From: Clostridia bacterium
GTDB taxonomy: Bacteria > Bacillota > Clostridia > Christensenellales > Aristaeellaceae
Reading direction: 5' to 3'
NCBI GenBank assembly: GCA_017470945.1
Contig: JAFUXH010000100.1
Span: forward strand, 1,084 to 65,083
DNA: 64,000 nt
How positions within the stretch are numbered: the stretch's first letter is position 1; every line of letters starts with the position of its first letter. Both the position numbers and the translations under genes were made by a program. This document shows positions 1-64,000 of the stretch, one piece after another. The notes under the pieces were generated by a model that worked only from the letters and a program-made list of their open reading frames with translations, had not been told where the DNA came from and made no database searches.

Positions 1-60
1 TTTCAAGCGACCGGGGTGGAGGATGAGGACGAGATCGAGCTTGCAATGATGGTCGAGTGA
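1..60 (+). CDS. 3' end of an unidentified CDS entering from upstream (...FQATGVEDEDEIELAMMVE*)
   Basis: Open frame from window edge to TGA at 58-60. Too short to assign. Confidence 0.3.
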   Translation, partial: FQATGVEDEDEIELAMMVE

Positions 61-107
61 CACCCTTCGCACATGCATGCAAAAAGCGCGCGGACACACC
101 GCGCGCT

Positions 108-477
108 CAGGTTGTCGAAAAAGTATTTTCGACAACCTGCGAATCAAAGTGGAATCAGGATTCCGCTTTGATTCGGAACATCCATTTCCTGCAAAAATGG
201 GTTTTCGACCTCTATGGAGGCCAAAAACCCGATTTTCGCGGTCGGAAATGGATAGCGGAAGCGGCTTTCAGCCGAACCTCGCAATTCGGCATTGTCGCCC
301 AGGGATCAGCGCAAGCGCAGCCCCCTGGGCTCTGTGCCTCATTGGGCCTTCATCTGCCTGTATCCGCCACAGGCGGCGGCAGATTCCGGCCCTCGGCGAC
401 GTACACGCCGCCGCCTGCGGAATGAAATCGAAGGGGCTACGACCCCTTCGATGCATCCCGGGTTTTTCGACAGTCTG
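108..477 (+). repeat. multi-hairpin intergenic repeat, family B, copy 1 (long form)
   Basis: Begins with a 13-bp hairpin aggttgtcgaaaa/ttttcgacaacct, then gaatcaaag..ctttgattc. Ends ..cgaaggggct.cgaccccttcgatgcatcccgggtttttcga. The reverse complement is recognisably the same element at 42050-42304. Generates spurious ORFs 57..478. Confidence 0.8.
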
Positions 478-507
478 AGCGCGCAAAAAAACTGCGCGCT
501 TTGATTT

Positions 508-1350
508 TTACTTGCTTTCCTCTTTCTTCAGGGGGATCCAAATGTAGCTTTCGTAATCCTCGGGGTTCTCGGTGGGCGGGCCGTACACCTCCAGGGAGTA
601 ATTGCCCACCAGGGAATAGCCCTTCAGCGTGGGCAGCCATTCGGACCAGATTTGCGTATTCACGCTTTGCAGGCTGCCGGGCAGCGGGCCCTTGCATTTG
701 AATTGCGCCCATAGCCCGCCGGGGATCACGGCGGTTTCGATGCCGTCCGGGATATCCAGCCACGGCAGGTACACGTCGGCGATCCAGTAGTCGAAATCCT
801 TCCCGTTCGAATCCATGCACACGCCGAACATGCCTTTCAGGCCCTTCATGTCCGCCGTCCATTCTTTCCAGAACAGGGGGATCTCCTGATAGCTCGTGTC
901 GGAATTGAACGGGCGCTTCACGCCCATGATGGTGAACGGCGCTTTTTCCACGATGCGATAATCCAGCATTTTTCCACCCTCCAACGATATTTTGATGTGC
1001 AAGGGAGCGAAGGAACGAAGCGGCGCGCCGGCCTCCCGGGCCTTGGATGGAGAAATGCCGTGAAACCGCTGGAAGGCTTTCGCGAAGCTGTCCGGCGAAT
1101 CATAGCCGTATTCCAAGGCGACGTCAATGACCCTTTTTCCGGTGCCGCACAGCTCCTGGGCGGCCAGGGTCATGCGCCGGGCGCGAACGTATTCGCCCAC
1201 CGTCATGCCGCACAGCACGCCAAAGATCCGCTGATAGTAGAACGGCGAAAGCGCCGCGATCCCGGCGATGGAATCAATGTCCAGCGCATCGTTCAGATGG
1301 GCCTCGATGAAATCGATGGACCGCTGAAAGCTCTCGATCCAGCTTTGCAT
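508..1350 (-). CDS. AraC-family transcriptional regulator with GyrI-like effector-binding domain
   Basis: 280 aa. N-terminal AraC HTH (SPFYYQRIFG, YGYDSPDSFAKAFQRFHGISPSKAR). The C-terminal ~150 aa is GyrI-like (IVEKAPFTIMG...WIPLKK). Confidence 0.9.
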   Translation of the reverse strand: MQSWIESFQRSIDFIEAHLNDALDIDSIAGIAALSPFYYQRIFGVLCGMTVGEYVRARRMTLAAQELCGTGKRVIDVALEYGYDSPDSFAKAFQRFHGISPSKAREAGAPLRSFAPLHIKISLEGGKMLDYRIVEKAPFTIMGVKRPFNSDTSYQEIPLFWKEWTADMKGLKGMFGVCMDSNGKDFDYWIADVYLPWLDIPDGIETAVIPGGLWAQFKCKGPLPGSLQSVNTQIWSEWLPTLKGYSLVGNYSLEVYGPPTENPEDYESYIWIPLKKEESK

Positions 1351-1468
1351 GCCGCTCCCTCCCTCTCCTTGCGTTCACAGTATACCGGCAGAAGGAGCGC
1401 TCTGTCCCGACATCCTGTGCGCTCATGGCGCGGGTGCCACCCGTCGGGGCCTGAACCGCAGGGGGGAA

Positions 1469-2110
1469 TCAGAAGCTGGAAATGCCGTGGGCGTTCACCA
1501 TGGCGTCCAGCCGGACGCCGGCCTTGCACAGGGGGCAATCGTGGCTGCTGGTGCTGATGTAATCCGCCAGCACGTTTTTGGTGTCGAATATGGAGGTGAC
1601 GGGGAAGCCCTCGCACTCATCCACGCAGGTGAAAATGGCGCACAGCCCCACGGGGATGCCGTTGTAATAGCGCACGGCCTCCACGGCGGCCTGGGCGGTG
1701 TATCCGGTGGTGACCGACGCGGCCAGCACCAGCACGTGCTTGCCCACGATCATGGGGGCGGAATTATCCCGGAAGATCAATTGGCTGCCGGAGGTATGCT
1801 CCGGCGTGACCACGTAAATGGTGCGGTGGGCGTTCATATTCATGAAGCCCGCCTTGGTCAGTTCGCTGGCCATGCACGCGCCGATCACCTCGGTGCCGTC
1901 CAGGCACAGGATGGAATCGATGATGGTGGAGGGGCGGAAGCGGGCTGAAAGCTCAATGGCCGCCTCCCGGGCCTCGGACAGGCGATGCTTGGTCAGCGTC
2001 AGGTCGATATAATAGTTGATGTGGCTGTGGCTGGTGGCGAAATGCCCCCGGGCCACGCGCAGCGGCAGGTTGGATGATGCGGTGGGGTACTCGATCAATT
2101 GGATCGCCAT
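1469..2110 (-). CDS. phosphoribosyltransferase-like protein
   Basis: 213 aa. PRPP-loop-like VLVLAASVTTGYT, but with the acidic pair replaced. C-terminal CPLC. Confidence 0.6.
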   Translation of the reverse strand: MAIQLIEYPTASSNLPLRVARGHFATSHSHINYYIDLTLTKHRLSEAREAAIELSARFRPSTIIDSILCLDGTEVIGACMASELTKAGFMNMNAHRTIYVVTPEHTSGSQLIFRDNSAPMIVGKHVLVLAASVTTGYTAQAAVEAVRYYNGIPVGLCAIFTCVDECEGFPVTSIFDTKNVLADYISTSSHDCPLCKAGVRLDAMVNAHGISSF

Positions 2111-2179
2111 GAAATCAACTCCTTTGCTGGGGATATGCTTCTTCGGTACATTTCATCATAACAAATTTGCCCGCCGATG

Positions 2180-3025
2180 TCAAATGCTGCTTTCCGGGGC
2201 GGCGGTATCGCCGGATCGCAGCTGCCAGAAGGCGATGGCGGCGGCAGCGGCCACGTTCAGCGAATCGATGCCCGCCGCCATGGGGATCTTGGCGATGTGA
2301 TCGCATTGGCGGATGGTTTCCTCCGCCAGGCCGGTATCCTCAGTGCCCAGGAAAATGGCCAGGCGCTCCGCGGCGGCCAAACGGGGATCATCGATCGTAA
2401 GGCAATCCTTCATCAGGGCCAGGCCCACGGTGGCAAAGTCCAGGCGCTTCAGGAGGGGAAAGGCCTCGTCCGGCCCCAGGCGGGCCCAGGGCACCTGAAA
2501 AACGGAGCCCATGCACACCCGCACGGAGCGCCGGTGCAAGGGATCGCAGCAGGTGGGGGAGAGCAGAACGGCCCCGGCCCCCAGCGCCGCGGCGGAGCGG
2601 AAAATGGCCCCCACGTTGGAAGGCTCGGTGATCCCTTCCAGCACCGCCGTCCGGCGAACGCCCCGCAGCGCTTCCTCCGCCGTCAGCGGCCGGGGCCGGC
2701 GCATGGCGCACAGCACCCAGGAGCGCTGCAATTTGAATCCCGTCAGGGCGGAAAGCACCTCGTCCGCCGCCGTGTATACCGGCACGTCGCCGCAGCGGCG
2801 CAGGATCTCCGCCCCCGGCCCGTCGATCATTTTCCGGCGGATCAGCACCGATACCGGCTCATACCCCGCCTGCAGGGCGGATAAAACCACCTTGGGCCCC
2901 TCGGCGATAAAGATGCCTTTTTCCGGCTCCTGCTTGCTGCGCAGCTGCGCGTCGGTCAAATGATAAAATAGCCCCGGCCCCGGGCCCTGAAGATCGGTCA
3001 GCTCCATCAGCCGCATCCGGCGCAC
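2180..3025 (-). CDS. TrmH/SpoU-family RNA 2'-O-methyltransferase
   Basis: Motifs LEGITEPSNVGAIFRSAAALG, LGTEDTGL, IPMAAGIDSLNVAAAAAIAF. Start ambiguous (GTG 3025, ATG 3016 or 3007). Confidence 0.85.
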   Translation of the reverse strand: MRRMRLMELTDLQGPGPGLFYHLTDAQLRSKQEPEKGIFIAEGPKVVLSALQAGYEPVSVLIRRKMIDGPGAEILRRCGDVPVYTAADEVLSALTGFKLQRSWVLCAMRRPRPLTAEEALRGVRRTAVLEGITEPSNVGAIFRSAAALGAGAVLLSPTCCDPLHRRSVRVCMGSVFQVPWARLGPDEAFPLLKRLDFATVGLALMKDCLTIDDPRLAAAERLAIFLGTEDTGLAEETIRQCDHIAKIPMAAGIDSLNVAAAAAIAFWQLRSGDTAAPESSI

Positions 3026-3156
3026 CCCGTTTCTTTCCTATGTTTCGCGCTTGTATTATAATCGAATCCCGGCCCTTTGGCAACCGTCCGGCTTGCAATC
3101 GGGGCCCTGATCCTGTATAATGAACGCAGCTTTTGATCAGAAAGGAAGCGGCTGAT

Positions 3157-4362
3157 ATGCAAGTACAGGATCGATTTTTAACGTATGTGGCCATGGATAC
3201 CACCAGCGACGAAACCAGCGAAACCTGCCCCTCCACCCAACGGCAGTGGGCCCTGGCCCGCCGCCTGGAGCAGGAAATGAAGGGCCTGGGCATGGCCGGG
3301 GTGCGGCTGGACGAGCACGCCTACGTGTACGGCTTCATTCCCGCCACCGACGATTCCCTGCCCGCCATCGGCCTGATCGCCCACATGGATACGGTGGACG
3401 CGGTGCCCGGATCGCCCATCCATCCCCGGGTGATCCGCTATACCGGCGGCGATATCACGCTGAACCAGGAAAAAGGCATCGTGATGCGGGAAAAGGATTT
3501 TGAGTGCCTGCAAAAGGATCGGGGGAACGATTTGATCGTCACCGACGGCACCACCCTGCTGGGGGCGGATGATAAGGCCGGCGTGGCGGAAATCATGACG
3601 CTGTGCGAATACGTGATGGCCCACCCGGAGGAAAAGCACGGGAAAATCTGCATCGGGTTCACCCCCGACGAGGAAATCGGCCGGGGGGCCGACCTGTTCG
3701 ACGTGCCGGGCTTCGGGGCGGATTTTGCCTACACCGTGGACGGCGGCGCGGCGGACGAGATCGAATATGAAAATTTCAATGCCGCCTCGGCCCGGGTGGT
3801 GATCAACGGCTTTTCCATTCATCCCGGCAGCGCCAAGAACAAAATGATCAACGCTTCCCGCCTGGCCATGGAATTCCACGCCATGCTGCCCGCTCACGAA
3901 ATTCCCGAATGCACCGAAGGCTACGAGGGCTTTTACCATTTGAACCACATGGAGGGTGTTGAGCAGCGGGCCCAATTGCAATACATCATCCGGGATCACG
4001 ACAGGGAAAAATTCCAGCAGAAGAAGGCACGGATGGAAAAAATCGCCGCGTACATGAACGAAAAATACGGCGACGGCACCATCGACCTGACCCTGCGGGA
4101 CAGCTACTACAACATGAAAGAAAAGGTGCAGGAAAAGCCCGAGGTGGTGGCGCGGGCCCAGGCGGCCATCCGCGCCTGCGGGATGGAGCCCAAATCCGTG
4201 CCCATCCGGGGCGGCACCGATGGGGCGCGCCTGTCCTTCATGGGGCTGACCTGCCCCAACCTGGGCACCGGCGGCCGCAACTGCCACGGCATTTTTGAGT
4301 ACGCCGTGGTGCAGGAAATGGAAACGATGGTGGAGGTGCTGAAAAAGCTGGTGCTGGCGTAA
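3157..4362 (+). CDS. pepT: peptidase T (tripeptide aminopeptidase, M20B)
   Basis: MQVQDRFLTYV start behind AAAGGAAG. Motifs IAHMDTV, GADDKAG, FTPDEEIGRGA, IRGGTDGA. The first 8 codons of the track ORF (3133) were dropped. Confidence 0.92.
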   Translation: MQVQDRFLTYVAMDTTSDETSETCPSTQRQWALARRLEQEMKGLGMAGVRLDEHAYVYGFIPATDDSLPAIGLIAHMDTVDAVPGSPIHPRVIRYTGGDITLNQEKGIVMREKDFECLQKDRGNDLIVTDGTTLLGADDKAGVAEIMTLCEYVMAHPEEKHGKICIGFTPDEEIGRGADLFDVPGFGADFAYTVDGGAADEIEYENFNAASARVVINGFSIHPGSAKNKMINASRLAMEFHAMLPAHEIPECTEGYEGFYHLNHMEGVEQRAQLQYIIRDHDREKFQQKKARMEKIAAYMNEKYGDGTIDLTLRDSYYNMKEKVQEKPEVVARAQAAIRACGMEPKSVPIRGGTDGARLSFMGLTCPNLGTGGRNCHGIFEYAVVQEMETMVEVLKKLVLA

Positions 4363-4430
4363 GGCGTGCGTTGGGTGATCACATTGCTTCATCCTGTTTT
4401 AAGAAAAGTGAATCACAAAAAAGAACACTT

Positions 4431-4558
4431 CCGTCATCCCGAGTGAAGCGGAGCCAGAGGCGAAGCGGAATCGAGGGATCTGAAAGCCGGCTGGATCAGC
4501 CGCGCCAGATCCCTCCACTTCATTTCGCCTCCGGCTCCATTTCGGTCGGGATGACAGC
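4431..4558 (+). repeat. ~127-nt nested-hairpin intergenic repeat, family A, copy 1
   Basis: Terminal inverted repeat gtcatcccga/tcgggatgac and inner perfect inverted repeat gagggatctg/cagatccctc. About 85% identical by eye to 32811-32937. Source of spurious ORFs 4371..4592 and 4434..4625. Confidence 0.8.
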
Positions 4559-4797
4559 GTTTGTTGTCCGGCAGTTTGCTGCGATTCAATAAATTCAGAA
4601 AAACCACATGTTGATCAGGAATCAACAGTGGCTTTCTCGGAAGGGGGTGTGGGGCGAACCGCTTGAAGGAGCAAACCCTTGTGGGCTTGCGACGCGGAAA
4701 CGCTCAAGCAATATGTGCGTAAAAGCGCGGGCAAGCGCAGCGCAGGCCGTGCGGTGCAATGTCAAAGAGAGGTTCCCCCACACCTTTTATCATAGCT

Positions 4798-5166
4798 TCA
4801 TATAGGCTCTTCCGTTTCCTCCGGCGGATCCTCCACCCCTACCGCCGCGGCCAGGGCCTTTTCCACCAGGGCCATTTTTTCGTTTGTCAAGCGGCCCAGC
4901 CGCCGGGTCAGCCGGGATTTTTCCAGGGTGCGCACCTGCTCGCACAGGATCACCGACGGCCTGCGGATGCCGCCTTGGGGCGGCAACAGGGGCACGTGGG
5001 TGCGCAGGGGCGCTTTGCCGGTTTTGCTGGTCAGGGGCAGGATGATCACGGTGGGGCTGAAGCGGTTGCCCAGGTCGTTCTGAATGATCAGCACCGGGCG
5101 CACGCCCCCCTGCTCCGAGCCGACCACGGGATCCAGATTCGCAAAATATATGTCACCACGTTTCAC
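4798..5166 (-). CDS. mazF: MazF/PemK-family endoribonuclease toxin
   Basis: 122 aa. KRGDIYFANLDPVVGSEQGGVRPVLIIQND and LPLTSK..RTHV match the MazF/EndoA signature. GTG start. Confidence 0.88.
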   Translation of the reverse strand: MKRGDIYFANLDPVVGSEQGGVRPVLIIQNDLGNRFSPTVIILPLTSKTGKAPLRTHVPLLPPQGGIRRPSVILCEQVRTLEKSRLTRRLGRLTNEKMALVEKALAAAVGVEDPPEETEEPI

Positions 5167-5442
5167 GTGTGTTCACGCTCCGTCGGCGACAGCCAACGGG
5201 CGGCCGCCGCCGCTGATGGCAGGAAAAGAAGCAAGATTTCTTTCCTGCTATCATGGTATGCGGAAGCAGCCGGTGGGTGCGCGCCAAGAAACGAGGCACG
5301 GCCTTTTTCGGGCTTGCATCGGCGCTATTTGGCGTCGATCAGCCCCGCCTGCCTGAGGCCCTGGGCCACCGCGTTTGCGCGGGGTCGTACGCGGCGGCGG
5401 TAGAATCGCCGCGGAGAAAGATATTTACAGGCGGCTTTCCTT

Positions 5443-6288
5443 TCACGCGGGCAGGGTTTGGGCGATCTTTTCCAGGTGCAGCCGGGCGCTTTCGGCGTTT
5501 TCGGGCAGGGTATCCTCCAGCGTCATGGGCAAATCGTTCTTTTTCGCCAGGGCGAGCAGCTTTTCAAAGCGCATGCTTCCCGTGCCGCAGGCCTGGGAAT
5601 GGATGCCGCCATCCGGCAGCACCGTGAAATCCTTCATGTGCAGCACGCGCACCCGGTCGCCCAGGCGGCGGATGGCATCCTCCGTCAGGGCGTCGGCCTG
5701 GCCGTCGCAGCCCGGGCCGATCAGGTTGACGGCGTCCAGGATGATCTGCAAATGATCGGAGGGTATGGCTTCCAGCATCCGTTCCGCCCGCTCCGGGGTG
5801 GAGATGATGTGGTGATACACCATTTCCACGGCCAGGATGGCGTCCGTTTCCTCGGCGCAGCGCACCACGGGGCGCAAGCTGTCCACAAACAGCTGGAATG
5901 CCTCCTCGCTGCGGGCGGGCGGCTGGGAAAAGCGCGATTCCGGGTTGGCGTAGGTTTCGGTGCCCACCACCCGTGCGCCGATCCACGGGGCGGCGCGCAG
6001 GTGGGCCTGGTAAATCGCCTGGGTATGGGCCCGCCGCTCGGCGTTGGGATCCGCCAAATTGAGGTAGCAGCCCAGCACGGCGCATTCCATGCCGGTGTCC
6101 GTCAGCGCCTGCCTGACCTGGGCGGCCACCTCGGGCGTGAGCTGCCGGGGCGCGTCGGGCATGGAGAAGCCCTCCAGCGTCATGCCCAACGCGATGTGGG
6201 CGCAGGTGAAGCCCTGGGCCCGGGCGAAGCCCAGCCGTTCCCGCAGGGTGCCGGGGGCCGTGTCGTGCAGCCGAATGCCGATATTCAT
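5443..6288 (-). CDS. sugar phosphate isomerase/epimerase (xylose-isomerase-like TIM barrel)
   Basis: MNIGIRLHD start (track ORF trimmed by 24 codons). AP-endonuclease-2/TIM-barrel family pattern (VGTETY, LAVEMVYHH). Confidence 0.8.
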   Translation of the reverse strand: MNIGIRLHDTAPGTLRERLGFARAQGFTCAHIALGMTLEGFSMPDAPRQLTPEVAAQVRQALTDTGMECAVLGCYLNLADPNAERRAHTQAIYQAHLRAAPWIGARVVGTETYANPESRFSQPPARSEEAFQLFVDSLRPVVRCAEETDAILAVEMVYHHIISTPERAERMLEAIPSDHLQIILDAVNLIGPGCDGQADALTEDAIRRLGDRVRVLHMKDFTVLPDGGIHSQACGTGSMRFEKLLALAKKNDLPMTLEDTLPENAESARLHLEKIAQTLPA

Positions 6289-6326
6289 GTGCCGATCTCC
6301 TTTTTTATGGGACGCGCGAAACGCCG

Positions 6327-6995
6327 TTACGCGCCTTCCTCCTTCAAATAGGCCGCGCAAACCGGGTACTGCCGCATTTCGCGCACCACCAGCTTGCAGA
6401 TCTCGTTGGCCCCGTAGGCGTTGAAATGGGTTTTGTCGTCATGCCCGTCGGGAAAATCAGGGTTCTCGCCGGGGGCCAGGCGCACGAACAATTCCGCCGT
6501 TTTTTCCTCCCCCAGGGCCAGGTACAGCGCCCGGCTGTCCTTTTTCAGGTCGCACAGGGGCACCTTCTTTTCCCCGGCCAGCTGTCGGATGGCCAAGGGA
6601 TATTCGCCGTGGGTGTACAGCATGCTGCCGCCGCCCACGAAGAACCGGCGGGAAACCGGGGTCAGCAGCACCGGCTGAGCGCCTCGGTCAAGGGCTGCCT
6701 GGCAGTAAAACCACAATGACTGCTTGAAGGTGCTGCCCGGGTCGGTGTGGCGCTCGTCGTCTTTTTCGTCGTTGTGGCCGAACTGGATCAGCAGCAGATC
6801 CCCCGCCGCCATTTCCCGTTCCGCCGGGGCGAACAGCCCTTCCGCCCGGAAGCTTAAGCTGCTGCGCCCGCTCAGGGCGATGTTGCGAACCGTCACGCCC
6901 TCCCTTACATACTGCGGCAGGGCCCAGCCCCACCCCCGGAAGGGGGGCTTGTTATCCTCCACCGTGGAATCGCCAATGATCCAAATTACAGGCAT
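6327..6995 (-). CDS. SGNH/GDSL hydrolase, rhamnogalacturonan-acetylesterase-like
   Basis: Block I IIGDSTV, block III FGHND, block V DDKTHFN. 222 aa. Confidence 0.85.
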   Translation of the reverse strand: MPVIWIIGDSTVEDNKPPFRGWGWALPQYVREGVTVRNIALSGRSSLSFRAEGLFAPAEREMAAGDLLLIQFGHNDEKDDERHTDPGSTFKQSLWFYCQAALDRGAQPVLLTPVSRRFFVGGGSMLYTHGEYPLAIRQLAGEKKVPLCDLKKDSRALYLALGEEKTAELFVRLAPGENPDFPDGHDDKTHFNAYGANEICKLVVREMRQYPVCAAYLKEEGA

Positions 6996-6998
6996 ATG

Positions 6999-7546
6999 TC
7001 ACCACTCCTTCCAGACCTGATGCAGGTCGATTATGCATACCTGGCCCACGCCGTTTTTATCGGGGTTGGAAAACAGGACCCGATCGGCGCATTGCCGTTT
7101 GTGATCCCGGCTGAAGCAGGGACCCGGCTTTATCATGGCCATTTTGACGCCGTTGGACGCCCGAACCTCATGGGGGATCCACTCGCTGGGGCGCTCTACG
7201 CAGAAGGGCCGCGCATAGCGCGCCTTCACGCCGAACATCCAGGCGCGCTGGAAAGCGCCGCCTTCGGTTTATCGCCGATAGGCTTTTCCCAGTCGGCGGC
7301 GAAGCCCCGGAAGGAATCATCGGTGCTCCGCTCGATTGCGCCCGCTTCCGCGTTGGCCCGGCAGCAGCCGCCGTCGGTCCGCCCCCTCCAATTGCCGCTT
7401 CAAAAAAAGAAATACCGGCCGTCGGTGGAAAAGTTTTCACAGGCGACATGCAGCTTGGCGTTGCGTTCCGGCCCCTGGGCGCAGCGGTGCACCGCGTGGG
7501 CCGTGATGGCGTCGCGGTCAATTTCCTTGGCGGAATTCTTCTTTTT
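6999..7546 (-). pseudogene. disrupted ORF (three collinear segments), product unknown
   Basis: Minus-strand frame open from 7546. In-frame TGA at 7402-7400, directly after a T7 run. The frame continues to 7229, then shifts by one into ORF 6999..7238. No intact start found. Confidence 0.3.
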
Positions 7547-8347
7547 TTACAGCCCAACGCATTGCCCGGCGGGGATGCGGCGGGCGGGCTGATCGTTGAC
7601 GGAAATCCAGCAATCCCGGGCGTTGGGGTTGAAAACAAAGCTGTTGTCCGCCGCGAACTGCAGGCGTTTATAATCATCCAAACAATCCAGAAGCTGAATG
7701 TTGGTGCAGTACCAGATATCCTCCTTGCCGCCCATCATGCGGCAGAAATCTTCGATCAGATCCCAGTTGCCTTTATCGTCGAATTCATAGCTGTGGCCCC
7801 ACACGTACATCAAATATAAGTATTGTTTTTTGTAAAGGGCCAGGAATTGCTCCCCCAGCTCCAGCAGCCGGTGGTTATGATGGCAGGTGGCCTGCCAGCG
7901 GTAGGGGTTTTCGGGCAGGGCAAAGCCGTCCGACGAGCCCACCACCCGGGAATAGCGGATGCCCAGGCCCGGCAGCAACGCCTCGATCTCCGGGCTCAAG
8001 GAGCCGTTGGGATAGCTGAGGCCCCGCACGGGGTAGCCGGTGTGTGCCTCCAGGAAGATCCTGTCGGCCAGCACCTCGTGGGCCACCTCCGGCAGGGGGC
8101 AGCGGGCGATGGTGGGGTGGGTCACGGTGTGGCAGGCCACCTCGTGGCCCGCGTACAGGGTGGGGATTTCTTTCGGCGTCACCCGATCGGCCCGGTCAAA
8201 CAGGCCGCTGTTCAGGTGAAAGGTGCCCTTGATGCCGTATCGGTTGAAGATATCGATCAGCCGCCGGTCCTGGGTGCGGCCGTCGTCGTAGCTCATGGTC
8301 AGCGCCTTATGCTTTCCGCCGGGAAAGCAGCAATACACTTTGTTCAT
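7547..8347 (-). CDS. polysaccharide deacetylase (CE4-like)
   Basis: MNKVYCCFPGG start behind GGAGG (track ORF trimmed by 64 Arg/Ala-rich codons). LTMSYDDG and HTVTHP motifs. Confidence 0.85.
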   Translation of the reverse strand: MNKVYCCFPGGKHKALTMSYDDGRTQDRRLIDIFNRYGIKGTFHLNSGLFDRADRVTPKEIPTLYAGHEVACHTVTHPTIARCPLPEVAHEVLADRIFLEAHTGYPVRGLSYPNGSLSPEIEALLPGLGIRYSRVVGSSDGFALPENPYRWQATCHHNHRLLELGEQFLALYKKQYLYLMYVWGHSYEFDDKGNWDLIEDFCRMMGGKEDIWYCTNIQLLDCLDDYKRLQFAADNSFVFNPNARDCWISVNDQPARRIPAGQCVGL

Positions 8348-8575
8348 CGGTGCCTCCGCAGAAGGAGAGCCTGCCGATTTTGCGCGGCAGCCCCGGTTGA
8401 TCTTGAGGGGTGCGTTTATTGGCCGGGCGCGGCGTGATAAGCGGCGCTGTATGCTTCGATTGGAACCCAGCCTTCGCCAGCACCTGCGGCCTGTGCCGCG
8501 CAGCGCTTTTCTTTCCGCCGCTGGGTGCCTATGCGCCATCCGTCTTTCTTTGCCCGTTCCCCGCCGGCGCGCCCG

Positions 8576-9625
8576 TTACGCCCGGATCATCAGTTCCGTC
8601 AGCATCAGGAAGGTCAGCCCCTGGCCGTAAGCCGTGGGGGTGACGATGATATCCTTATAGTGCTGCAAAGTGTGGCCCATGCCGGTGCCGCCGCTGACGC
8701 CCTGCACCGCGCCGGTTTCGTCGATTTGATCCAGCACCGCTTCGGCCGACAGCATGCCCATCTGCTGGTAGGGCTCCTGGGGCAGCCAGCCAAGGCGCAC
8801 GCCCTTCAAAACGCCGTACGCGATGGCGGCGGTGGCGCTGGTTTCGCAGTAGGTTTCCTCCACGTTGATCAGGGTGGTGTAGAGTCCGTTGACCCGCTGA
8901 TATTTCCACAGCGCCAGCACCTGGTCCAGCCAGGCGGCGTGGATCATGCGCATGGCGGCGTTCTGGCGCTTGGTGATATCGTAAAGCTCCACCGCGGCGG
9001 CGGTGAACCAGGCGTTGCCCCGGGCCCAGTAGGCCTCGGCGAAGTTGTGCCGCCGGTCAAACGTCCAGCCGTGGTAGAACAGGCCGCTGACCTTGTTCTG
9101 CAGATAGCGGATGTGCATCAGGAATTGGTATTCCGCTTCCTCGATCAGCTCCGGCCGGTCCAGCACCACGCCGGCCTTGGCCAGGAACAGGCACACCATA
9201 AACAGCGTGTCGCACCACAATTGCTGGTAGTGCTTGTTCCACACCGTGCAGTGCTGCAGGCCCTCGTATTCCGTGCGGGGCATTTCCTTCATTACCCAGT
9301 CGATCCAGCTGTCGATCACCGGCAGATAGTCCGGGTTCTTCGTTTCGTCGTACAGGCAGGTCAGCGTCAGCACGGGGGCCACGGTGTTCACGTTGCGGTG
9401 GGGCTGGGCCTCCCTGTGCAGCATATCGTCGTACCAGCCCGTCAGGTAATCCAGGATGCTCCTGTCGCCGCTTTGCTGGTAGGTTTTATAGATGCCATAC
9501 AGCGCCACGCCGGTGGGCCATTCCCAGTTGTTCATGGTCAAATGCCCCCGGGAGGGGTCGTTGCCGTCGGCCCGCTGGAGCATGCCCAGCACCCGATTTG
9601 CCGTTTGGCGATAGTCTTCCCGCAT
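8576..9625 (-). CDS. GH105 unsaturated rhamnogalacturonyl hydrolase (YteR/YesR-like)
   Basis: 349 aa. NWEWPTGVALYG, WCDTLFM, FYHGW, ARGNAWF motifs typical of GH88/GH105. Confidence 0.9.
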   Translation of the reverse strand: MREDYRQTANRVLGMLQRADGNDPSRGHLTMNNWEWPTGVALYGIYKTYQQSGDRSILDYLTGWYDDMLHREAQPHRNVNTVAPVLTLTCLYDETKNPDYLPVIDSWIDWVMKEMPRTEYEGLQHCTVWNKHYQQLWCDTLFMVCLFLAKAGVVLDRPELIEEAEYQFLMHIRYLQNKVSGLFYHGWTFDRRHNFAEAYWARGNAWFTAAAVELYDITKRQNAAMRMIHAAWLDQVLALWKYQRVNGLYTTLINVEETYCETSATAAIAYGVLKGVRLGWLPQEPYQQMGMLSAEAVLDQIDETGAVQGVSGGTGMGHTLQHYKDIIVTPTAYGQGLTFLMLTELMIRA

Positions 9626-9660
9626 GAATGCTCACCCGCCTATTGTTTTTATCATGTGAA

Positions 9661-9674
9661 TGTTAGCGCTTACA
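9661..9674. promoter_or_regulatory. LacI-type palindromic operator, site 1 (TGTTAGCGCTTACA)
   Basis: 14-nt near-perfect palindrome in the divergent GH105/lacI intergenic region. Confidence 0.5.
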
Positions 9675-9756
9675 TTATAATATTTTTCCATTCCGTCTGT
9701 CAATATAATTTTATCATTTCTGTTTCTCTTGCGTGTGGCCGGCGGATGGGGTATAA

Positions 9757-9770
9757 TGATAGCGCTTACA
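9757..9770. promoter_or_regulatory. LacI-type operator, site 2 (TGATAGCGCTTACA), overlapping a TATAAT box
   Basis: Same AGCGCTTACA half-site. TATAAT at 9752-9757, upstream of the lacI/rhaM genes. Confidence 0.5.
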
Positions 9771-9817
9771 TATCGAATCGAATGAAAGGCCGTTGAGGCG
9801 GGGGAGGGAGGAAGCCG

Positions 9818-10843
9818 ATGGGCCGCGATAACGCCACGATTTACGACGTCGCCATGGACGCCGGGGTGTCCATTGCCACGGTATCCCGCGTGCTGCGGGG
9901 GGAGGCCAACGTGTCGCCGGCCACCCGGGAAAAGGTGCAGCAGGCCATTGCGCGCCGCCATTACCGCCCCAGCTCCATCGCCCGGGGGCTGACCAGCAAA
10001 ACCACCCATTCCCTGGGCATCATCCTGCCCAAATTGCTGAACCCCCATTACGCCATGATTTTTACCGGCGCGCAGGAGGAGGCCCGCAAGCTGGGCTATT
10101 CCATGAGCCTGTTTCCCTGGTCCAGCCTGGATACCGACGCCTACAACCCGGCGGCCATGCTGACGGAGCGGAGGCTGGACGGGGTGATCGTGTGCGTGGA
10201 ATATTTGCCCCCTGATCACGACGAATTGGTGCACGCCGCCCTGCAGGCCCTGCGGCGCTTCATGCCGGTGGTGCTCATCGGGTGCGTGCCGCCCTGGTAT
10301 GATTTTCCCGCCGTGGCCAATGATAACGCCGCCATGATGCGCCGGGTGGTGGCCTATCTGACCGGTATGGGCCACGAACGGATCGCCTTCATCGGCGGCA
10401 TGCAGGAGGATAAGGATCCCCTGCGCCGGGATGTGGGCTACGAGGAAGGGCTGCGGGACGCGCGGCTGCCCTACATCGCCTCTTACCGGGCCTACGGCAA
10501 GGGCACGCCGGAGGCGGGCAGGCAGGCGCTGCTGAGCATGCTGGACGAATTGAAGGCTGACTATTGGCCCACGGCCGTCATTGCCCTGAACGACCTGGTG
10601 GCCATGGGCTGCATGGACGCCGCCTGGGAGATGGGCCTTCGCGTGCCGGAGCAATTGTCGGTCATCGGCTGCGACGATCTGTTCTGCGCGCCATACCTGA
10701 CCCCGCCCCTGACCAGCATCAACACGCACCAGCAGCGCAACGGGGCCCGGGCCGTGCAATTGCTCCTCAGCGGGGAAAAGAAGCACGAAATTGTGGATTG
10801 GGAGCTCATGGAGCGCGCGTCCTGCGCGCCGATCAAGCGATAG
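9818..10843 (+). CDS. LacI-family transcriptional regulator
   Basis: N-terminal HTH TIYDVAMDAGVSIATVSRVL plus a periplasmic-binding-protein-like sugar-binding fold. 341 aa. Confidence 0.9.
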   Translation: MGRDNATIYDVAMDAGVSIATVSRVLRGEANVSPATREKVQQAIARRHYRPSSIARGLTSKTTHSLGIILPKLLNPHYAMIFTGAQEEARKLGYSMSLFPWSSLDTDAYNPAAMLTERRLDGVIVCVEYLPPDHDELVHAALQALRRFMPVVLIGCVPPWYDFPAVANDNAAMMRRVVAYLTGMGHERIAFIGGMQEDKDPLRRDVGYEEGLRDARLPYIASYRAYGKGTPEAGRQALLSMLDELKADYWPTAVIALNDLVAMGCMDAAWEMGLRVPEQLSVIGCDDLFCAPYLTPPLTSINTHQQRNGARAVQLLLSGEKKHEIVDWELMERASCAPIKR

Positions 10844-10854
10844 GAGGAAGCGAT

Positions 10855-11172
10855 ATGGAACGTTTTGCCTGGAAAGGACGCATCAAACCCGGTATGCAGG
10901 AGGAATACAAGCGCCGTCACGACGAAATCTGGCCCGAAATGCTGGCGCTGCTGAAGGAAGCCGGCATCCGCAACTACACCATCTGGAGCGACGGACGGGA
11001 TGTATTCGGCTATTACGAATGTGAAAAGGGCATCGAATTCGCCGAGAAAACCCAGGCCCAAAGCCCTATTGTGGACAAATGGAACGATTACATGCAGGAC
11101 GTGCTGGACCTGGTCATGGACCCCGAAACCGGCGCGCAGCCCAAATTGCGGATGATGTTCAAGATGGAGTAG
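10855..11172 (+). CDS. rhaM: L-rhamnose mutarotase
   Basis: 105 aa. MERFAWKGRIKPGMQEEYKRRHDEIWPEM...NYTIW matches the RhaM family. Internal start of track ORF 10564..11172. Confidence 0.9.
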   Translation: MERFAWKGRIKPGMQEEYKRRHDEIWPEMLALLKEAGIRNYTIWSDGRDVFGYYECEKGIEFAEKTQAQSPIVDKWNDYMQDVLDLVMDPETGAQPKLRMMFKME

Positions 11173-11175
11173 GTT

Positions 11176-11577
11176 CGCACGTCTGCCCGGCTTTGCACGT
11201 CTGCGTCAAAATGACGCATCCGTGCTTCTTAAGTAATCTTATTGGCAGCCCCTTTCTCGTGCCTTCGGCCCGAGCGGGGAGGATGGGGAAGCACCGTTTT
11301 GGGTGACTGTCTTCGTAGGGGCGGATATTATCCGCCCGTTTCGAACGTTCTGCCTGGCTTCGCACGGTCTGCCTGGCTTTGCACGTCTGCCTGGCTTTGC
11401 ACGTCTGCCTGGCTTTGCACGTCTGCGTCAAAATGACGCATCCGTGCTTGTTAAGAAAGCATCTTGGCGGCCCCTTTCTCGTGCCTTCGGCCCGAGCGGG
11501 GAGAATGGGGAAGCACCGTTTTGGGCGACCGTCTCTGTAGGGGCGGATATCATCCGCCCGAAAAAGCGGCGCACAAA
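11176..11577 (+). repeat. two tandem copies of a ~170-230-nt structured repeat, family C
   Basis: Each copy contains gcacgtctgcgtcaaaatgacgcatccgtgctt...cccctttctcgtgccttcggcccgagcgggga..atggggaagcaccgttttggg..gtaggggcggatat.atccgccc. Copies at 11176-11337 and ~11345-11577. Source of spurious ORFs 11159..11683 and 11303..11590. Confidence 0.8.
11351..11441 (+). repeat. 18-nt tandem repeat (tgcctggctttgcacgtc), 4 perfect units plus 1 degenerate unit
   Basis: Perfect units at 11370-11441 and a degenerate 19-mer at 11351-11369. Family C copy 1 carries about one unit only. Confidence 0.85.
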
Positions 11578-11624
11578 AAAGGCCGGATAATCCGGCCGTA
11601 TTCATGAAAATCAGCGGACGAACC

Positions 11625-11662
11625 GGATTCGCCCGCTGATTTTTGTTTGCAGGGTATCGAAA
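11625..11662. terminator. bidirectional intrinsic terminator
   Basis: Stem atcagcgg/ccgctgat flanked by A4 and T5. Lies between convergent rhaM and the DUF1858/tcdA operon. Confidence 0.6.
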
Positions 11663-11679
11663 GTGATCGATCCCTGTTT

Positions 11680-11919
11680 TCATGCGCCTGCATGCCGGTC
11701 GATCATTTTGTTGATCTCGGCGATGATCTGATCGGTGGGGAAGCCGGTGCGTTTGCTGGCGTCGGCCACGGTGGCCTTCCGGATCAGCATTTTGGCCAGC
11801 GGGCTGTCCAGCAGCTTGAAGCGCTCGTCCAGCTGGATGGCCTCCCCCTTCAGCCAGGGGTAGGCGTCGATAATATCCTGCAGGCGGGTATCGGCGGTGA
11901 TGGGAAACAGCGGCGTCAT
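11680..11919 (-). CDS. DUF1858-like small protein
   Basis: 79 aa from MTPLFPITADTRLQDIIDAYPWL. The ATG overlaps the tcdA stop (ATGA). Upstream part of the track ORF discarded. Confidence 0.65.
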   Translation of the reverse strand: MTPLFPITADTRLQDIIDAYPWLKGEAIQLDERFKLLDSPLAKMLIRKATVADASKRTGFPTDQIIAEINKMIDRHAGA

Positions 11920-12707
11920 AGCGATCCTTCCTTTTTCATTGGCATTCGAGCTGGCGGATTTTCGATCAGATCCCGCGCCACCTTGGAGGCGATCAGCAGC
12001 CCCATGGCGGGTGGCACGAAGGCGATGCTGCCGGGGATATCCCGCCGGGCGGTGCATTTCCGGGTGGTGCCGGGGGGACACACACAGTGATACCGGCAGG
12101 AAATGGAGGCGTCCTCCTGCACCTTGATGGGTTCCTCGGTGGAATAGGCCACCGTCAGGCGCCGGATGCCCCGGCGGCGCGCTTCCCGGCGCATCACCCG
12201 GGCCAGGCGGCAGGTGCTGGTTTCGTACAGATCGCCGATCTTCAATTGGGTCGGATCCAGCCGGTTGCCCGCCCCCATGGCGCTGATGATGGGCACGCCC
12301 AGCCTGTCCGCCCGGGTGATCAATTCCAATTTGGCGGTCACGGTATCCACCGCGTCGATAATGTAATCAAAACAGGAAAGATCAATGGTGTCGGCCACGT
12401 CCGGCAGGTAAAAGAGGGCGTGCTTGGTCACCTGGACCTTGGGGTTGATATCCTTCAATCGGGCCTCCATCACGTCCACCTTGTTTTGCCCGATGGTGGA
12501 ATGAACGGCGATCACCTGGCGGTTCAGGTTGGTCAGGCACACCTTGTCGTCATCAAACAGATCGATGCTGCCCACGCCGCAGCGCACCAGGGCTTCCGCC
12601 GCGTTGCCTCCCACCCCGCCGATACCGAAAACGGCCACCCGGGCGGCGTGCAGTGTTTCGATGGCGTCATGGCCGATCAGCAGTTCCGTTCGCGCAAATT
12701 GATCCAT
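11916..12707 (-). CDS. tcdA: tRNA threonylcarbamoyladenosine dehydratase (ThiF/MoeB-fold E1-like)
   Basis: VAVFGIGGVGG Rossmann motif, CLTNLNRQ, AMGAGN. 263 aa. Confidence 0.85.
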   Translation of the reverse strand: MDQFARTELLIGHDAIETLHAARVAVFGIGGVGGNAAEALVRCGVGSIDLFDDDKVCLTNLNRQVIAVHSTIGQNKVDVMEARLKDINPKVQVTKHALFYLPDVADTIDLSCFDYIIDAVDTVTAKLELITRADRLGVPIISAMGAGNRLDPTQLKIGDLYETSTCRLARVMRREARRRGIRRLTVAYSTEEPIKVQEDASISCRYHCVCPPGTTRKCTARRDIPGSIAFVPPAMGLLIASKVARDLIENPPARMPMKKEGSL

Positions 12708-12713
12708 ATAGGG

Positions 12714-13958
12714 TTACTCCTCCTGAAAGGAAAAATGATTCATATCCCGGGCGGGTTCGTCCAGGATGGTCTGCAAGTAATAAGTCGTAAAATTGCGTGG
12801 CAGGTATGTTTGCCACAGGGCGATATCCCGCTCCCCATCGAAGGGCTTCCGGGTCCCGCTGAAATACTGCACGTTCAGTTGGGTCACCAGGTCGATCATG
12901 CGCTGCAGATCCTCAGCGGGGATCACATCGCTGGTAAAGGTGGATTTTTGCCGGGTGGTCCGTTCGAAAAAGTCGGCGGCATAGGCGGGGAAATTCAATA
13001 GGTCGGGGTTGGTTTCCCCATTTTCCAGGGCCCAGCCGGCCACGTCCACGGGCTTGGTGTCGTAGGAAAGCGCTTCCTGTCCCTGCAGGCGCAAAACGCC
13101 GTAGGGGCAGGGGGCCACCGCCATGGATTCGGTGGCGATTTCCACGATGCCCTCCGCCTGGGCGATGTGCTGAATGTGCATGTGGCCGCTCAGGTTCAGC
13201 CGAACCCCATACTGCCGGTACAGCGCCAGCACCTTTTCATAATTGGCGATGGCGAAGCCGGTCACGAACAGGGGGTTGTGGGGCATCACGTTTTGATGGC
13301 TGACGCCGATGACGGTGATCTGATCCTGCTGGGCCTGGCGCAGCTTTTCTTCCAGCCAGCGCAGGGTATTCCCCGTCACCACGCCGGGGGCGCTGTTGCC
13401 GTTCACATCCAGCATCAGGGCCCACACGTCGGGGAATAATTCCGCCACGTAGGATAGGGAGTGCGAATCCCTGTCCAGGGCGGAGGCGTAGCCAAAATCG
13501 GCGTAGAGGGCCGCGAAATCCGCGTTGGGCGTGCCGGCGATGGCCACCGGCCCGTCGGGGGTGAATTGGAAGGCGCTGCTTTCGGTGTCGTGGTTGCCCG
13601 GCAGGGAAAGCACCTTGATGCCGGCGTTCACCAGGGGCCGCAGGATTTCAGTCAGCTCCCGGTGGCTCGCCGGCGCGCCGTTCAGCGTCAGATCGCCGCT
13701 TAAAATCACCGCGTCGGGCTGAAGGGAAAGCATGTCCCGCACGAAGGCCCGCGCCAGCTGGGGCGTATAGTGGGTGATTTTGCCGTCGGCCCCTTCGATG
13801 ATGCGCATGAATCGGGGGCCGTAATCGGTCAGGGTGGGGGACAGGTAATGCAGGTCGGTGGCCAGCACGATCGTCCGGTCCGATGGGCGTTCCCCCAGCG
13901 CGGCGCCGCAGCCGCCCCACAGCAGCAGGCACAGCAGCGCGATGCATGTTTTCCGCAT
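12714..13958 (-). CDS. secreted/lipid-anchored metallophosphoesterase
   Basis: Signal-like MRKTCIALLCLLLWGGC behind GGAGG. Motifs ATDLHY, SGDLT, GNHD, SGHMH. Confidence 0.85.
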   Translation of the reverse strand: MRKTCIALLCLLLWGGCGAALGERPSDRTIVLATDLHYLSPTLTDYGPRFMRIIEGADGKITHYTPQLARAFVRDMLSLQPDAVILSGDLTLNGAPASHRELTEILRPLVNAGIKVLSLPGNHDTESSAFQFTPDGPVAIAGTPNADFAALYADFGYASALDRDSHSLSYVAELFPDVWALMLDVNGNSAPGVVTGNTLRWLEEKLRQAQQDQITVIGVSHQNVMPHNPLFVTGFAIANYEKVLALYRQYGVRLNLSGHMHIQHIAQAEGIVEIATESMAVAPCPYGVLRLQGQEALSYDTKPVDVAGWALENGETNPDLLNFPAYAADFFERTTRQKSTFTSDVIPAEDLQRMIDLVTQLNVQYFSGTRKPFDGERDIALWQTYLPRNFTTYYLQTILDEPARDMNHFSFQEE

Positions 13959-14091
13959 GGTTCCGCCTCCTTGCACCAGCATTATATACCCGCCGTGGGC
14001 TGAACGCAAGAAAGCGGGCAAGAATTCTTCCTACTTTCATGACCAGGCGTCGGCAGAAATTGTCAAAAACACCCAAAATACAATCAAACTA

Positions 14092-14120
14092 TTGACTTGA
14101 TGGGGAAATCATGGTATCAT
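14092..14120 (+). promoter_or_regulatory. sigma-A-type promoter (TTGACT, 17-nt spacer, TG-extended TATCAT)
   Basis: Consensus-like -35 and extended -10 with 17-nt spacing, upstream of the leader ORF. Confidence 0.55.
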
Positions 14121-14150
14121 GCAATCGATTTTGATGAAGGAGGACGCACT

Positions 14151-14240
14151 ATGTCGCTGCACGGCAATTACAATATGGTTTGCATGTGTATGCGCGGCTG
14201 CTGGATGCAGCCTTGTTTACGGTGCGTCTGCCGGGCCTAA
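14151..14240 (+). CDS. 29-codon Cys/Met-rich leader peptide (MSLHGNYNMVCMCMRGCWMQPCLRCVCRA)
   Basis: AAGGAGGA lies 6-7 nt upstream of the ATG. Tandem TAA TAA stops. 6 Cys and 5 Met out of 29 residues. Followed by a terminator. Not in the track (under 60 aa). Confidence 0.45.
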   Translation: MSLHGNYNMVCMCMRGCWMQPCLRCVCRA

Positions 14241-14269
14241 TAACAGGGCCCATCCGCCGAAGATCATCG

Positions 14270-14295
14270 GGGCATCCGCACGGGTGCCCTTTTTT
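14270..14295 (+). terminator. intrinsic terminator / attenuator in the operon leader
   Basis: GGGCATCC-GCAC-GGGTGCCC (8 bp including one G-U pair) followed by T6. Located between the leader ORF and the amidohydrolase start. Confidence 0.6.
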
Positions 14296-14337
14296 GATTA
14301 CCGGCGCTTTTTACGGCAAAAAAGGGGGAAACCGCCG

Positions 14338-15456
14338 TTGACCGAGCAGCAATTGATCGCCTTTTTCCAGGACCTGCACCGTCACCCCGAATTGGGGAAT
14401 GAGGAGGTGCGCACCACTAAAAAGGTGCGCGAGGCGCTGACGGAGGCCGGCATCGAGATCCTGGACCCTGGCACGGCTACGGGGCTCATCGCCGTGATCC
14501 GGGGCGGCCCCGGCCGGGTGATCGGCCTCAGGGCGGATATGGACGCCCTGCCGGTGCAGGAGGAAACGGGCCTGGCCTACGAATCCTGCGTGCCGGGCAA
14601 AATGCACGCCTGCGGCCACGATTTCCACACCGCCTGCATGCTGGGGGCGGCGCTGGCGATCAAGGAGCGGGAAAATGAGCTGTCCGGCACGGTGAAGATC
14701 GTGTTCCAGCCGGCGGAGGAAATTTCCAACGGCGGCTATCAGATGGCCCATTCCGGCCTGCTGAACGACGTGCAGGAATTTTACGCAGGCCACACCTATC
14801 CCGCTTTTCCGGCGGGCACTCTGGGCATCAAGGAGGGCCCGGTGATGGCCGCGCCGGACGCCTTCACCATCCGCATCCGCGGCCGGGGGGCCCACGCGGG
14901 CAACCCCCACCTGGGGGTCGATCCCATCCCCGCGGCGGCGGCCCTGGTGCTGTCGGCCCAAAGCATTATTTCCCGCACGAAAAACGCCTTTGAGCCCGCG
15001 GTGCTGTCCATCACCCACCTGCAGGCGGGCAACACCTGGAACGTGGTGCCGGAGGAGGCGCTGCTGGAGGGCACGGTGCGCACCCTGCATGAGGATTTGC
15101 GCGGCCAGATCCACGCCCGGCTGACCGCTATGGCCGACGCCGTGGCCCAGGCCCACGGCTGCACGGCGGAAACGGAATGGCAGATCGGCCCGCCGCCCGT
15201 GATCAACGACGCCGCCCTGTGCCAGGCCGCCCGGCAGGTGGCGCTGTCGATGGGCTTTCAGGTGGACCGTCAGGCCGACACCATGGGGGGCGAGGATTTC
15301 AGCGAGTACCTGAATCTGGCCCCCGGGGTGTTCATCCGGGTGGGCACCGGCGGGGGGATCCCCAACCACCACCCCCAATTCACCGTCGACCCCGCCGCGC
15401 TGGCCCCCGCCGCCCGCTTCTTTGCTGAGCTGGCCCTGAACAGGGCAAGATCATAA
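14338..15456 (+). CDS. M20D-family amidohydrolase (aminoacylase / hippurate-hydrolase-like)
   Basis: Motifs HRHPELGNEE, LRADMDALP, MHACGHD, FQPAEE, GGEDF. Start set to in-frame TTG 14338 behind GGGGGA. The track start at 14119 would read through the terminator. Confidence 0.85.
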   Translation: MTEQQLIAFFQDLHRHPELGNEEVRTTKKVREALTEAGIEILDPGTATGLIAVIRGGPGRVIGLRADMDALPVQEETGLAYESCVPGKMHACGHDFHTACMLGAALAIKERENELSGTVKIVFQPAEEISNGGYQMAHSGLLNDVQEFYAGHTYPAFPAGTLGIKEGPVMAAPDAFTIRIRGRGAHAGNPHLGVDPIPAAAALVLSAQSIISRTKNAFEPAVLSITHLQAGNTWNVVPEEALLEGTVRTLHEDLRGQIHARLTAMADAVAQAHGCTAETEWQIGPPPVINDAALCQAARQVALSMGFQVDRQADTMGGEDFSEYLNLAPGVFIRVGTGGGIPNHHPQFTVDPAALAPAARFFAELALNRARS

Positions 15457-15479
15457 ATTATTTTTGAAGGAGAATGACC

Positions 15480-17060
15480 ATGAAAAAGCTGCTTTCCCTG
15501 GTTCTGGCTTTCGCCCTGGCGCTGAGCATGTTCGCCTTTGCCTCCGCCGAGGAGGAAAAATCGGTGAACATCGGCGTCACCAGCACCATCGCTTCCCTGA
15601 ACCCCCTGGCGATGGACGCGACGGAGATCGTGAAGTACGCAACGTCTCTGGTGTTCCAATCCCTGGTGGAGGCCGACAGCAAGCTGAATTTTGTGCCGGT
15701 GATCGCCGAATCCATCACCACCGAGGATAATATCCACTTCACCATCAAGGTGAAGGAGGACGCCGTGTGGAGCGACGGCACCCCCATCACCGCCGAGGAC
15801 GTGGAATTCACCCTGGTGGTGGCCGCCGATCCCCAGTGCGCCAACATCAGCCTGGCCATGTATTCCGTGGTGGGCGTCAGCGATGACGGCGTGATCGAGC
15901 CCAACGCCGAAGCCATCGAAGGTATCAAGGTGGTGGATAATAAGACCCTGACGGTGGAAACCAAGTATCCCACCGCCCTGTCCACCTTCCAGAACAATTT
16001 CGGCCGCTACGCCCTGATCCTGCCCAAGCACGTTTTGAAGGATTTGCCCCGGGACGGCCTGCTGACCAACGAATGGTTCAACAATCCCGACGTCATTTCC
16101 GGCCCCTATTTCATCCATGATTTTGATCTGCAGCACTATGTGCACTATGTGGCCAATGAAAATTACTTCCTGGGCGCGCCCAAGATCAAATATCTGAACA
16201 TCAACGTGGTGGCCCCCAGCCAGATGCTGGCCGGATTGCAGAGCGGCGAGATCGACCTGGTGCAGCAGACCATGGGCGCTATCCCCGTGGAGGATTATGC
16301 CGCCATCCGCGCCCTGACCAACGTGACCGCCGTGGACAGCACCCCCATCACCAATGAATTGATCTTCGTCAACGTGGCCAAGGTGACGGATGTGCGCATC
16401 CGCCAGGCCCTGCTGTACGGCATGGACCGCGCCGCTATGCTGGAAGCGCTGCTGGGCGACAGCGGCGCGCTGGTGGACGGCTTCCTGGTGCCCGCCTCCC
16501 CCTATTTCAGCGAGGAATTGGGCGTGACCGCCTATGATCGGGACAAGGCCGCCCAGCTGATCGCCGAAGCCAAGGCCGACGGCGCCAATACCGATTTGAC
16601 CTGGTACGTCAGCGCCGAGGAAAGCGTGTGGGGCAACGCGGTGCAGTATTTCGCCGCCATGTTTGAAGAAATCGGCCTGAATATCACCATCCGCACGGTC
16701 GATCTGGCCAACCTGATGACCGTGGTCAGCGACGGTGAGCACGACATCCTGAGCGTGGAATACACCCTGATGCCCGCCGATCCGTACACCGATATCGCCT
16801 GGCTCATCGGCGGCCAGAGCCTGTGGACCGGCTACACCAGCCCCGCCACCGACGAAGCCCTGGCCCTGAGCCAGAGCCTGACCGACGAAAAGGAAATCAC
16901 CGCGCAGTACCTGATCGTGAATCAGGCCATGCAGCAGGATGCCCCCGTCATTTCCGGCTGGGTGATCGCCAAGCTGGGCGTGGCGAGCAACCGCCTGGTC
17001 AACGCCCATCCCGACGTATTCGGCACCTTCATCAACGTGCAGGATTGGGATCTGCAATAA
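15480..17060 (+). CDS. ABC transporter substrate-binding protein, family 5 (peptide/nickel, OppA/DppA-like)
   Basis: Signal peptide MKKLLSLVLAFALALSMFAFASA. About 525 aa SBP_bac_5-like. GAAGGAG lies 7 nt upstream. Confidence 0.88.
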   Translation: MKKLLSLVLAFALALSMFAFASAEEEKSVNIGVTSTIASLNPLAMDATEIVKYATSLVFQSLVEADSKLNFVPVIAESITTEDNIHFTIKVKEDAVWSDGTPITAEDVEFTLVVAADPQCANISLAMYSVVGVSDDGVIEPNAEAIEGIKVVDNKTLTVETKYPTALSTFQNNFGRYALILPKHVLKDLPRDGLLTNEWFNNPDVISGPYFIHDFDLQHYVHYVANENYFLGAPKIKYLNINVVAPSQMLAGLQSGEIDLVQQTMGAIPVEDYAAIRALTNVTAVDSTPITNELIFVNVAKVTDVRIRQALLYGMDRAAMLEALLGDSGALVDGFLVPASPYFSEELGVTAYDRDKAAQLIAEAKADGANTDLTWYVSAEESVWGNAVQYFAAMFEEIGLNITIRTVDLANLMTVVSDGEHDILSVEYTLMPADPYTDIAWLIGGQSLWTGYTSPATDEALALSQSLTDEKEITAQYLIVNQAMQQDAPVISGWVIAKLGVASNRLVNAHPDVFGTFINVQDWDLQ

Positions 17061-17135
17061 CGTTCATCGATGGCTTGCCATACCGGCCCGCCCCGGTATG
17101 GCAAGCCGTTTTTCAGCAAGCATCGGAGGCTGATT

Positions 17136-18119
17136 ATGCAAGAACCCCTGCTGTCCATCCGGGATTTGAATATCGCCTTCCGCCAGGGGAAGGGCCTGTC
17201 TCCCGCCGCGTCGGGGGTATCCTTTTCCGTGCGTCCGGGGGAAATCCTGTGCGTGGTGGGGGAAAGCGGCAGCGGCAAAAGCATCACCGCCCTGTCGGTG
17301 CTGGGGCTGCTGAGCCGGCAGGGAAAGGTCACCGGCGGGGAGATCCTGTTTGAGGGCAAAAACTTGCTGGCCCTGGGCGAACAGGAAATGGATCAGATCC
17401 GGGGCGCCGGCATCGCCATGATCTTTCAGGATATCATGTACAGCCTGAACCCGGTGTTCACCATTGGCAGCCAGATGGTGGAGGGCATGCGCCGGCACCT
17501 GAACCTGAGCAAGGAGGACGCCCGGCGGGAGGCCGTCGCCCTGCTGGAACGCACCGGAATCCGGGACGCCGGGCAGGTGATGAAGAAATACCCGCACATG
17601 CTGTCCGGCGGCATGCGGCAGCGGGTGATGATCGCCATGGCGCTGTCCTGCCGGCCCAAATTGCTGATCGCCGACGAGCCCACCACCGCCCTGGATGTGA
17701 CCATCCAATACCAGATCATGGAATTGCTGCGGTCCCTGCGGGATGAAACGGGCATGTCCATCCTGCTGATCACCCACGATATCGGGGTGGTGGCCGAAAT
17801 GGCCGACCGGGTGGTGGTGATGTACGCCGGCCAGTGCGTGGAGGAAGCGCTCCTGGCCGATTTGCTGAGCCGCCCCGCCCACGCCTATACCCGGGCGCTG
17901 ATGCAGGCCGTGCCCGGGCTGCACGACGACCGCAGCCACACCCTGTATTCCATCCCCGGCTACGTGCCCCAGCAGTACGGCGAAATGACCGGCTGCCGCT
18001 TCGCCCCCCGCTGTCCCCACGGGGCGGATTGCCCTTACCGGGACAACGAGGAGATGCGGGAAATCGCCCCCGGGCATTTCTCCCGCTGCCTGTATGAAGG
18101 AGGGGAGAAGGATGCCTGA
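17136..18119 (+). CDS. ABC transporter ATP-binding protein (OppD/DppD-like)
   Basis: Walker A GESGSGKS, signature LSGGMRQR, Walker B LLIADEPTTALD. Cys-rich Opp C-terminal extension. Confidence 0.9.
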   Translation: MQEPLLSIRDLNIAFRQGKGLSPAASGVSFSVRPGEILCVVGESGSGKSITALSVLGLLSRQGKVTGGEILFEGKNLLALGEQEMDQIRGAGIAMIFQDIMYSLNPVFTIGSQMVEGMRRHLNLSKEDARREAVALLERTGIRDAGQVMKKYPHMLSGGMRQRVMIAMALSCRPKLLIADEPTTALDVTIQYQIMELLRSLRDETGMSILLITHDIGVVAEMADRVVVMYAGQCVEEALLADLLSRPAHAYTRALMQAVPGLHDDRSHTLYSIPGYVPQQYGEMTGCRFAPRCPHGADCPYRDNEEMREIAPGHFSRCLYEGGEKDA

Positions 18120-19092
18120 TCGGGCCGCCCCCGTGCTGGAATGCCGGTGCGTCAGCAAGGAGTATAAGATCAGCGGGGAAAACAGCCTGTTTTCCCGCAC
18201 CTTTCCCGCGGTGGAGGATGTGACCCTGGCCGTTCAGACGGGCGAAACCTTCGGCATCGTGGGGGAATCGGGCTGCGGGAAATCCACCGTGGCGCGGCTG
18301 CTCATGTGCCTGGAAAAGCCCACGGCGGGGGAAATTTATTTTCAGGGTCGGCGCGTCGACAGCCTGCCGGAGCGGGAACGCCGCCTGATCCGCCCCCGGT
18401 TCCAAATGGTGTTTCAGGACAGCGGGTCCTCCCTGAACCCCCGCAAGCGGGTGCAGGATATCCTGCGGGAGCCCATGCTGCATCACAGGATCGGCGATCC
18501 CGCCTGGGTCAACCGGCGGGTGGAGGAATTGCTTTCGATGGTGGGGCTGCCGGTGGAAATGAAGGATCGCTATCCCCACGAATTTTCCGGCGGCCAGCGC
18601 CAGCGCATCTGCATCGCCCGGGCGCTGTCGCTGAACCCCGACGTGATCGTGCTGGATGAGCCGGTATCGGCGCTGGATGTGTCGGTGCAGGCGCAGATCC
18701 TGAATCTGCTGCGGGAATTGCAGGAGCGTATGGGCCTGACCTATGTGTTCATCGGCCACGGCCTGGGGGCGGTGCACTACATCAGCCACCGCATCGCCGT
18801 GATGTATATGGGCAGGGTGGTGGAGATCGGCACGTCGGATGAATTGTTCGACCGCCCCGCCCACCCCTACACGAAGGCCCTGCTGGACGCCGCCCCCGTG
18901 GCCCGGGCCGACGCAAGATTCCGGCCGCGCACGGCCCTGAAGGGCGAAATTGACGAGCATCCCCCCCAGGGGGCGTGCCCCCTGTATCACCGCTGCCCCC
19001 TGGCCGGGAAGGATTGCCTGGCTTTTTCCGGGGAGATGGGGGAAATCGCCCCCGGGCATTTCACCGTATGCGCCAGGGCATGGGAGGAATAA
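18112..19092 (+). CDS. ABC transporter ATP-binding protein (OppF/DppF-like)
   Basis: [29 protein letters not shown]. The start overlaps the upstream stop. Confidence 0.9.
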
Positions 19093-19096
19093 AGGC

Positions 19097-20041
19097 ATGT
19101 GGAAGTATGTGTTGAAAAAGCTGCTGCTGGCCATTCCCGTGCTGCTGGGCATCACCATCATCGATTACGCCATCATGAGCCTGGCGGGCAGCCCCCTGGA
19201 TATGATGGTGGGCCCCCGGGTCAGCGAAGCGGCGTTGGCTTCCCGCGCCGCCCAATGGGGCCTGGATCAGCCCATCTATGTGCAGTATTGGAACTGGCTG
19301 GTGGAGGTGTTTCACGGCAATCTGGGCTATTCCTATAAAAGCTACCAGCCGGTGGCTGATCTGATCGGCAGCCACGTGGGCCCCACCCTGCTGCTGATGG
19401 GGGTTTCGATGGTGCTGGGCCTGCTCATCGCCGTGCCGGCGGGCATTTACAGCGCCGTGCACCGCTATCAGAAGCGGGATTACGCGGTGGTGTCGGCCTC
19501 GTTCCTGTTTTCCAGCATCCCGGGCTTTTTCCTGTCCCTGATCCTGATTTACTTTTTCACGGTGCGGCTGGGCTGGCTGCCCTCCTCCGGCATGTATACC
19601 CCCGGCACCGGGGGCGATTTTGGCGATGTGGCCCGGCATATGATCATGCCGGCCCTGGTGCTGGCCATCGGCGTGGCGGGGGGCAACATCCGCTACATCC
19701 GATCCGCCGTGCTGGAAATATTGGAAATGGATTACCTGCGCACCGCCAAGGCCAAGGGCATGGGGCGCAGGATCGTCATCCGCAAGCACGCCCTGCGCAA
19801 CGCCCTGCTGCCCATCGTGACGGTGATCGGCATGCAGATCCCCGGCCTGTTCGGGGGCGCGGTGATCGTGGAGCAGCTGTTCTCCTGGCCCGGCCTGGGG
19901 CTGGTGACCATGAGCGCCGTCACCGGGCGGGATTACCCGGTGATCATGGGGGTGTGCCTCCTGTCGGCGGTGGTGGTGCTGGCCGCCAATCTGCTCACCG
20001 ATATCCTGTACGCCCTGGTGGACCCCACCATCAAATACTGA
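19097..20041 (+). CDS. ABC transporter permease (OppB/DppB-like)
   Basis: MWKYVLKKLLLAIPVLLGITII start. EAA-like YLRTAKAKG motif. Confidence 0.9.
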   Translation: MWKYVLKKLLLAIPVLLGITIIDYAIMSLAGSPLDMMVGPRVSEAALASRAAQWGLDQPIYVQYWNWLVEVFHGNLGYSYKSYQPVADLIGSHVGPTLLLMGVSMVLGLLIAVPAGIYSAVHRYQKRDYAVVSASFLFSSIPGFFLSLILIYFFTVRLGWLPSSGMYTPGTGGDFGDVARHMIMPALVLAIGVAGGNIRYIRSAVLEILEMDYLRTAKAKGMGRRIVIRKHALRNALLPIVTVIGMQIPGLFGGAVIVEQLFSWPGLGLVTMSAVTGRDYPVIMGVCLLSAVVVLAANLLTDILYALVDPTIKY

Positions 20042-20053
20042 GGAGGCGCCGCG

Positions 20054-20902
20054 GTGAAGAAGCATACGAAATTCCGCACGATCGCCCGGCGTTTTGTGAA
20101 GCACAAAATGGCGGTGATCTGCCTGATCCTCCTGGCGGCGCTGATCCTTCTGGCGGCGCTGGCCCCGGTGATCGCCCCCTATTCGCCCACCAAGCCCACC
20201 GGCGCGTTTTCACAGCCCCCCTCCGCCGATCATATCCTGGGAACGGATAAGATCGGCCGGGATATGTACAGCCGCATCCTGTATGCCATGCAGGTCAGCT
20301 TGGAGGTGGGCTTCCTGGCCACGCTGATTTCCACCGCCATCGGGGTGATCCTGGGCCTGGTCAGCGGCTATTTCGGCGGGGCGGTGGATAAGGCCATCAT
20401 GAGCTTTACCGACATGGTGATGTCCTTCCCCTATATCCTGCTGGTGTTGGTGGCGGCCGCCATTTTCCAGCCCGGCATGTGGAGCATCATCCTGATCCTG
20501 GGCTTCGTGGATTGGCCGGGGGTGACGCGGCTGGTGCGGGGCAACGTGCTGAGCCTGCGGGAAACCAATTTCGTCAAAAGCGACGTGACGGCGGGCATGC
20601 CCCGGCGCTACATCCTGTTTTCCGAGATCCTGCCCAACACCATCGCCCCGGTGCTGGTGTACGCTACCAGCGTGTTCGCCATCTCCATCCTGGATGAGGC
20701 GGCCCTCTCCTTCCTGGGGCTGGGCGTGCAGCCGCCCACCCCGTCCCTGGGCAATCTGCTCAACGGGGCCGAATCCCTGTCGGTGCTCACGGGCAAGCCC
20801 TGGCTGTGGGTGCCCGCCGGGCTGGTGATCATCCTGCTGGTGGTGTGCATCAATTTTGTGGGCGACGCCCTGCGGGACGCTTTTGACCCGCGCAATGAAT
20901 GA
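20054..20902 (+). CDS. ABC transporter permease (OppC/DppC-like)
   Basis: GTG start. LGTDKIGRDMYSR motif. 6 transmembrane segments. Confidence 0.9.
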   Translation: MKKHTKFRTIARRFVKHKMAVICLILLAALILLAALAPVIAPYSPTKPTGAFSQPPSADHILGTDKIGRDMYSRILYAMQVSLEVGFLATLISTAIGVILGLVSGYFGGAVDKAIMSFTDMVMSFPYILLVLVAAAIFQPGMWSIILILGFVDWPGVTRLVRGNVLSLRETNFVKSDVTAGMPRRYILFSEILPNTIAPVLVYATSVFAISILDEAALSFLGLGVQPPTPSLGNLLNGAESLSVLTGKPWLWVPAGLVIILLVVCINFVGDALRDAFDPRNE

Positions 20903-20942
20903 TCCAATTCTGTATCGATAAAACGAAAGAGGGGGATGCGCC

Positions 20943-21554
20943 TTGAAGAACGCTTTGATCCATCAATCCTCGGAATACGACTGCGGGCCCACCTGCATGG
21001 TCAACGCCATCCGGTATCTGTTTGAGCGGGAGGAGATCCAGCCTGGAGTGCTCAAGCACATTTGGGTCATGGGCAACGATACTTACTGCGATAAGGGCTG
21101 CCTGGGCTGCCACGGCACTTCCCGGGCGTCCATGCGCTATATGGCCGATTGGCTGCGGGAATATGGCCGGGGCTGCTGCTTCCCGGTGTACGCCGAATTT
21201 CTGTGCGATGGGGACGCGGTGGTGGCCCCCGGCACCAAAGCCTGGGATTTCCTTCAGCAGGGCGGCTGCGTGATCATGCGCTGCTACGCCGATAAGATCC
21301 CCCATTACGTGCTGCTGACCGCTGTGCTGCCGGGCGACGAGGTGGGCTTGTTCGATCCCTACGAGGAGGACCCGGAATTTGAGGGCGAGGGCCGCCGGGT
21401 GGTGGCGGGCTATCCGAAGCAGATGAACCGGGCCGTCCGGTACGACCTGCTGAATTTGGAGGATATGTCGGATTACGCCATGGGGAAATATGATGTGCGG
21501 GAGCTGGTGCTGATCCGCCGGACGGACCGGGATAAGAATCAGAAAGCCGGGTGA
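20943..21554 (+). CDS. cytoplasmic C39-like (papain-fold) cysteine peptidase domain protein
   Basis: HQSSEYDCGPTCMVNAI (Q-x5-C as in peptidase C39), downstream IPHYVLL and FDPY as His/Asp candidates. No signal peptide. Cys-rich insert CDKGCLGCHG...GCC. TTG start. Confidence 0.55.
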   Translation: MKNALIHQSSEYDCGPTCMVNAIRYLFEREEIQPGVLKHIWVMGNDTYCDKGCLGCHGTSRASMRYMADWLREYGRGCCFPVYAEFLCDGDAVVAPGTKAWDFLQQGGCVIMRCYADKIPHYVLLTAVLPGDEVGLFDPYEEDPEFEGEGRRVVAGYPKQMNRAVRYDLLNLEDMSDYAMGKYDVRELVLIRRTDRDKNQKAG

Positions 21555-21677
21555 CAGCCAGGCGCGTTCCCGGCCACGGCGTTGCTGTTTTCCGCGTTCA
21601 ACGGATGATCCTTTTTTCGATCAGGCGGAACAGCGGCGCGTGGAAAGCGGCATCATCAGAAAGCGAGACGTATACCA

Positions 21678-22457
21678 ATGAATGCAGAGATCATCGGGGG
21701 GATCCTGATCCCCTTTATCGGCACCAGCTTGGGCGCGGCCATGGTGTTCGTGCTGAAAAAGAGCATTTCGGGCAGCCTGCAAAAGATGTTGACCGGCTTT
21801 GCCGCCGGAGTGATGGTGGCGGCCTCCTTCTGGAGCCTGCTGGAGCCCGCCCTGGACAGCAGCGCGCACATGGGCGCCCTTTCCTTCCTGCCCGCCGCCG
21901 TGGGCTTCCTGGTGGGCGTGGGCTTCTTGCTGCTGCTGGATGAAATCACACCGCATATGCACTTTGACAATCAGGATGAAGGCCCGAAATCCGGCCTGAA
22001 GCGCACCACCAAGCTGATCCTGGCCGTGACGCTGCACAACATCCCCGAGGGCATGGCCGTGGGCGTGGTGTACGCGGGCTTCCTGTCCGGCAACGCCGGC
22101 ATCACCTCCGCGGGCGCGTTGGCCCTGGCCCTGGGCATCGCCATCCAGAATTTCCCGGAAGGGGCCATCGTGTCCATGCCGCTGCGGGCGGAGGGCATGA
22201 ACAAGGGCAAGACCTTCCTGTTCGGCGTCCTGTCCGGCGTGGTGGAGCCCATCGCCGCCGTGGTCACCATCCTGGCGGCCGGGACGGTGGTGCCCATCAT
22301 GCCCTATCTGCTGGCCTTCGCCGCCGGCGCTATGATGTATGTGGTGGTGGAGGAATTGATCCCTGAAATGTCCGAGGGGAAGCACTCCAACTGGGGCACC
22401 ATCGCCTTTTCCCTGGGCTTTGTGCTGATGATGGTGCTGGATGTGGCGCTGGGCTGA
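21678..22457 (+). CDS. ZIP-family divalent metal transporter (ZupT-like)
   Basis: LHNIPEGMAVGV and IQNFPEGA motifs. 8 predicted transmembrane segments. 259 aa. Confidence 0.88.
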   Translation: MNAEIIGGILIPFIGTSLGAAMVFVLKKSISGSLQKMLTGFAAGVMVAASFWSLLEPALDSSAHMGALSFLPAAVGFLVGVGFLLLLDEITPHMHFDNQDEGPKSGLKRTTKLILAVTLHNIPEGMAVGVVYAGFLSGNAGITSAGALALALGIAIQNFPEGAIVSMPLRAEGMNKGKTFLFGVLSGVVEPIAAVVTILAAGTVVPIMPYLLAFAAGAMMYVVVEELIPEMSEGKHSNWGTIAFSLGFVLMMVLDVALG

Positions 22458-22480
22458 TCGCTCTTTCCTCAAAATGATCA

Positions 22481-22522
22481 AAGCATAGCTGACGAAGATC
22501 CGTTCGCAGCTATGCTTTTTTT
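22481..22522 (+). terminator. intrinsic terminator of the ZIP gene
   Basis: 11-bp stem aagcatagctg/cagctatgctt followed by T7. Confidence 0.75.
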
Positions 22523-22541
22523 CATGGAAAGGATAGAATGC

Positions 22542-22595
22542 TTGACAAGGAAAATGAATTGTGATATTCTTTATATGCTCCAATCGGAGCATATA
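22542..22595 (+). promoter_or_regulatory. promoter (TTGACA, 17-nt spacer, TATTCT) plus perfect 10-bp inverted repeat
   Basis: tatatgctcc-aatc-ggagcatata at 22572-22595, directly before the AAGGAGGG RBS of the RHH gene. Likely autoregulatory operator. Confidence 0.5.
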
Positions 22596-22608
22596 AGGAG
22601 GGAGAAAA

Positions 22609-23001
22609 ATGGATTCCACAGAAAAAGTATCGGTCAATATGAATATCGCGACGCTTTCCCAGATCGACCTGTTGGTGGACTTGGGCTATTATTCCAATCG
22701 AAGCGATTTCATCAATCAATCCGTGCGCCAAACGCTGGAGCAAAAGCACGATATCGTTGAGCATGAGATGAACCGGCACAGGGCCTATCAGGAAGAATGG
22801 TTCATGGGCATCTACGGCTTTACAGAGGAGCAATTGCGCCACGCTCAGGAAGCCGGCGAAAAAATAAAGCTCAAGGGGTATGGCCTGGTGGTCATTGATC
22901 AAGCGCTGGACGAGCTGGCCCTGAATACCATAGAAGAAATCCACGTCAAGGGAAAGGTGATCTGCTCGGAGCAAGTCAGGAAGCGGCTGGGATTGAAATA
23001 A
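22609..23001 (+). CDS. ribbon-helix-helix (CopG/Arc-like) DNA-binding protein with C-terminal extension
   Basis: KVSVNMNIATLSQIDLLVDLGYYSNRSDFINQSVRQTLE fits a strand-helix-helix pattern. Lower-GC islet. Confidence 0.6.
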   Translation: MDSTEKVSVNMNIATLSQIDLLVDLGYYSNRSDFINQSVRQTLEQKHDIVEHEMNRHRAYQEEWFMGIYGFTEEQLRHAQEAGEKIKLKGYGLVVIDQALDELALNTIEEIHVKGKVICSEQVRKRLGLK

Positions 23002-23112
23002 TGAAGCGCTTTTTCGTTTTCGCGCGGAACACGTCAAAACCCCTGTTTTCATTTGAAAACAGGGGCTGATTGACGATGCGGGGCCGTCTCATCCGGGGCG
23101 GCCCCGGTTTTT

Positions 23113-24282
23113 TTATGGAAGGGCTTCGTAGGCCAGATTGCGCAGCATGGGATGGATTTCGCTGTACACCTTGATCATGCCCAGGATTTCCTGGGTGTAA
23201 AAAATGCTGACGTGGTTCACCGGGTCGATCAGGGCGTAGGCCCCGGCGGCCCCGTCCCAGCCGAATTCGCCCTGCGGGGTGGGGGAATCCTCCGGGTGGA
23301 TCAGGGTGCGCACGCCCAGGCCGTAGCCGTATTCCATCCGCCAGGGGGCCTGGTATTCCGGCAGGATCTCCGTCCGCAGCTGGTTCACCGCCAGGGCGGC
23401 GATACCGTCGGGCGTCAGGATGCGCCGCCCGGTTTTCCCCACGCCGCCGTTGGCCAGGGCGTCGATCACGGCGCTGTAGGCGTCCACCGTGCAGGCGATG
23501 CCCGCGCCGCCGCTTTCGTACCGGTCGGTCAGGCGGTAGGCGTTTTTCTGCTCCACGGGGCGGATCTCATCGGAGCCCATGACGCCGGTGTATTGGGCGG
23601 TCAGCCGGGGGCGCAGGGCGTCGTCCACCTGGAAATACATATCCCGGATCCCCAGGGGGTCGAACAGGCTGTCCTTCAGGTACTGCCCGTAGGTTTTCCC
23701 GCTGACCACCTCGATCACCCCGGCGATGACGTCGTGGCCCAGGCTGTAGGTGTAATGGCTGCCGGGCTCAAACAGCAGGGGCATCTGTGCGATGGCCCCC
23801 ATCATTTCCCGGGTGGTGGCCCGGCCATCCGTCTTATCCCGTAAGGCGCGGATGGGCTCGCTGCCGATATCGTAGCTCAGGCCCGACGTCATGCTCATGA
23901 GCATCCGCAGGGTGATGGGCGTTGACGCGTCGTGGCAGGGGTCGTCTTGCTTGGGAAGCACCGGCGGCCACTGGCCGATCACATAGTGATCCGCCACGCG
24001 CATGGCGCGGAATTCCGGCAGATAATTCGACACCGGGTCGTCCAGCTTCATTTTTCCCTGCTCGATCAGCTGCATGGCCGCCGTCATGGTGATCACTTTG
24101 GTGGCGGAGTAGATGTAATACAGGTCCTGATCGGTGACGGGCTGGGTTTTTTCATAATCCCGGCAGCCGCCTGAATGGCGGTAAATGGTTTCGTGATCCT
24201 TGGTGATTTTGATATCGAAGCCCGGCACGCCGTAGCGGGCGTTCAGGCTGTCCAGGTACGCTGTCAATTTGCTGAAATCCAT
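23113..24282 (-). CDS. serine hydrolase, beta-lactamase/esterase (class C-like) family
   Basis: MDFSKLTAYL start (track ORF trimmed by 100 codons). SxxK motif YSATK. Confidence 0.85.
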   Translation of the reverse strand: MDFSKLTAYLDSLNARYGVPGFDIKITKDHETIYRHSGGCRDYEKTQPVTDQDLYYIYSATKVITMTAAMQLIEQGKMKLDDPVSNYLPEFRAMRVADHYVIGQWPPVLPKQDDPCHDASTPITLRMLMSMTSGLSYDIGSEPIRALRDKTDGRATTREMMGAIAQMPLLFEPGSHYTYSLGHDVIAGVIEVVSGKTYGQYLKDSLFDPLGIRDMYFQVDDALRPRLTAQYTGVMGSDEIRPVEQKNAYRLTDRYESGGAGIACTVDAYSAVIDALANGGVGKTGRRILTPDGIAALAVNQLRTEILPEYQAPWRMEYGYGLGVRTLIHPEDSPTPQGEFGWDGAAGAYALIDPVNHVSIFYTQEILGMIKVYSEIHPMLRNLAYEALP

Positions 24283-24301
24283 GATGCTCCCCCCCTTGTT
24301 A

Positions 24302-25780
24302 TCAGGCCAGCAGATCCCGGAGCAGCCGGGCCATATGCATCGACAGCTCCCCGTAGCAATCCGCCGCGTACAGCACGCCGCCGCATTCGCTGACCTGCCG
24401 GCCCAGCACCATGCGGAAGAACCAGGCGGCGGGCAGATACAATGCCCCATCCCGCTCCACCGCTTCGCAGTCCATGGCGAACAGATGGTTGCTGACGACC
24501 GCGCCGATGCTGCCCCGGGCGAACTGCGCCGTAACGCCGCCCGGCAGGGCCATTTCCGCCGACGCGCCTTGATCCCATTCATTCAGGGAAGCGCCGGCGG
24601 CCTTTGCCAGGAAGGAAACGGGGGCCATCAGGTAGCGGCCCCGCACGATCTCGCCGCCGTTCAGGCCATGGTATTTCAGCTTCTGCCAATAAAAGGCGGG
24701 GCCGGCCAGCGGCTCGATTTCGCCGTTCAGCCAGGCGTTTGCGTGCTTGTCCGCCAGGGCGGCGGAAAAGGCGTTGGGGGTAAAGGGCTCGGCGGGCTCG
24801 GTCATTTCGATGCGGCCGTCGGGCAGCCGCTTTGCGCCGGAGAACAGGTAATCCCACACGAATTCGGCGTCGTCCAGCGTTTGGCCGTGATCCCGGTTTT
24901 TCACGTCGCAGAACACGTAATCCGCCTGCCGTCCCCGGTAATAGGCCAGGTTTTTTTCGCCCACGATCTTGATGCGCGGCAGCTCCTCGCAGCCGTTCAC
25001 GGTGAGCCAGTACCGCCGGTTGTGCACCACGGCGTCCTCGAAGGATTCATCGGAGAAAGGCGGGGGGCCATCCAGTTCCAGGCGGGTCTGCCAGGCGGCG
25101 ACGGGCAGGGAGCGGTGGGTCACCGTGCCGTCGGGGTGGAAAAACTGGGCTTTGCGGGATGTGCCGCCGCTGCCCGCCATGCCGGCGAACAGGTGGGCGT
25201 AGTGCTTGGCCATCATGGCGGTCATGGCGTTGCCCATGGACATGCCCTGCATGTATATCCGGCTTTCGTCGATGTGATAGCGATCCTTCATCCGCTGAAT
25301 CAGCGCCAGCACCAGGTTGGCGTCGTGGTTTTCCCTGATATCATCGGGGAAGGGGTTCATCCAGAAGCCCGAGGCGTTGGGGGTGGTCAACTCCTCTTTG
25401 CGCTCCGGCTCGCACTCCACCTGCCAGAAGCGGCGGGCGTGGGCGCTGGGAAACACCAGGATGAAGCCCTCCCGGTCGGCCACCAGCGTCCAGCCGGTGT
25501 AAATGCACTGGCCCCAGCCGGTCATCAAGCCGCCGTGCATGGAAAACACCAGCGGCGTTTTTTTCGCGGGGTCGTAGCTGGCCGGCACGTATTCGTACCA
25601 GGTGTCCTCCAGCCCGTCGCCCACCACGTCGCCGTGGAATTCCTGCAGCCTTTCTGGGTACACCTGGGAATTGTTGCCGTTTTCATTCACCACCATTTTG
25701 CTGCCCTTGATGGCTTCGGGCAGATAATCCCGGTTCTGATCGTTGGGTTCGCCGGGCAGGATCACCATTTTTCCGGGCAT
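24302..25780 (-). CDS. PHB-depolymerase/feruloyl-esterase-family alpha/beta hydrolase with ~170-aa C-terminal domain (paralog 1)
   Basis: FSMHGG, GMSMGN nucleophile elbow. No signal peptide. Close paralog of 26809..28320. Confidence 0.8.
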   Translation of the reverse strand: MPGKMVILPGEPNDQNRDYLPEAIKGSKMVVNENGNNSQVYPERLQEFHGDVVGDGLEDTWYEYVPASYDPAKKTPLVFSMHGGLMTGWGQCIYTGWTLVADREGFILVFPSAHARRFWQVECEPERKEELTTPNASGFWMNPFPDDIRENHDANLVLALIQRMKDRYHIDESRIYMQGMSMGNAMTAMMAKHYAHLFAGMAGSGGTSRKAQFFHPDGTVTHRSLPVAAWQTRLELDGPPPFSDESFEDAVVHNRRYWLTVNGCEELPRIKIVGEKNLAYYRGRQADYVFCDVKNRDHGQTLDDAEFVWDYLFSGAKRLPDGRIEMTEPAEPFTPNAFSAALADKHANAWLNGEIEPLAGPAFYWQKLKYHGLNGGEIVRGRYLMAPVSFLAKAAGASLNEWDQGASAEMALPGGVTAQFARGSIGAVVSNHLFAMDCEAVERDGALYLPAAWFFRMVLGRQVSECGGVLYAADCYGELSMHMARLLRDLLA

Positions 25781-25805
25781 TGCGCATCGTCCTTTCCTTG
25801 ATGAA

Positions 25806-26783
25806 TCAATGGTTGCTTCTATTGCTTGTGGAGCCCCGGCGGATGCACTTGACCTCCAGCGTGGAGCGGATGGGCACCGCCTTGCCCTCAATTTTTTGCA
25901 GCAGGATTTCGACGGCGTACCGGCCCATATCCTCGATGGGCTGGGCGATGGTGGTCATATCCAAAAAGCCGGAAAGATCCAGCCCGTCAAAGCTCACCAC
26001 CGGCAATTGATCCAGAAGCGGAAGGCCCTCGGCCCGCGTCTGCTGCGTCAGCTGGGCGGCCATGTGATCGCCGTTCATGAAAAAGCCGTCGACCTCCGGG
26101 TGGGCCCGCAGGAAATCGGCCAATTCCCGGGCCGCCTGGGGCCGGAAAGTATCGATCTCCACCTGGGAACAGGTCAATTGGGCCTCTGCGATGGTTTTCT
26201 GAAAGCCGGCCAATCGCCCGTGCAGGGGCATGTACGCCGGCACGGGGTAGGTGACGATCAGCGGATGGCGGCATCCGGCGGCAATCAGCTCCTGCGCCGC
26301 CAAAGCGCCGCCCGTCACGTTATCGCAGGTGACGGAGGGGATGCGCTCCATTTCCCGGTCGATGGCCACGATGGGCAAATCGAGGGCGTTGTATTTTTCC
26401 GGGTCGCCCACGTAGCTGCAAATCAGCATGCCGTCCACCTTGTTGGCCTTCAGCAAGGCCACCATATCCATTTCCCGCTGCTCCTCGTATTCCGAGTGGC
26501 AGATCATCAGCCGGAAGCCGTGCTGGCAGCAGGCATCCTCCACCGCGTCGGCGATGCGGGCAAACAGGCCGTAGCTGATCCGCGGCACGATCAGGCCGAT
26601 GATGCCGCTGCGCTTGGTTTGCAGCGCCCGGGCCATCACGTCGGGGTAATAATTCAGCTCCTTCATGGCCTTTTGGATTTTTTTCACCGTTTGGGGCTTG
26701 ACCACGTCCGGCTTGTTCATCATGCGGGATACCGTTGCCACCGATACGCCCGCCCGTTCGGCCACGTCCTTGATGGTCGCCAT
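25806..26783 (-). CDS. LacI-family transcriptional regulator
   Basis: MATIKDVAERAGVSVATVSRMMN HTH. 325 aa. Confidence 0.9.
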   Translation of the reverse strand: MATIKDVAERAGVSVATVSRMMNKPDVVKPQTVKKIQKAMKELNYYPDVMARALQTKRSGIIGLIVPRISYGLFARIADAVEDACCQHGFRLMICHSEYEEQREMDMVALLKANKVDGMLICSYVGDPEKYNALDLPIVAIDREMERIPSVTCDNVTGGALAAQELIAAGCRHPLIVTYPVPAYMPLHGRLAGFQKTIAEAQLTCSQVEIDTFRPQAARELADFLRAHPEVDGFFMNGDHMAAQLTQQTRAEGLPLLDQLPVVSFDGLDLSGFLDMTTIAQPIEDMGRYAVEILLQKIEGKAVPIRSTLEVKCIRRGSTSNRSNH

Positions 26784-26808
26784 GTTGCTCCTCCTTGCCG
26801 CGCCGCCC

Positions 26809-28320
26809 TCAGGGCAGCAGCGCGTCGAAATCGTCCGGCACGGGATGCCCGGTCAGCAGATCCCGGATCAGATCGGCCATGTACAGGGACAATTGGCTGA
26901 AGTGATCCGCGGCGTACCAAACGCCGTCGCAGGCGGACACCGTCCAGTTGAACAGATAGCGGCAGAACCATTCCACGCTGACCAGCAATTCCCCGTTCCT
27001 GCGCAGCGCCTCGCAGTACATGGCCCGCACGTGGCCGTCGATCACGCAGGCGATGCTGCCCCGGGCAAATTGCAGCGTGCGGCCGTCCGGCAGCGTCATC
27101 ACGCAGGCGGCCCCGTCCTGGGATGGGTCGCAGGCGGCGCCGAACGCTTCCGCCAGGAAGGACAGCGGCGCGCAGATATATTCGCCCCGCACCTTCTCGC
27201 CGCCGTTCAGCCCGTGGTATTTCAGCTTCTGCCACACGACGGGGGCGGTGCGCATCGCCTGTACCCGGTTGCCCAGCCAGGCGTTTGCTTCGCCGGGGAT
27301 CAGGGCGAAGGCCCGTTGATCCCCCTGACGCGGGCACACGGAGGGGGAGGACACGATGGCGCCGTCCGCTTCCCGGCGCAGGCCGGAGAACAGGTAATCC
27401 CACACCAGGGCCGCGTCGTCCAGCGATTGGCCGTGATCCCTGTTTTTGATATCCAGGTACACCAGATCGGCCTTTTTGCCGGTGTAGAACGCGAAATTGT
27501 TTTCCCCTTCGATTTTGATTTGCGGGGTGGGGGCGCATTCGTTGATCCGCATCCAGTACAGCCGGTTTTTCCGGTTCACGTCCTTTTGCTCCCGGGGGTC
27601 CGGCGGCACGTCGTTCAATTCCGGCCGGCTTTGCCAGATGGCGGTGGGCCCACCCTGATTCTTGATTTTTCCCTTTTCGTCAAACAGCAGGGAGGGAAAG
27701 GTGGCGCAGGCGGAGCCCGCCGCCCCGGCCAGCAGATGCCCGTAGTGCCGGGCGAACAGCGACGTCATCATGTTGCCCATGCTCATGCCCTGCATGAAGA
27801 TGCGCCCGGGGTCGATGTTATAATCCCGCTGCATTTTTTCGATCAGGGCCAGGATCATCTGGGCGTCGTGGTTCTTGCGGATATCGGTGGATTGGTTGAT
27901 ATCCAGGTCGTCGGGGTCCGGGGCCCCTTCCATGGAATCCCACTTGGCCCATTCCACGCACCAGACCCGGCCCGCGTGGGCGTTGGGGAACAGCACGATG
28001 AAGCCGTCCCGTTCCGCCATCATCGTCCAGGAGGTATAGATGGCCTGGCCCCAGCCGGTCATCAATCCCCCGTGCAGGGAAACCACCAGGGGCGTTTTTT
28101 TCGCCGGGTCGTAGGAGGCAGGCACGTACACGAACCAGGTGTCCGCTTCGCCGTCCTCCGTCACCACGCCGTGGAATTCCTTCAGCCGCGGGGGATAGGG
28201 CTGGGAATTGTTGCCGTTTTCATTGACCACGATATCGGAATGGTAAATCTTTTCCGGCAGGTAATCCCGGTTATCATCGTCGGGCGTGCCGGGCAGCAGG
28301 GGAAAGGCGGGGGTAGGCAT
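26809..28320 (-). CDS. PHB-depolymerase/feruloyl-esterase-family alpha/beta hydrolase with C-terminal domain (paralog 2)
   Basis: VSLHGG, GMSMGN. Collinear with 24302..25780 along its full length. Confidence 0.8.
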   Translation of the reverse strand: MPTPAFPLLPGTPDDDNRDYLPEKIYHSDIVVNENGNNSQPYPPRLKEFHGVVTEDGEADTWFVYVPASYDPAKKTPLVVSLHGGLMTGWGQAIYTSWTMMAERDGFIVLFPNAHAGRVWCVEWAKWDSMEGAPDPDDLDINQSTDIRKNHDAQMILALIEKMQRDYNIDPGRIFMQGMSMGNMMTSLFARHYGHLLAGAAGSACATFPSLLFDEKGKIKNQGGPTAIWQSRPELNDVPPDPREQKDVNRKNRLYWMRINECAPTPQIKIEGENNFAFYTGKKADLVYLDIKNRDHGQSLDDAALVWDYLFSGLRREADGAIVSSPSVCPRQGDQRAFALIPGEANAWLGNRVQAMRTAPVVWQKLKYHGLNGGEKVRGEYICAPLSFLAEAFGAACDPSQDGAACVMTLPDGRTLQFARGSIACVIDGHVRAMYCEALRRNGELLVSVEWFCRYLFNWTVSACDGVWYAADHFSQLSLYMADLIRDLLTGHPVPDDFDALLP

Positions 28321-28376
28321 GGCGCATCGATCCTTTCTGATTTGAGCTGATCCTATTATACTGGAATGATATGAAA

Positions 28377-28395
28377 ATGTCAATCGTTTACATTA
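28377..28395. promoter_or_regulatory. LacI-type operator atgtcaatcgtttacatta
   Basis: Imperfect palindrome 57 nt upstream of the esterase-lacI-esterase operon start. Identical 19-mer at 43944-43962. Confidence 0.55.
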
Positions 28396-28492
28396 CCCGG
28401 ATTCGACCATATTTTCTATTTTTGTTGACAAGGCAGGCGGTTTTTCTTACAATAGACAGGAATGGATTTTCAACGGCATAAAGGATGGACGC

Positions 28493-30220
28493 ATGAAGAA
28501 AGTGTATTCTGCCCGGCGCAGGCTGATCCATTATTTTTCCCTGCTGCTGGCGCTGACGCTGCTGGTGCTGTTGGCGTTCGGCGGGTATTCCATGTGGACC
28601 TATGATCAGCAATTGCGCTATTGCGCCGACGCCGCCCTGGAGCTGTACCGGGAAGCCCTGCTGGGGGAAACCCAGCGGCTGGTGGCCCTGAATCAGCAGG
28701 TCAGCGCCGATTGGATGGATTTCCGCCTGCTGACCGCCGCGTCGCTGGATCAGGGGCAAAGAAGCGTGCTGCGCTACCGGCTGAAATCGGCCATCGAAAT
28801 CGCGGTGCCGGATACGGGGCTGATCCTGCTGTGCGACGCGGACGGGGACTGGCTGCAGTATACCTACGGCCGCAGGGTGCTGAACGCGGGCGGGCTGATG
28901 GGCGTGGAGCATCAAAACGCCGCCCATGCCCTGCGGGACGCCTGCCTGCGCGTGCCGGAGGAGCAGCAAACGATGTGGCTGGTGGCGGAATGCGGTTCGT
29001 TTACATTCCTGTACAACGTATATTCCTACAAGCAGCTGCGCATCTGCTCCGCCATCGAGCTGCATACCTTTGCCCGGGAAAGCGCGGCCTCCTCCACGGA
29101 AAATATCCAATTGCTCTTCGAGCAGGACGGCGCTTTCCTGACCGGCCGGGAATTGGCGGCGGAAAAGCAATTGCGCGCGGGGCAGCTGCCCGGCAGCCGG
29201 GGCCTGTTCTTTGATTACGTGCTGGATTACGAGGCGATCCCCGCCCTGAGGATCGGCCTGTGCTGCCTGATCCCGGTGCAGGGCATCTGGCAGTACTCCC
29301 GCATTTCGCTGCTGGTGCTGGCGGTGATGGCGGCGATCTGCGTGGCGGGGTATGTGCACACCTATCGGCTGATGGATCACATCGTGATCTACCCGCTGAA
29401 GCAGGTATCGGCCCTGTCCCACCAATTGTCCCAGGTGGAGGGGGAGGACAGCCCCCGCATCCTGGAGCGGGATCAGGTGGAGGAATTGAACACCCTGCGG
29501 GATTCTTTGAACCACCTGGCCGCCCAGAAGGTGGAATTGCAGAAGCGGAGCGACGATTTTGAAATGGAAAAGGAGCACGCCCAGCTGCAATACTATCAAT
29601 TGCAAACCCGCTCCCACTTCTTCCTCAACTGCCTGAAAAGCCTATATGGCATGCTGGAAACCCGGGATTTTTCCCGGATGCAAACCATGATCATCGCCTT
29701 CAGCAATCATTTGCGCTTCATTTTCCATGACAACCTGACCCTGGTGCCCGTGCGGGCGGAAATGGACGAGGTGGCCGACTATCACCGCATCATTTCCATG
29801 GACAGCCGCCAGCCCCTGATCCTGACGAAGGAGGTAGCGCCGGACGCCGAGCGCTGCCTGGTGCCGCCCCTGATCGTGCAGACCTTCCTGGAAAACGCCT
29901 ATAAATACAACGGCCGGGGCCGGGAGGTGCTGCATTTTACCGTTCGGATCGACCGGCTGGAATACGAAGGGAAGCCCCGGCTGCGCATCCGTGTTTGCGA
30001 CGACGGGGTGGGCTACCCGGCCGATATGCTGGCCTGGCTGAACGGGCAAAGCGCCCCGGGCGCCTTCGATCAATACCACATTGGCATCAACAACCTGCGC
30101 CGGCGCATGGCCATCCTGTATTCCGGCGATTTTGAACTGGCCTTTTTCAATGGCGCCTCCGGCGGCGCCAGCATCCTGATCAGCATCCCTGCCCGGGAGG
30201 AAGGAGAGGACGCGCCATGA
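28493..30220 (+). CDS. sensor histidine kinase, YesM/LytS-type
   Basis: Two transmembrane segments flanking a sensor domain. His_kinase H-box region SHFFLNCLKS. N-box FLENAYKYN. Confidence 0.88.
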   Translation: MKKVYSARRRLIHYFSLLLALTLLVLLAFGGYSMWTYDQQLRYCADAALELYREALLGETQRLVALNQQVSADWMDFRLLTAASLDQGQRSVLRYRLKSAIEIAVPDTGLILLCDADGDWLQYTYGRRVLNAGGLMGVEHQNAAHALRDACLRVPEEQQTMWLVAECGSFTFLYNVYSYKQLRICSAIELHTFARESAASSTENIQLLFEQDGAFLTGRELAAEKQLRAGQLPGSRGLFFDYVLDYEAIPALRIGLCCLIPVQGIWQYSRISLLVLAVMAAICVAGYVHTYRLMDHIVIYPLKQVSALSHQLSQVEGEDSPRILERDQVEELNTLRDSLNHLAAQKVELQKRSDDFEMEKEHAQLQYYQLQTRSHFFLNCLKSLYGMLETRDFSRMQTMIIAFSNHLRFIFHDNLTLVPVRAEMDEVADYHRIISMDSRQPLILTKEVAPDAERCLVPPLIVQTFLENAYKYNGRGREVLHFTVRIDRLEYEGKPRLRIRVCDDGVGYPADMLAWLNGQSAPGAFDQYHIGINNLRRRMAILYSGDFELAFFNGASGGASILISIPAREEGEDAP

Positions 30221-31809
30221 CCGTTTTGCTGGTGGATGATCAGCGCTCCATCATCGAGGGCCTGCTCAGCGGCGTGCCCTTCGACGAGATCGGCTTTGAC
30301 ACGGTGCTCACCGCCAACGACGCGGGGGAGGCCTGGGCGCAATTGGCGGAACAGCCGGTGGACGTGCTGCTGACCGACATTGAAATGCCGGGGGAAAGCG
30401 GCATGGAGCTGGTGAAAAAGGCGCGGGATCGGTTTCCCGATCTATTGTGCATCCTGCTCACCTCCCATGCCGATTTTGCCTTTGCCAAGGAAAGCGTGCG
30501 CCTGGGCTGCTTCGATTACCTGGTGCAGCCCGCCCCGTATCAGGATATCGCCGCCTGCCTGCGCCGGGCGTTCGATCAACAGGTGCGTTCGGCCCAGCAA
30601 AAATACATGCAAAGCCTGGGCCGCATCGTGCAGACCAGCGAACCGGGCATGACCAGCCACATGGTGATGAAGCTGTATTCCGCCGATCCCCGGGATGTGG
30701 CCGAGGGCATGCAGTATCTGATCGCCTGCGGCTATGTGGTGGAGCGGGATACGCCGGTCAGGCTGTGCGTGGCGGTGGATTACGCCTATTTGAAGCGGCT
30801 GCCGGAGCGATTGAGCGAGGACGCCGTGATCAAGATCATCCGCGAAAGCTTCGCCCTGGCCCCCGGCCACCCCGTGCCGCTGATCACCAGGAATCCCTAC
30901 CGGCAGTTCGTGGTGATGCTGTGCCACGCCGACGGCGCGCAGCCCCCCGCCTGCACGGCGGAAACCTTCGCCTCCGCCCTGGAAGAAATGACCCGCCGGC
31001 TGGGCCGGGAGCCCACCCTGTACGTGGGGCCCGATACCACGCTGCTGGGCGCCCGCGGCGTGCTGCCCGCCCTGCACCGGCACATCGATAACAACGTGCT
31101 GGAAAAAACGGGCGTGATCATGGCCGATGAGCGGGCGGTGGCGTCCGACGCTTCCGCCGGCGGGGCCGATATGTTCCTCCGGTGGCAAAGCCTGCTGGAA
31201 AATGAAAAATACGAAATTTTAGGCCGGGAGGTCCAGGCGTATCTGGATCGGTCCCAGCGGGATAAGCTGGGGCTGCACAGCCTGTCCGACCTGCACCAGC
31301 GGCTGACCCAGCTGATTTTCGAGCATCTGCACAGCCGGCAGATCGATATCATGCGGCTGTTCACCCAGGATTACACCTACGCCATGTATATGGACAGCTT
31401 CAAAACCGTGCACGCCCTGCGGGAAGGGGTGAATTTCCTGTTGGAGGCCGCCGCCGGCCAGCGCCACGTCAGCCTGGAGCAAAGCGACGTGGACCGGGCG
31501 AAGGCGTATATTTACGCCCACCTGAACCAGCCTATGTACGTGACCGACGTGGCGGCTCACGTGAACCTGAGCAGCGAATATTTCACCAAGCTGTTCAAAA
31601 AGGAAACGGGCCAAAACATCAAGGATTTCATCACCCAGGCCAAAATCAACGCCGCCAGGGACCTGCTGGAGCATTCCGATATCCCCGTCAGCCTGGTGGC
31701 GCTGGAAATGGGCTACGACAATTTTTCCCACTTCACCCAGATCTTCAAAAAGGCCTGCGGCCTGACCCCCAGCGAGTACCGGAAGGAATGGAAGGAGAGG
31801 AAGCTGTAA
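30217..31809 (+). CDS. response regulator with AraC-type output domain (YesN-like)
   Basis: Receiver domain VLLVDDQ...DVLLTDIEMPG. C-terminal AraC HTH SEYFTKLFKKETG / FSHFTQIFKKACG. Overlaps the kinase stop. Confidence 0.9.
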   Translation: MTVLLVDDQRSIIEGLLSGVPFDEIGFDTVLTANDAGEAWAQLAEQPVDVLLTDIEMPGESGMELVKKARDRFPDLLCILLTSHADFAFAKESVRLGCFDYLVQPAPYQDIAACLRRAFDQQVRSAQQKYMQSLGRIVQTSEPGMTSHMVMKLYSADPRDVAEGMQYLIACGYVVERDTPVRLCVAVDYAYLKRLPERLSEDAVIKIIRESFALAPGHPVPLITRNPYRQFVVMLCHADGAQPPACTAETFASALEEMTRRLGREPTLYVGPDTTLLGARGVLPALHRHIDNNVLEKTGVIMADERAVASDASAGGADMFLRWQSLLENEKYEILGREVQAYLDRSQRDKLGLHSLSDLHQRLTQLIFEHLHSRQIDIMRLFTQDYTYAMYMDSFKTVHALREGVNFLLEAAAGQRHVSLEQSDVDRAKAYIYAHLNQPMYVTDVAAHVNLSSEYFTKLFKKETGQNIKDFITQAKINAARDLLEHSDIPVSLVALEMGYDNFSHFTQIFKKACGLTPSEYRKEWKERKL

Positions 31810-32676
31810 ATGGGCGCGATCCAATTCAATTTCCGCAGCCAGGCATTGGGGTATTATGTGGATGTGACCGTGGCGTACCCCACGGATGAATATTCCTGGT
31901 ATGATGAAAGCCGGGACGGCTCCCGCCAGATGATGCCGGGGCTGCGGGTGCGGCCGGTTTACCGGCCCGGCATGAAATTTCAAACGGTGTATCTGCTGCA
32001 CGGCGGCGGCGACGACCACTCGCTGACCTACCGCTACTCCAACGCGGAGCGGTACGCCCAGCGGAATCACGTGATGCTGGTGACCCCCAACATCCCCAAT
32101 TCCTTCGGGGTGGATACCCAGTACCACGTGCAGTATTTTACCTTCCTGACCCAGGAATTGCCCGTGGTGATCCAAACGCTGTTCGCCTCCTCGCCCCGGC
32201 GGGAGGATAATTTCATCATGGGCTACGCTATGGGCGGCAACGCGGCCCTGGGCGCGGCGCTGCTGCGGCCCGATCTGTACGCCGCCTGCGTGGATCTATC
32301 CGGGGGCATCGGCCTGACGCTGCAGACAGACACCCTTCGGCAGGAATTGCGGGGCGATCATTTCCGGCGGTTTTTCCCGCTGTACAACGCCACCTTTGGG
32401 GAGGCGGAGGGCATTGCGGGCTCCCGGTTTGACCTGTACGCCGCGGCCAAGCGCCTGAAGGACGCGGGGGAAAGGCAAAGCCAATTGTTCATCGCCTGCG
32501 GCAGCAAGGAATTCATCCGCCCGCGGGTGGAGGGCGACGTGGCCGCCCTGCGGGCGCTGGGCTATCAGGTGGCCTACGAGGTGGTGGCGGGCCAGGATCA
32601 CGATTTCGATTTCTGGGATCTGTACATCCGCAAGGCGCTGGATGAATTGCTGCCGCTGAAGCGCAGCGCGGTTTGA
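31810..32676 (+). CDS. esterase-D/'putative esterase' family protein with Ser-to-Ala at the nucleophile elbow
   Basis: YLLHGGGDD. The elbow reads GYAMGG (Ala codon gct at 32227-32229) where paralogs have G-x-S-M-G. Starts 1 nt after the regulator stop. Confidence 0.8.
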   Translation: MGAIQFNFRSQALGYYVDVTVAYPTDEYSWYDESRDGSRQMMPGLRVRPVYRPGMKFQTVYLLHGGGDDHSLTYRYSNAERYAQRNHVMLVTPNIPNSFGVDTQYHVQYFTFLTQELPVVIQTLFASSPRREDNFIMGYAMGGNAALGAALLRPDLYAACVDLSGGIGLTLQTDTLRQELRGDHFRRFFPLYNATFGEAEGIAGSRFDLYAAAKRLKDAGERQSQLFIACGSKEFIRPRVEGDVAALRALGYQVAYEVVAGQDHDFDFWDLYIRKALDELLPLKRSAV

Positions 32677-32810
32677 TGTGAACGTCTGCTTCAAACGGAG
32701 CGGCTGATCGAAATTTTAGTCCCAATGATGCTGCGCGCGATTCGCGCCGTGATGTCACCCTGCATTCATCTTTTTTCGTGGAAAACGATTCACGATCCCT
32801 TTGATGGTTT

Positions 32811-32937
32811 CCGTCATCCCGAGTGAAGCGGAGCGCGAGCGAAGCGGAATCGAGGGATCTGAAAGTTGGCTGAACAAGGCACGCCAGATCCCTCCACTCC
32901 ATTCCGCCTTTGGCTCCATTTCGGTCGGGATGACAGT
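32811..32937 (+). repeat. family A nested-hairpin repeat, copy 2
   Basis: Same termini and inner inverted repeat as 4431-4558. Source of spurious ORFs 32513..32902 and 32755..33000. Confidence 0.8.
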
Positions 32938-32998
32938 GCTTGTTGACTGGTATTTCTTGTGATGCTGAAATACGATCAGCTTGAGGTCGGATGAACGC

Positions 32999-33040
32999 AA
33001 AAAACGAGCGTCGGTTCAGTACGAATCGGCGCTCGTTTTC
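32999..33040. terminator. bidirectional intrinsic terminator
   Basis: Stem acgagcg/cgctcgt with A-run before and T-run after. Between the convergent esterase and MATE genes. Confidence 0.55.
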
Positions 33041-33050
33041 TATTGGATCG

Positions 33051-34397
33051 TCAAGCTTCCCGGGCCATCAGCTTTTTCCAGTAGGGCAGGATCAGCAGGA
33101 TGCCGATGGTCATGGTCAGGATATCGGCGGTGGGGGTGGCCCAGGCGATGCCGAACACCCCCAGCAGGGCGTTGTACAGCAGCATGAAGGGGATATCCAA
33201 GCCGCCCTTGCGCAGCATCGACAGGATCAGGGGCCGCACCTTTTCTCCCGTGGCCTGGAACACGGTGATCACCATCATTGTGACGGAAGCCGCCGGGCAG
33301 GTGACGCACATGATGCGCAGGAAGCGCTGGCCGTAAGCTACCGTTTCCTCGTTCTGGATGAACAGCCGGGCGATGGGGGAGGCGAAGATGAACAGGATCA
33401 GCGAGAACGCCGCGGCGATGCCCACGCTGTAGCACAGGGTGATGCGCACGGCGTCCTTCATCCGCTTGGTGTTGTGAGCGGCGTAATTATAGCCGATCAG
33501 GGCCAGCACACCCTGGGTCATGCCCTGGGCGATGGCGAAGCCCACCATATCCACCTTCTTGGCGATGCCCATGCCGGCGATGGCCTCGTTGGAATAGCCC
33601 GACACCAGGTGGTTGAGGAACGTATTGGAGAAGAAGGACATCAGCACCATCAGGAAGCTGGGGAAGCCGGTGGTCAGGATCTCGGCGGGGATGCGCTCCC
33701 CCAGGGTGAAGTGCTTGGGGTTCAGGGAAATCACGGTGTCCTTGCTGCGGCGGATGAGCACGATGAAATACAGCGAGGCGATGCAGTTGGATACCAGGGT
33801 GGCCACGGCGGCGCCCATGATTTCCAGATGGAAAACGAAGATGAATATCGGGTCCAGGATGATGTTGAGCACGCATCCCAGCATCACCCCGAAGCTGGCG
33901 CTTTTGGCCTTGCCCTCCGTGCGCACCAGATGGGAAAACAGGGTGTTCATCACCGTGGGCACCGCCCCCAGGGTGGTGGTCCAGAACAGATACTGGTACA
34001 CCAGGGGGAAGGTGGTTTCGTTGGTGCCGATCAGGGGCAGCAGCCGGCCCCGGAACAGGGCGATCATGAGGCCGTAGATCAGCGCCGTGCACGCGCCGGC
34101 CCAGATGCTGAAGGCGGCGCAGCCCTTGGCCTTTTCCGGGTGACCGTCGCCCATTTTCCGGGAAATCAGGCTGGCCCCGCCGATGCCGAACAGGTTGGCG
34201 ATGCCGGTCAGGAAAATGAACGGGGGCATGGCCAGCGTGGCGGCGGCCACCTGGGTGGGGTCATTCAACTGGCCCACGAAAAAGGTGTCGGCCATGTTGT
34301 AGGCCACGGTGATCAATTGGCTGATCACCGTGGGAATCGCCAGGGAAATCACCGCCTTTTTGACGGGCACGGATTCGAATACGTCGTATTTATTCAT
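33051..34397 (-). CDS. MATE-family efflux transporter
   Basis: MNKYDVFESVPVKKAVISLAIPTVISQL start. 12 transmembrane segments. ATGA overlap with the upstream esterase. Confidence 0.88.
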   Translation of the reverse strand: MNKYDVFESVPVKKAVISLAIPTVISQLITVAYNMADTFFVGQLNDPTQVAAATLAMPPFIFLTGIANLFGIGGASLISRKMGDGHPEKAKGCAAFSIWAGACTALIYGLMIALFRGRLLPLIGTNETTFPLVYQYLFWTTTLGAVPTVMNTLFSHLVRTEGKAKSASFGVMLGCVLNIILDPIFIFVFHLEIMGAAVATLVSNCIASLYFIVLIRRSKDTVISLNPKHFTLGERIPAEILTTGFPSFLMVLMSFFSNTFLNHLVSGYSNEAIAGMGIAKKVDMVGFAIAQGMTQGVLALIGYNYAAHNTKRMKDAVRITLCYSVGIAAAFSLILFIFASPIARLFIQNEETVAYGQRFLRIMCVTCPAASVTMMVITVFQATGEKVRPLILSMLRKGGLDIPFMLLYNALLGVFGIAWATPTADILTMTIGILLILPYWKKLMAREA

Positions 34398-35284
34398 GAG
34401 CCTTTCATTCCTTCCTGCCCCGGCGGGGATGATTCGGGAAAAATGACGCTGCGGCGAAGGGGCAGCCAGGAGGCGAGGGCCAGGCGCAGGCTGTCGTCCC
34501 ACAGGTCCCATTCGTGCCCCTTGCCCTTCACCACTTCGATCCTGGTTTCATAGCCCCAGGCGCGCAGATCGGCTTCTGCCCGCTGGGCCCGGTACAGGGC
34601 GTGATCGCAATCCCCGACCCGGAACAGCATCAGCGGCAGGGGGCGGCCCTTTTCCACGTTTTCCCGGGCGATGGCATACACATCGTTCACCGTGCCCCGG
34701 ATGAAGGCGGGGTCCTCCAGCTGCCGGGCGATCCTGCCCAGGGGCACCCGGATGGGCGGCGCGTCGAAATCAAAAACGCCGTCGCGGGTGGGCACCATGG
34801 TGGGCACCCCGGGCCGGGTGGCTGCGCCGGACATCATCAGCGCCGCGGCGAACCGCTCGGGGTAATTGATCGCCAGCTTCATGGCCCCGTGGCTGCCCAT
34901 CGACAGGCCGGCCACGAAGGTATCCTCCCGCCGGGTGGAGAAGGGAAACAGCGCTGCGCACACCCGGGGCAGCTCCTGCGCGATATAGGTGAAATATCGG
35001 GCGGCGTCCTCCGTGTCCGTATAGCAGGAATTGTAGGCGCAGGGCATAACGACCGCCACCTTGTTTTCATCGGCGTAGCGGACGATGTTGGTGAAGTGGA
35101 TGAAATCGCTGTCGTCCCCGCTGCCGCCGTGCAGCAGGTACAGCGTTTGGTATTTCATGCCCGGCACATAGGCTTCCTCCACGCCGTTATAAGCGTCGGA
35201 AAAGCTGCTGGTGGGCAGGATCACGGTCAGGTTGGTTTGCATCCCCAGGGCTTTGCTGAGGAAATTCATGCGTAATACGGCCAT
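34394..35284 (-). CDS. esterase-D/'putative esterase' family alpha/beta hydrolase
   Basis: LYLLHGGSGDD, GLSMGSHGA elbow. Confidence 0.85.
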   Translation of the reverse strand: MAVLRMNFLSKALGMQTNLTVILPTSSFSDAYNGVEEAYVPGMKYQTLYLLHGGSGDDSDFIHFTNIVRYADENKVAVVMPCAYNSCYTDTEDAARYFTYIAQELPRVCAALFPFSTRREDTFVAGLSMGSHGAMKLAINYPERFAAALMMSGAATRPGVPTMVPTRDGVFDFDAPPIRVPLGRIARQLEDPAFIRGTVNDVYAIARENVEKGRPLPLMLFRVGDCDHALYRAQRAEADLRAWGYETRIEVVKGKGHEWDLWDDSLRLALASWLPLRRSVIFPESSPPGQEGMKGS

Positions 35285-35304
35285 GCTGCTTCCTCCTGCC
35301 CGCG

Positions 35305-36402
35305 TTACGCCAGGGCGGCGATGAAGGCAGCCAGCTCCTCCGCCATTTTTTTCTGGGTCGTTAGGGAGGGGTGCCCCGCCGCCCCGAAGCCGTCCAGCGG
35401 CGCCATGGGATGGTAACGGAACAGATGCACCAGCTGATCCCCGGTGAGGCGCTTATGCTCCTCCACCGCCTGGGCGATTTCGGGATACAGGTAATACTGC
35501 ATGCTGCCCAAGGCGCAGATGATGCGGGTGGCGGGCCCGTTCAGGCGGCGGATCTCGCCCAAAAAGGCGGTGTAATCCCGGCAAAACCGCTCCCGCTCGG
35601 CCTCAAAATCCGGCGCAAACGAGGCGGCGCAGGCGTCGTTGGTGCCCAGGTTCACCACTACGTAATCGTTGGGCAGGGCGGCAAAATCCCACTGTTCGGG
35701 GGCTTTCCCATGGCGATCCCGGCCCGGGCGGTCGGCGTAGGCATACAATTGGTTCATGGCGTAGGGCTGCGGGAAATGGGCGTGGGGCGCCACCGTGATG
35801 CCGGACACGCTGACGCAGGAGGCCTCCATGCCCAGCAGCCGCGCGGCGATGGGGCCGTGGGCGTTCCAGCCGTCCTCCTCGTCGCTCCAGAAGCCCCGAT
35901 CCCGGTCCGGGCACAAATTGCCGTAGCCGCAGGTGATGCTGTCGCCCACGAATTCGATGCGCCGCCGGGGCCTGCGCGCGCAGGGATGGAATTCCCCGCT
36001 GTAATGCATGGCGCGGATGCTAAAGAAGGTTTTCACGTTCTCCGTCAGCTTCATGATGCGGAAGTGGTGGCGCTGGGCGGCGTCGGATCGGATCAGCAGC
36101 CAGGTTTCCATCTTGCCGCAGACCGGAAAGCGGCGGATGGGCTGATCCATATCATCCAGAAACACGCCCACCCAGGGCCAGGTAGCCCGCCGGGGCGCGT
36201 TGGGGTCGGTTGGCAGGCCTTCGATCTCCTCGCCCGGCTCCGCCGCCAGGATGGCGCTGAGGTAATCCCCCTCGAAGTCCAGCTCAATGCCGGAGGCCGT
36301 CCAGTCGCAGCGCAGATAGCCGTTTTCCTCGTCCATCACCGTGCGGCCGTAGGTGACGATTTTGGGCATCAGATCGGAAATGGAAATAGTTTGCAGGGCC
36401 AT
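35305..36402 (-). CDS. CE2-like SGNH acetyl esterase (beta-sandwich N-domain plus GDSL domain)
   Basis: MALQTISISD start. FVGDSITCGYG block I, LGTNDA block III. Confidence 0.82.
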   Translation of the reverse strand: MALQTISISDLMPKIVTYGRTVMDEENGYLRCDWTASGIELDFEGDYLSAILAAEPGEEIEGLPTDPNAPRRATWPWVGVFLDDMDQPIRRFPVCGKMETWLLIRSDAAQRHHFRIMKLTENVKTFFSIRAMHYSGEFHPCARRPRRRIEFVGDSITCGYGNLCPDRDRGFWSDEEDGWNAHGPIAARLLGMEASCVSVSGITVAPHAHFPQPYAMNQLYAYADRPGRDRHGKAPEQWDFAALPNDYVVVNLGTNDACAASFAPDFEAERERFCRDYTAFLGEIRRLNGPATRIICALGSMQYYLYPEIAQAVEEHKRLTGDQLVHLFRYHPMAPLDGFGAAGHPSLTTQKKMAEELAAFIAALA

Positions 36403-36424
36403 GATGATCCGCCTCGTTTCTATT

Positions 36425-37945
36425 TTAGGATGTCCGCCTGGCATGGGAAAGGCCCTTCAGGCCCGCTTCGCCATAGCACAGGCGCAGTTGATCGCTTGCG
36501 ATGCGCAGGCGGCCGTTCGCTTCTCGGTCAAAGCGCAGGGTGGTGACGAACCAGCCGTTGAGCCAATGGATGGTCACCTCCAGCGCGTCCCGAGCCAGGA
36601 AACGGGCCGTGGCGGCGTAAGCGCCCAGGGCAGGGAATACGGTGTTTTCCGCAAAATTTTCTGTCAGCTTGCCGTCCCACCGCGCCAGGAAGCGCACGTT
36701 TTCATTGACGGTCAGCTCGCACGCCGCATCCCCGATCGCAAGGGTCAGGGATTTTACGTCGCCCGGAACGGCGGGATCCCGAAATTCCACGAAGAAATCC
36801 CCCTTGCCGGGCGGGGCCACGGCGAACCAGGGAACGGCGTCGCCGTCGGTCGCGGCGTAGCTGCCGGAAAAATCCCGTTGAAGGGGCAGCGCGTTGGGGG
36901 CGTCGTCGGGCAGGGCCAGGCCGGCTTCGAGGGTCAGCAGGCGGCGGTGGGCCGTTTCATCCTGGGGCAGCGGCGTGTCGGAAAGATGCCGCAGCAGGTG
37001 GTCGTACACCGCGTCCAGCGTGGCCTGGGGCCCATCCGGCGCCCAGGCGCCTTCGTGAATGGAGACCACCACGTCCTTTTCCGGCCAGATGATGCCGTAT
37101 TGCCCCTGGCCGCCGTCGAAGCGGTAGACCCCCGGCAGGGAACAGGCCCACAGCTGGTAGCCATAGCCGCAGCGGCCGTCCTTCAGTTCCGGGGCGTAGG
37201 GGTTTTCGATCTGCACGCTGAGGGCCTCCCGCACGAAGCGCTCCGGCACGATCTGCTCGCCCTGCCACCGCCCGCCCTGGCAATAGAGCATGGCCAGGCG
37301 CAGGTTATCCTCCGTGGTGGCGAAGGTGCCCGGCTCCGCGTCGATGCCGTTGGCAAAGGGCAGCCACACGAAGCGGTCCCCGTCGATACCGATTTTGCGG
37401 AACAGCTTTTCGTTCAGGTAATCCTTCACCCGCATCCCGGTGCGCTTCACCACCAGCGCCCCCAGCATGCAGCTGCCGGCGGAATTGTACAGGAAGCGCT
37501 CGCCCGGCTCATACGCCATTTCGGATCGGAAATAGTGGCCGATCCAATCGCCGCTCAGGTCCGACATTTGCTTCATCCCGCCGGACATCGAAAGCACGTG
37601 GCGCACCGTGATGCGCCGCATACGGGGATCCGTAACGGCGATCTGCCGCTTCGCGATTTCGTCGGCAAAGATATCCACCATTTTTTCATCCAGGGAAAGC
37701 AAGCCTTCCCCGGCGGCGATGCCCACGGCGGTGGCGGCGTAGCTTTTGCCGAAGGAGTGGTTGGAGTGAACCAGCCGCGGCCCGTAGGGGGCCCACCAGC
37801 CCTCGGCGAACACCCGGCCGTGCCGGGCGGCCATGAAGCCGTTCATTTGGGTGTGGCGGTGCGACAGCGCGCGGATCCATCGTTCCACTTGAGCGGAGGA
37901 TACGCCCACCTCCTCCGGGGCGCAGCGGGGCAGGGCAAACGGCAT
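36425..37945 (-). CDS. serine hydrolase, beta-lactamase/esterase family
   Basis: MPFALPRCAPEE start. SxxK as SFGKS. 506 aa. Confidence 0.82.
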   Translation of the reverse strand: MPFALPRCAPEEVGVSSAQVERWIRALSHRHTQMNGFMAARHGRVFAEGWWAPYGPRLVHSNHSFGKSYAATAVGIAAGEGLLSLDEKMVDIFADEIAKRQIAVTDPRMRRITVRHVLSMSGGMKQMSDLSGDWIGHYFRSEMAYEPGERFLYNSAGSCMLGALVVKRTGMRVKDYLNEKLFRKIGIDGDRFVWLPFANGIDAEPGTFATTEDNLRLAMLYCQGGRWQGEQIVPERFVREALSVQIENPYAPELKDGRCGYGYQLWACSLPGVYRFDGGQGQYGIIWPEKDVVVSIHEGAWAPDGPQATLDAVYDHLLRHLSDTPLPQDETAHRRLLTLEAGLALPDDAPNALPLQRDFSGSYAATDGDAVPWFAVAPPGKGDFFVEFRDPAVPGDVKSLTLAIGDAACELTVNENVRFLARWDGKLTENFAENTVFPALGAYAATARFLARDALEVTIHWLNGWFVTTLRFDREANGRLRIASDQLRLCYGEAGLKGLSHARRTS

Positions 37946-38027
37946 GGGGCAAACGCTCCTTTCCGAGGCTTTTTTGAAAAGAGGCGAGAGCACCGGGATG
38001 CTCTCGCCTGATGGGATCACGCCTGAT

Positions 38028-39515
38028 TTATTTCGCGGCCAGCCAGGCATCCAGCTGGGCCTGCTTGGCGGAAATGATATCGTCGATGCCGGCGTCCTTC
38101 AGGGCCTGCTGGAACATGGGCAGCACGTCGTCAATGTCCACTTCGCCGTACATGAGGGGCAGGTAATACTGGGCGATCACGTTGGCGCAGGCGGTGACCT
38201 GGTCGGTCACGCTGGAGGAATCAAACACGAAGCCCAGGGCCAGGGAAGGCTTGGATTCCGCGTTCAGCTGGGCGATGCGTTCGCTCAGATCGGGCATCTG
38301 ATAATCCTGCGCGGGGCACAGCAGGGTGTTGGGCAGGGTGCCGCCGCCCAGGGTGTACCAGCCGACGGTGGTGGCGGTTTCGCCTTCGGGCAGGGTGATC
38401 TGGCCGTTTTCATTCAGCACGTAGTGCTTGCCTTCGATGCCGTTGGCCAGCAGCATGGCCACTTCGGGGTTGGTGTACAGCTCATTCAGCACGCGGATGG
38501 CGGCTTCCTGATCCTTGCAGAAGGGGGTCACGTGGAACAGATAGGTGGTCACGGTGCTGGTGGTCATGATGCGGTCGGAAATTTCCGCGCCGTCGAATTT
38601 GCAGCCGTACATTTCGGACAGGTTGTTTTCATACAGCCAGATTTCCATGCTGTTGGTGGTGTAGCCGGGGGTGCCCTGGGCGATGCCGTACTGGATGTTC
38701 ACCAGGGTGGGGTTGGAATTCGAAAGGGGATCGGGGGAGATCAGGTCGTTTTCCTTCCAGATCTTCACGTTGTCCAGCAGGTTCTTGAAATAATCGGATT
38801 CATAGTAGTTTTCCACGGTGGTGCTGTTGAGGGGGTCGGTCAGCACGCCCAGGAAGTTGCTGGAATCGCCCAGATCGTCGATGCCCTTGGGGATCCAGTA
38901 GGTTTCGGTGGAGCCGGGGATGTAGTAGTGGGTGGGGTTGGCGGCCTTCATGGCCAGCATGGCCTGGGTCACGTCGTCCAGGGAATGCACCTGGGACCAG
39001 TCGATGTTGGCGGACTGGGAATCCTCCAGCACGGCGGCGTAGATGTTGGGGGCGGAGTAGCAGCCCACGATGGGCAGGCCGTACAGCTTGCCGTCGATGC
39101 GGCAGGCGTCCAGCACGGTGCTGTCAAACAGGTTCAGCAGCTCGGGGCACTGGGAGGCGATCAGGTCGTCCAGGGGAGCCACCTGGCCGTTGGCGTGCAG
39201 CTGGCTCAGGGGGGCATACCAGAAGGACGTGAACACATCCAGGGCGTCGGGGCCGCCGGTGAGCATCAGGTTCAGCTGGGTCTGCCAGGCGCCGAATTCG
39301 ATGCCGACGATATCCAGCTTCGCGCCGACCTTGGGCACCAGGATGGCGTTGATGGCGTCCTCCACCTCTTTTTCATCCTTGTTGCCGTAGAAATTCACCA
39401 TATTCATGCGGATCACAGGCACGTTTTCTTCCGCGCTGGCGAAAACGGGAATGCTCATGCAGCTGAGCACCAGCGCCAGGGCCAATACCAGGGAAAGCAG
39501 TTTGCTGACCTTCAT
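38028..39515 (-). CDS. sugar ABC transporter substrate-binding lipoprotein (LplA/YesO-like)
   Basis: MKVSKLLSLVLALALVLSC lipobox. About 495 aa SBP family 1. Confidence 0.85.
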   Translation of the reverse strand: MKVSKLLSLVLALALVLSCMSIPVFASAEENVPVIRMNMVNFYGNKDEKEVEDAINAILVPKVGAKLDIVGIEFGAWQTQLNLMLTGGPDALDVFTSFWYAPLSQLHANGQVAPLDDLIASQCPELLNLFDSTVLDACRIDGKLYGLPIVGCYSAPNIYAAVLEDSQSANIDWSQVHSLDDVTQAMLAMKAANPTHYYIPGSTETYWIPKGIDDLGDSSNFLGVLTDPLNSTTVENYYESDYFKNLLDNVKIWKENDLISPDPLSNSNPTLVNIQYGIAQGTPGYTTNSMEIWLYENNLSEMYGCKFDGAEISDRIMTTSTVTTYLFHVTPFCKDQEAAIRVLNELYTNPEVAMLLANGIEGKHYVLNENGQITLPEGETATTVGWYTLGGGTLPNTLLCPAQDYQMPDLSERIAQLNAESKPSLALGFVFDSSSVTDQVTACANVIAQYYLPLMYGEVDIDDVLPMFQQALKDAGIDDIISAKQAQLDAWLAAK

Positions 39516-39594
39516 GGGGGTTCCTCCTTCTTGATGCGGCCGGCGATTACCGGCTTTTGATGGTATCATCATAGCAAATCGACCCCGGGGGCCG

Positions 39595-39749
39595 CTATCA
39601 ACTTTCTGGTGAGAACTATCAATTTTCTGTCATTTTTGCGGGAAAAGCATGTGGGATCCGGCCGGTTTTGGCACTCCTGCGCCATGGGCAGCCCCGTTTT
39701 TGCGCCATTCCGAACAGAAAATTGATAGTTTTCCACAGAAATATGATAG
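39595..39749. promoter_or_regulatory. four-site symmetric repeat array in a divergent promoter region
   Basis: ctatcaactttctgg (39595-39609) and ctatcaattttctgt (39616-39630). Inverted partners acagaaaattgatag (39715-39729) and acagaaatatgatag (39735-39749). Sites 2 and 3 extend to a perfect 17-bp inverted repeat (aactatcaattttctgt / acagaaaattgatagtt). Confidence 0.55.
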
Positions 39750-39820
39750 TTTTTTTCACTTTTCTTTTGGTATCATACAGATACGTCAAAGACCCCAGGA
39801 AAAAAGGAGGATGGTCCTGC

Positions 39821-40786
39821 ATGGCCCGCAACGCTTCATCTCAAGTGGCTGCCCCCACGCTTTCCCAGCGCAGCCGGAAAAGCCGCCGCCTGCGTCAGTT
39901 CATTCCGCTGTATCTGATGCTGCTGCCCGGCTTCATTTACCTGATCATCAACAATTACCTGCCCATGGCCGGGCTGGTGCTGGCGTTTAAAAAGGTGAAT
40001 TACTCCGTGGGGCTGCTGCAAAGCCCCTGGGTGGGGCTGCAAAATTTCTCCTTCGTCACCAAAACGAAGGACGCCGCCCTGATCTTCCGCAATACCATCC
40101 TGTATAATATTGCCTTCATTATATTGGGCAACCTGCTGGCCATCATCGTGGCCATCGCCCTGGATACGATTACCAGCAAATTCTTTAAGAAAACCAGCCA
40201 GGTGGTCATCCTGATCCCGTATCTGCTGTCCACCATCATCATCAGCTACATCGTGCTGGCGTTCCTGAGCCCCTCCAACGGCTTCATCAACAAATCCATC
40301 ATCATCCCCATGGGGGGCAAGGCCATCAGCTGGTACAACCAGCCCAAATACTGGCCCTACATCCTGACCATCGTGTATCTGTGGATGAGCTTCGGCTATT
40401 CCTCCATCCTGTATTATTCCACCCTGATCGGCATCGACAAGAGCCTCTACGAGGCTGCCGTGGTGGATGGCGCAGGCATCTGGAAGCAGATCATCCATGT
40501 GACGCTGCCGTCGCTGAAAACCACCATCATCACCCTGGTGCTGCTGGCGGTGGGCCGCATCTGCTATTCCGATTTCGGCCTGTTCTATCAGGTGCCCAAT
40601 CATTCCGGCATGCTGTATTCCACCACCCAGACCATTGATACCTATGTGTACCGGGCGCTGCTGGAATTGAACGATATCGGCCGCTCCTCCGCCGCCGGCT
40701 TCCTGCAATCCATCCTGGGCTTTATCTGCGTGTTTACCGCCAACATGGTGGTCAGCAAGATCGATAACGAAAGCGCCTTGTTCTGA
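39821..40786 (+). CDS. sugar ABC transporter permease (LplB/YesP-like)
   Basis: MARNASS... behind AAGGAGG. RQFIPLYLMLLPGFIYLIINNYLPM is typical of LplB. Confidence 0.88.
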   Translation: MARNASSQVAAPTLSQRSRKSRRLRQFIPLYLMLLPGFIYLIINNYLPMAGLVLAFKKVNYSVGLLQSPWVGLQNFSFVTKTKDAALIFRNTILYNIAFIILGNLLAIIVAIALDTITSKFFKKTSQVVILIPYLLSTIIISYIVLAFLSPSNGFINKSIIIPMGGKAISWYNQPKYWPYILTIVYLWMSFGYSSILYYSTLIGIDKSLYEAAVVDGAGIWKQIIHVTLPSLKTTIITLVLLAVGRICYSDFGLFYQVPNHSGMLYSTTQTIDTYVYRALLELNDIGRSSAAGFLQSILGFICVFTANMVVSKIDNESALF

Positions 40787-40813
40787 CGCGGGCAAAAGAA
40801 AGGAGAGAATCGT

Positions 40814-41692
40814 ATGATCGTCAACAATAAAGCGTTCAAGGCCGTCATGTACGCCCTGCTTGCCTTCCTGGTCATTGCCTGCGTGATGCCCTTCTGGCTG
40901 CTGTTCGTTTCCTCCCTCACCAGCGAAACGGCGCTGGCCCAGAACGGGTACAACTTCGTGTTTACCGAAGTGAGCACCGCCGCCTACGAATACCTGTGGG
41001 GCGTAAGGAATTCCATCCTGCGGGCCTACGGCATGAGCATCCTGATTACTGCCATCGGCGTCAGCTGCAACGTGGTGCTCACCGTGCTGTTTGCCTATCC
41101 CCTCAGCCGCCGGGATCTGCCGGGGCGGCGGGTGATTTCCTTCTTCCTGTTCTTCACCATGCTTTTTAACGGCGGCTTCGTGCCCACCTACATGGTGTAT
41201 ACCCAGATTTTCCACTTCAAGGACAGCCTGGCGGGCATGATCGTGCCTTACCTGCTGATGAACGCCTTTTACGTGATGATGATGCGCACCTACATTTCCA
41301 CCAACGTGCCCAACGAGGTCAACGAGGCCGCCAAGATCGACGGCGCCACCGAGGTGCAGTGCCTGCTGCGCATCGTGCTGCCCATGAGCAAGCCCATCAT
41401 CGCCACCATCGCCCTCATGTCCCTGATCGCTTACTGGAACAACTGGACCAACGGCATTTACTTCCTCACCACCCGCACCGATCTGTACGGCATTCAGAAT
41501 TACCTGACCAGCGTAATGAACAACGCCACCTTCCTGCAAACCCACAGCATGGGCGCGGTGAATTTCAAGATCCCCAACGTCAGCGTGCGCATGGCCATCG
41601 CCGTGATCGCCGTGGTGCCGGTGCTGATGATGTATCCCTTCTTCCAGAAGTCCTTCGTCAAGGGCATTACCCTGGGCTCCGTGAAGGGCTGA
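40814..41692 (+). CDS. sugar ABC transporter permease (LplC/YesQ-like)
   Basis: 292 aa, 6 transmembrane segments. EAA-like NEAAKIDGATE motif. Confidence 0.88.
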   Translation: MIVNNKAFKAVMYALLAFLVIACVMPFWLLFVSSLTSETALAQNGYNFVFTEVSTAAYEYLWGVRNSILRAYGMSILITAIGVSCNVVLTVLFAYPLSRRDLPGRRVISFFLFFTMLFNGGFVPTYMVYTQIFHFKDSLAGMIVPYLLMNAFYVMMMRTYISTNVPNEVNEAAKIDGATEVQCLLRIVLPMSKPIIATIALMSLIAYWNNWTNGIYFLTTRTDLYGIQNYLTSVMNNATFLQTHSMGAVNFKIPNVSVRMAIAVIAVVPVLMMYPFFQKSFVKGITLGSVKG

Positions 41693-41704
41693 TCCCACGA
41701 AAGA

Positions 41705-41742
41705 CAGAGAAAACCGCCGTTGATTTTCTCTGCCTCTTTTTT
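41705..41742 (+). terminator. intrinsic terminator of the permease operon
   Basis: Stem cagagaaaa/ttttctctg followed by a T-rich tract. Confidence 0.6.
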
Positions 41743-41784
41743 ATGGCGGCGCCGAGGGACCGCTTATTCCACGGTGAAGGGCGT

Positions 41785-42021
41785 CTATTCGATGTGGTTG
41801 TTCTGCATTACGTTCTTCGCCCGCTTCATGTCCAGCTTTTCGATCCGCTCCTCAAATCGTTCCCGGGGATATTGCGTGCCCAGGTCCGTTCTTTTCAGAA
41901 AATCGATGTATTCCCCGGCGGCCAGACGCTCCTGCTGGATGATCACAAGCGCTTGCATGCCGCCCCTCCGCTCGTTGCGCTTCTTTTTCTTCGGCATAGC
42001 ACAGATTCCCGAAGAAAACAA
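41785..42021 (-). pseudogene. short ORF resembling only the N-terminus of an acetyltransferase-like protein (possible remnant)
   Basis: 78 aa. The ...YIDFLKRTDLGTQYPRERFEERIEKL segment is followed by an early stop. Abuts repeat B copy 2. The assignment is from memory and is weak. Confidence 0.25.
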
Positions 42022-42049
42022 GAACGCAGCGAACCGCTGTTCACTGCGC

Positions 42050-42304
42050 CAGACTATCGAAAAACCCGGGATGCATCGAAGGGGTCACAGCCCCTTCGAT
42101 TGAAATCCGCAGCCGGCGACATGCGCGGCGGCGAGGAGCAACCGGAGGTTGCTTCTGCTATCCATTTCTGACCGCGAAAATAGGGTTTTTGCTTCCTTGG
42201 AAGCCGAAAACCCATTTTTGCAGGAAATGGATGCTCCGAATCAAAGCGGAATCCTGATTCCGATTTGATTCGCAGGTTGTCGAAAACACTTTTTCGACAA
42301 CCTG
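42050..42304 (-). repeat. family B multi-hairpin repeat, copy 2 (short form, inverted)
   Basis: Reverse complement aligns with 108-270 and 420-477 of copy 1. The ~110-nt central block differs. Source of spurious ORF 42054..42449. Confidence 0.8.
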
Positions 42305-42345
42305 ACGCAGCGAACTTCTGCTCGCTGCGTTCAGGATCCCATCGG

Positions 42346-43050
42346 TCAGCCCGCCATCGCTTCCGCGATGATCTGCGCCAACGATCCGGTGTATAGGGAG
42401 GCGCCCCAGGCTTCCGCCAGGCGGCGGCTGTCCTGGGCATGTGCTTCATCGCCGCAGCCCAGCCAGATTTCGTCCTGGGGCCGATCGTGGGCGAACAGGT
42501 CCTTTTCGCTGCCGGCCAGGCTGGTCAATTCGCCCGCGACTGCCTGCAGCATGGGCGCGGACAGGAAGGGATCTTCCTCTCCCGCAGCGAGCTTTCTTCC
42601 CAGCGCCGCCAGGTCGAAGCAGCCGTTGAAGGCGATGATTTTGCGGAATCTGCCCGGGCTGCGCAGGGCCACCGCGCAGGCGGCGTAAGCGCCCCAGCCG
42701 ATCCCGCCGATCATGGCCCGGTCGTTGTCCACCGGGAACATATGCTGGCAGATGCCCGGGAATTCTTCCCCGGCGAAGCGGCCGAATTTCCCGCCCCAGC
42801 GCAGGTCGTGCCCCAGGGAATGGGAAATCCAGGGGCAGCAGATGATGAGCTGCCGCGCGTTGCACAGCTTTTCCAGTTCCGGCATGCGCAGAAACTGCAT
42901 TGGGTTTTCCCCGTTGTCGTGCAGCAGGTACAGCACGGGATAGCGCTGCCCGGCTTCTCCCGTCAGCAGGGCGGCGTCGGGCAGCAGGGTGACGGCCTCA
43001 AAGCTGCCGAACAGGCAGGTGGATAAAGCGTTCCATTGCATGATCGCCAT
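42346..43050 (-). CDS. esterase-family-like protein lacking the nucleophile serine
   Basis: YLLHDNGEN. The elbow position reads GIGWG (Gly codon at ~42697-42699). Start MAIMQWNAL lies 1 nt after the upstream stop. Confidence 0.7.
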   Translation of the reverse strand: MAIMQWNALSTCLFGSFEAVTLLPDAALLTGEAGQRYPVLYLLHDNGENPMQFLRMPELEKLCNARQLIICCPWISHSLGHDLRWGGKFGRFAGEEFPGICQHMFPVDNDRAMIGGIGWGAYAACAVALRSPGRFRKIIAFNGCFDLAALGRKLAAGEEDPFLSAPMLQAVAGELTSLAGSEKDLFAHDRPQDEIWLGCGDEAHAQDSRRLAEAWGASLYTGSLAQIIAEAMAG

Positions 43051-43051
43051 G

Positions 43052-43897
43052 TTACTGCGCCTCCATTTCAAATGTACCGCTCAGGGGGATCCAGTGAAGG
43101 AACCGCTCGACGTGCCGGTTGCAGTACTCCCAGTCATGCATGCCCTGATCCCGGATATCCTCAAATTCCAGGCCCATTTCGTGCATTTTGTCCATGACGG
43201 GGTAATTTTCCGGGGCGGTAGGGTCCTGCGCGCCGACGGCGATGTAGAATTTCGGCAGCTCAGTGCCGGCCTTCAAGTGCTTTTCCAGCATATACAGGTT
43301 GTCCGCCGGGGTGTTGCGCAGCTTGGCGGCGGAGCCGAAGGCGGCCCACAGGGTGCCGAACTGCTCCTCGCAGAAATCATCCCGCAGGCAGGGCGCGCCC
43401 AGGTGCTCCGTGGGCGGGATGGGCTGGCGGGGGATCAGGCCGATGGGCCCGGCGAAGGTGCCGCAGGCGGCGAACATATCCGGCCGCTGCATGGCGAATT
43501 TGAAGGCGCCGTAGCCGCCCATGGAAAAGCCGGCCACGAAGTTTTCTTCCCGCTTTTCCGAAAGGGGGAACACCCGGCGCAGGTATGCCGGCAGCTCCTG
43601 GGAAATCTGGGTCCAGTACTTGTAATCGCCCTCCGCCGTATCCATGTAGCCGGCGTAGGAAATGCCGGGCATCACCACGGCTACCCCTTTCTGGGCGGCG
43701 AACAGCTCCACGGCGGTGTAACGGCTCCAGTCCGAATGGTCAAAGCCGCCGCCGCACAGCAGCCACAGGGCGGGGTAGCGGTAATCCTTGGGCCGGTCCG
43801 CCAGGGAATACCCCCATTTGTTTTCCGGGATGATCACATTCACCCCCATGCGCATTTTCATGGCCGGTGAAAAGTAATCCAGTTTGCACAATGCCAT
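43052..43897 (-). CDS. esterase-D/'putative esterase' family alpha/beta hydrolase
   Basis: GFSMGGYGA elbow. 281 aa. Confidence 0.85.
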   Translation of the reverse strand: MALCKLDYFSPAMKMRMGVNVIIPENKWGYSLADRPKDYRYPALWLLCGGGFDHSDWSRYTAVELFAAQKGVAVVMPGISYAGYMDTAEGDYKYWTQISQELPAYLRRVFPLSEKREENFVAGFSMGGYGAFKFAMQRPDMFAACGTFAGPIGLIPRQPIPPTEHLGAPCLRDDFCEEQFGTLWAAFGSAAKLRNTPADNLYMLEKHLKAGTELPKFYIAVGAQDPTAPENYPVMDKMHEMGLEFEDIRDQGMHDWEYCNRHVERFLHWIPLSGTFEMEAQ

Positions 43898-43943
43898 CGA
43901 ATCACTCCTTTCCTTGTGCTTATGCTATCACAAAGAAAAAAGA

Positions 43944-43962
43944 ATGTCAATCGTTTACATTA
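43944..43962. promoter_or_regulatory. LacI-type operator atgtcaatcgtttacatta (identical to 28377-28395)
   Basis: Lies 47 nt upstream of the minus-strand esterase start and just upstream of the plus-strand -35 box. Confidence 0.55.
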
Positions 43963-43968
43963 ATTTTC

Positions 43969-43997
43969 TTGACATAAAAAAGGACTTGTGATATATT
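43969..43997 (+). promoter_or_regulatory. promoter TTGACA, 17-nt spacer, TATATT
   Basis: Consensus -35 box with 17-nt spacing. Drives the phosphorylase/esterase operon. Confidence 0.5.
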
Positions 43998-44013
43998 AAT
44001 TTTGAAAAATGAA

Positions 44014-44029
44014 TTAAAACGTTTACATT
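44014..44029. promoter_or_regulatory. operator half-site copy (ttaaaacgtttacatt)
   Basis: Shares CGTTTACAT with the 19-mer. Located between the promoter and the RBS. Confidence 0.4.
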
Positions 44030-44051
44030 CTGTAAAACGGAGGGGTTGCCT

Positions 44052-45512
44052 GTGAAAAAAGTGGAAAACAAGATCATGCTGATCACCTATGCCAACGCTA
44101 TGGGGAAGAACCTGAAGGGGCTGGACGAGGTGCTGGACCGATACTTCCCCGGGGTGTTCGGCGGCGTGCACATCCTGCCCTTTTTCCCCTCATCTGGGGA
44201 TCGGGGCTTTGCGGTGATCCACTACGATACCGTCGATCCCGCCTTTGGCGATTGGCATGATATCGACCGCTTGGCGGAGAAATATTACCTGATGGCCGAT
44301 TTCATGCTGAATCACATTTCCATCCGGGCCAAAGAATTCCAGGATTACATGGCCCGCGGCGACGCCTCCCCCTACCGGAATATGTTCATCCACTGGGACG
44401 CCTTCTGGCCCAATGGCGAACCCACCGAGGCGGATATGGAGAAAATGTACCGCCGCAAGGCCAACGGCCCCTATTTGACCTTCACCCGGGCGGACGGGAA
44501 GCAGGTGAAGCTGTGGAACACCTTTTTTGAGGAGCAAATCGACATCGATCCCTACGCGGCGCCCACCCAGGCGTATTACGAGCGCAACCTGGGCCGCCTG
44601 GCGGATCACGTGCCGCTGATCCGGTTCGACGCCTTCGCCTACGCCTCCAAGCGGCCCGGCACCTCCTGCTTCTTCGTGGAGCCGGATATCTGGAACGTGC
44701 TGGATATCGGCATGCGTCCCCTGCGGGCCCGGGGCACGGAGATGCTGCCGGAGATCCACGAAAATTACCACATTCAGATGAAGATGGCGGAGAAGGGCTA
44801 CTGGGTTTATGATTTCGCCCTGCCCATGCTGCTGCTGCACGCCCTGATGACGGGCCGCGCGGACCGGCTGAACCACTGGCTGCAGATCTGCCCCCGGAAG
44901 CAATTCACCACCCTGGATACTCATGACGGCATCGGCATGGTGGACGTGGCCGACCTGCTCACCGACGAGGAGATCGACCTGGTGCGGGAGCGGGTGGATG
45001 AGATCACCCTGCCGGCGAAGCCCTACATCCGCCTGCCCGGCATGATCAAGCAAACCGGCAAAAAGGCCACCCGGTATCAATTGAACTGCACCTATTATTC
45101 CGCCCTGGGGGCCGACGACGACGCGTACCTGCTGGCCCGGGCGGTGCAGTTTTTCGCCCCCGGTATCCCGCAGGTGTATTACGTGGGGCTGCTGGCGGGG
45201 GAAAATGATATCGACGCGCTGAAGCGGGGGGAGGAGCCTCGCTCCATCAACCGCCACACCTACACCGAGGCGGAGATCGCCGAGGCGGTGAAAAAGCCCA
45301 TGCTGCAAAGGATGTATCAGCTCATGCGCCTGCGCAATACGCACCCGGCCTTTGACGGCGACATTACGATCGAGCCCGACCGGGGGGACGGCCGGTTGAC
45401 GATCCTGCGTAAGAACAGGGAGCAATGGGCGGAATTGACCGCTGATTTTAAAGCGAAAGCTTTTACGGTTCGGTATACCGATCCCGCGACGGGAGAAGCC
45501 CACATATTTTAA
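44052..45512 (+). CDS. GH13_18 sucrose-phosphorylase-family glycoside phosphorylase
   Basis: LITYANAMG, ILPFFPSSGDRGF, IRFDAFAY (nucleophile Asp region), LPEIHENY, LDTHDGIG. GTG start 6 nt after GGAGGGG. Confidence 0.85.
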   Translation: MKKVENKIMLITYANAMGKNLKGLDEVLDRYFPGVFGGVHILPFFPSSGDRGFAVIHYDTVDPAFGDWHDIDRLAEKYYLMADFMLNHISIRAKEFQDYMARGDASPYRNMFIHWDAFWPNGEPTEADMEKMYRRKANGPYLTFTRADGKQVKLWNTFFEEQIDIDPYAAPTQAYYERNLGRLADHVPLIRFDAFAYASKRPGTSCFFVEPDIWNVLDIGMRPLRARGTEMLPEIHENYHIQMKMAEKGYWVYDFALPMLLLHALMTGRADRLNHWLQICPRKQFTTLDTHDGIGMVDVADLLTDEEIDLVRERVDEITLPAKPYIRLPGMIKQTGKKATRYQLNCTYYSALGADDDAYLLARAVQFFAPGIPQVYYVGLLAGENDIDALKRGEEPRSINRHTYTEAEIAEAVKKPMLQRMYQLMRLRNTHPAFDGDITIEPDRGDGRLTILRKNREQWAELTADFKAKAFTVRYTDPATGEAHIF

Positions 45513-45525
45513 GGAGGGATGCATC

Positions 45526-47022
45526 ATGGCCTGCGTCACACTGCCGGGCATTTTCCGGGATGGCATGGTATTGCAGCGGCAAAAGCCCATCTGCGTTTGG
45601 GGGGAGGCCGAGGGGGCGGATACGGTTCGCGTTTCCCTGGCGCAAAGCAGCGCCGTGGCGGAGGTGATCGACGGACGCTGGCGGGCGTACCTGCCCCCCA
45701 TGCAGGCGGCCACGGGCCTGACGATGACCGTTTGCGCCCAGGGGGAAGCGGTGACGCTGAACGACGTGGCGGTGGGCGAGGTGTGGCTGGCCGGCGGGCA
45801 AAGCAACATGGAATTCCAGCTGCGCTTCGACGCGGAGCACGAAACGGCCTGCCGGGTCCGGAACCCCGATATCCGCTGCTTCGAGGTGCCCAAGCGCGCC
45901 TTTGCGGGCCAGGAGAAGGAAAGGGACCTGCACTATGCCGGCATCTGGCGGAAGGCCGGGCCGGGGGATTCGGAATATTTCACGGCGGTGGGCTTCTATT
46001 TCGCCTGCCGGCTGTGGGATACGCTCCGCGTGCCGGTGGGCGTCATCAACTGCACCTGGGGCGGCACGTCGGCCTCCGCCTGGGTGGATGAAAGCTGCCT
46101 GACCGGCGAGCTTGCGTTCTTTCTGGACCGGGCGAAGGAAGCCCGGGCGCAAATCGACCCCCAAACGGAGCGGGAGGAATACCGGAAGATCCAGCAGTCC
46201 GTCGACGCCATGCCCCCCATGATGGGCGTGATCAACGATCAGCCCATTTTCCCGGACGAGGGCATGAAAGCCACCATGGCCCACATGGATCGCTACAACC
46301 TGTGCGCTTATTCTCCCTTCCGGCCCAGCGGGCTGTATCACGCCATGCTGCAAACCATCGTGCCCTACACCCTGCGGGGGGTCATTTGGTACCAGGGGGA
46401 ATCGGATGAATATTTTGGCTCGCGGTTTGAGCCCCTCACCCGGGCGCTGATCCAAAATTGGCGCGCCTTGTGGCAGGAGGAGCTGCCCTTCCTGATGGTG
46501 CAGCTGGCCGCCTTTGAATACATGGTGGAGCCGCTGGATTTCGTGCCCATGCGCCGCATGCAGCATAAGATCGCCGGGGATACGCCCCACGTGCATTTGA
46601 TTTGCGCCATGGATGTGGGCCTGCGCTACGACATCCATCCCAAGGAAAAGCGGCCGGTGGGGGATCGGCTGGCCCTGCAGGCCCTGCACCACGTGTACGG
46701 CCTGGCCCTGATGTCGGATTCGCCGTCCCTCTATGCGGCGCGTCGGAAGGGGAACACCATTGCGATCACCTTCCGGGACGGCGACGGCCTGTGGGTGAAG
46801 GGGGACGCCCCTGGGCGGATCGACCTGACCGTTGACGGGCAGGATACGGCGGAATTCACCGCCTGCGTGAAGGACGATCAGCTGCTCCTCACTTCGGATC
46901 TGTTCGCCGGCGCCGGCAGCGTCACGGTGCGCTTCGCCTGGCGGCCCTTCTGCGATGACAACGTATACAACCGGGCCGGGCTGCCCGTGTTGCCCTTTGA
47001 AGTAACTGTAACGGAAGAATAG
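45526..47022 (+). CDS. sialate-O-acetylesterase-like (SASA/DUF303) carbohydrate esterase
   Basis: FRDGMVLQR and WLAGGQSNM motifs. 498 aa. Confidence 0.85.
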   Translation: MACVTLPGIFRDGMVLQRQKPICVWGEAEGADTVRVSLAQSSAVAEVIDGRWRAYLPPMQAATGLTMTVCAQGEAVTLNDVAVGEVWLAGGQSNMEFQLRFDAEHETACRVRNPDIRCFEVPKRAFAGQEKERDLHYAGIWRKAGPGDSEYFTAVGFYFACRLWDTLRVPVGVINCTWGGTSASAWVDESCLTGELAFFLDRAKEARAQIDPQTEREEYRKIQQSVDAMPPMMGVINDQPIFPDEGMKATMAHMDRYNLCAYSPFRPSGLYHAMLQTIVPYTLRGVIWYQGESDEYFGSRFEPLTRALIQNWRALWQEELPFLMVQLAAFEYMVEPLDFVPMRRMQHKIAGDTPHVHLICAMDVGLRYDIHPKEKRPVGDRLALQALHHVYGLALMSDSPSLYAARRKGNTIAITFRDGDGLWVKGDAPGRIDLTVDGQDTAEFTACVKDDQLLLTSDLFAGAGSVTVRFAWRPFCDDNVYNRAGLPVLPFEVTVTEE

Positions 47023-47032
47023 GAGGATCAAA

Positions 47033-48094
47033 ATGATGACGGTACATGCTTTGACCGGCGCGGGCTTTCACGGCTGGTGCGCCTTTTCCTTCGACGTGCT
47101 GGGCGAATGCGCGGCGCTTTCCCCGGAGCAATGGGAAATCACCGTGCATACGCCCAAGGGGGATGAAAAGAAACGGGTGCTGCGAACGGAGCAGATCCCC
47201 GGCGGCGTGCGGCTGATCCCGGAAAATTTCCCCTTCGGGCAGGATTTTTCCGTGCGCGGCGGCGATTGCCATTTCACGAAGGCGGATATCAGCCGGGTGC
47301 GCGTGGATGGCGACGAATTGTTCGACCGGAAGCGGGAGGGCGACGTGATCTACCGCCTGCACAGCCCGAAGGCCGGGGGCAAGCGGCCGCTGCTTTTGTT
47401 CCTGCACGGCGGCGGTGAATGCGGCTGGGACAATGAAAAGCAATTGGTGGGCACCCCCGGGGCGGTGCTGCTGGCCCGGAAGTACCCCGATCTGTACGTG
47501 ATGGCGCCCCAGGCCCCGGGGGATATTACCAAAATGCTGCCCGACCCGGAAAAAACGGTGTTCAAAAATACGTTCCATTCCTTCCGGCAGATGGAGGGCA
47601 CCGGCTGGCACAGGGAATACCTGGCCGGGGTGTGCGGGGTGATCCGGCGTATGATCGCCGAGGGCCTGGTGGATGAAAAGCGGGTGTATGTCACCGGCCT
47701 GTCGATGGGCGGCGGCGGCGCGCTGCGGGCCCTGTCGGTCGGCGCGGGGCTGTTCGCGGCGGCGGTGGCCATTTGCCCCACCATGATGCCCGAAACCTTC
47801 GCCATCCTGAAAACCATCCCGCCTCAAACCGGCATTTGGGTGGCCGCCGCTTACGCCGATTTCACCCTGTACCGGCACAAATACATCGTGGATGGCATCC
47901 TGGCACTGAAGGATGCGGGCCATCCCAACGCCCATTTGACGCTGTTTTCCCCCGAGGAAATGGAAAAATACGGCTATGCCGATCCCGATATGCCCCTGGA
48001 GCAGAAGCTGCTGGACAACCATAATTCCTGGACGTTGGTATACCACGGCGAGTACGGCATCATCGATTGGCTGGTCAATCAATACCGGGCATAA
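47033..48094 (+). CDS. alpha/beta hydrolase (phospholipase/carboxylesterase or dienelactone-hydrolase-like)
   Basis: LFLHGGGE, GLSMGGGGA elbow. Confidence 0.75.
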   Translation: MMTVHALTGAGFHGWCAFSFDVLGECAALSPEQWEITVHTPKGDEKKRVLRTEQIPGGVRLIPENFPFGQDFSVRGGDCHFTKADISRVRVDGDELFDRKREGDVIYRLHSPKAGGKRPLLLFLHGGGECGWDNEKQLVGTPGAVLLARKYPDLYVMAPQAPGDITKMLPDPEKTVFKNTFHSFRQMEGTGWHREYLAGVCGVIRRMIAEGLVDEKRVYVTGLSMGGGGALRALSVGAGLFAAAVAICPTMMPETFAILKTIPPQTGIWVAAAYADFTLYRHKYIVDGILALKDAGHPNAHLTLFSPEEMEKYGYADPDMPLEQKLLDNHNSWTLVYHGEYGIIDWLVNQYRA

Positions 48095-48109
48095 AAAGGA
48101 GGAAAGCGC

Positions 48110-48922
48110 ATGTCGCTGCTGAGAATCAATTTTGAAAGCCAATACCTGGCCAATAATCACGAGGTGTACGTGATCCTGCCCGATAAGCCCCGGGATCAGA
48201 CCCCGGCGCAGTTTTACCGCTCCGGAAAAAAATACAAGGTGCTGTGGCTGCTCCATGGCACCTACGGGGATCAAAGCGATTGGGTGCGGAAAACCAACAT
48301 CGAATTGTACGCCGAGGAAAAGGACCTGGTGGTGGTGATGCCCCCGGCATTGAATTCCAATTACTCCAATTGGAACGATACCATGCTGGGCTTCAAAATG
48401 TTCGATTACCTGACGGAGGAATTGATGCCCTTCATCTACGGCTGGCTGCCGGTATCCGACAGACGGGAGAATAATTTCATCGCCGGTTTGTCGATGGGCG
48501 GAAGGGGAACCATCAAATACGCCGTCAACCACCCGGATCGGTTCGCCGCGGCGGCGGTGCTGTCGGCCGCGCCGATGGATTTTGACGAATTGAAGCCCGG
48601 CCATCCCTGCCCCCTGCTGAACACCGAGGATCCCCGGATGCGCGCCACGCTGCGCAACGCCGGGGGCGTGGAGGCATTCAAGGCGTCCAATGAAAACGTG
48701 TGGGCCATTATCGACCGCCTGGCCCCCACCGGCAAATTGCCCCGGCTCATGTTCGCCTGCGGGGAGCAGGATCAATTGCTGTATCCCTTCTATCTGGCCT
48801 TCCAGCGGCATTGCCGGGAAATCGGCCTGGAGGCCCATTGGTATTCCCTGCCGGGATACAAGCACGAATGGCGCTTCTGGGATCTGGGCATTCAGGAGGC
48901 GCTGCGCTTCTTCGGGCTGTGA
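48110..48922 (+). CDS. esterase-D/'putative esterase' family alpha/beta hydrolase
   Basis: WLLHGTYGD, GLSMGGRG. Confidence 0.85.
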   Translation: MSLLRINFESQYLANNHEVYVILPDKPRDQTPAQFYRSGKKYKVLWLLHGTYGDQSDWVRKTNIELYAEEKDLVVVMPPALNSNYSNWNDTMLGFKMFDYLTEELMPFIYGWLPVSDRRENNFIAGLSMGGRGTIKYAVNHPDRFAAAAVLSAAPMDFDELKPGHPCPLLNTEDPRMRATLRNAGGVEAFKASNENVWAIIDRLAPTGKLPRLMFACGEQDQLLYPFYLAFQRHCREIGLEAHWYSLPGYKHEWRFWDLGIQEALRFFGL

Positions 48923-48949
48923 TTGAGCGACAAGCAAAGGAGGATCCCC

Positions 48950-49819
48950 ATGAAAGAATACAGCTATCACGACGTCAATTTGCGGGGCACTATTGAACGG
49001 GTGACCTACCGCACCACCAACCGGCAGGGGGAGGAGCGGAACAAATACTGCCTGGTGTACCTGCCCAAAGGGTATGACGAAAAGGACTGCGAAAAGAAAT
49101 ACAACATCCTGTATCTGATCCATGGCGGCGGCGGCAGCCCCGACGCCTGGCTGGATTGCTGTCAGGTGAAAAACATGCTGGACTTCTGCATCGACGCCGG
49201 GGAGATTGAGCCGCTGATCGTGGTGTTCCCCACCTTCTACAAGGAGCGGATCGCCCGGCTGGGCCCGCCGGTGGCGGAGGAGGAAAGGAGCCACGTGCTT
49301 TTCTTCCAGAAAGAGCTGGCGGAGGAACTGCTGCCCGCCATAGAGGGCCGGTATCATACCTATGCCCGGAACGGATCGCAGGAGGCGCTGCGCGCCTCCC
49401 GGCAGCACCGGGCCATCGGCGGCTTCTCCATGGGCGGGGCCACCACCTGGTTCGCGTTCACGCACCACCTGGATTTGTTTGCCCGCTTTGCCCCGCTCAG
49501 CGGCGACTGCTGGGAGGTGGAGGCCAAGGGCGGCGGCGCCCGTCCCCGGGAAACCGCCGCGGCCCTGCGGGACGCCGTGGCGCAATTTGGCTATACCCCC
49601 GACGACTTCCGCATCTTCTGCGCCACCGGGGCCCAGGATATCGCCTGCGCGCCGCTGAGTGCCCAGATCGACGCTATGAAGCAGCTGCCCGATACCTTCC
49701 GCTTCCAGGAGGATCTCACCCAGGGCAACGCCCACTATTTCGTGGCGGAGGGTAAGGTGCACTGCTACGAGCACGTTTATCAATACCTGTATAACATCCT
49801 GCCGTACCTGTTCCTGTGA
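48950..49819 (+). CDS. 'putative esterase' family alpha/beta hydrolase
   Basis: MKEYSYHD behind AAGGAGGA. YLIHGGGGS, GFSMGGAT. Confidence 0.82.
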   Translation: MKEYSYHDVNLRGTIERVTYRTTNRQGEERNKYCLVYLPKGYDEKDCEKKYNILYLIHGGGGSPDAWLDCCQVKNMLDFCIDAGEIEPLIVVFPTFYKERIARLGPPVAEEERSHVLFFQKELAEELLPAIEGRYHTYARNGSQEALRASRQHRAIGGFSMGGATTWFAFTHHLDLFARFAPLSGDCWEVEAKGGGARPRETAAALRDAVAQFGYTPDDFRIFCATGAQDIACAPLSAQIDAMKQLPDTFRFQEDLTQGNAHYFVAEGKVHCYEHVYQYLYNILPYLFL

Positions 49820-49845
49820 ACGAAGACGACGATCACTCGGGACAA

Positions 49846-49883
49846 CAAAAAATGCAGCATTCGAGGGCGAGTGCTGCATTTTG
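49846..49883. terminator. bidirectional intrinsic terminator
   Basis: Stem aatgcagca/tgctgcatt flanked by A6 and T-run. Confidence 0.65.
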
Positions 49884-49923
49884 CTGCATAGGGGCGTTCT
49901 TCCCACTTTGCGGGAGGCGCCTG

Positions 49924-50991
49924 TCAATCGATTTCGATCACACCGGGGTAATAGGTCATGATGTCGGTATCCATATTCAGGAAGGTGGATTGTGCTTCCT
50001 GGGGCGGCTGGTATTCCTGGCCCTCCACGGCGATTTTGACCTGCTTCACTCCCGGGAACTGAGCGGCGGTGAACAGGATGGCCCGCAGGGACTGCACCCC
50101 GTTTTCCCCCTGGGCGGCGTCCATGAATTCCTTGGTGAAATTGATGGTCACCACCCCGTCCTTCATGTTCACGCCGATGAGGCCGCAGTCGTTGGGCAAA
50201 GGGGCGGTCAGGCCGCTGTCCGCCTTGGGGCCTTTCACCAGCTCCAGGATGGCGGTGGTCACGTCGGCATCGGAAAACACGGTGCGGGTGACGGGCACCA
50301 GCATCCGGCCGCTGGCGGAGGGGAAATACAATTGCACCGTGGCGCTGCCGGCGTCCGCCATGGTTTCCACGCTTTCCAGGTTCAGGTTGGCCCCGGTGAA
50401 CACGCCGCTGACGTCGGTGCCGTAGGTCAATTTGCTGCGCTTCTGGCCGTCAAACAGGAAGGATACCTCGTCCACCGAATCGAATTCGCACAGGGTTTGG
50501 GCCACGGAGGCCACCATCAAATACTCCTGCTCGGCGTTTGAGCAGTTCAGCGCTTCCTTGGATAGATCCACCCGCGCCTTCTGGCCGGCAATATCCAGGT
50601 CGATGGCGGTGCCCTCCGGCACGGTGGTTTTTAATCCCAGGCGGGCGGCGGCCAGGTCGTTGGCGCTGGATGACACCATCAGCGCCAGGGTGGCCTTGGC
50701 GATGCCGTCGGTTTTATCCACTTGCCGGGTCACCGGCACCAGATAGCCCTCCCCGTCCTGATAATACACCACGGTAGCCTGCGTTTCCGCCGGGGTGAGG
50801 GCCGGGGCCTCGGCGACGGTGACGGGGATGTTGACCGGCGGGCTTTCATAGCTGCTTTTCACGATCTCATCCTGCTTCAGCGCCAGCGCCACCACCAGCG
50901 CCGATGCGCACAGGATCAGCATCCGTTCCACGTCTACCCGGGTGATATGCCGCTTGGCGGCGCTTTCCTTCGCGGTTTTTTCCTTTATCAT
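49924..50991 (-). CDS. membrane-anchored protein with two GerMN domains
   Basis: N-terminal transmembrane segment. Repeated VVYYQDGEGYLVPVTR / VQLYFPSASGRMLVPVTR modules. Confidence 0.75.
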   Translation of the reverse strand: MIKEKTAKESAAKRHITRVDVERMLILCASALVVALALKQDEIVKSSYESPPVNIPVTVAEAPALTPAETQATVVYYQDGEGYLVPVTRQVDKTDGIAKATLALMVSSSANDLAAARLGLKTTVPEGTAIDLDIAGQKARVDLSKEALNCSNAEQEYLMVASVAQTLCEFDSVDEVSFLFDGQKRSKLTYGTDVSGVFTGANLNLESVETMADAGSATVQLYFPSASGRMLVPVTRTVFSDADVTTAILELVKGPKADSGLTAPLPNDCGLIGVNMKDGVVTINFTKEFMDAAQGENGVQSLRAILFTAAQFPGVKQVKIAVEGQEYQPPQEAQSTFLNMDTDIMTYYPGVIEID

Positions 50992-51107
50992 GCACGCACA
51001 CACTCCTTCGCAATGTCCTCGGCCCTATCGTATGTGGCGGCGGGAACGGATATGCCAGTTGTGCGGCGGGCGGATCTATGGTATGATGGGGCAAAGAAGG
51101 TGATGGC

Positions 51108-51983
51108 GTGATTTATCTCAGCCGGTTTGTTTTTCCCGACGCGGATCGGGAATTTGATTTCCGTTTGGCGGAAAAAAGGCGGTGCTACGATACTTATTAT
51201 CCGTTCCACGTGCTGTCGGCCCGGGGATTGGGGGAGATCGAGCCCGACTACATCACCATCCTGTACGGCGGCAACGGCAGCGGCAAAACCACGGCGCTGA
51301 ACGTGGTGGGGGAGAAGCTGGGGCTGAAGCGGGACGCGCCGTACAACCGATCCAACTTTTTTGAGGATTACACCGCCCTGTGCAGCTATGAGATCCGCCG
51401 GCCCATTCCCCGGGGCAGCCGGATCATCACATCGGACGACGTGTTTGACTTCATGCTGAATCTGCGGGCGCTGAACGAGGGCATCGACCTGCACCGGGAG
51501 GAGCTGTTTCAGGAGTATATCGACAATAAAAGCGGCGAATTCCATTTGCGCTCCATGGCGGATTACGAGCAGCTCAAGCAGGTCAACCTGGCCCGAAAAA
51601 CCACCCAGTCCCGCTACGTGCGCCGCCGCATGCCGCCCAACGCCCGGGAGCATTCCAACGGCGAAAGCGCCTACGATTATTTCACCCAGAATATCGGCGA
51701 AAACCAGCTGTATCTGCTGGACGAGCCGGAAAACAGCCTGTCGCCCCAGCGGCAAATGGAATTGGCCCAATTCATCGAGGAATCGGTGCGGTTTTTCGGC
51801 TGTCAATTCCTGATCGCCACCCATTCGCCCTTCCTGCTGGCGATGAAGGATGCTCGGGTGTACGACCTGGACGCCGACCCCGCCCGCGTCCGGAAATGGA
51901 CGGAGCTGAGCAGCGTGCGGGCGTATTATGATTTTTTCCGGCGGCATCGAGCCGCCTTTGAAACGGACGAAGGATCCCTTTGA
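51108..51983 (+). CDS. stand-alone ABC-fold AAA ATPase
   Basis: Walker A GGNGSGKTT, Walker B LYLLDEPENSLSP, H-loop ATHSPF. GTG start. Confidence 0.8.
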   Translation: MIYLSRFVFPDADREFDFRLAEKRRCYDTYYPFHVLSARGLGEIEPDYITILYGGNGSGKTTALNVVGEKLGLKRDAPYNRSNFFEDYTALCSYEIRRPIPRGSRIITSDDVFDFMLNLRALNEGIDLHREELFQEYIDNKSGEFHLRSMADYEQLKQVNLARKTTQSRYVRRRMPPNAREHSNGESAYDYFTQNIGENQLYLLDEPENSLSPQRQMELAQFIEESVRFFGCQFLIATHSPFLLAMKDARVYDLDADPARVRKWTELSSVRAYYDFFRRHRAAFETDEGSL

Positions 51984-52028
51984 CGGATGCCGCATCCCAT
52001 ATAAACGAAGTCAAAAAGCGGCGGCCTG

Positions 52029-53120
52029 TCAGCGGAAGGCGTTCATGACGCGGCTCAGATCCTCGCAGATCCGCATGACGGTCTGATCGGCCTGGCGCAG
52101 GTGCTGGGCGTCCTGGCCCAGGGCGGCACGGCAGGCCTGCAGCTCGGCGCTCATTGCCCCGGTGGTCAATTGATCCACGGTGCGCTTCAGGGCGTCGTAA
52201 TCCTGGGGCGTCAGATCGGTGCGGGTGGGCACCTTATGCAAGGTCAGCACATCCTTGGCCTGCTGCAGCATGGCATCGGCGCCGGCCAGATGGTGGTTCA
52301 GCTGCTCCCGCAATTCGGGGGTGGGGTCCGGCTGCTGGGTTTGCGCGGCCGTTTGTTTGTGCTGCTCGGGGGGCGGCGTTGGGGTGGCTTTTTTCTCGGG
52401 CGGGGGTGTTTGCGCGGTTTTTTGTTCCGGTGCGCGTGTCGTCGGCCCCGCCTGCTTCCTGAATCGGCGCAGATAGCGGTTGATCGCGGCAAACTCATCC
52501 TTCTTCAAATATCCCCGCTGGGAGGCGATTTTGGTTTTTCCCAGCCTGCCTGAGCCGTGGATGCGGTAATAGCTGAAGCCCAGCAGGCAGGACGTGATAT
52601 CGGTGAAGCGCTCGGTTTGATAGGAATCGGGGAAGAACAGGCCGTTCCGGTACAGGAAGCAATGGGTGCATTCGTGGCACAGCACGGATGTCAGCGTATC
52701 CGGCGTATCTTTTTTATAAAAATTGATGGTGATCAGCTTGTTGTTGTGATCGTAGGTGCCCCCGGCGTCCCCGACCTTCCTTTGCTGCACGCAAACCACC
52801 CGCAGCTTCATGTCGGGCGTCAGCTTCAGCCAGCGCAGGATATCATTCATCATGGCCGTCATTTTCTGCTCCAGCTTTTGCTGGGTCTTCAAATCGTCGC
52901 CAGTCAGGATGTTCTTGAAGCCGAAATCATACCGCAAATAATAATCCAGGCCCTTCTGCTCCAGGCGCTTTTGGATGCTCTTTGCATCCTCCACCACTTT
53001 GCCTGTGTGCGGCGGATCGTACGCCCAGTGAAAGAACACGCGGAACCAGTAAACCACGAAATAGACCAGGTAAACCAGGGCCATGACCGCGACGATATTC
53101 AAGATCGAGTTGATGTTCAC
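52029..53120 (-). CDS. membrane-anchored putative zinc metallopeptidase (HExxH) with Pro-rich linker and helical C-domain
   Basis: GTG start behind AAGGAGGA. Transmembrane helix ILNIVAVMALVYLVYFVVYWF. LCHECTHCF motif. PEQKTAQTPPPEKKATPTPPPEQ linker. Confidence 0.6.
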   Translation of the reverse strand: MNINSILNIVAVMALVYLVYFVVYWFRVFFHWAYDPPHTGKVVEDAKSIQKRLEQKGLDYYLRYDFGFKNILTGDDLKTQQKLEQKMTAMMNDILRWLKLTPDMKLRVVCVQQRKVGDAGGTYDHNNKLITINFYKKDTPDTLTSVLCHECTHCFLYRNGLFFPDSYQTERFTDITSCLLGFSYYRIHGSGRLGKTKIASQRGYLKKDEFAAINRYLRRFRKQAGPTTRAPEQKTAQTPPPEKKATPTPPPEQHKQTAAQTQQPDPTPELREQLNHHLAGADAMLQQAKDVLTLHKVPTRTDLTPQDYDALKRTVDQLTTGAMSAELQACRAALGQDAQHLRQADQTVMRICEDLSRVMNAFR

Positions 53121-53281
53121 GTGCCTGTCCTCCTTTGGTATCCCCTCTGTGCAATCATTTTTCGACAAGCCCCTCCCATTTTCCTGCCCGAAAAAAAGCC
53201 CCCTTCTCGATCGTTTTCGATCAGGAAGGGGACGATTGCTTTTCAGCCGCGGCATTTCCAGCCTTGAGGAGACAAAGGATT

Positions 53282-53914
53282 TCATTTCCCTTTTTTCTCA
53301 ATTCCCATGGGCACCCACGTGACCACGGGCACGTCCTCCTTGCTCTGGTAGCCGTATTCGGCCAGGGCGTCCTCCGGGTTATCCGCAAGCAGCATCTCGA
53401 AAACAATGCAGGGCTTTCCGTTATAATTACGATACCCTACGGTCACCTTCATCAGCTGATCATCCAGCGTTACCAGGTAATCTCGCGCGTCCCTATAATC
53501 CTTTGACGGCGGAATCGGCGCGCTGCCGAAGTGTTCTTCCAACCATTGGGCGATGGGCTCGAAGGCCGCTTTTGCTTCTTTGCCGGAAGCATAATAGGTC
53601 CTATAGTGGCTGCCGCAGATCGGCTGGGGGTCGTCGTCGCGATAAATGATATAGAAGCTCGCGCTTTCATCGCCCTCATACGTAAAATCTACTTTGTTGG
53701 TATAAAACGTAAAGCCATTAATTGGCGCCCGCGGCCAAATGGGGCCGTTTTTGTGCCACCCAGCGTCCTTGGCCATTTTTTGCACTTTTTTCAAGGTAGT
53801 ATTCAGCGCCACGTAGTACCCGGGGAAATGCTCTTCCGTGATTTCCGCGGCCAGGGCCTGCGAAGCGACGGCCGATAAAACCAAAATAAGGAACAAAGCC
53901 AACAATCGTTTCAT
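53282..53914 (-). CDS. secreted protein of unknown function
   Basis: Signal peptide MKRLLALFLILVLSAVASQALA. 210 aa. Confidence 0.6.
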   Translation of the reverse strand: MKRLLALFLILVLSAVASQALAAEITEEHFPGYYVALNTTLKKVQKMAKDAGWHKNGPIWPRAPINGFTFYTNKVDFTYEGDESASFYIIYRDDDPQPICGSHYRTYYASGKEAKAAFEPIAQWLEEHFGSAPIPPSKDYRDARDYLVTLDDQLMKVTVGYRNYNGKPCIVFEMLLADNPEDALAEYGYQSKEDVPVVTWVPMGIEKKGK

Positions 53915-53960
53915 GGATACGCTCCTATCAGTTGATCTCTTTTTTTCATACGTGCGAATG

Positions 53961-54002
53961 AAAAACAAGCCCGTTTTGTGAGCGCACAAAACGGGCCGTT
54001 TT
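53961..54002 (-). terminator. intrinsic terminator following the orphan gap 3' fragment (probable native gap terminator)
   Basis: 12-bp stem gcccgttttgtg/cacaaaacgggc. The A5 on the plus strand gives a T-run on the minus strand. Confidence 0.7.
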
Positions 54003-54010
54003 CCATAGGA

Positions 54011-54118
54011 TTACTTCAGCTCCGCGAAGTACTTGATGGTGCGAACCATCTGAGAGGTGTAGGAATTTTCGTTGTCGTACCAGCTCACGACCTGCACCTG
54101 GGCGGTGTCGTCGTCGAT
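54011..54118 (-). pseudogene. gap: displaced 3'-terminal fragment of gap (last 35 codons plus stop)
   Basis: Translates to IDDDTAQVQVVSWYDNENSYTSQMVRTIKYFAELK*. No upstream continuation; the sequence diverges at 54119. Confidence 0.85.
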
Positions 54119-54346
54119 AAACCGTTGCTGCGCAACGGTTTTAGGGGTGCCGCTGCCCGTCTTTGCGTAGGCTTGTTTACTTGTCAAATCACGATATTGC
54201 CTATCGTACCTTCGGCCAACTGGCCTATTGGACTACGTTGGAAGTGTATCATACCATTTTCGGCCCGTCAAGCGAAAAAGAAAGATCGTAAACGAAAGGC
54301 CCGTAAAAGTTGAAAAGGAAAGAGCGTTGTTCCGATGACAAGCAAA

Positions 54347-54381
54347 ATCCCCGCCGTCCGATGAAGGGCGGCGGGGATCAT
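54347..54381. repeat. 35-nt GC hairpin, copy 1 (atccccgccgtccgatgaagggcggcggggatcat)
   Basis: 33/35 identical to 55088-55122. On the minus strand it is followed by a T-run and can serve as the terminator of the toxin-antitoxin pair. Confidence 0.7.
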
Positions 54382-54392
54382 GTTTAGCGGGT

Positions 54393-54728
54393 TCATTCCG
54401 AAAGCAGCTTCATAATCTGCTTTTCAAAAGCGGGCAAATCCTGTGTGCAGGTGCTGTAAACGTCCTCTTTGCGCAGCGTTTGATATTTGTGCGCGGTCAC
54501 GTCCCGCATACCGGCGATGGCCCGCCAGGGGATTTCTTTGTGTGCGTCCTTCAAATCCTGTGTGATATTCTTCACTAACTCGCCAATATTGATCAGCGTC
54601 ATGCTGACCGCCCGGGCCGTGCGTTCATCCGTCAAAAACTGTTCCAGAGAAACGCCGTCCAAGAGTTCCCGAGCCAAAGCGATTTCCGACAGGATTTTGT
54701 TGCAGACTTGCGTGTCTCTTCCATTCAT
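54393..54728 (-). CDS. hepT: HepT-like HEPN (DUF86) toxin
   Basis: 111 aa. R-x4-H motif in AGMRDVTAHKY. 4-nt overlap with the upstream nucleotidyltransferase gene. Confidence 0.85.
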   Translation of the reverse strand: MNGRDTQVCNKILSEIALARELLDGVSLEQFLTDERTARAVSMTLINIGELVKNITQDLKDAHKEIPWRAIAGMRDVTAHKYQTLRKEDVYSTCTQDLPAFEKQIMKLLSE

Positions 54729-55006
54729 AGCACCCGCACGACCTTTCCAACCGTGATCATGCTGCCCTCGGGCAAGGGAGCGTGAATCACATCCACAGGC
54801 AGGCCCAGCGCATCTTCCAGATCGTATTTCAAGGCGTTCAGCTTCACCAGCGAAACGGCGGGAGAATCAAATTCCACCAGCAAATCCAAATCGCTTTCGC
54901 TGGTAGCCCGGCCATCGGCAAACGATCCGAAAATGCTGACCTTGCGCAGCGCATAGGCATTTTTCATTCCGTACAACGTATCGCGGATGATGTCAACCGT
55001 AGGCAT
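54725..55006 (-). CDS. mntA: MntA-like minimal nucleotidyltransferase antitoxin
   Basis: 93 aa from MPTVDIIRD. GSFADGRATSESDLDLLVEF motif. Confidence 0.85.
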   Translation of the reverse strand: MPTVDIIRDTLYGMKNAYALRKVSIFGSFADGRATSESDLDLLVEFDSPAVSLVKLNALKYDLEDALGLPVDVIHAPLPEGSMITVGKVVRVL

Positions 55007-55087
55007 TTTTCTTCCCCCTTTCCCGTTTTTATTATAGCCGATTCCTGCTGAAAATTCAACGCATATTTTGTTTTGAACGATGATACG

Positions 55088-55122
55088 ATCCCCGCCGCCC
55101 GATGAAGGGCAGCGGGGATCAT
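55088..55122. repeat. 35-nt GC hairpin, copy 2
   Basis: atccccgccgcccgatgaagggcagcggggatcat, 12 nt below the stop of the 98-aa membrane protein gene. No T-run on the minus strand. Confidence 0.7.
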
Positions 55123-55133
55123 TTATTGTGTGA

Positions 55134-55430
55134 TTATGCGTTCTTCTTTTCTTGTTCGCGCTCCACATATGCTTTTGCGGCCAGATTGGCAGCAATGACG
55201 CTATTTTCAGCAGCTTCGCCAATGGCATATAATACAAGTGAACCAAGCCATGAGAGCAAAGGACCGATGATTGCAATTAAAATCCCCGAAACAATATATA
55301 TCTCGCCGTCACGATACATATTAGCTCCACTCACAATCATCGCAATACCGCCAATGATAGAAGCGATAATCCCCAGCCAGCAGAGCACCTTTGCCAAAGT
55401 CTTACATTTTCCACCAATATTATCAAACAT
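55134..55430 (-). CDS. small membrane protein (2-3 transmembrane segments), unknown function
   Basis: 98 aa. Hydrophobic core plus a charged C-terminal tail. The RBS AAGGAGGG lies inside the end of the upstream gene. Confidence 0.6.
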   Translation of the reverse strand: MFDNIGGKCKTLAKVLCWLGIIASIIGGIAMIVSGANMYRDGEIYIVSGILIAIIGPLLSWLGSLVLYAIGEAAENSVIAANLAAKAYVEREQEKKNA

Positions 55431-56069
55431 TTACTTACCCTCCTTCATTTTCCTCTTGTACTCATCCAAATACGAAAAGTCGCTGCTGTTTTCTTGTTTC
55501 AATTTTTTCTCTCGATTTGCAGGTGCAAACCATATCGCACATGCGATATAGAGAAGAATTGTGCCAATAGTATTTATGACATAATAAGAGCCTACACTAG
55601 AGCCTACCCTGGAGATGGTGATGATGGATAAAAGAGAAAAAATTACCGTGTATATAGCGTAGATAATTGCCACAACAGACCATATCACACTATTATGAGT
55701 CTTATTCAAGATAATAAAGAGAAATGGCAATATCGATGATATAATCGATATTAAACTAAATACAAGACTAAATACATCAATAACATAATTCAAACGTGAA
55801 ATAATTGATCCAGCAAAAGGAATAATTGCCAAGCAGCAAGCAATCACTTTCTTGCCAGCCTTATCAAACAAATACGACAACAACCACCAAAGCCCTGTTA
55901 AACCGACGATGTTGCCAAAGAGCATTTGAACGGTTATTGATATTTGTGCCCTGCTGTATTCAATTATCGACCATACAAAACAAGCCAATTCAAAAATAAT
56001 AGTCGCTATAAATAAAACCAGCACGGTTTTATTCTTTTTTTGAAGTGCTCCTTGTGTTTTCATTTCCAT
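55431..56069 (-). CDS. polytopic membrane protein (~6 transmembrane segments), unknown function, very AT-rich
   Basis: 212 aa from MEMKTQG behind GGGGTGA. Hand-counted 60-nt lines give 22-45% G+C. Confidence 0.6.
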   Translation of the reverse strand: MEMKTQGALQKKNKTVLVLFIATIIFELACFVWSIIEYSRAQISITVQMLFGNIVGLTGLWWLLSYLFDKAGKKVIACCLAIIPFAGSIISRLNYVIDVFSLVFSLISIISSILPFLFIILNKTHNSVIWSVVAIIYAIYTVIFSLLSIITISRVGSSVGSYYVINTIGTILLYIACAIWFAPANREKKLKQENSSDFSYLDEYKRKMKEGK

Positions 56070-56127
56070 GCTATCACCCCTTCGCAGATTTGAGGCGGTC
56101 ACGGTTTCCCGCAACCGCCGCTTTTCG

Positions 56128-56313
56128 TCATACTTGCCGCACAACCTCTTTGAACGTATGCTTTACAATGGGCGGCGTGCCTTGCAGCTTGATGTACCGG
56201 GCGACGGTCTGCGCGGAACGCCCCACGATACGGGCCACAGCGGCGTAAGTGCCGTATTGATTGTAAAGCTGATTCATCCAAATGATTTCTTCGGCTGTCA
56301 CACGCCTTGCCAT
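56128..56313 (-). CDS. small helix-turn-helix protein
   Basis: 61 aa. YAAVARIVGRSAQTVARYI looks like an HTH. Confidence 0.55.
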   Translation of the reverse strand: MARRVTAEEIIWMNQLYNQYGTYAAVARIVGRSAQTVARYIKLQGTPPIVKHTFKEVVRQV

Positions 56314-56315
56314 GG

Positions 56316-56609
56316 TTATTTGCCCTGGGGTTGGCCGTTCTGGCCGTTATTCTGAGGCTGATTGTTATTTGTCGGCGGCACGGGCGGCACCTTTGCCGCG
56401 TTTCGATTGGGCTTCACGCCGGTTTTCAGCTGCGTGTCAGAATGGGCCATAGCATAATCCCAGCATTCTTTCAGATAGCCGCTAAAGGTTTTCTCTTTAG
56501 CATTTTCACCGCCGCATTCCTTAATCATGCGGTTGATCTCGGCCAGCTTGTCGGTGTAGTTGTAAGGAACGGTGATGGTTTTCTTGTCGGTGTCCAGAAC
56601 GATCTTCAT
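56316..56609 (-). CDS. hypothetical protein with Asn/Gln/Pro-rich tail
   Basis: 97 aa from MKIVLDTDKK behind GGGAGA. 2-nt gap to the next gene. Confidence 0.5.
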   Translation of the reverse strand: MKIVLDTDKKTITVPYNYTDKLAEINRMIKECGGENAKEKTFSGYLKECWDYAMAHSDTQLKTGVKPNRNAAKVPPVPPTNNNQPQNNGQNGQPQGK

Positions 56610-56635
56610 GTGTTTTTCTCCCTTCATTTTGTCGG

Positions 56636-56920
56636 TCAGTAGCTTTCGCTTTCCACACCCAGGCACAAATCCTGCGCATCGAACAGGAGGGAAATGCTGT
56701 ACCCGTCCTCTTGCCAGGTGCGCAGCGTGCGCCCGTCTGTCCGCTGGATGATCTTGTGTGCCGCACCCATTTCATCCACGATCTCCCGATAGGTTTTTCC
56801 ACGAAATACGGCGGCTTTTTTCGCCCGTGCTTGCAGGGACGGCTTGCGGCGCTTCATCCACTCCGCAAACAGAATCCCCGCCAGAAACGCGGCGGCAATC
56901 CAGCCCAAGTAAATCAGCAT
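56636..56920 (-). CDS. hypothetical N-terminally anchored small protein
   Basis: 94 aa. N-terminal transmembrane segment LIYLGWIAAAFLAGILFAEW. Confidence 0.5.
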   Translation of the reverse strand: MLIYLGWIAAAFLAGILFAEWMKRRKPSLQARAKKAAVFRGKTYREIVDEMGAAHKIIQRTDGRTLRTWQEDGYSISLLFDAQDLCLGVESESY

Positions 56921-57081
56921 TACACCTCCCCGCTTTCGATTGACATTCCTTGCGCCCGTGCGCTTTGCCTGGAAATATCGTAAGGGAGATCAGGCCAAAA
57001 GTCACGTCGCAAAACGCGACAATCGCGTCAAGAAATGCGACATTGCATGTTTTTTCCTGTTTTTTCGTGAAAAGGACATAT

Positions 57082-57102
57082 AAAAAAGCCCCTGGCGGGG
57101 CT
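57082..57102 (-). terminator. intrinsic terminator of the XRE-TM gene
   Basis: Stem agcccc/ggggct. The A6 on the plus strand gives a T-run on the minus strand. Confidence 0.6.
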
Positions 57103-57116
57103 TGAAAGCGAAGGAG

Positions 57117-57857
57117 TTATTCCTGCGGCTTTTCCTGGGATAATGTGACCGTCGTCGTTTCTTTTATTTCATGTCCGTTTGCATCCGTGCCTTGCAGCTG
57201 CAATTTCACGCTGGTAAACAGGGGATAGCTTGCGCCCCAGTTGATATAAACGGGCGCAGGATCGGCGCTGGTAATGGTATCGCCATACATGCAGCCGCGT
57301 AGGAATGCATAATCCAAATCCATGTTGCCTGCTACGCTATCATCCTTATAGTACAGCATCGTTGCCTTTTCCGGCTTAAAGGGAATGTCGCTTGTGTTCG
57401 TAATGACAAACGAAAACTCCCAGCCCAGGCCCTCATCCTCAAAATCAGGATCGGCAATCATGGGCGCGGGATCATACAATGCGGTTAAAGTGACCTCGGC
57501 TGTTTTGCTCATTTTCGCGTTATGGGAAACAAGCAAAACAACAGCTACGGCGATAATCGCCAGCAGGGCGGCGCACAGGCCGATGATCTTCTTTTTCTGC
57601 GGCTTGCGTGACGGTGCGGTTTCCTGGGTGGAAGGGTCGGGATCGGCGGGCGTTTCCTGGGGATCGGCTTTGCCGATCAGAAAATCAACATGCAGCACCT
57701 GGCCCAAGAGGCGCATCGTATCAAGATCGGGCTCCGTGCGGCCATGCTCCCAATTTGAGATCGTGTTCCTCGCAACGTGAACGGCGGCGGATAATTCTTC
57801 CTGGGTCATGTTTGCGGCCTTCCGGGCGGCGGATAGTTGTTCGGCAAATGTCGCCAT
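57117..57857 (-). CDS. membrane-tethered XRE-family HTH regulator with extracytoplasmic domain
   Basis: 246 aa from MATFAEQL behind AAGGAGGA. HTH MTQEELSAAVHVARNTISNWEHG, Pro-rich linker, transmembrane segment IIGLCAALLAIIAVAVVLLV, ~125-aa C-terminal domain. Confidence 0.75.
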   Translation of the reverse strand: MATFAEQLSAARKAANMTQEELSAAVHVARNTISNWEHGRTEPDLDTMRLLGQVLHVDFLIGKADPQETPADPDPSTQETAPSRKPQKKKIIGLCAALLAIIAVAVVLLVSHNAKMSKTAEVTLTALYDPAPMIADPDFEDEGLGWEFSFVITNTSDIPFKPEKATMLYYKDDSVAGNMDLDYAFLRGCMYGDTITSADPAPVYINWGASYPLFTSVKLQLQGTDANGHEIKETTTVTLSQEKPQE

Positions 57858-57960
57858 GCTGTGATCTTCCTCCTTGTCGTAGAAAACAGGAATATTATAC
57901 TGGAAACAGGGCGTTTTTTCAAGAAAAAATGTCGAAAAAGCCAGCTTTTTCAAGGGTTTC

Positions 57961-58030
57961 CCGCATTTGCGTGCATTTGCATGTAAATGCGCTGCATTGT
58001 CGTGTAATTGCATGTATTTGCGCTGCATTT
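57961..58030. promoter_or_regulatory. iteron/operator-like direct repeats
   Basis: 22-mers ttgcatgtaaatgcgctgcatt (57977-57998) and ttgcatgtatttgcgctgcatt (58008-58029), 31 nt apart. Additional gcatttgc copies at 57963, 57973 and ~58171. Confidence 0.55.
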
Positions 58031-58318
58031 ACATAGCAATAGCAAGCAATTTCAGAGGAAAAAGCGGGGAATTGAGCAAAAACCAGCTCGTTCTTTTCCT
58101 TATCGTCTGTAATCGTCATGTAAATTTAAGAATTTTCCAGCGATTGCATGTTGTTGCACGGCAATCATGCGCATTTGCGGCGCGGCGCAATGCGTATTCA
58201 TTTGAAAAACATAAAAATAAATGATATGATAAATACAGAAGATGAGGGAAAAGGAAAATCCCATACTTCATAAAAAAATGAATCGCGCTGTACGGCGCGT
58301 AGAAAGGTTTATTTGCTT

Positions 58319-59056
58319 ATGCCTGAAACAGTTTCCAATCAAAAGGTGATCCACGTTCACAAGCCCACCTACACGGGCAATTTCTTGCAGATCGGCAATG
58401 AAGAATGGCAGGCGGTCAGCACCGATAAGAAGAATCTGGGCCGCACGGCGCTGCAACTGTATTTGTATCTGGCCGCCAACGCAAACGGCTATCAATTCGC
58501 CCTGTCACAGCAGGCGGTAGAAAACGCCGTGGGGATCGGACGCACCAGCTACGACAAGTATCTGAAACGGTTAGAGGATATGGGCTACATCGTGTGGCGG
58601 CATGGCAATGTGTATGATTTTTACACAACGCCCCGCCCGGCGAATGAACGCACCCAGCATTACAAGGATAAAGCCGCTGATGATGAAGCATTGAACTTTG
58701 ACGATGATTGTTTCGCGGAAAAACAGGATGTTCCCGCCGCGCGAAATGAACTGCCGCCCCGCGAACATGATTTCCCGCAAAGCGGCAAAACCCTGCCGCC
58801 CTGCAATAGAGAAATAGATAATAGATACGGGATAGATAACGGAGAAATAGATCATACAGATAGCGGAACGCTGCGCGTCCCGCCGCCCGCCGCTGACGCG
58901 GCAGGCGCATCAAGAGGAAAAGTTGTTGAAATCCGCATCCCCAACCCTTTGCTGCCAGAACGGCGTAAGCCGATTGAAAAGCCAAAGCCCTTTGCGTTCA
59001 TGGATGATGATTTCATCAACAGAACTGATCCAGCAACCGGGGAATACGTTTTCTGA
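58319..59056 (+). CDS. winged-helix replication-initiator/replisome-organizer-like protein
   Basis: About 245 aa. The N-terminal ~100 aa (ALQLYLYLAANANGYQFALSQQAVENAVGIGRTSYDKYLKRLEDMGYIV) is wHTH-like. The C-terminal half is low complexity. Confidence 0.5.
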   Translation: MPETVSNQKVIHVHKPTYTGNFLQIGNEEWQAVSTDKKNLGRTALQLYLYLAANANGYQFALSQQAVENAVGIGRTSYDKYLKRLEDMGYIVWRHGNVYDFYTTPRPANERTQHYKDKAADDEALNFDDDCFAEKQDVPAARNELPPREHDFPQSGKTLPPCNREIDNRYGIDNGEIDHTDSGTLRVPPPAADAAGASRGKVVEIRIPNPLLPERRKPIEKPKPFAFMDDDFINRTDPATGEYVF

Positions 59057-59115
59057 CGGCGCAAGCCGTCTTGCGAACGGCGCACAGCTTCTTTTCTCTT
59101 GCTCCCGCGCTGTTT

Positions 59116-59157
59116 CTTTGCTCTTGCTATGGTAGCGCCGTGAGAGCAAGAGCAAAG
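59116..59157. other. 13-bp perfect-stem hairpin (candidate oriT/ssi or terminator)
   Basis: ctttgctcttgct - 16-nt loop - agcaagagcaaag. An extra ctcttgct direct copy lies just upstream. No T-run follows. Confidence 0.5.
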
Positions 59158-59241
59158 GAAAATCACTTGTGCCGGACATTCGCCCACAAACAAGAAAAAC
59201 GGGGCGTTTCATGCCAAATCCAGCACAAAACGCCCCGATCC

Positions 59242-59556
59242 TCATTTGCCGCCGTTCAAACCCTTTGCGATAGCCGCCGCTATCTCTTTGCCTACCTTTG
59301 ATCCTTCATCCGTCATGCCTTTTGCTATGGCTTGACGCGCTTCCTGCATTTGTTCAGCAAACGCTTCCTTTTCCGCCTGCTCAATTTCGCCGTCCAACTG
59401 CTCCAATAATGATCTGCGCCGATCCTCATACTGTTTTCTTGATAGATCGTTCTATTGCGCCTGCTTACCGTATAATTTGCTTTCCCGATACTCCATGCGG
59501 CGAAGAACGCTTTGTTTATTGCGCAGATTGTTCAGCTTGTCCATTGCTTTCCCCAT
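59242..59556 (-). pseudogene. coiled-coil ORF interrupted by an in-frame TAG
   Basis: MGKAMDKLNNLRNKQSVLRRMEYRESKLYGKQAQ, TAG (59454-59452), then NDLSRKQYEDRRRSLLEQLDGEIEQAEKEAF...GLNGGK*. Followed by a terminator hairpin at ~59190-59236. Confidence 0.35.
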
Positions 59557-59701
59557 GTTCAGATCCCCCTTCCGTTTCGCGGCCTATAAGCCGTCTGATA
59601 ACGCCTGACATTGTGTTGTAGGTTTCCTGCGCCATGCTTTGCAAAGCCTCGTATTCGGCCCGCGAAAGCCGCACAGACACGGTAATAAACTGTCGATCCA
59701 T
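59516..59701 (-). CDS. ribbon-helix-helix protein (MobC/CopG-like)
   Basis: 61 aa. ITVSVRLSRAEYEALQSMAQETYNTMSGVIRRLI. Confidence 0.6.
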   Translation of the reverse strand: MDRQFITVSVRLSRAEYEALQSMAQETYNTMSGVIRRLIGRETEGGSEHGESNGQAEQSAQ

Positions 59702-60102
59702 AAGACACCAGCTTTCTCTTTATTCATTCACTATTGATGAAAATGCAGGAAAATACATTGTTTGCTCTTGTCCGAAATTTTTTGCATCCGTCTCCCGTTT
59801 GCCGAAAACCGCACAGCATTTCAAAATTTTGCAGGCCACGCAAAAGGAAAAGCGGCCTACAAAAAAGTTTTTCTCCCGAAAGCGGCCCCGGGGGATGGGG
59901 ATTTATCAGCAGATGTTCGCCGGGCCGCCGAGGATCGCGGCGGCCCGTATTTGTCAAGTAAAATTTGCATGGGAATTTTCTGCATCGCTGCATAAATATA
60001 CATTTTCGCATACATAATCCCGTAAGTGCATAGCCCCGCCGCCCAAAAGCAGAACACGGGGCCGCCATGCGACCCCGCCACGCAAACCCCTTCTGGCTAT
60101 GC

Positions 60103-60345
60103 TCATTCGTCTTGCTTCTGGTCTGGTATGTGCTGGATGAAATCACCCGGCTGGCAATTCAGCGCCGTGCAAATCTTATCCAAGACACCAACGGGCAATT
60201 CCTTAATTGTATTCGTGCAGATTGCGGAAATTGTCGGCGGCCTGATCCCCGTCTTTTCTGATAAATCTTTTTGATTCATGTCATTCATTGCTAATAACAC
60301 CTTCAAGCGGAATTTAATCACGCTGTCACCTTCTTTCTGTTGCAA
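60103..60345 (-). CDS. XRE/Cro-CI-family HTH repressor
   Basis: FRLKVLLAMNDMNQKDLSEKTGIRPPTISAI. Alternative GTG start at 60321 behind GAAGGTGA. Confidence 0.85.
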   Translation of the reverse strand: MQQKEGDSVIKFRLKVLLAMNDMNQKDLSEKTGIRPPTISAICTNTIKELPVGVLDKICTALNCQPGDFIQHIPDQKQDE

Positions 60346-60446
60346 TTATACCACCACAAGACTGATTTTTCAATACGCTTTGCGGAAATTCGTATCGCAA
60401 GCAATAAAATAATACCGTGAAACAAGAAAGAGTTTACGTAAAACTA

Positions 60447-60475
60447 TTGACAAATTACGCAAGGCGTGTTATAAT
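60447..60475 (+). promoter_or_regulatory. consensus promoter TTGACA, 17-nt spacer, TATAAT
   Basis: Perfect hexamers with 17-nt spacer. Divergent from the XRE gene. Drives the 60614-62751 genes. Confidence 0.7.
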
Positions 60476-60613
60476 AACTACTGTAAGGATGAGGGAAGCA
60501 AGACAATGCTTCACCAAATCGCCGGGGCCGTCCCTGTGAGCCAACTTAAAGGCGGCGGCAATAGTCACGCAAGGCCCCGCGACTTCATCAAAAAAGCGAA
60601 GGGAGCAAACACC

Positions 60614-60889
60614 ATGAGCAGCAAAGACATTGAGAGCAGGGCCCACGAACTCCAAGAATTGAAGCGGATGAAGGAAGAACTGGAAGCGGAAATCACTTCG
60701 CTGGAAGATGAAATTAAAGCCGAAATGACCGCCCGCGAAACGGACAGCATCACGGCAGGCGCTTACAAGATCAAGTGGACGGTTTACGAAAGCGCACGAT
60801 TCGACAGCGCCAGATTCAAGAAGGATCATGCGGAATTGGCCGCACAGTACACCAAGACCATGACCGCCCGCCGCTTCTCCATCAACTAA
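60614..60889 (+). CDS. hypothetical coiled-coil protein
   Basis: 91 aa from MSSKDIESRAHELQELKRMKEELEAEI behind AAGGGAG. Track ORF trimmed. Confidence 0.55.
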   Translation: MSSKDIESRAHELQELKRMKEELEAEITSLEDEIKAEMTARETDSITAGAYKIKWTVYESARFDSARFKKDHAELAAQYTKTMTARRFSIN

Positions 60890-61012
60890 AAGGGCCGAAC
60901 GCTTTGCAGAGCGTCCAGCCCACGCCCCACCAAGTAACCACGACGAAACCGGGGAGCATGGATATTATAACAGATACCATGCTCCCCGCGCAAGACGATG
61001 GGAGCAAAGAAA

Positions 61013-61840
61013 ATGAATATCTATGAAGAAGTTACACAGCGCATTATTTCACAGATGGAGCAGGGCGTCATTCCGTGGCGCAAACCGTGGGCCGCAACAG
61101 GAAAAGCAATCAGCAGGGCAACGGGCAAGCCTTATTCCCTCTTGAATCAAATGCTGTTAGCGAAACCCGGCGAATATGTCACGTTTTCCGAATGCCACAA
61201 GGCGGGCGGCTATGTCCGCAAGGGCGAAAAATCACAGATCGTGGTTTTCTGGAAATGGATCGACAAAGAGGATGAAGAAACCGGCGAAATCCAGCAAATC
61301 CCCTTCCTTCGGTATTACAATGTTTTTCACGTCGATCAATGCGAAGGGATTTCCGCACAGCACACGGCAGACCTCCCCGTGAATCCCGCAACAGCAGACG
61401 AAACCGCCGAAAGCATCATTGCAGACTATGTTCAGCGCGAAGGGGTGAAGCTGGAACACCACGAAGGGGATGCCGCATATTATCAGCCCGCCGCAGACCG
61501 CATTGTGCTTCCACTCTTGAAGCAATTTACCGAAACCGCCGAATACTACGGCACAGCGTTTCACGAAATGGTACACAGCACAGGCCATATGAAGCGGCTG
61601 GCCCGTCTGGACACAACGGCGAACTTTGGCGGAGAGGAATACAGCAAGGAAGAACTGATTGCGGAGATCGGGGCGGCGGCCCTTGTAAACTTCTGCAAGC
61701 TGGAAACGCCCGCCAGCTTCACCAACAGCACAGCGTATATTCAAAACTGGCTGCAAGTGCTGAAAAGTGACAAACGCTTTATCGTTTCGGCCAGCGGCAA
61801 GGCAGAAAAAGCTGTGAACTTGATCCTTGCGGGGCGCTAA
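61013..61840 (+). CDS. ardC: ArdC-like antirestriction protein (ssDNA-binding N-domain plus zincin metallopeptidase)
   Basis: IPWRKPW (DUF1738-type) and FHEMVHSTGH (HExxH) motifs. Confidence 0.85.
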   Translation: MNIYEEVTQRIISQMEQGVIPWRKPWAATGKAISRATGKPYSLLNQMLLAKPGEYVTFSECHKAGGYVRKGEKSQIVVFWKWIDKEDEETGEIQQIPFLRYYNVFHVDQCEGISAQHTADLPVNPATADETAESIIADYVQREGVKLEHHEGDAAYYQPAADRIVLPLLKQFTETAEYYGTAFHEMVHSTGHMKRLARLDTTANFGGEEYSKEELIAEIGAAALVNFCKLETPASFTNSTAYIQNWLQVLKSDKRFIVSASGKAEKAVNLILAGR

Positions 61841-61867
61841 GCCCCGCAAGGGTAGGGAGGAAAGCGC

Positions 61868-62023
61868 ATGTTTTACATTGTGCGCACTTTTGAAGCTGGC
61901 CGCATCCTCGAACAGGAATTTGATACGCTGGATGAAGCGCGGGATTATATGCAGACCATGACCAACCATGCAGAATTGTATGTTTGGATCGGCGGGGAAG
62001 AAAAATTCATGGAATCTGTGTAG
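61868..62023 (+). CDS. 51-aa hypothetical protein
   Basis: ATG behind GGGAGG. MFYIVRTFEAGRILEQEFDTLDEARDYMQT... Not in the track (under 60 aa). Confidence 0.4.
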   Translation: MFYIVRTFEAGRILEQEFDTLDEARDYMQTMTNHAELYVWIGGEEKFMESV

Positions 62024-62157
62024 CAAAACCATCCGTTATCGTTTTCAGCCGTCAGACGGCGCGGGAACACCGAAAAAACCCGAAAATGTGTAAAAGAAAC
62101 CGGTAAACGAAACGAAATTCCGCGCGGCGGGTTTTCGTTGACAGGAGGAAAAACGCA

Positions 62158-62751
62158 ATGGCAAAGAATTACGGTTACGCCCGCTGTTCCCTGGGCGAAG
62201 AAAAAGGGCAAGACCTCAACCGCCAAATCCGCGAACTGAAAGCGGCAGGCGCAGAGGAAATCATTACGGAGCGCGAACACGGCGACGCGGACAAGCAAAA
62301 TCTGAATCTGCTCTTGAACAGCATGGAAGAAAAATCGACCCTGTATGTATGCGAAGTGTCGCGCCTTGCCCGATCCACAAAAATGCTGTGCGATATTATC
62401 AGCATTATCAAGGAAAAGCATTTGCGGCTTGTGATCCTGGGCAGCATCACCGTGGATTGCAGGGCGGGCGAAATGGACTGCATGTCTGTTGCTTTCCTGC
62501 AAATGGCGGGCGTATTCGCAGAGGTCGAATTGCAAATGACCAGGGCCAGAGTGCGCAGCGGCCTTGCCAATGCCCGCGCAAAAGGAAAGCGCATAGGCCG
62601 CAAGCCCACCACAAAGGACGATATTCCCGCCGCCTTTTACAAGCACTATCCCGCTTTTGCTTCGGGCCAACTGAACGTGTCGGAATTTGCGCGGCTGTGT
62701 GATCTGTCCCGGCCCAGCATCTACAAATACTTGAATCTGGTGGAAAAATAA
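62158..62751 (+). CDS. small serine recombinase (resolvase/invertase family)
   Basis: YGYARCSLGEEKGQDLNRQ (catalytic Ser region), VSRLARS, C-terminal HTH VSEFARLCDLSRPSIYKYL. 197 aa. Confidence 0.85.
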   Translation: MAKNYGYARCSLGEEKGQDLNRQIRELKAAGAEEIITEREHGDADKQNLNLLLNSMEEKSTLYVCEVSRLARSTKMLCDIISIIKEKHLRLVILGSITVDCRAGEMDCMSVAFLQMAGVFAEVELQMTRARVRSGLANARAKGKRIGRKPTTKDDIPAAFYKHYPAFASGQLNVSEFARLCDLSRPSIYKYLNLVEK

Positions 62752-62757
62752 AAATGT

Positions 62758-62792
62758 CGCCCGCCGTCCCATTGTCCGCAGAACGGCGGGCG
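62758..62792. terminator. bidirectional terminator hairpin
   Basis: 10-bp stem cgcccgccgt/acggcgggcg between the convergent recombinase genes. Confidence 0.55.
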
Positions 62793-62799
62793 CATCGTT

Positions 62800-63774
62800 T
62801 TACAAATTCGCCAGCACACCCGTTTTCATGGCTGCATCCAGCACTTCCTTATCTTCCAAGCCCTCTAAATATCGCTGTGTGATCGCAACACTTTCATGTC
62901 CCATCACTCTTGACAGGCTGTATAAATCCAGCCCGTTTTTTAATTGCATCTGCGCAAAGGTGTGCCGCAGGGTATGGGGAGAAACGCGGATTTGTTCATT
63001 CACGCCTACATCCTTTGCGGCCTTTTTCAGAAATTTCGTTACCGCTTCGGGCGTCAGCTTTTTGCCTGTCCGCGAAACGAAATAATAGCTTTCGGGAAAC
63101 TTGATCCCTTCAAAGAAGTATTCCCGCGCGGCATTGTACTGCATCATGGCTTTTGCCAGATACGGCGAAACGGGCACAAGCCTTTCCTTTGCCCCTTTGC
63201 CATGCACAAGGATGAAATCATCGTGTATTTGTTCCGGCTTCAATGTCAGTACTTCGCTCAACCGCATCCCCGTATCAAAGAACAGGGCAATCATCGTCCG
63301 ATTGCGAATATCAAGAAAATCCCTGCCGTTAAAATACGTTAGCATTTTCCGAACTTCGGAATTGTTGAAAGTCAGGATTTTCACTTTCGGCTGTTTCATG
63401 TTCTTGATGTTCGCCGTGGGGCGTTCTTTCACATAGCCCTCTTTCTTGCAATAGTTGAAAAAGGTTTTGAACGCTTTGAGCAAGTCATTGATGTACCGCG
63501 CCTTGCGGCCCTGATCGTCCTTCATGGCAAGGAAGTGCTTGATGTGAATGCTCTTGACCGCTTCAACTTCCGTGATCCCAAATTCGTTTTCCAAATACCG
63601 TTGCAGATATTTCAACTGCTTTTGATAATTGGAGATCGTTTTTGGTGACAGCTTCCGAATCTTGCAATCAAACCCGAACTCTTGAATCCCATCCGCCATT
63701 GTCATAGAAAAAACCCTCTTTCCGTCCTGTTTTACCAGTTGGAAAGAGGGTAAGATGCCTATCGTAGTTGACAA
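62800..63774 (-). CDS. tyrosine recombinase / phage-type integrase
   Basis: SAM-like N-domain. Catalytic R (GMRLSEV), HTLRHTF, GHESVAITQRYL. 324 aa. Confidence 0.9.
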   Translation of the reverse strand: MSTTIGILPSFQLVKQDGKRVFSMTMADGIQEFGFDCKIRKLSPKTISNYQKQLKYLQRYLENEFGITEVEAVKSIHIKHFLAMKDDQGRKARYINDLLKAFKTFFNYCKKEGYVKERPTANIKNMKQPKVKILTFNNSEVRKMLTYFNGRDFLDIRNRTMIALFFDTGMRLSEVLTLKPEQIHDDFILVHGKGAKERLVPVSPYLAKAMMQYNAAREYFFEGIKFPESYYFVSRTGKKLTPEAVTKFLKKAAKDVGVNEQIRVSPHTLRHTFAQMQLKNGLDLYSLSRVMGHESVAITQRYLEGLEDKEVLDAAMKTGVLANL

Positions 63775-63875
63775 GTAAGAAGCCTTCCTTGCCTACGCGC
63801 ATTCAGCAGCTTTTTTCATACTTCCGCTTATCCTTCGCGGCTTCTCAAAGGCCCGAAAACCCTTGATTTTCCTGA

Positions 63876-64000
63876 TTATTTCAGCTCGGCGAAATATTTG
63901 ATCGTCCGAACCATCTGCGAAGTATAGCTGTTCTCGTTGTCGTACCAGGACACGACCTGCACCTGGGCGGTGTCGTCGTCGATCTTGGTGACCATGGTCT
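63876..64000 (-). CDS. gap: glyceraldehyde-3-phosphate dehydrogenase, 3' end (gene continues beyond the window)
   Basis: ...TMVTKIDDDTAQVQVVSWYDNENSYTSQMVRTIKYFAELK*. The SWYDNE motif is diagnostic of the GAPDH C-terminus. Confidence 0.85.
   Translation of the reverse strand, partial: TMVTKIDDDTAQVQVVSWYDNENSYTSQMVRTIKYFAELK

Follow-up and report, generated by a model that had tools for sequence, protein, structure and literature searches.

A candidate cysteine-sensing leader-peptide attenuator upstream of an M20–Opp operon in Clostridia

Described attenuators and organisation of the locus

Sulfur amino-acid genes in the phylum considered here are normally assigned to T-box, SAM-riboswitch or CymR control. 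The classical attenuators of the trp, his, leu, thr, pheA and ilv operons in E. coli and Salmonella combine a short open reading frame (ORF) led by a Shine–Dalgarno sequence (SD) and enriched in the sensed codons, three overlapping pairings (anti-antiterminator, antiterminator and terminator), a hairpin within the ORF as a possible pause site and an intrinsic terminator right before the first structural gene. All of these elements recur in a leader that we analysed in a Clostridia lineage, within a stretch of 64,000 nucleotides (hereafter, the window). Whereas none of the classical attenuators reads Cys, the candidate would read Cys and perhaps Met. It also differs from them in that its sensor codons are interspersed (C-M-C-M-x-G-C) and not a straight run, its anti-antiterminator strand is the SD region and not a segment within the ORF, and the genes behind it form a putative uptake and salvage operon and not a biosynthetic one. 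In addition, the leader has no similarity to any Rfam leader family.

Cysteine leader peptides have been predicted in Actinobacteria, where no intrinsic terminator was found (PMC1262725), and polycysteine leaderless short ORFs in mycobacteria act as Cys-responsive attenuators (bioRxiv 10.1101/834739). Common to these systems and the candidate are a Cys-rich upstream ORF, ribosome pausing (here predicted) and an association with operons for cysteine metabolism. In contrast to the mycobacterial ORFs, which are leaderless and contain consecutive Cys codons, the ORF in the window follows a 5′ UTR of ca. 24 nt with an SD, and its Cys residues are spaced (CxCx3Cx4Cx2CxC). Moreover, the mycobacterial ORFs unmask the following gene's ribosome-binding site without a terminator, whereas an intrinsic terminator is present here. 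For the uORFC-8-2 motif, which lies upstream of cysS in Rhodobacterales, ribosome-mediated attenuation has been predicted (PMC8632094). The motif resembles our candidate, likewise a prediction, in that an upstream ORF with conserved Cys codons precedes a terminator stem with its U run. However, it carries two tandem Cys codons (codons 14–15) ahead of a cysteinyl-tRNA synthetase gene in alphaproteobacteria, whereas six spaced Cys codons plus Met codons occur here, with another fold, other genes and another phylum.

The operon of the window invites comparison with the yxe operon of B. subtilis, which is under the repressor CymR and is not known to be controlled by a leader peptide. The yxe genes encode the acetyltransferase YxeL, YxeK, the transporter YxeMNO and YxeP, which deacetylates N-acetylcysteine to cysteine (PMC9706529). 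The closest solved structure to the first protein of our operon was B. subtilis YxeP (PDB 1YSJ, E = 4.7e-105, 46% identity), and in both cases the enzyme is linked to an ABC importer. A GNAT acetyltransferase is also found within the operon in the relatives with short leaders described below, in a further likeness to yxe. In contrast, the importer is of the Opp type with a family-5 binding protein, unlike the amino-acid type YxeMNO, and YxeK is missing. Because the enzyme is closest to YxeP, an N-acetylcysteine deacetylase, the regulatory logic of a cysteine-responsive leader fits this operon, although NCBIfam assigned the enzyme only to the general amidohydrolase subfamily TIGR01891.

The leader elements and the operon lie on the forward strand. 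The first gene (14338–15456) encodes an M20D amidohydrolase of 372 aa (Pfam, NCBIfam) and is followed by the rest of the operon (15474–20902), comprising genes for the family-5 solute-binding protein (15474–17060), two Opp-type ATPases (about 17136–19092) and two permeases (about 19100–20902). Translation from TTG 14338 behind GGGGGA, as originally predicted, agreed with an identical 372-aa protein on record (P0001) and with the orthologues, which begin at the same residue; a 445-aa ORF from ATG 14119 is an artefact. The gene order of the operon was the same at orthologous loci, and the upstream neighbours varied among them (ThiF, LDH, QueT and a Na/Ca exchanger). The solute-binding protein weakly resembled nickel and opine-metal binders, an exact-match look-up of its sequence returned no record, and a ZIP transporter is encoded downstream (21678–22457).

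The original prediction had placed a strong promoter, a Cys/Met-rich ORF and a terminator upstream of the amidohydrolase gene, and direct reading confirmed the coordinates of each. The promoter (14092–14120) consists of TTGACT (14092–14097), a 17-nt spacer and a TG-extended TATCAT (TGgTATCAT) ending at 14120, and between 13000 and 22000 no other plus-strand site matched at 10/12 positions and had an extended −10. Its spacer, ATGGGGAAATCATG, was itself kept at orthologous loci; it is similar to a portion of the CymR box of B. subtilis, yet does not conform to this box. Transcription would start near 14127, giving a leader of ca. 170 nt driven by this one promoter. The intrinsic terminator (14269–14295) has a 9-bp stem (14269–14290), a GCAC loop and a T6 run (14290–14295), and begins 29 nt past the ORF stop. 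A hairpin with a U run was found in all nine orthologous leaders. The 5′ arm of the terminator was invariant, whereas its 3′ arm drifted. The gap from the terminator to TTG 14338 is 42 nt (19–50 nt from terminator to gene across homologues), and direct reading, a promoter scan and the orthologous leaders revealed neither room nor a match for a second promoter between the terminator and the M20 gene. The arrangement of promoter, SD-led Cys/Met-rich ORF and intrinsic terminator was kept in orthologous leaders, in line with the leader-peptide attenuator layout proposed earlier.

Composition and conservation of the leader ORF

The leader ORF, MSLHGNYNMVCMCMRGCWMQPCLRCVCRA, has 29 codons (14151–14240) and ends in TAA TAA, the second TAA extending it to 14243. 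Region 1 (14137–14150) contains the strong SD, AAGGAGGA (14137–14144), which lies 7 nt 5′ of ATG 14151, together with the spacer. The composition proposed for the peptide, six Cys and five Met, was read directly from the sequence; thus, six Cys and four internal Met occur among 28 codons. The codon table outlines a candidate sensor cluster at codons 9–17 (M V C M C M R G C; 14175–14201), with UGY codons at 14181, 14187 and 14199 and AUG codons at 14175, 14184 and 14190. Eight neighbouring genes use Cys for 1.3% and Met for 3.0% of codons, and relative to this usage the enrichment of the ORF in the two residues had P = 1.5e-7. When the interior of the ORF was shuffled with dinucleotides preserved, the probability of at least 10 Cys plus Met in frame was 3.5e-4. 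Frame 0 holds all internal AUG triplets and six of the ten UGY triplets, with none in frame +2. Across the whole window, only 11 of 1176 start-to-stop combinations of 20–45 aa contained at least five Cys, and among these 11 only the leader ORF, with a start nested in it, was intergenic and preceded by an SD.

The ORF was compared among six leaders, namely that of the window and those of five other orthologous M20–Opp loci, whose M20 proteins are 68%–76% identical to that of the window. The SD, start column and reading frame were conserved in all six, the stop fell at the same codon in five and one codon later in L112, and the sole indel within the ORF was of 3 nt. The original prediction had asked whether Cys and Met codons stay constant as others drift. 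This held for Cys: residues 11, 13, 17, 22, 25 and 27 were kept in five or six of the six leaders while the intervening residues varied, and codons 2–10 retained their length at a nucleotide identity of only 38%. It held less well for Met, with AUG at codons 12, 14 and 19 in four, five and two leaders, respectively. From codon 11 to codon 30, nucleotide identity was 78%, higher than in the enzyme gene (71%). Judged from these alignments, the conserved ORF is not a coincidence. The leader is probably an attenuator sensing Cys and possibly also Met. From codon 11 on, however, third codon positions were as conserved as first and second positions. RNA and codon constraints are therefore confounded in this segment, and the Cys codons 17, 25 and 27 could be kept for RNA pairing alone.

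A conserved Cys-rich peptide might also be the product of a real small-protein gene with a function of its own, such as metal or redox binding or a role as a modified peptide. The terminator would then fix the ratio of peptide to operon transcript, and the terminated RNA of ca. 170 nt could have a further role as a trans-acting, dual-function small RNA. The fixed Cys spacing in five or six of the six peptides, the strong SD and the resemblance of promoter, ORF and terminator to a stand-alone small gene are consistent with this view, as are the weak likeness of the solute-binding protein to nickel and opine-metal binders and the downstream ZIP transporter. We nevertheless regard it as unlikely. 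As the operon lacks its own promoter, its expression requires read-through of the terminator, with which a conserved alternative pairing overlaps at one arm. A Val/Asp swap at position 26 of the peptide was tolerated and compensated in the RNA. Moreover, a search of NCBIfam with the peptide gave no match, and the in-frame leader translation found only one close copy, the ORF of L083, among 5.8 billion proteins. No maturase or exporter was consistently adjacent, the upstream neighbours differing among loci; for a modified-peptide precursor (SCIFF-type and others) in particular, neither a precursor family nor a conserved adjacent maturase (radical SAM, YcaO or LanM) was found.

Alternative pairings in the leader RNA

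Folding and comparison of seven long leaders (the six bearing the ORF plus L082) supported the attenuator reading with three mutually exclusive pairings: 14139–14150 with 14221–14232, 14222–14232 with 14271–14281, and the terminator itself. The competition between terminator and antiterminator anticipated in the original prediction was thus recovered, with an anti-antiterminator in addition. At its centre is region 3, GGUGCGUCUGCC (14221–14232, codons 24–28), which can pair either with region 1, forming helix P1 between the SD region and the 3′ end of the ORF, or with region 4, GGCAUCCGCAC (14271–14281), comprising the terminator 5′ arm and loop, to form the antiterminator. The antiterminator first suggested, GGATGC (14203–14208) with GCATCC (14272–14277), was rejected. 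Both motifs are present, but their pairing is not conserved, as GGATGC sits in the loop of hairpin P2, which is different in every homologue (UGGAU, GUGAA, GGAAU, GAGAA, GAAAC).

P2 (14196–14212; GGCUGC-N5-GCAGCC) lies within codons 16–21 and is followed by UUGUUUA; 95% of its cells were paired across leaders, with a variable loop. The antiterminator has 5 + 4 bp around a 2 × 2 internal loop (RNAalifold), and two hairpins are nested within it. P3 (14233–14251; GGGCCU-loop-AGGGCC(C)) spans the stop codons and has two pairs changed on both sides, and P4 (14257–14270; CCGA-N6-UCGG) varies in its loop but not in its stem. In each of the seven leaders, region 3 ranked first or joint first among upstream partners for the terminator arm, and 98% of antiterminator cells were paired. 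Seven of its nine pairs were invariant, so that the helix is conserved without covarying, and its pairing energy was matched by 36–124 of 300 shuffles, which is unexceptional for GC-rich sequence. Indeed, the helices of the seven leaders showed almost no covariation. P1 was the minimum-free-energy (MFE) pairing of the window leader folded singly, and its duplex energy was −12 to −21 kcal/mol in all seven leaders, a value reached by at most 29 of 300 shuffles in six and by 47 of 300 in L112. It showed one compensatory change and several wobble-compatible changes; the Val-to-Asp change at codon 26 was compensated in the SD-region strand. In constrained folds without a ribosome, the terminator state was ahead by 3–10 kcal/mol in six of seven leaders. 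With the 5′ part masked, the antiterminator was the MFE structure in three of seven and close to it in the others. On the nascent chain, the antiterminator formed first in these folds.

Three orthologous leaders deviated from this organisation. In L082, a type-A leader, the RNA elements were kept, the early Cys codons forming the cluster were lost, and a new in-frame SD and AUG had appeared. In two related lineages (L085 and L089), a short leader retained the promoter and terminator without the Cys ORF. P3, P4 and region 3 are absent from these short leaders, and folding revealed no clear antiterminator in them. An apparent remnant of region 3 (GCG-xx-UGCC) was rejected, as the segment folds into a small hairpin of its own and forms no antiterminator.

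These structures could alternatively belong to a terminator/antiterminator switch operated by a small molecule, which would make it a new riboswitch, or by an RNA-binding protein, with the ORF being incidental or an aid to RNA unfolding. The recognised site would be the junction of the region 3–region 4 pairing with P3 and P4, or the UG-rich segment. Several observations are compatible with such a switch: from codon 11 on, it is the nucleotides that are conserved, without a synonymous excess; in the antiterminator state, several helices form a compact junction whose stems are invariant and whose loops vary; the compensated change at codon 26 points to selection on RNA over peptide; and promoter and terminator persist in leaders without the ORF, as do the RNA elements in L082 without the Cys cluster. 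Even so, we consider both this switch and its proposed site doubtful. An incidental ORF would not account for the conserved SD, start, frame and stop, the new in-frame SD and AUG gained by L082 or the phasing of AUG and UGY triplets to one frame. Likewise, C11 and C13 are kept around a variable middle codon, with one synonymous change, and no well-supported helix explains them; the only option offered by RNAalifold was a weak adjoining 3-bp stem (columns 61–63 with 72–74). The short leaders do not carry the putative aptamer, since P3, P4 and region 3 are absent. Furthermore, no family in Rfam 15 matched at gathering score across the 64-kb window, including the T-box and SAM-riboswitch models that the original prediction had named as alternatives to be excluded. 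The only match at E ≤ 10 within 13950–14450 was a chance match of isrD on the terminator (E = 3.2). Thus, most of what had been named as evidence against the prediction did not appear: the ORF is conserved, competing structures exist and no riboswitch or T-box was matched.

Proposed mode of action and distribution of the leader

We lean towards a ribosome-mediated leader-peptide transcription attenuator that reads charged tRNA-Cys and probably also tRNA-Met, a reading drawn from sequence comparison. When the leader is untranslated, the SD would pair with region 3; P1, acting as both an anti-antiterminator and an SD sequestor, would let the terminator form and transcription would stop. When Cys is plentiful, a ribosome would reach the stop at 14238 and cover ca. 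14220–14250, including region 3, and the terminator would again form. With Cys-tRNA (or Met-tRNA) in short supply, the ribosome would stall in the cluster of codons 9–17, particularly at C-M-C-M-x-G-C (codons 11–17). Estimated from the size of the ribosome footprint, its leading edge would then be ca. 8–10 nt short of region 3, while following ribosomes would sit on the SD. The freed region 3 could pair with the terminator 5′ arm once this is made, allowing read-through into the operon, whose products would import peptides or conjugates and release cysteine. Unless a second ribosome were there, a ribosome stalled at codons 11–17 would leave the SD exposed, and P1 could then compete with the antiterminator. 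In B. subtilis, transcription outruns translation, which would make classical attenuation harder in Firmicutes, and at least in that species such loose coupling is thought to disfavour leader-peptide attenuators. P2 and its U-rich tail (14196–14218) may provide a pause site at which RNA polymerase waits for the ribosome.

Conservation within the leader peptide is highest over its last ten residues and at the stop position. A nascent-peptide sensor could therefore be envisaged, in which the conserved C-terminal motif Q-P-C-x-x-C-x-C-R-A-stop would halt the ribosome at the stop codon or close to it in response to free cysteine, a thiol or a metal and so change the terminator decision. Arrest peptides of similar size exist (TnaC, SecM and ErmCL), and TnaC responds to tryptophan in this way. 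This explanation is highly improbable, however, because the same codons are fully explained by the P2, P1 and antiterminator pairings. In addition, with the ribosome kept at the stop, region 3 would be covered and termination favoured, an odd sign of response for a salvage operon. It is also improbable, if less remotely so, that the conserved Cys-rich nascent peptide (CxCx3Cx4Cx2CxC-R-A-stop) or the invariant antiterminator junction directly senses a thiol, a metal or redox state, so that a sensor of a new class, arrest peptide or riboswitch, would be superimposed on the attenuator.

If the attenuator reading is true, Clostridia would possess a terminator switch of the classical leader-peptide type that senses an amino acid. 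Ribosome-read sensing of cysteine, demonstrated in Actinobacteria and predicted in Rhodobacterales, would thereby reach a further lineage. An anonymous operon of abundant uncultured rumen bacteria would also gain a functional label, in which a YxeP-like deacylase and an Opp-type importer would constitute a cysteine-salvage route induced by cysteine shortage. The switch would be compact (about 170 nt), well defined and amenable to study in a heterologous host.

Within the 64-kb window, the leader motifs occurred only once, and the leader ORF was the only short Cys-rich ORF led by an SD. A scan of genome contigs with the M20 protein yielded, among the matches listed, relatives of at most 51% identity, none with a Cys-rich upstream ORF or any of the leader motifs. 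Nine matches of metagenome contigs to the pattern CTGCCGGGC-N(10–30)-CCGAANNNNATCGGGGC lay inside unrelated GC-rich contigs and were rejected as chance. The stand-alone M20 paralogues L095 and L098 carried no leader, suggesting that the leader belongs with the M20–Opp operon and not with the enzyme family.

Leader architecture and distribution

Direct reading of the window confirmed the layout put forward in the original prediction. It consists of a promoter (TTGACT at 14092-14097, a 17-nt spacer and TGgTATCAT ending at 14120), an SD sequence (AAGGAGGA, 14137-14144) lying 7 nt 5' of the ATG at 14151, a leader ORF (14151-14240) coding for MSLHGNYNMVCMCMRGCWMQPCLRCVCRA with a second TAA directly after it, and a terminator (14269-14295; 9-bp hairpin, GCAC loop, T6) beginning 29 nt past the ORF stop. 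Within 13000-22000, no other + strand site gave a 10-of-12 match with the TG extension. An identical 372-aa protein in the database confirmed the proposed start of the M20 gene, TTG 14338 behind GGGGGA, as did an alignment of N-termini from 120 orthologues. A 445-aa ORF in frame with M20 (14119-15456), opening at an ATG inside the -10 region and running through leader and terminator, was rejected as an artefact arising from the high G+C content. Several database proteins (e.g., P0012, P0030, P0040, P0042 and P0043) carry spurious N-terminal extensions of this kind, derived from the leader. Between the terminator and the TTG (14296-14337), this window alone has an extra inverted repeat, GC-rich and with A/T runs (ACCGGCGCTTTTTACGGCAAAAAAGGGGGAAACCGCCG), which overlaps the GGGGGA ribosome-binding site of M20. 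A search of the whole window against Rfam 15, as suggested in the original prediction, gave no match at the gathering score; at E ≤ 10, the sole match in 13950-14450 was isrD on the terminator (E = 3.2), attributable to chance.

A protein search identified many M20 orthologues with 62%-78% identity from rumen metagenomes and Clostridia MAGs. Among the matches listed in a scan of species-representative genomes with M20, there were only distant relatives (≤ 51%), none with a comparable leader. As far as seen, the element is confined to a narrow clade of uncultured rumen Clostridia. Three kinds of context occurred among the fetched contigs: long leaders 5' of M20-Opp operons (the window, identical to locus L081, and L083/84, L110, L111, L112, L093/94 and L082), short leaders of approximately 100 nt (L085-88 and L089-92) and stand-alone M20 genes without a leader (L095-97 and L098-100). 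The genes upstream of the long leaders vary (ThiF/phosphoesterase, LDH, Na/Ca exchanger, QueT). In all nine orthologous loci compared, with long and short leaders alike, promoter conservation reached well past both hexamers (window 14080-14130; same region in L082-L094 and L110-L112), including the spacer ATGGGgAAwTCATGnTATsATGCA and an upstream A-rich stretch, AAAATACAAT. Because this conservation exceeds the two hexamers, a DNA-binding regulator may occupy the promoter on top of the attenuator; no adjacent regulator gene is present.

Codon content and conservation of the leader ORF

At least five Cys occurred in 11 of the window's 1176 start-to-stop combinations with a length of 20-45 aa, and those other than the leader ORF were all out of frame within genes and without an SD sequence. 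Ten in-frame Cys and Met codons were reached in 0.035% of dinucleotide-preserving shuffles of the ORF interior; frame 0 holds all internal AUG triplets and six of the ten UGY triplets, and frame +2 holds none. Given the composition of eight neighbouring genes (Cys 1.3%, Met 3.0%), the probability for the leader ORF was 1.5e-7. TGT accounts for only 4 of the 37 Cys codons in these genes; in the leaders, it is invariant at codon 13 and present in 5/6 at codon 22.

Six long leaders share the SD sequence, frame and ATG/GTG column, with a stop (TAA or TGA) at the same codon in five and one codon later in L112. Besides that of the window, the predicted peptides are MTMHGNYNMVCMCMCGCVKQPCLRCVCRA (L083), MILRSERLMICRCTRGCGMQPCSRCVCRA (L110), MTMHFSFRKACMCMRGCEKQPCSWCDCRA (L111), MNTMRNIAMLCFCMCGRETQSCSWCVCRGR (L112) and (V)KKSYDRLLRMCMPGCETQPVSRCDCRA (L093). 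Cys is conserved at positions 13, 25 and 27 in all six and at positions 11, 17 and 22 in five, and the residues separating the conserved Cys are variable. The original prediction asked whether Cys/Met codons are kept while others drift. This held for Cys and for codons 2-10, which show no sequence conservation (38% identity on average between pairs) but span 30 nt in five leaders and 27 nt in one. Met was less constant, with AUG kept at codon 12 in 4/6, at codon 14 in 5/6 and at codon 19 in 2/6. From codon 11 on, third positions were no more variable than others; codons 11-30 were 78% identical, against 71% for the enzyme gene. This substitution pattern clearly points to RNA-level selection from codon 11 on, which is confounded with selection on the codons. 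Of all positions, C11 and C13 are the least well explained by pairing in a helix; the codon between them varies (AUG, AGG, UUC), and one synonymous change occurs at C11/C13.

Competing pairings and a proposed mechanism

The single-sequence fold of the leader (-73 kcal/mol, z = -3.15) contained the terminator hairpin, a helix between the SD region (14139-14150) and the ORF 3' end (14221-14232), termed P1, a hairpin GGCUGC-N5-GCAGCC (P2, 14196-14212) and a hairpin spanning the stop codons (P3, 14233-14251). In seven long leaders, RNAalifold identified a competing helix, GUGCG-UC-UGCC (14222-14232, within region 3) with GGCA-YC-CGCAC (14271-14281), which uses the terminator 5' arm and loop and encloses P3 and a small hairpin, P4 (14257-14270). 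RNAalifold and constrained folds thus bore out the predicted mutually exclusive terminator and antiterminator. The partner proposed earlier, GGATGC (14203-14208) with GCATCC, is complementary in the window (-15.9 kcal/mol), yet it is not the conserved switch because it lies in the variable P2 loop, which reads GUGAA, GGAAU, GAGAA or GAAAC in other leaders.

Cells of the antiterminator were paired in 98% of cases, compared with 33%-47% when the partner was slid, and region 3 was the best or joint-best of approximately 129 upstream partners for the terminator arm in 7/7 leaders. Seven of the nine pairs never vary, and therefore covariation is absent; the energy of the helix is by itself ordinary for GC-rich sequence. 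The 5' terminator arm is invariant and the 3' arm drifts. P1 was held at -12 to -21 kcal/mol despite a differing SD-side strand, through wobble-compatible changes and one compensatory change (A-U to U-A in L111, accompanying Val-to-Asp in the peptide). With no ribosome, the state combining P1 and the terminator was ahead by 3-10 kcal/mol in 6/7 leaders. When everything 5' of region 3 was masked, the antiterminator was the MFE in 3/7 and within 1.4-8.5 kcal/mol in the others; it was also the fold adopted by a nascent chain still lacking the terminator 3' arm. Masking region 3 gave the terminator. A segment at codons 14-17 (14190-14201; (A)UGCGCGGCUGC, or GUGCGGCUGC in L083 and L112) resembles region 3 (14222-14231; GUGCGUCUGC). 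In L083, L112 and L093, this segment and region 3 are equally good partners for the terminator 5' arm; the segment might have arisen by duplication or might serve as a second partner that the ribosome masks.

The conserved alternative partner of the terminator arm is left unexplained if the ORF encodes a functional Cys-rich small protein. That reading fits the fixed Cys spacing, but it does not explain an operon without its own promoter, and the peptide has no accompanying family, maturase or exporter. Sensing by nascent-peptide arrest is possible but unlikely and found no positive support. Under attenuation by stalling at Cys codons, the ribosome would extend to approximately 14211-14213 when UGC-17 (14199-14201) occupies its A site, leaving region 3 (14221-14232) free to capture the terminator arm; transcription would then continue into the operon. 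Once at the stop codon (14238), the ribosome would cover approximately 14220-14250, including region 3, and the terminator would therefore form. In an untranslated leader, P1 would form, and hence the terminator again. P2, together with the UUGUUUA tail that follows it, was also picked out as terminator-like and, speculatively, is suitably placed to pause polymerase until the ribosome arrives. A weak point is that a stall at codons 11-17 would expose the SD region unless a second ribosome loads.

Leader variants, operon and related devices

By enzyme sequence, L082 (1434-1628) is the closest relative (78%); it retains the SD-region strand, P2, region 3, P3, P4 and the terminator, with the first half of the ORF replaced. 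The ancestral start has been lost, and 11 codons further on the frame is opened again by a new GGAGGG-N6-AUG; the peptide, MRTRGWEKQSALRGVCRACHQCP, is without the early Cys cluster. The stop lies 15 nt further 3', and all Cys codons are located within region 3 or 3' of it. The switch in L082 is either decaying or rewired. The short leaders have the promoter of the long leaders and a terminator, without the Cys ORF. In L085 (2871-3000) and L089 (2875-3000), whose M20 is 73%-74% identical, the leader has a small hairpin and a strong terminator, and a clear antiterminator is absent; an AUG approximately 4 nt past the -10 opens a possibly leaderless ORF through the terminator, with UAA just after the U run. 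Short-leader operons also include genes for a GNAT acetyltransferase and a 2',5'-RNA-ligase-like product. As L082 and the short leaders show, the leader switch is evolutionarily labile. An RNA switch operated by a ligand or protein would fit the short leaders without the ORF and the nucleotide-level conservation, but leaves unexplained why the SD, start, frame and stop are conserved, why the codons are phased and why an in-frame start was re-invented in L082.

The seven-part operon headed by the leader encodes an M20D amidohydrolase (14338-15456), a family-5 solute-binding protein (15474-17060), two Opp-type ATPases and then two permeases (ending at 20902). NCBIfam assigned the enzyme only to the general amidohydrolase subfamily, and the solute-binding protein fell under every equivalog cut-off (Opp4A, NikA and GsiB all weak). 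The nearest solved structure to the enzyme was Bacillus subtilis YxeP (1YSJ; E = 4.7e-105, 46% identity over 365 columns), with the following match weaker by 45 orders of magnitude. YxeP releases free cysteine from N-acetylcysteine by deacetylation (PMC9706529). Past the last permease (20943-22457) are two ORFs of 203 and 130 aa that match no family, the former with a sub-threshold C39-like match, and a ZIP/ZupT-type zinc transporter (21678-22457).

The proposed mechanism works like that of the trp, his and leu attenuators, except that the SD region would serve as segment 1. Cys-rich leader peptides have been predicted, without terminators, 5' of cys and cbs genes in Actinobacteria (PMC1262725) and, in mycobacteria, demonstrated to attenuate translation on leaderless mRNAs (bioRxiv 10.1101/834739); in Rhodobacterales, uORFC-8-2, a Cys-codon uORF with a terminator, has been predicted 5' of cysS (PMC8632094). 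The principle is common to all, whereas sequence, architecture, regulated genes and phylum differ. In the literature searched, no comparable device was reported for Clostridia or other Firmicutes.

Elsewhere in the window, G+C falls from approximately 0.61 to 0.45-0.52 across 54000-64000. This region encodes a tyrosine integrase (62800-63774, - strand), an ArdC-like anti-restriction/zincin protein (60998-61840), HTH regulators and a nucleotidyltransferase, and is probably an integrated mobile element.

Follow-up and report, generated by a model that had tools for sequence, protein, structure and literature searches.

An esterase-rich gene cluster around a non-canonical sucrose phosphorylase relative in a Clostridia bacterium: a candidate locus for intracellular catabolism of acylated sucrose-type glycosides

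What kind of substrate would call for 13 esterase-type genes beside a single enzyme for glycosidic bonds is the question raised by positions 23113-49819 of the window (the whole 64,000-nucleotide stretch of DNA analysed). The original prediction was that heavily acylated small glycosides, such as sucrose esters, are imported, deacylated in the cytoplasm and then cleaved. We favour intracellular catabolism of acylated sucrose-type glycosides, a putative substrate class, with a probability of about 0.55.

The region is a real cluster of 21 genes, on which GC3-guided ORF calling with start refinement and independent metagenome gene calls agree (Table 1). Families were assigned to all 21 genes with Pfam and NCBIfam. 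By Pfam, 13 of the 21 genes encode esterase folds (two PF00144, two PF10503, six PF00756, one CE2_N with GDSL, one PF03629 and one generic alpha/beta-hydrolase), exactly as first counted, although two of them lack the nucleophile serine. The other genes encode YesM-like, YesN-like and LacI regulators, a solute-binding protein (SBP) with two permeases (LplABC-like), a MatE protein and one Alpha-amylase-family protein; the two-component system, repressor, importer and pump named in the original prediction are thus all present. The Alpha-amylase-family protein belongs to GH13_18 (TIGR03852 sucrose_gtfA, 620 bits vs a cut-off of 334), and Pfam found no other GH family in 23113-49819, which agrees with the claim that it is the sole glycoside-cleaving enzyme of the span. 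A GH88 gene (8579-9625) lies in a separate cluster 13.5 kb upstream. This GH88/CE4/SGNH cluster, about 13 kb away in the same window, has its own LacI, and the genes in between are unrelated (ThiF, phosphoesterase, M20 peptidase and Opp transporter).

Table 1. Genes and operator-like sites of the locus (window positions)
Feature	Position	Strand	Evidence
BLac1, family-VIII (class-C beta-lactamase-fold) carboxylesterase, 389 aa, predicted cytoplasmic	23113..24282	-	PF00144 197 bits
PHBest1, ~490-aa PHB-depolymerase/CE1-like esterase	24302..25780	-	PF10503, weak PF07833
LacI-family repressor, within esterase operon	25806..26783	-	PF00356 + Peripla_BP domains
PHBest2, ~500-aa PHB-depolymerase/CE1-like esterase	26809..28320	-	PF10503
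Operator-like 17-mer ATGTCAATCGTTTACAT, PHBest2-YesM divergent intergenic region	28377..28393	.	
YesM-like sensor histidine kinase	28493..30220	+	PF06580 + PF02518, N-terminal TM segment
YesN-like response regulator (receiver + AraC HTH)	30217..31809	+	PF00072 + PF12833
EstD1, esterase-D-fold paralogue without nucleophile Ser (GYAMG)	31810..32676	+	PF00756, alignment
MATE efflux pump, last gene of SBP operon	33051..34397	-	PF01554 166 bits
EstD2, esterase-D/CE1-like serine esterase	34394..35284	-	PF00756, GLSMG motif
CE2-like SGNH acetylesterase	35305..36402	-	PF17996 CE2_N + PF13472/PF00657, GDSIT motif
BLac2, 506-aa beta-lactamase-fold serine hydrolase	36425..37945	-	PF00144, SFGK + YLN motifs
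LplA-type solute-binding lipoprotein (DUF3502)	38028..39515	-	PF12010 + PF01547
LplB-type ABC permease	39821..40786	+	PF00528
LplC-type ABC permease	40814..41692	+	PF00528
EstD3, truncated esterase-D-fold paralogue without nucleophile Ser (GIGWG)	42346..43050	-	PF00756 28.5 bits, alignment
EstD4, esterase-D/CE1-like serine esterase	43052..43897	-	PF00756
Divergent promoter region: 17-mer ATGTCAATCGTTTACAT (43944-43960) + LacI-type palindrome TTAAAACGTTTACA (44014-44027)	43944..44027	.	
GH13_18 glycoside phosphorylase, distinct esterase-linked clade, 478 aa	44076..45512	+	TIGR03852 620 bits
SASA-type carbohydrate O-acetylesterase	45526..47022	+	PF03629, GQSNM motif
ABhyd, 353-aa alpha/beta-hydrolase carboxylesterase	47033..48094	+	PF12697 + PF00326, GLSMG motif
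EstD5, short-chain esterase-D-type esterase	48110..48922	+	PF00756
EstD6, CE1-like esterase	48950..49819	+	PF00756, GFSMG motif

Judging from N-terminal hydropathy, the 13 esterase folds are probably cytoplasmic, as had been proposed. The maximum 12-residue hydropathy of their N-termini is at most 1.67, vs 2.1-3.15 for the SBP and membrane proteins; the scan found no hydrophobic leader in any of the 13, and among the locus proteins a signal peptide is predicted for the SBP only, whose leader is lipoprotein-like (MKVSKLLSLVLALALVLSC). The orthologues from Bacilli have the same lengths and likewise leaderless N-termini.

The esterases comprise five types by fold and motif (CE1-like PHB-depolymerase type, esterase-D type, family VIII, CE2/SGNH and SASA). 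PHBest1, for which a 492-aa gene call was confirmed, has the nucleophile motif GMSMG and a conserved C-terminal beta-rich domain, and is 53% identical to PHBest2. In the AF2 model of PHBest2 (pLDDT 81.6), the nearest Foldseek neighbours of the N-terminal domain are 9byu/8daj (PHB-depolymerase-family esterases) and fungal feruloyl/acetyl-xylan esterases. The protein has 826 homologues at E <= 1e-10, of which the best 120 are 497-538 aa long and, where named in the source, are nearly all 'hypothetical protein'. BLac1 has an SxxK motif (S59-A-T-K), the family VIII esterases EstU1 (4ivi) and Est-Y29 as top PDB matches, and orthologues in 19 related loci. BLac2 has orthologues in 13 related loci, and its top NCBIfam model, 3-succinylated cholic acid synthase, gives 167 bits, which falls far short of the model cut-off. 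PDB matches include the carbohydrate esterase FI8 (9h4u, 249 bits) and 7kmm (208 bits) for the SASA protein, and an 'esterase' (3doh, 68 bits) for ABhyd, orthologues of which occur in 19 related loci. EstD5 is the best-conserved esterase of the locus (67-75% identity, GLSMG in 26 of 26 orthologues) and matches 4rgy, 6vh9/7l0a, the tributyrin esterase 2uz0 and ferulic acid esterases. The GFSMG motif of EstD4 is kept in 20 orthologues. EstD6, with a xylanase/feruloyl-esterase model as its top NCBIfam match (51 bits), has no orthologue among the related loci and is specific to this genome. Because EstD1 and EstD3 lack the nucleophile serine, they look like inactive paralogues, whereas the motifs of the remaining 11 suggest catalytic competence. 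The Ser-to-Ala change in EstD1, which is co-transcribed with YesMN, is kept in seven orthologues and also in two Paenibacillus loci (L085 and L086), and the Ser-to-Gly change in EstD3 is kept in 14 orthologues. Neither family nor sequence tells whether an esterase acts on acetyl, feruloyl or fatty acyl groups.

The start of the phosphorylase was fixed by a 478-aa database copy of the protein. Its top PDB relatives are GH13_18 phosphorylases (7qqj/7qqi, 494/491 bits; TtSPP, 408; GGoP, 392; BaSP, 333; IcSPP, 222), so the claimed membership in the sucrose phosphorylase family stands. It is not a canonical sucrose phosphorylase (SP), however, but appears from its residues to be an uncharacterised relative. 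Its specificity loop A reads ...LPGMIKQTGKKATRYQLN, with ATRYQ preceded by a 5-6-residue insertion, and does not match the published SP, SPP, GGoP or GGaP fingerprints. Across the whole clade the loop is Lys/Arg-rich, with the consensus (I/V)K(T/M)SGKKA(Q/R)(R/Q)YQ and the ending A/V-Q/R/K-R/Q-Y-Q, and further clade-specific changes are F191, EIHENY and E-E/D-P-R. In the alignment, the window enzyme retains Asp192, Glu232 and Asp290, which are catalytic, as well as the -1-subsite residues that were sampled; together with the review PMC7178133, this implies that a free glucosyl group is needed. The clade lacks Asp342 of Bifidobacterium adolescentis SP, which binds the fructosyl OH4 (PMC7178133), and its loop A is basic and lengthened; plain sucrose may therefore not be the preferred substrate.

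The phosphorylase gene heads a five-gene operon with four esterase genes (intergenic gaps of 10-27 bp). The two exact copies of the 17-mer ATGTCAATCGTTTACAT (chance expectation, 0.05 matches) precede this operon and the LacI operon, respectively, and may represent a common operator-like site to which LacI would bind. A LacI-type palindrome is found 5' of the phosphorylase gene in the window and five relatives, TGAAAACGTTTACA occurs about 110 bp upstream of the gene in L003, L005, L007, L013 and L073, and LacI orthologues are present in 12 related loci. The conserved synteny and the shared 17-mer tie the phosphorylase to the esterases and contradict the alternative that would have refuted the original prediction, an unrelated and separately regulated enzyme.

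Many bacteria from the gut, digesters and soil have related loci, and isolates with the locus include Cohnella candidum, Paenibacillus oryzae, Herbinix hemicellulosilytica and Faecalicatena contorta. A search with the phosphorylase gave 80 genome loci, of which 35 have the variant loop A and 45 the canonical NLDxYQ; PHBest homologues (about 500 aa) lie within 10 kb of the phosphorylase in 30 of the 35 variant genomes vs none of the 45 with canonical sucrose phosphorylase. The phosphorylase-esterase-transporter grouping is kept in about 35 genomes from several families. Among 31 syntenic loci, the conserved members are LplB (29), PHBest (28, with 84 copies), EstD (28, with 57 copies), LplC (27), SBP (25), MFS (25), BLac1 (19), ABhyd (19), CE4 (14) and BLac2 (13), LplB being 66-76% identical. 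The common gene order is SBP | LplB LplC GH13, the phosphorylase directly following the permeases in most relatives, and the phosphorylase is co-operonic with permeases or esterases. Neither the conserved non-window clusters nor 44 representative neighbouring ORFs yielded a GH family among the 25 best-populated of 71 matched Pfam families, a coverage that may have passed over a GH with a weak match. Simpler SBP-LplB-LplC-EstD-GH13 loci with the canonical SP motif also exist (L035, L044 and L050). We found no published description of such a locus.

With respect to the identity of the sugar, a sugar kinase lies in or beside all four Bacilli loci; in the Paenibacillaceae loci the additional kinase is fructokinase-like, of the ROK or PfkB type. 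The top model is fructokinase ScrK for the ROK kinases (296-298 bits, followed by glucokinase at 91-106 bits) and fructokinase for the PfkB kinase (246 bits), all three scores being below the NCBIfam equivalog cut-offs. These kinases point to a glucosyl-fructose core. GH32 genes are near two of the four Bacilli loci. No fructokinase was found in the examined stretches of the Clostridia-type loci, the window included. Maize roots contain 3,6-diferuloyl-di/tri-acetylsucroses at about 0.1-0.2 mM (bioRxiv 10.1101/332056), indicating that plausible natural substrates exist, although sucrose esters, as specialised metabolites, may be too rare for so widespread a locus.

We thus propose a cytoplasmic 'deacylate-then-phosphorolyse' locus for multiply esterified small alpha-glucosides, most likely acylated compounds of the sucrose type, for example acylsugars and sucrose esters with acetyl or hydroxycinnamoyl groups. 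The intact ester would be bound by the lipoprotein SBP and enter through the LplB/LplC permeases, and about 11 competent intracellular esterases of five folds would strip acyl groups, perhaps each at different positions. From its family and gene context, the phosphorylase would then split the glucoside, once all or nearly all acyl groups are gone, into alpha-glucose-1-phosphate and an aglycone, probably fructose, to be phosphorylated by a fructokinase whose gene belongs to the locus in Paenibacillaceae and presumably lies elsewhere in the genome of the present bacterium. The released organic or phenolic acids may leave through the MATE pump, as first suggested, or through MFS in most relatives; an efflux-type transporter is nearly constant (MFS in 25 of 31 loci and in all four Bacilli loci, MatE in few), which fits such export. 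Expression would be controlled by YesMN and the in-locus LacI repressor, the latter acting at the operator-like site common to both operons. Synteny, the co-operonic phosphorylase, the fructokinase-like kinases and the lack of neighbouring GHs in the families covered favour the core of the original prediction, namely import, intracellular deacylation and cleavage by the one GH13_18 enzyme of a putative acylated sucrose-type substrate rather than a xylan or pectin locus, whereas the non-canonical phosphorylase and the two nucleophile-less paralogues depart from it.

The same architecture might instead import another acylated alpha-glucoside whose aglycone is non-fructose or anionic, for example acylated glucosylglycerol or glucosylglycerate, glycolipid head groups, or a sucrose derivative still acidic or phosphorylated at the phosphorylase. 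The Lys/Arg-rich loop A of the clade, with its insertion, its missing fructose-binding Asp and a fingerprint unlike any known specificity, argues for this, as does the binding of 6F-phosphate by basic residues in the loop-A subsite of characterised SPPs (PMC7178133). We nevertheless consider it rather unlikely: fructokinase-like ROK/PfkB kinases and GH32 genes accompany the Bacilli loci, the nearest characterised relatives are the SP-type enzymes 7qqj/7qqi, and uptake is by ABC transporter rather than PTS, so that a phosphorylated sugar is unexpected on import. In addition, the conserved neighbours include no kinase for glycerate or glycerol, no phosphatase and no lipase-specific gene among the 25 best-populated of 71 Pfam families.

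Firmicute hemicellulose loci typically contain CE1-, CE2-, CE4- and SASA-type esterases and LplABC/YesMN systems, and the cluster could accordingly be an accessory esterase locus for acetylated or feruloylated xylan, mannan or pectin oligosaccharides, with the GHs elsewhere and the phosphorylase handling co-occurring sucrose. The resemblance of EstD5, EstD6 and PHBest to feruloyl and acetyl-xylan esterases and the upstream GH88/CE4/SGNH cluster agree with this, but that cluster is set apart by unrelated genes and its own LacI, the esterases travel with the variant phosphorylase clade only (30/35 vs 0/45), and the phosphorylase usually comes directly after the permeases. As about 35 related loci showed neither GH10/11/43/51/26/28 nor PL genes among the 25 best-populated of 71 Pfam families, we regard this explanation as improbable. 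Less credible still, indeed very improbable, is a general ester or polyester detoxification island (for PHB oligomers, cutin or synthetic polyester fragments, or xenobiotic esters) which the sugar genes adjoin by chance. The PHB-depolymerase family matches would suit it, as would the frequent occurrence of family VIII esterases and efflux pumps in xenobiotic metabolism. Against it, the esterases stay together with the sugar ABC importer, the phosphorylase and the kinase across distant taxa, the enzymes are all predicted to be cytoplasmic, and no conserved hydroxyacid or aromatic catabolic gene of the locus is among the 25 best-populated of 71 Pfam families.

Compared with sucrose phosphorylase (GH13_18, EC 2.4.1.7; BaSP, PDB 1r7a), the window enzyme shares the family, fold, catalytic residues and sampled -1-subsite residues, scores 333 bits to BaSP and 494 to SP-type 7qqj, and exceeds the TIGR03852 cut-off; a fructokinase near the locus in some window-type relatives also recalls sucrose-utilisation loci. 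It differs in loop A (ATRYQ with the insertion vs (L/V)D(I/L/V)YQ), in the F191, EIHENY and E-E/D-P-R changes, and in its gene neighbourhood, which consists of many esterases and not of a sucrose permease or alpha-galactosidase. SPP loci (Ruminococcus gnavus E1 RgSPP with AgaSK; T. thermosaccharolyticum TtSPP; I. coccineus IcSPP) likewise place GH13_18 in a Firmicute ABC-transporter locus; the window clade shares basic +1-loop residues, and a few members (e.g. L012 and L016) fit the formal KxxYYQ pattern. However, the window motif is KATRYQ, the enzyme scores 222 bits to IcSPP vs 494 to SP-type enzymes, the sucrose-kinase/alpha-galactosidase or PTS context is lacking (PMC6521584), and the kinase in Bacilli relatives is of fructokinase type, not phosphofructokinase. 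Esterase-containing hemicellulose loci, such as the Dysgonomonas mossii xylan PUL, reported to include several CE enzymes (PMC8040265), and Firmicute LplABC/YesMN loci also co-localise transporter, regulators and carbohydrate-esterase-type enzymes with CE1, CE2 and SASA folds. Unlike these, the window locus has no polysaccharide-cleaving GH or PL, its esterases (13 of 21 genes) all appear cytoplasmic, and its sole glycosidic-bond enzyme is a disaccharide-type phosphorylase. The plant acylsugar acylhydrolases (tomato ASH carboxylesterases) are serine carboxylesterases that remove the acyl chains of acylsucroses stepwise, the same chemistry as proposed here, although they are eukaryotic, have an unrelated locus organisation and are uncoupled from import, phosphorolysis and efflux.

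ORF calling resolved the locus into 21 genes, which were selected by GC3 guidance together with inspection of start codons and Shine-Dalgarno sequences. The starts matched independent gene calls on metagenome contigs for PHBest2 (503 amino acid residues), LacI (325), PHBest1 (492), YesM (575), YesN (530) and the phosphorylase (478); an alternative phosphorylase start at TTG 44046 was rejected, as an exact look-up gave no match and the database copy begins at the ATG of the start listed in the table below. Pfam bore out the original prediction of 13 esterase-fold genes, namely two of class-C beta-lactamase fold (BLac1 and BLac2), two PHB-depolymerase-like (PHBest1 and PHBest2; PF10503), six esterase-D-type (EstD1 to EstD6; PF00756), one with CE2_N and SGNH domains (CE2), one SASA and one generic alpha/beta-hydrolase (ABhyd). 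The other genes were also those expected: a YesM/YesN-like two-component pair, a LacI regulator, an LplABC-type sugar importer (SBP, with DUF3502, LplB and LplC), a MatE transporter (MATE) and one alpha-amylase-family protein, the phosphorylase (GH13).

As read from the sequence, these genes form six transcription units with short gaps between genes: PHBest2-LacI-PHBest1-BLac1 (minus strand), YesM-YesN-EstD1 (plus), SBP-BLac2-CE2-EstD2-MATE (minus), LplB-LplC (plus), EstD4-EstD3 (minus) and GH13-SASA-ABhyd-EstD5-EstD6 (plus). The phosphorylase is therefore the first gene of its operon and is followed by four esterases. The 650 bp that separate the convergent genes LplC and EstD3 hold no GC3-supported ORF and several hairpin-forming inverted repeats. 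Pfam found no glycoside hydrolase within the locus besides GH13, in line with what had been claimed, and families GH10/11/43/51/67/115, GH28 and PL were absent both from the locus and, among the Pfam families listed, from the conserved neighbours of related loci, which agrees with the view that this is not a classic xylan or pectin locus. In keeping with the prediction, all 13 esterase-fold proteins also lacked a hydrophobic N-terminal segment (maximum 12-residue hydropathy of 1.67 or less); a leader of lipoprotein type is present in SBP, and values for the membrane proteins were 2.1-3.15. The locus has an ABC importer, regulators and carbohydrate-active enzymes that are kept together across genomes, as in Gram-positive poly- or oligosaccharide utilisation loci. 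Against PDB, SBP had distant matches only (86 bits to 5swa/5mlt), which give no clue to its ligand.

Positions of the locus, its discussed features and its surroundings in the window
Feature	Position	Strand	Remark
SGNH esterase	6330-6995		separate upstream cluster (6330-10840)
CE4 deacetylase	7550-8539		separate upstream cluster
GH88 unsaturated glucuronyl hydrolase	8579-9625		separate upstream cluster
LacI	9818-10840		separate upstream cluster; divergent
M20 peptidase, then Opp/Dpp-type peptide ABC transporter	14119-20902		transporter complete (SBP_bac_5, two ATPases, two permeases)
ZIP metal transporter	21678-22457		
Locus studied	23113-49819		21 genes
PHBest1	24302-25780	-	
PHBest2	26809-28320	-	
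17-mer, copy 1	28377-28393		PHBest2/YesM intergenic
EstD1	31810-32676	+	
LplC-EstD3 gap	41693-42345		
EstD3	42346-43050	-	
17-mer, copy 2	43944-43960		EstD4/GH13 intergenic
LacI-type palindrome	44014		
Phosphorylase (GH13)	44076-45512	+	
Region just downstream of the locus	49924-53285		
GerM-like 'Germane' sporulation protein	49927-51003	-	
AAA_21/AbiEii-type ATPase	51108-51983	+	
418-aa protein	52032-53285	-	faint DUF6782 metallopeptidase match
Probable mobile element	53500-64000		
Nucleotidyltransferase	54728-55276	-	
HTH regulator	57120-58028	-	
HTH regulator	58313-59053	+	
ArdC-N/zincin anti-restriction-type protein	60998-61837	+	
Tyrosine integrase	62803-63774	-	

The phosphorylase is a member of GH13_18, and phosphate-dependent release of alpha-Glc-1-P is predicted from its homology. 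It scored 620 bits on TIGR03852 (cut-off 334) and showed full-length homology to SP, SPP and GGoP structures with E-values from 1e-147 to 1e-65, the matches being the SP-type entries 7qqj and 7qqi (494 and 491 bits), TtSPP (6s9v, 408 bits), GGoP (7xdq, 392 bits), BaSP (1r7a, 333 bits) and IcSPP (6s9u, 222 bits). Alignment to the BaSP sequence, which is identical to 1r7a_A, showed that the nucleophile Asp192, the acid/base Glu232 and Asp290 are conserved, as are the sampled -1-subsite residues Arg190, His289 and Arg399 (BaSP numbering) and the segments RFDAF, PEIHE, LDTHDG and PRSI.

The specificity of GH13_18 enzymes is read from loop A on the +1 side, the accepted fingerprint (PMC7178133, PMC12703740). 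SP has N(L/V)D(I/L/V)YQ, in which Asp342 binds the fructosyl OH4 (PMC7178133), while SPP has GFDVHQ (promiscuous), KxxYYQ (strict) or FDTYQ, GGoP has VGAIYQ, and GGaP is marked by Glu in place of the loop-A Gln together with a (T/S)ETN motif at beta5 (PMC7178133, PMC12703740). Loop A of the window enzyme (...LPGMIKQTGKKATRYQLN) carries an insertion of 5-6 residues and lacks Asp342. With KKATRYQ after the insertion, it departs from SP sensu stricto (EC 2.4.1.7); its KATRYQ and the low similarity to IcSPP (222 bits) separate it from SPP; and the retained Gln345, the beta5 segment PEIHEN and the different loop A separate it from GGoP and GGaP. Although a GH13_18 member, the enzyme therefore fits the sequence pattern of no characterised specificity.

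This feature is shared by a large clade of at least 120 90%-identity clusters, for which the source names among the matches listed are of two kinds only, sucrose phosphorylase and sucrose 6(F)-phosphate phosphorylase. Among the 120 closest clusters listed (at least 68% identity), position 342 is Q, R, K, S or T and never Asp, and AQRYQ (38), ARQYQ (14), VQRYQ (12) or a similar string occupies the five fingerprint positions; F191, EIHENY and E-E/D-P-R are further clade-specific changes. KxxYYQ formally fits a minority of clade members by the reading of loop A; a strict SPP assignment on the basis of the loop-A Lys was rejected given the low IcSPP similarity, the ABC uptake and the association with fructokinases instead of a sucrose kinase/PFK. 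We found no paper describing this loop-A motif or the locus in the searchable literature, from which most subscription papers fall outside, so that absence is not proof; the literature on 7QQI/7QQJ, on clusters of SP/GH13_18 with esterases, on bacterial acylsugar degradation and on Jeotgalibaca/Faecalibaculum SP described no such locus either.

To follow the locus across genomes, we scanned with the phosphorylase, taking one genome per GTDB species, searched the resulting 80 loci with the 21 window proteins (tblastn) and read loop A in each. The variant loop was present in 35 of the 80 loci, and 30 of these 35 have PHBest homologues within 10 kb; the 45 loci whose enzyme carries the canonical NLDxYQ have no such homologue. 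When ORFs from 31 syntenic loci were clustered, the most widespread partners were LplB (29 loci), PHBest (28 loci; 84 copies, with 3-5 in many of the loci), EstD types (28 loci; 57 copies), LplC (27), SBP (25) and an MFS transporter that is absent from the window (25), followed by BLac1 and ABhyd (19 each), a CE4 deacetylase (14), BLac2 (13), LacI and the EstD3 type (12 each), YesN and YesM (10 and 9) and SASA (8). The commonest order was MFS-SBP, then LplB-LplC-GH13. Pfam assigned the conserved clusters without a window counterpart and 44 representative neighbouring ORFs to MFS, MatE, CE4, COesterase and regulators, with no GH family among them (for the ORFs, among the 25 best-populated Pfam families); two 'unknown' conserved clusters (c16 and c19) were discarded as antisense ORF artefacts. 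The carriers come from gut, rumen and digester and include Lachnospiraceae (Herbinix hemicellulosilytica, Faecalicatena contorta, NK3A20, Mediterraneibacter, Eisenbergiella and Acetatifactor), Christensenellaceae, Vallitaleaceae, Gemmiger/Subdoligranulum and Anaerolineae MAGs; Cohnella candidum, Paenibacillus oryzae, H. hemicellulosilytica, F. contorta and Lachnospiraceae NK3A20 are in culture.

The versions in Bacilli bear most directly on the aglycone. Phosphorylases of the same clade (68-70% identity, same loop A) occur in C. candidum, Radiobacillus sp., P. oryzae and Paenibacillus sp. YIM B09110, in compact and mostly one-directional loci of the order SBP-LplB-LplC-(PHBest)-MFS-EstD-PHBest-(EstD)-GH13-HSL-type esterase. 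All four have a sugar kinase inside the locus or at its edge, and this kinase is of the ROK family in three and PfkB in one. The top NCBIfam model was fructokinase in each case, although under the equivalog cut-offs: ScrK for the ROK kinases (296-298 bits, followed by glucokinase at 91-106 bits) and fructokinase at 246 bits for PfkB. GH32 genes lie near two of these loci. The recruitment of two non-homologous kinase families, each most similar to fructokinases, is at present the strongest argument that the aglycone freed by the phosphorylase would be fructose and the core sucrose-like. In addition, canonical-motif (NLDIYQ) SP genes directly follow LplB/LplC-type permease gene(s) and an esterase-D-type gene in a Treponema MAG (L035:4943-11395), Ca. 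Mediterraneibacter cottocaccae (L044:4897-11404) and a Bacillota MAG (L050:8273-11410), the first two of which also have an SBP match. These loci hint that the pairing of sucrose phosphorylase with esterase-D and LplABC extends beyond the variant clade.

The esterases themselves are diverse. EstD2, EstD4, EstD5, EstD6, PHBest1, PHBest2 and ABhyd have the G-x-S-x-G elbow in an alpha/beta-hydrolase. EstD5 is the best conserved (67-75% identity, GLSMG in 26 of 26 orthologues) and resembles the esterase 4rgy, the entries 6vh9/7l0a (named 'esterase family protein'), the tributyrin esterase 2uz0 and a number of ferulic acid esterases, while ABhyd resembles an 'esterase' entry (3doh) and SASA the carbohydrate O-acetylesterases 9h4u and 7kmm. 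BLac1 belongs to the family VIII carboxylesterases (SATK motif, 167 bits to EstU1, 4ivi). BLac2 has SFGK and YLN motifs and only distant PDB relatives; its top model, a beta-lactamase-like 3-succinyl-cholate synthase, was far under the cut-off. The CE2 protein joins PF17996 to PF13472 and has GDSIT at residue 153, as CE2 acetylesterases do with their N-terminal beta-sandwich and SGNH domain, and its catalytic His was not located. PHBest2 has 826 homologues at E <= 1e-10, the best 120 of which are 497-538 residues long and, where named, nearly all 'hypothetical protein'. Its fold was confirmed by an AF2 model (pLDDT 81.6) and Foldseek, which placed the N-terminal 300 residues nearest to esterases of the PHB-depolymerase family and to fungal CE1 feruloyl/acetyl-xylan esterases; the top matches span this catalytic half only. 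The C-terminal half (about residues 315-503) is conserved and beta-rich, with weak matches to Cu_amine_oxidN1, a domain found mostly in secreted Firmicute proteins. Both PHBest proteins carry such a strongly conserved C-terminal domain of about 190 residues, without a signal peptide.

The count of 13 esterases held for the fold and not for the nucleophile serine, which is replaced by Ala in EstD1 (GYAMG, in 7 of 7 orthologues of related loci) and by Gly in EstD3 (GIGWG, in 14 of 14). The Ala form is also found in both Paenibacillus loci (L085:12596-13447 and L086:11472-12323), and the loss is shared by all the orthologues examined, which range from Clostridia to Paenibacillus. This leaves 11 of the 13 as plausible hydrolases; binding, regulation or acyl migration are possible roles for EstD1 and EstD3. 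EstD1 of the window shares a transcription unit with YesMN.

Two identical copies of a 17-mer (ATGTCAATCGTTTACAT; 0.05 matches expected by chance) precede divergent units of the locus, and a LacI-type palindrome (TTAAAACGTTTACA) lies before the phosphorylase gene; in five related genomes, a near-identical sequence (TGAAAACGTTTACA) precedes this gene by about 110 bp. The shared 17-mer and the palindrome argue that the phosphorylase and esterase operons are regulated jointly, with the in-locus LacI as the predicted binding protein. The strict 16-bp palindrome pattern (TGTNAANCGNTTNACA) had no match in the syntenic loci, and sites from a 14-mer LacI consensus scan were confined to one sub-group of related loci, so the operator is not conserved clade-wide.

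Outside the locus, the nearest glycoside hydrolase is the GH88, which has its own LacI and is separated by ThiF, phosphoesterase, M20 peptidase and Opp genes. The cluster around it is outside the conserved locus and probably serves an unsaturated uronate-oligosaccharide pathway; its CE4 was not counted as a locus member, being only about 38% identical to the CE4 of related loci. On the other side, the GerM-like gene indicates a spore-forming Bacillota host. The G+C content is about 61% up to about 53.5 kb and 45-52% beyond, where a mobile element has probably integrated. Scanning the window for Rfam families and for tRNAs gave no match to either.

Gene content, motifs, cytoplasmic location, locus conservation, operon linkage and shared operator-like sites were observed, and they can be combined as follows. 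An intact, multiply esterified small alpha-glucoside would be imported by the LplABC-type system and stripped of its ester groups by esterases of different folds, whose multiplicity suggests position- and acyl-specific steps. Given the conserved -1 subsite, the glucosyl moiety would have to be free to fit. The phosphorylase would then yield Glc-1-P and probably fructose, to be phosphorylated by a fructokinase, and the released acids may leave via MATE or MFS. We put the probability of an acyl-sucrose type substrate at about 0.55, and are considerably more confident of the broader reading, an acylated small alpha-glucoside. Candidate substrates occur in common feed and crop plants; maize roots contain 3,6-diferuloyl-di/tri-acetylsucroses at about 0.1-0.2 mM (10.1101/332056).

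The lengthened, basic loop A and the missing Asp342 could instead mean a different or anionic aglycone, which we consider unlikely because fructokinase and GH32 genes occur in the context and the enzyme's nearest relatives are of SP type. The basic loop, with a weak FmtA match, had also prompted a reading as catabolism of teichoic acid (glucosyl-glycerol-phosphate with D-Ala ester) or glycolipid head groups, rejected since phosphodiesterase- or lipase-specific genes are not conserved and the esterases are of carbohydrate-esterase type. That the esterases are accessory to ordinary hemicellulose oligosaccharides, with the glycoside hydrolases encoded elsewhere, is improbable: phosphorylase and esterases co-occur strictly within the clade, the phosphorylase usually lies directly behind the permeases, and among the Pfam families listed no glycoside hydrolases were found in about 35 loci. 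A general island for ester or polyester detoxification fits least, and is very improbable when sugar importer, phosphorylase and kinase are all conserved.

An acyl-sucrose substrate remains our preferred reading. A bolder and rather doubtful version of it is a widespread, undescribed pathway for plant acyl-sucrose defence compounds (phenylpropanoid sucrose esters and acylsugars), in which the GH13_18 clade would have a new specificity, e.g. for a fructose-acylated sucrose or a sucrose analogue, and the nucleophile-less proteins would act non-hydrolytically in substrate binding or presentation or in acyl migration. If true, gut, rumen, digester and soil Firmicutes, with some Anaerolineae, would have a route to consume or detoxify esterified sucrose-type plant metabolites, for which we found no described bacterial catabolic locus in the searchable literature. 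Loop A is used by glycoside-phosphorylase researchers in finding new activities for glycoside synthesis, and here a large clade with a loop unlike that of any characterised enzyme awaits characterisation, beside a co-evolved panel of cytoplasmic, probably regioselective sugar-ester esterases and two conserved pseudo-esterase families. Comparative genomics offers a concrete lead towards a putative novel specificity among phosphorylases and towards the breakdown of plant sucrose esters by bacteria. In how it works, the locus resembles both Gram-positive oligosaccharide utilisation loci and the sucrose phosphorylase pathway, but differs from both in being dominated by esterases, in the cytoplasmic location of all steps after import and in its phosphorylase from an uncharacterised GH13_18 clade.
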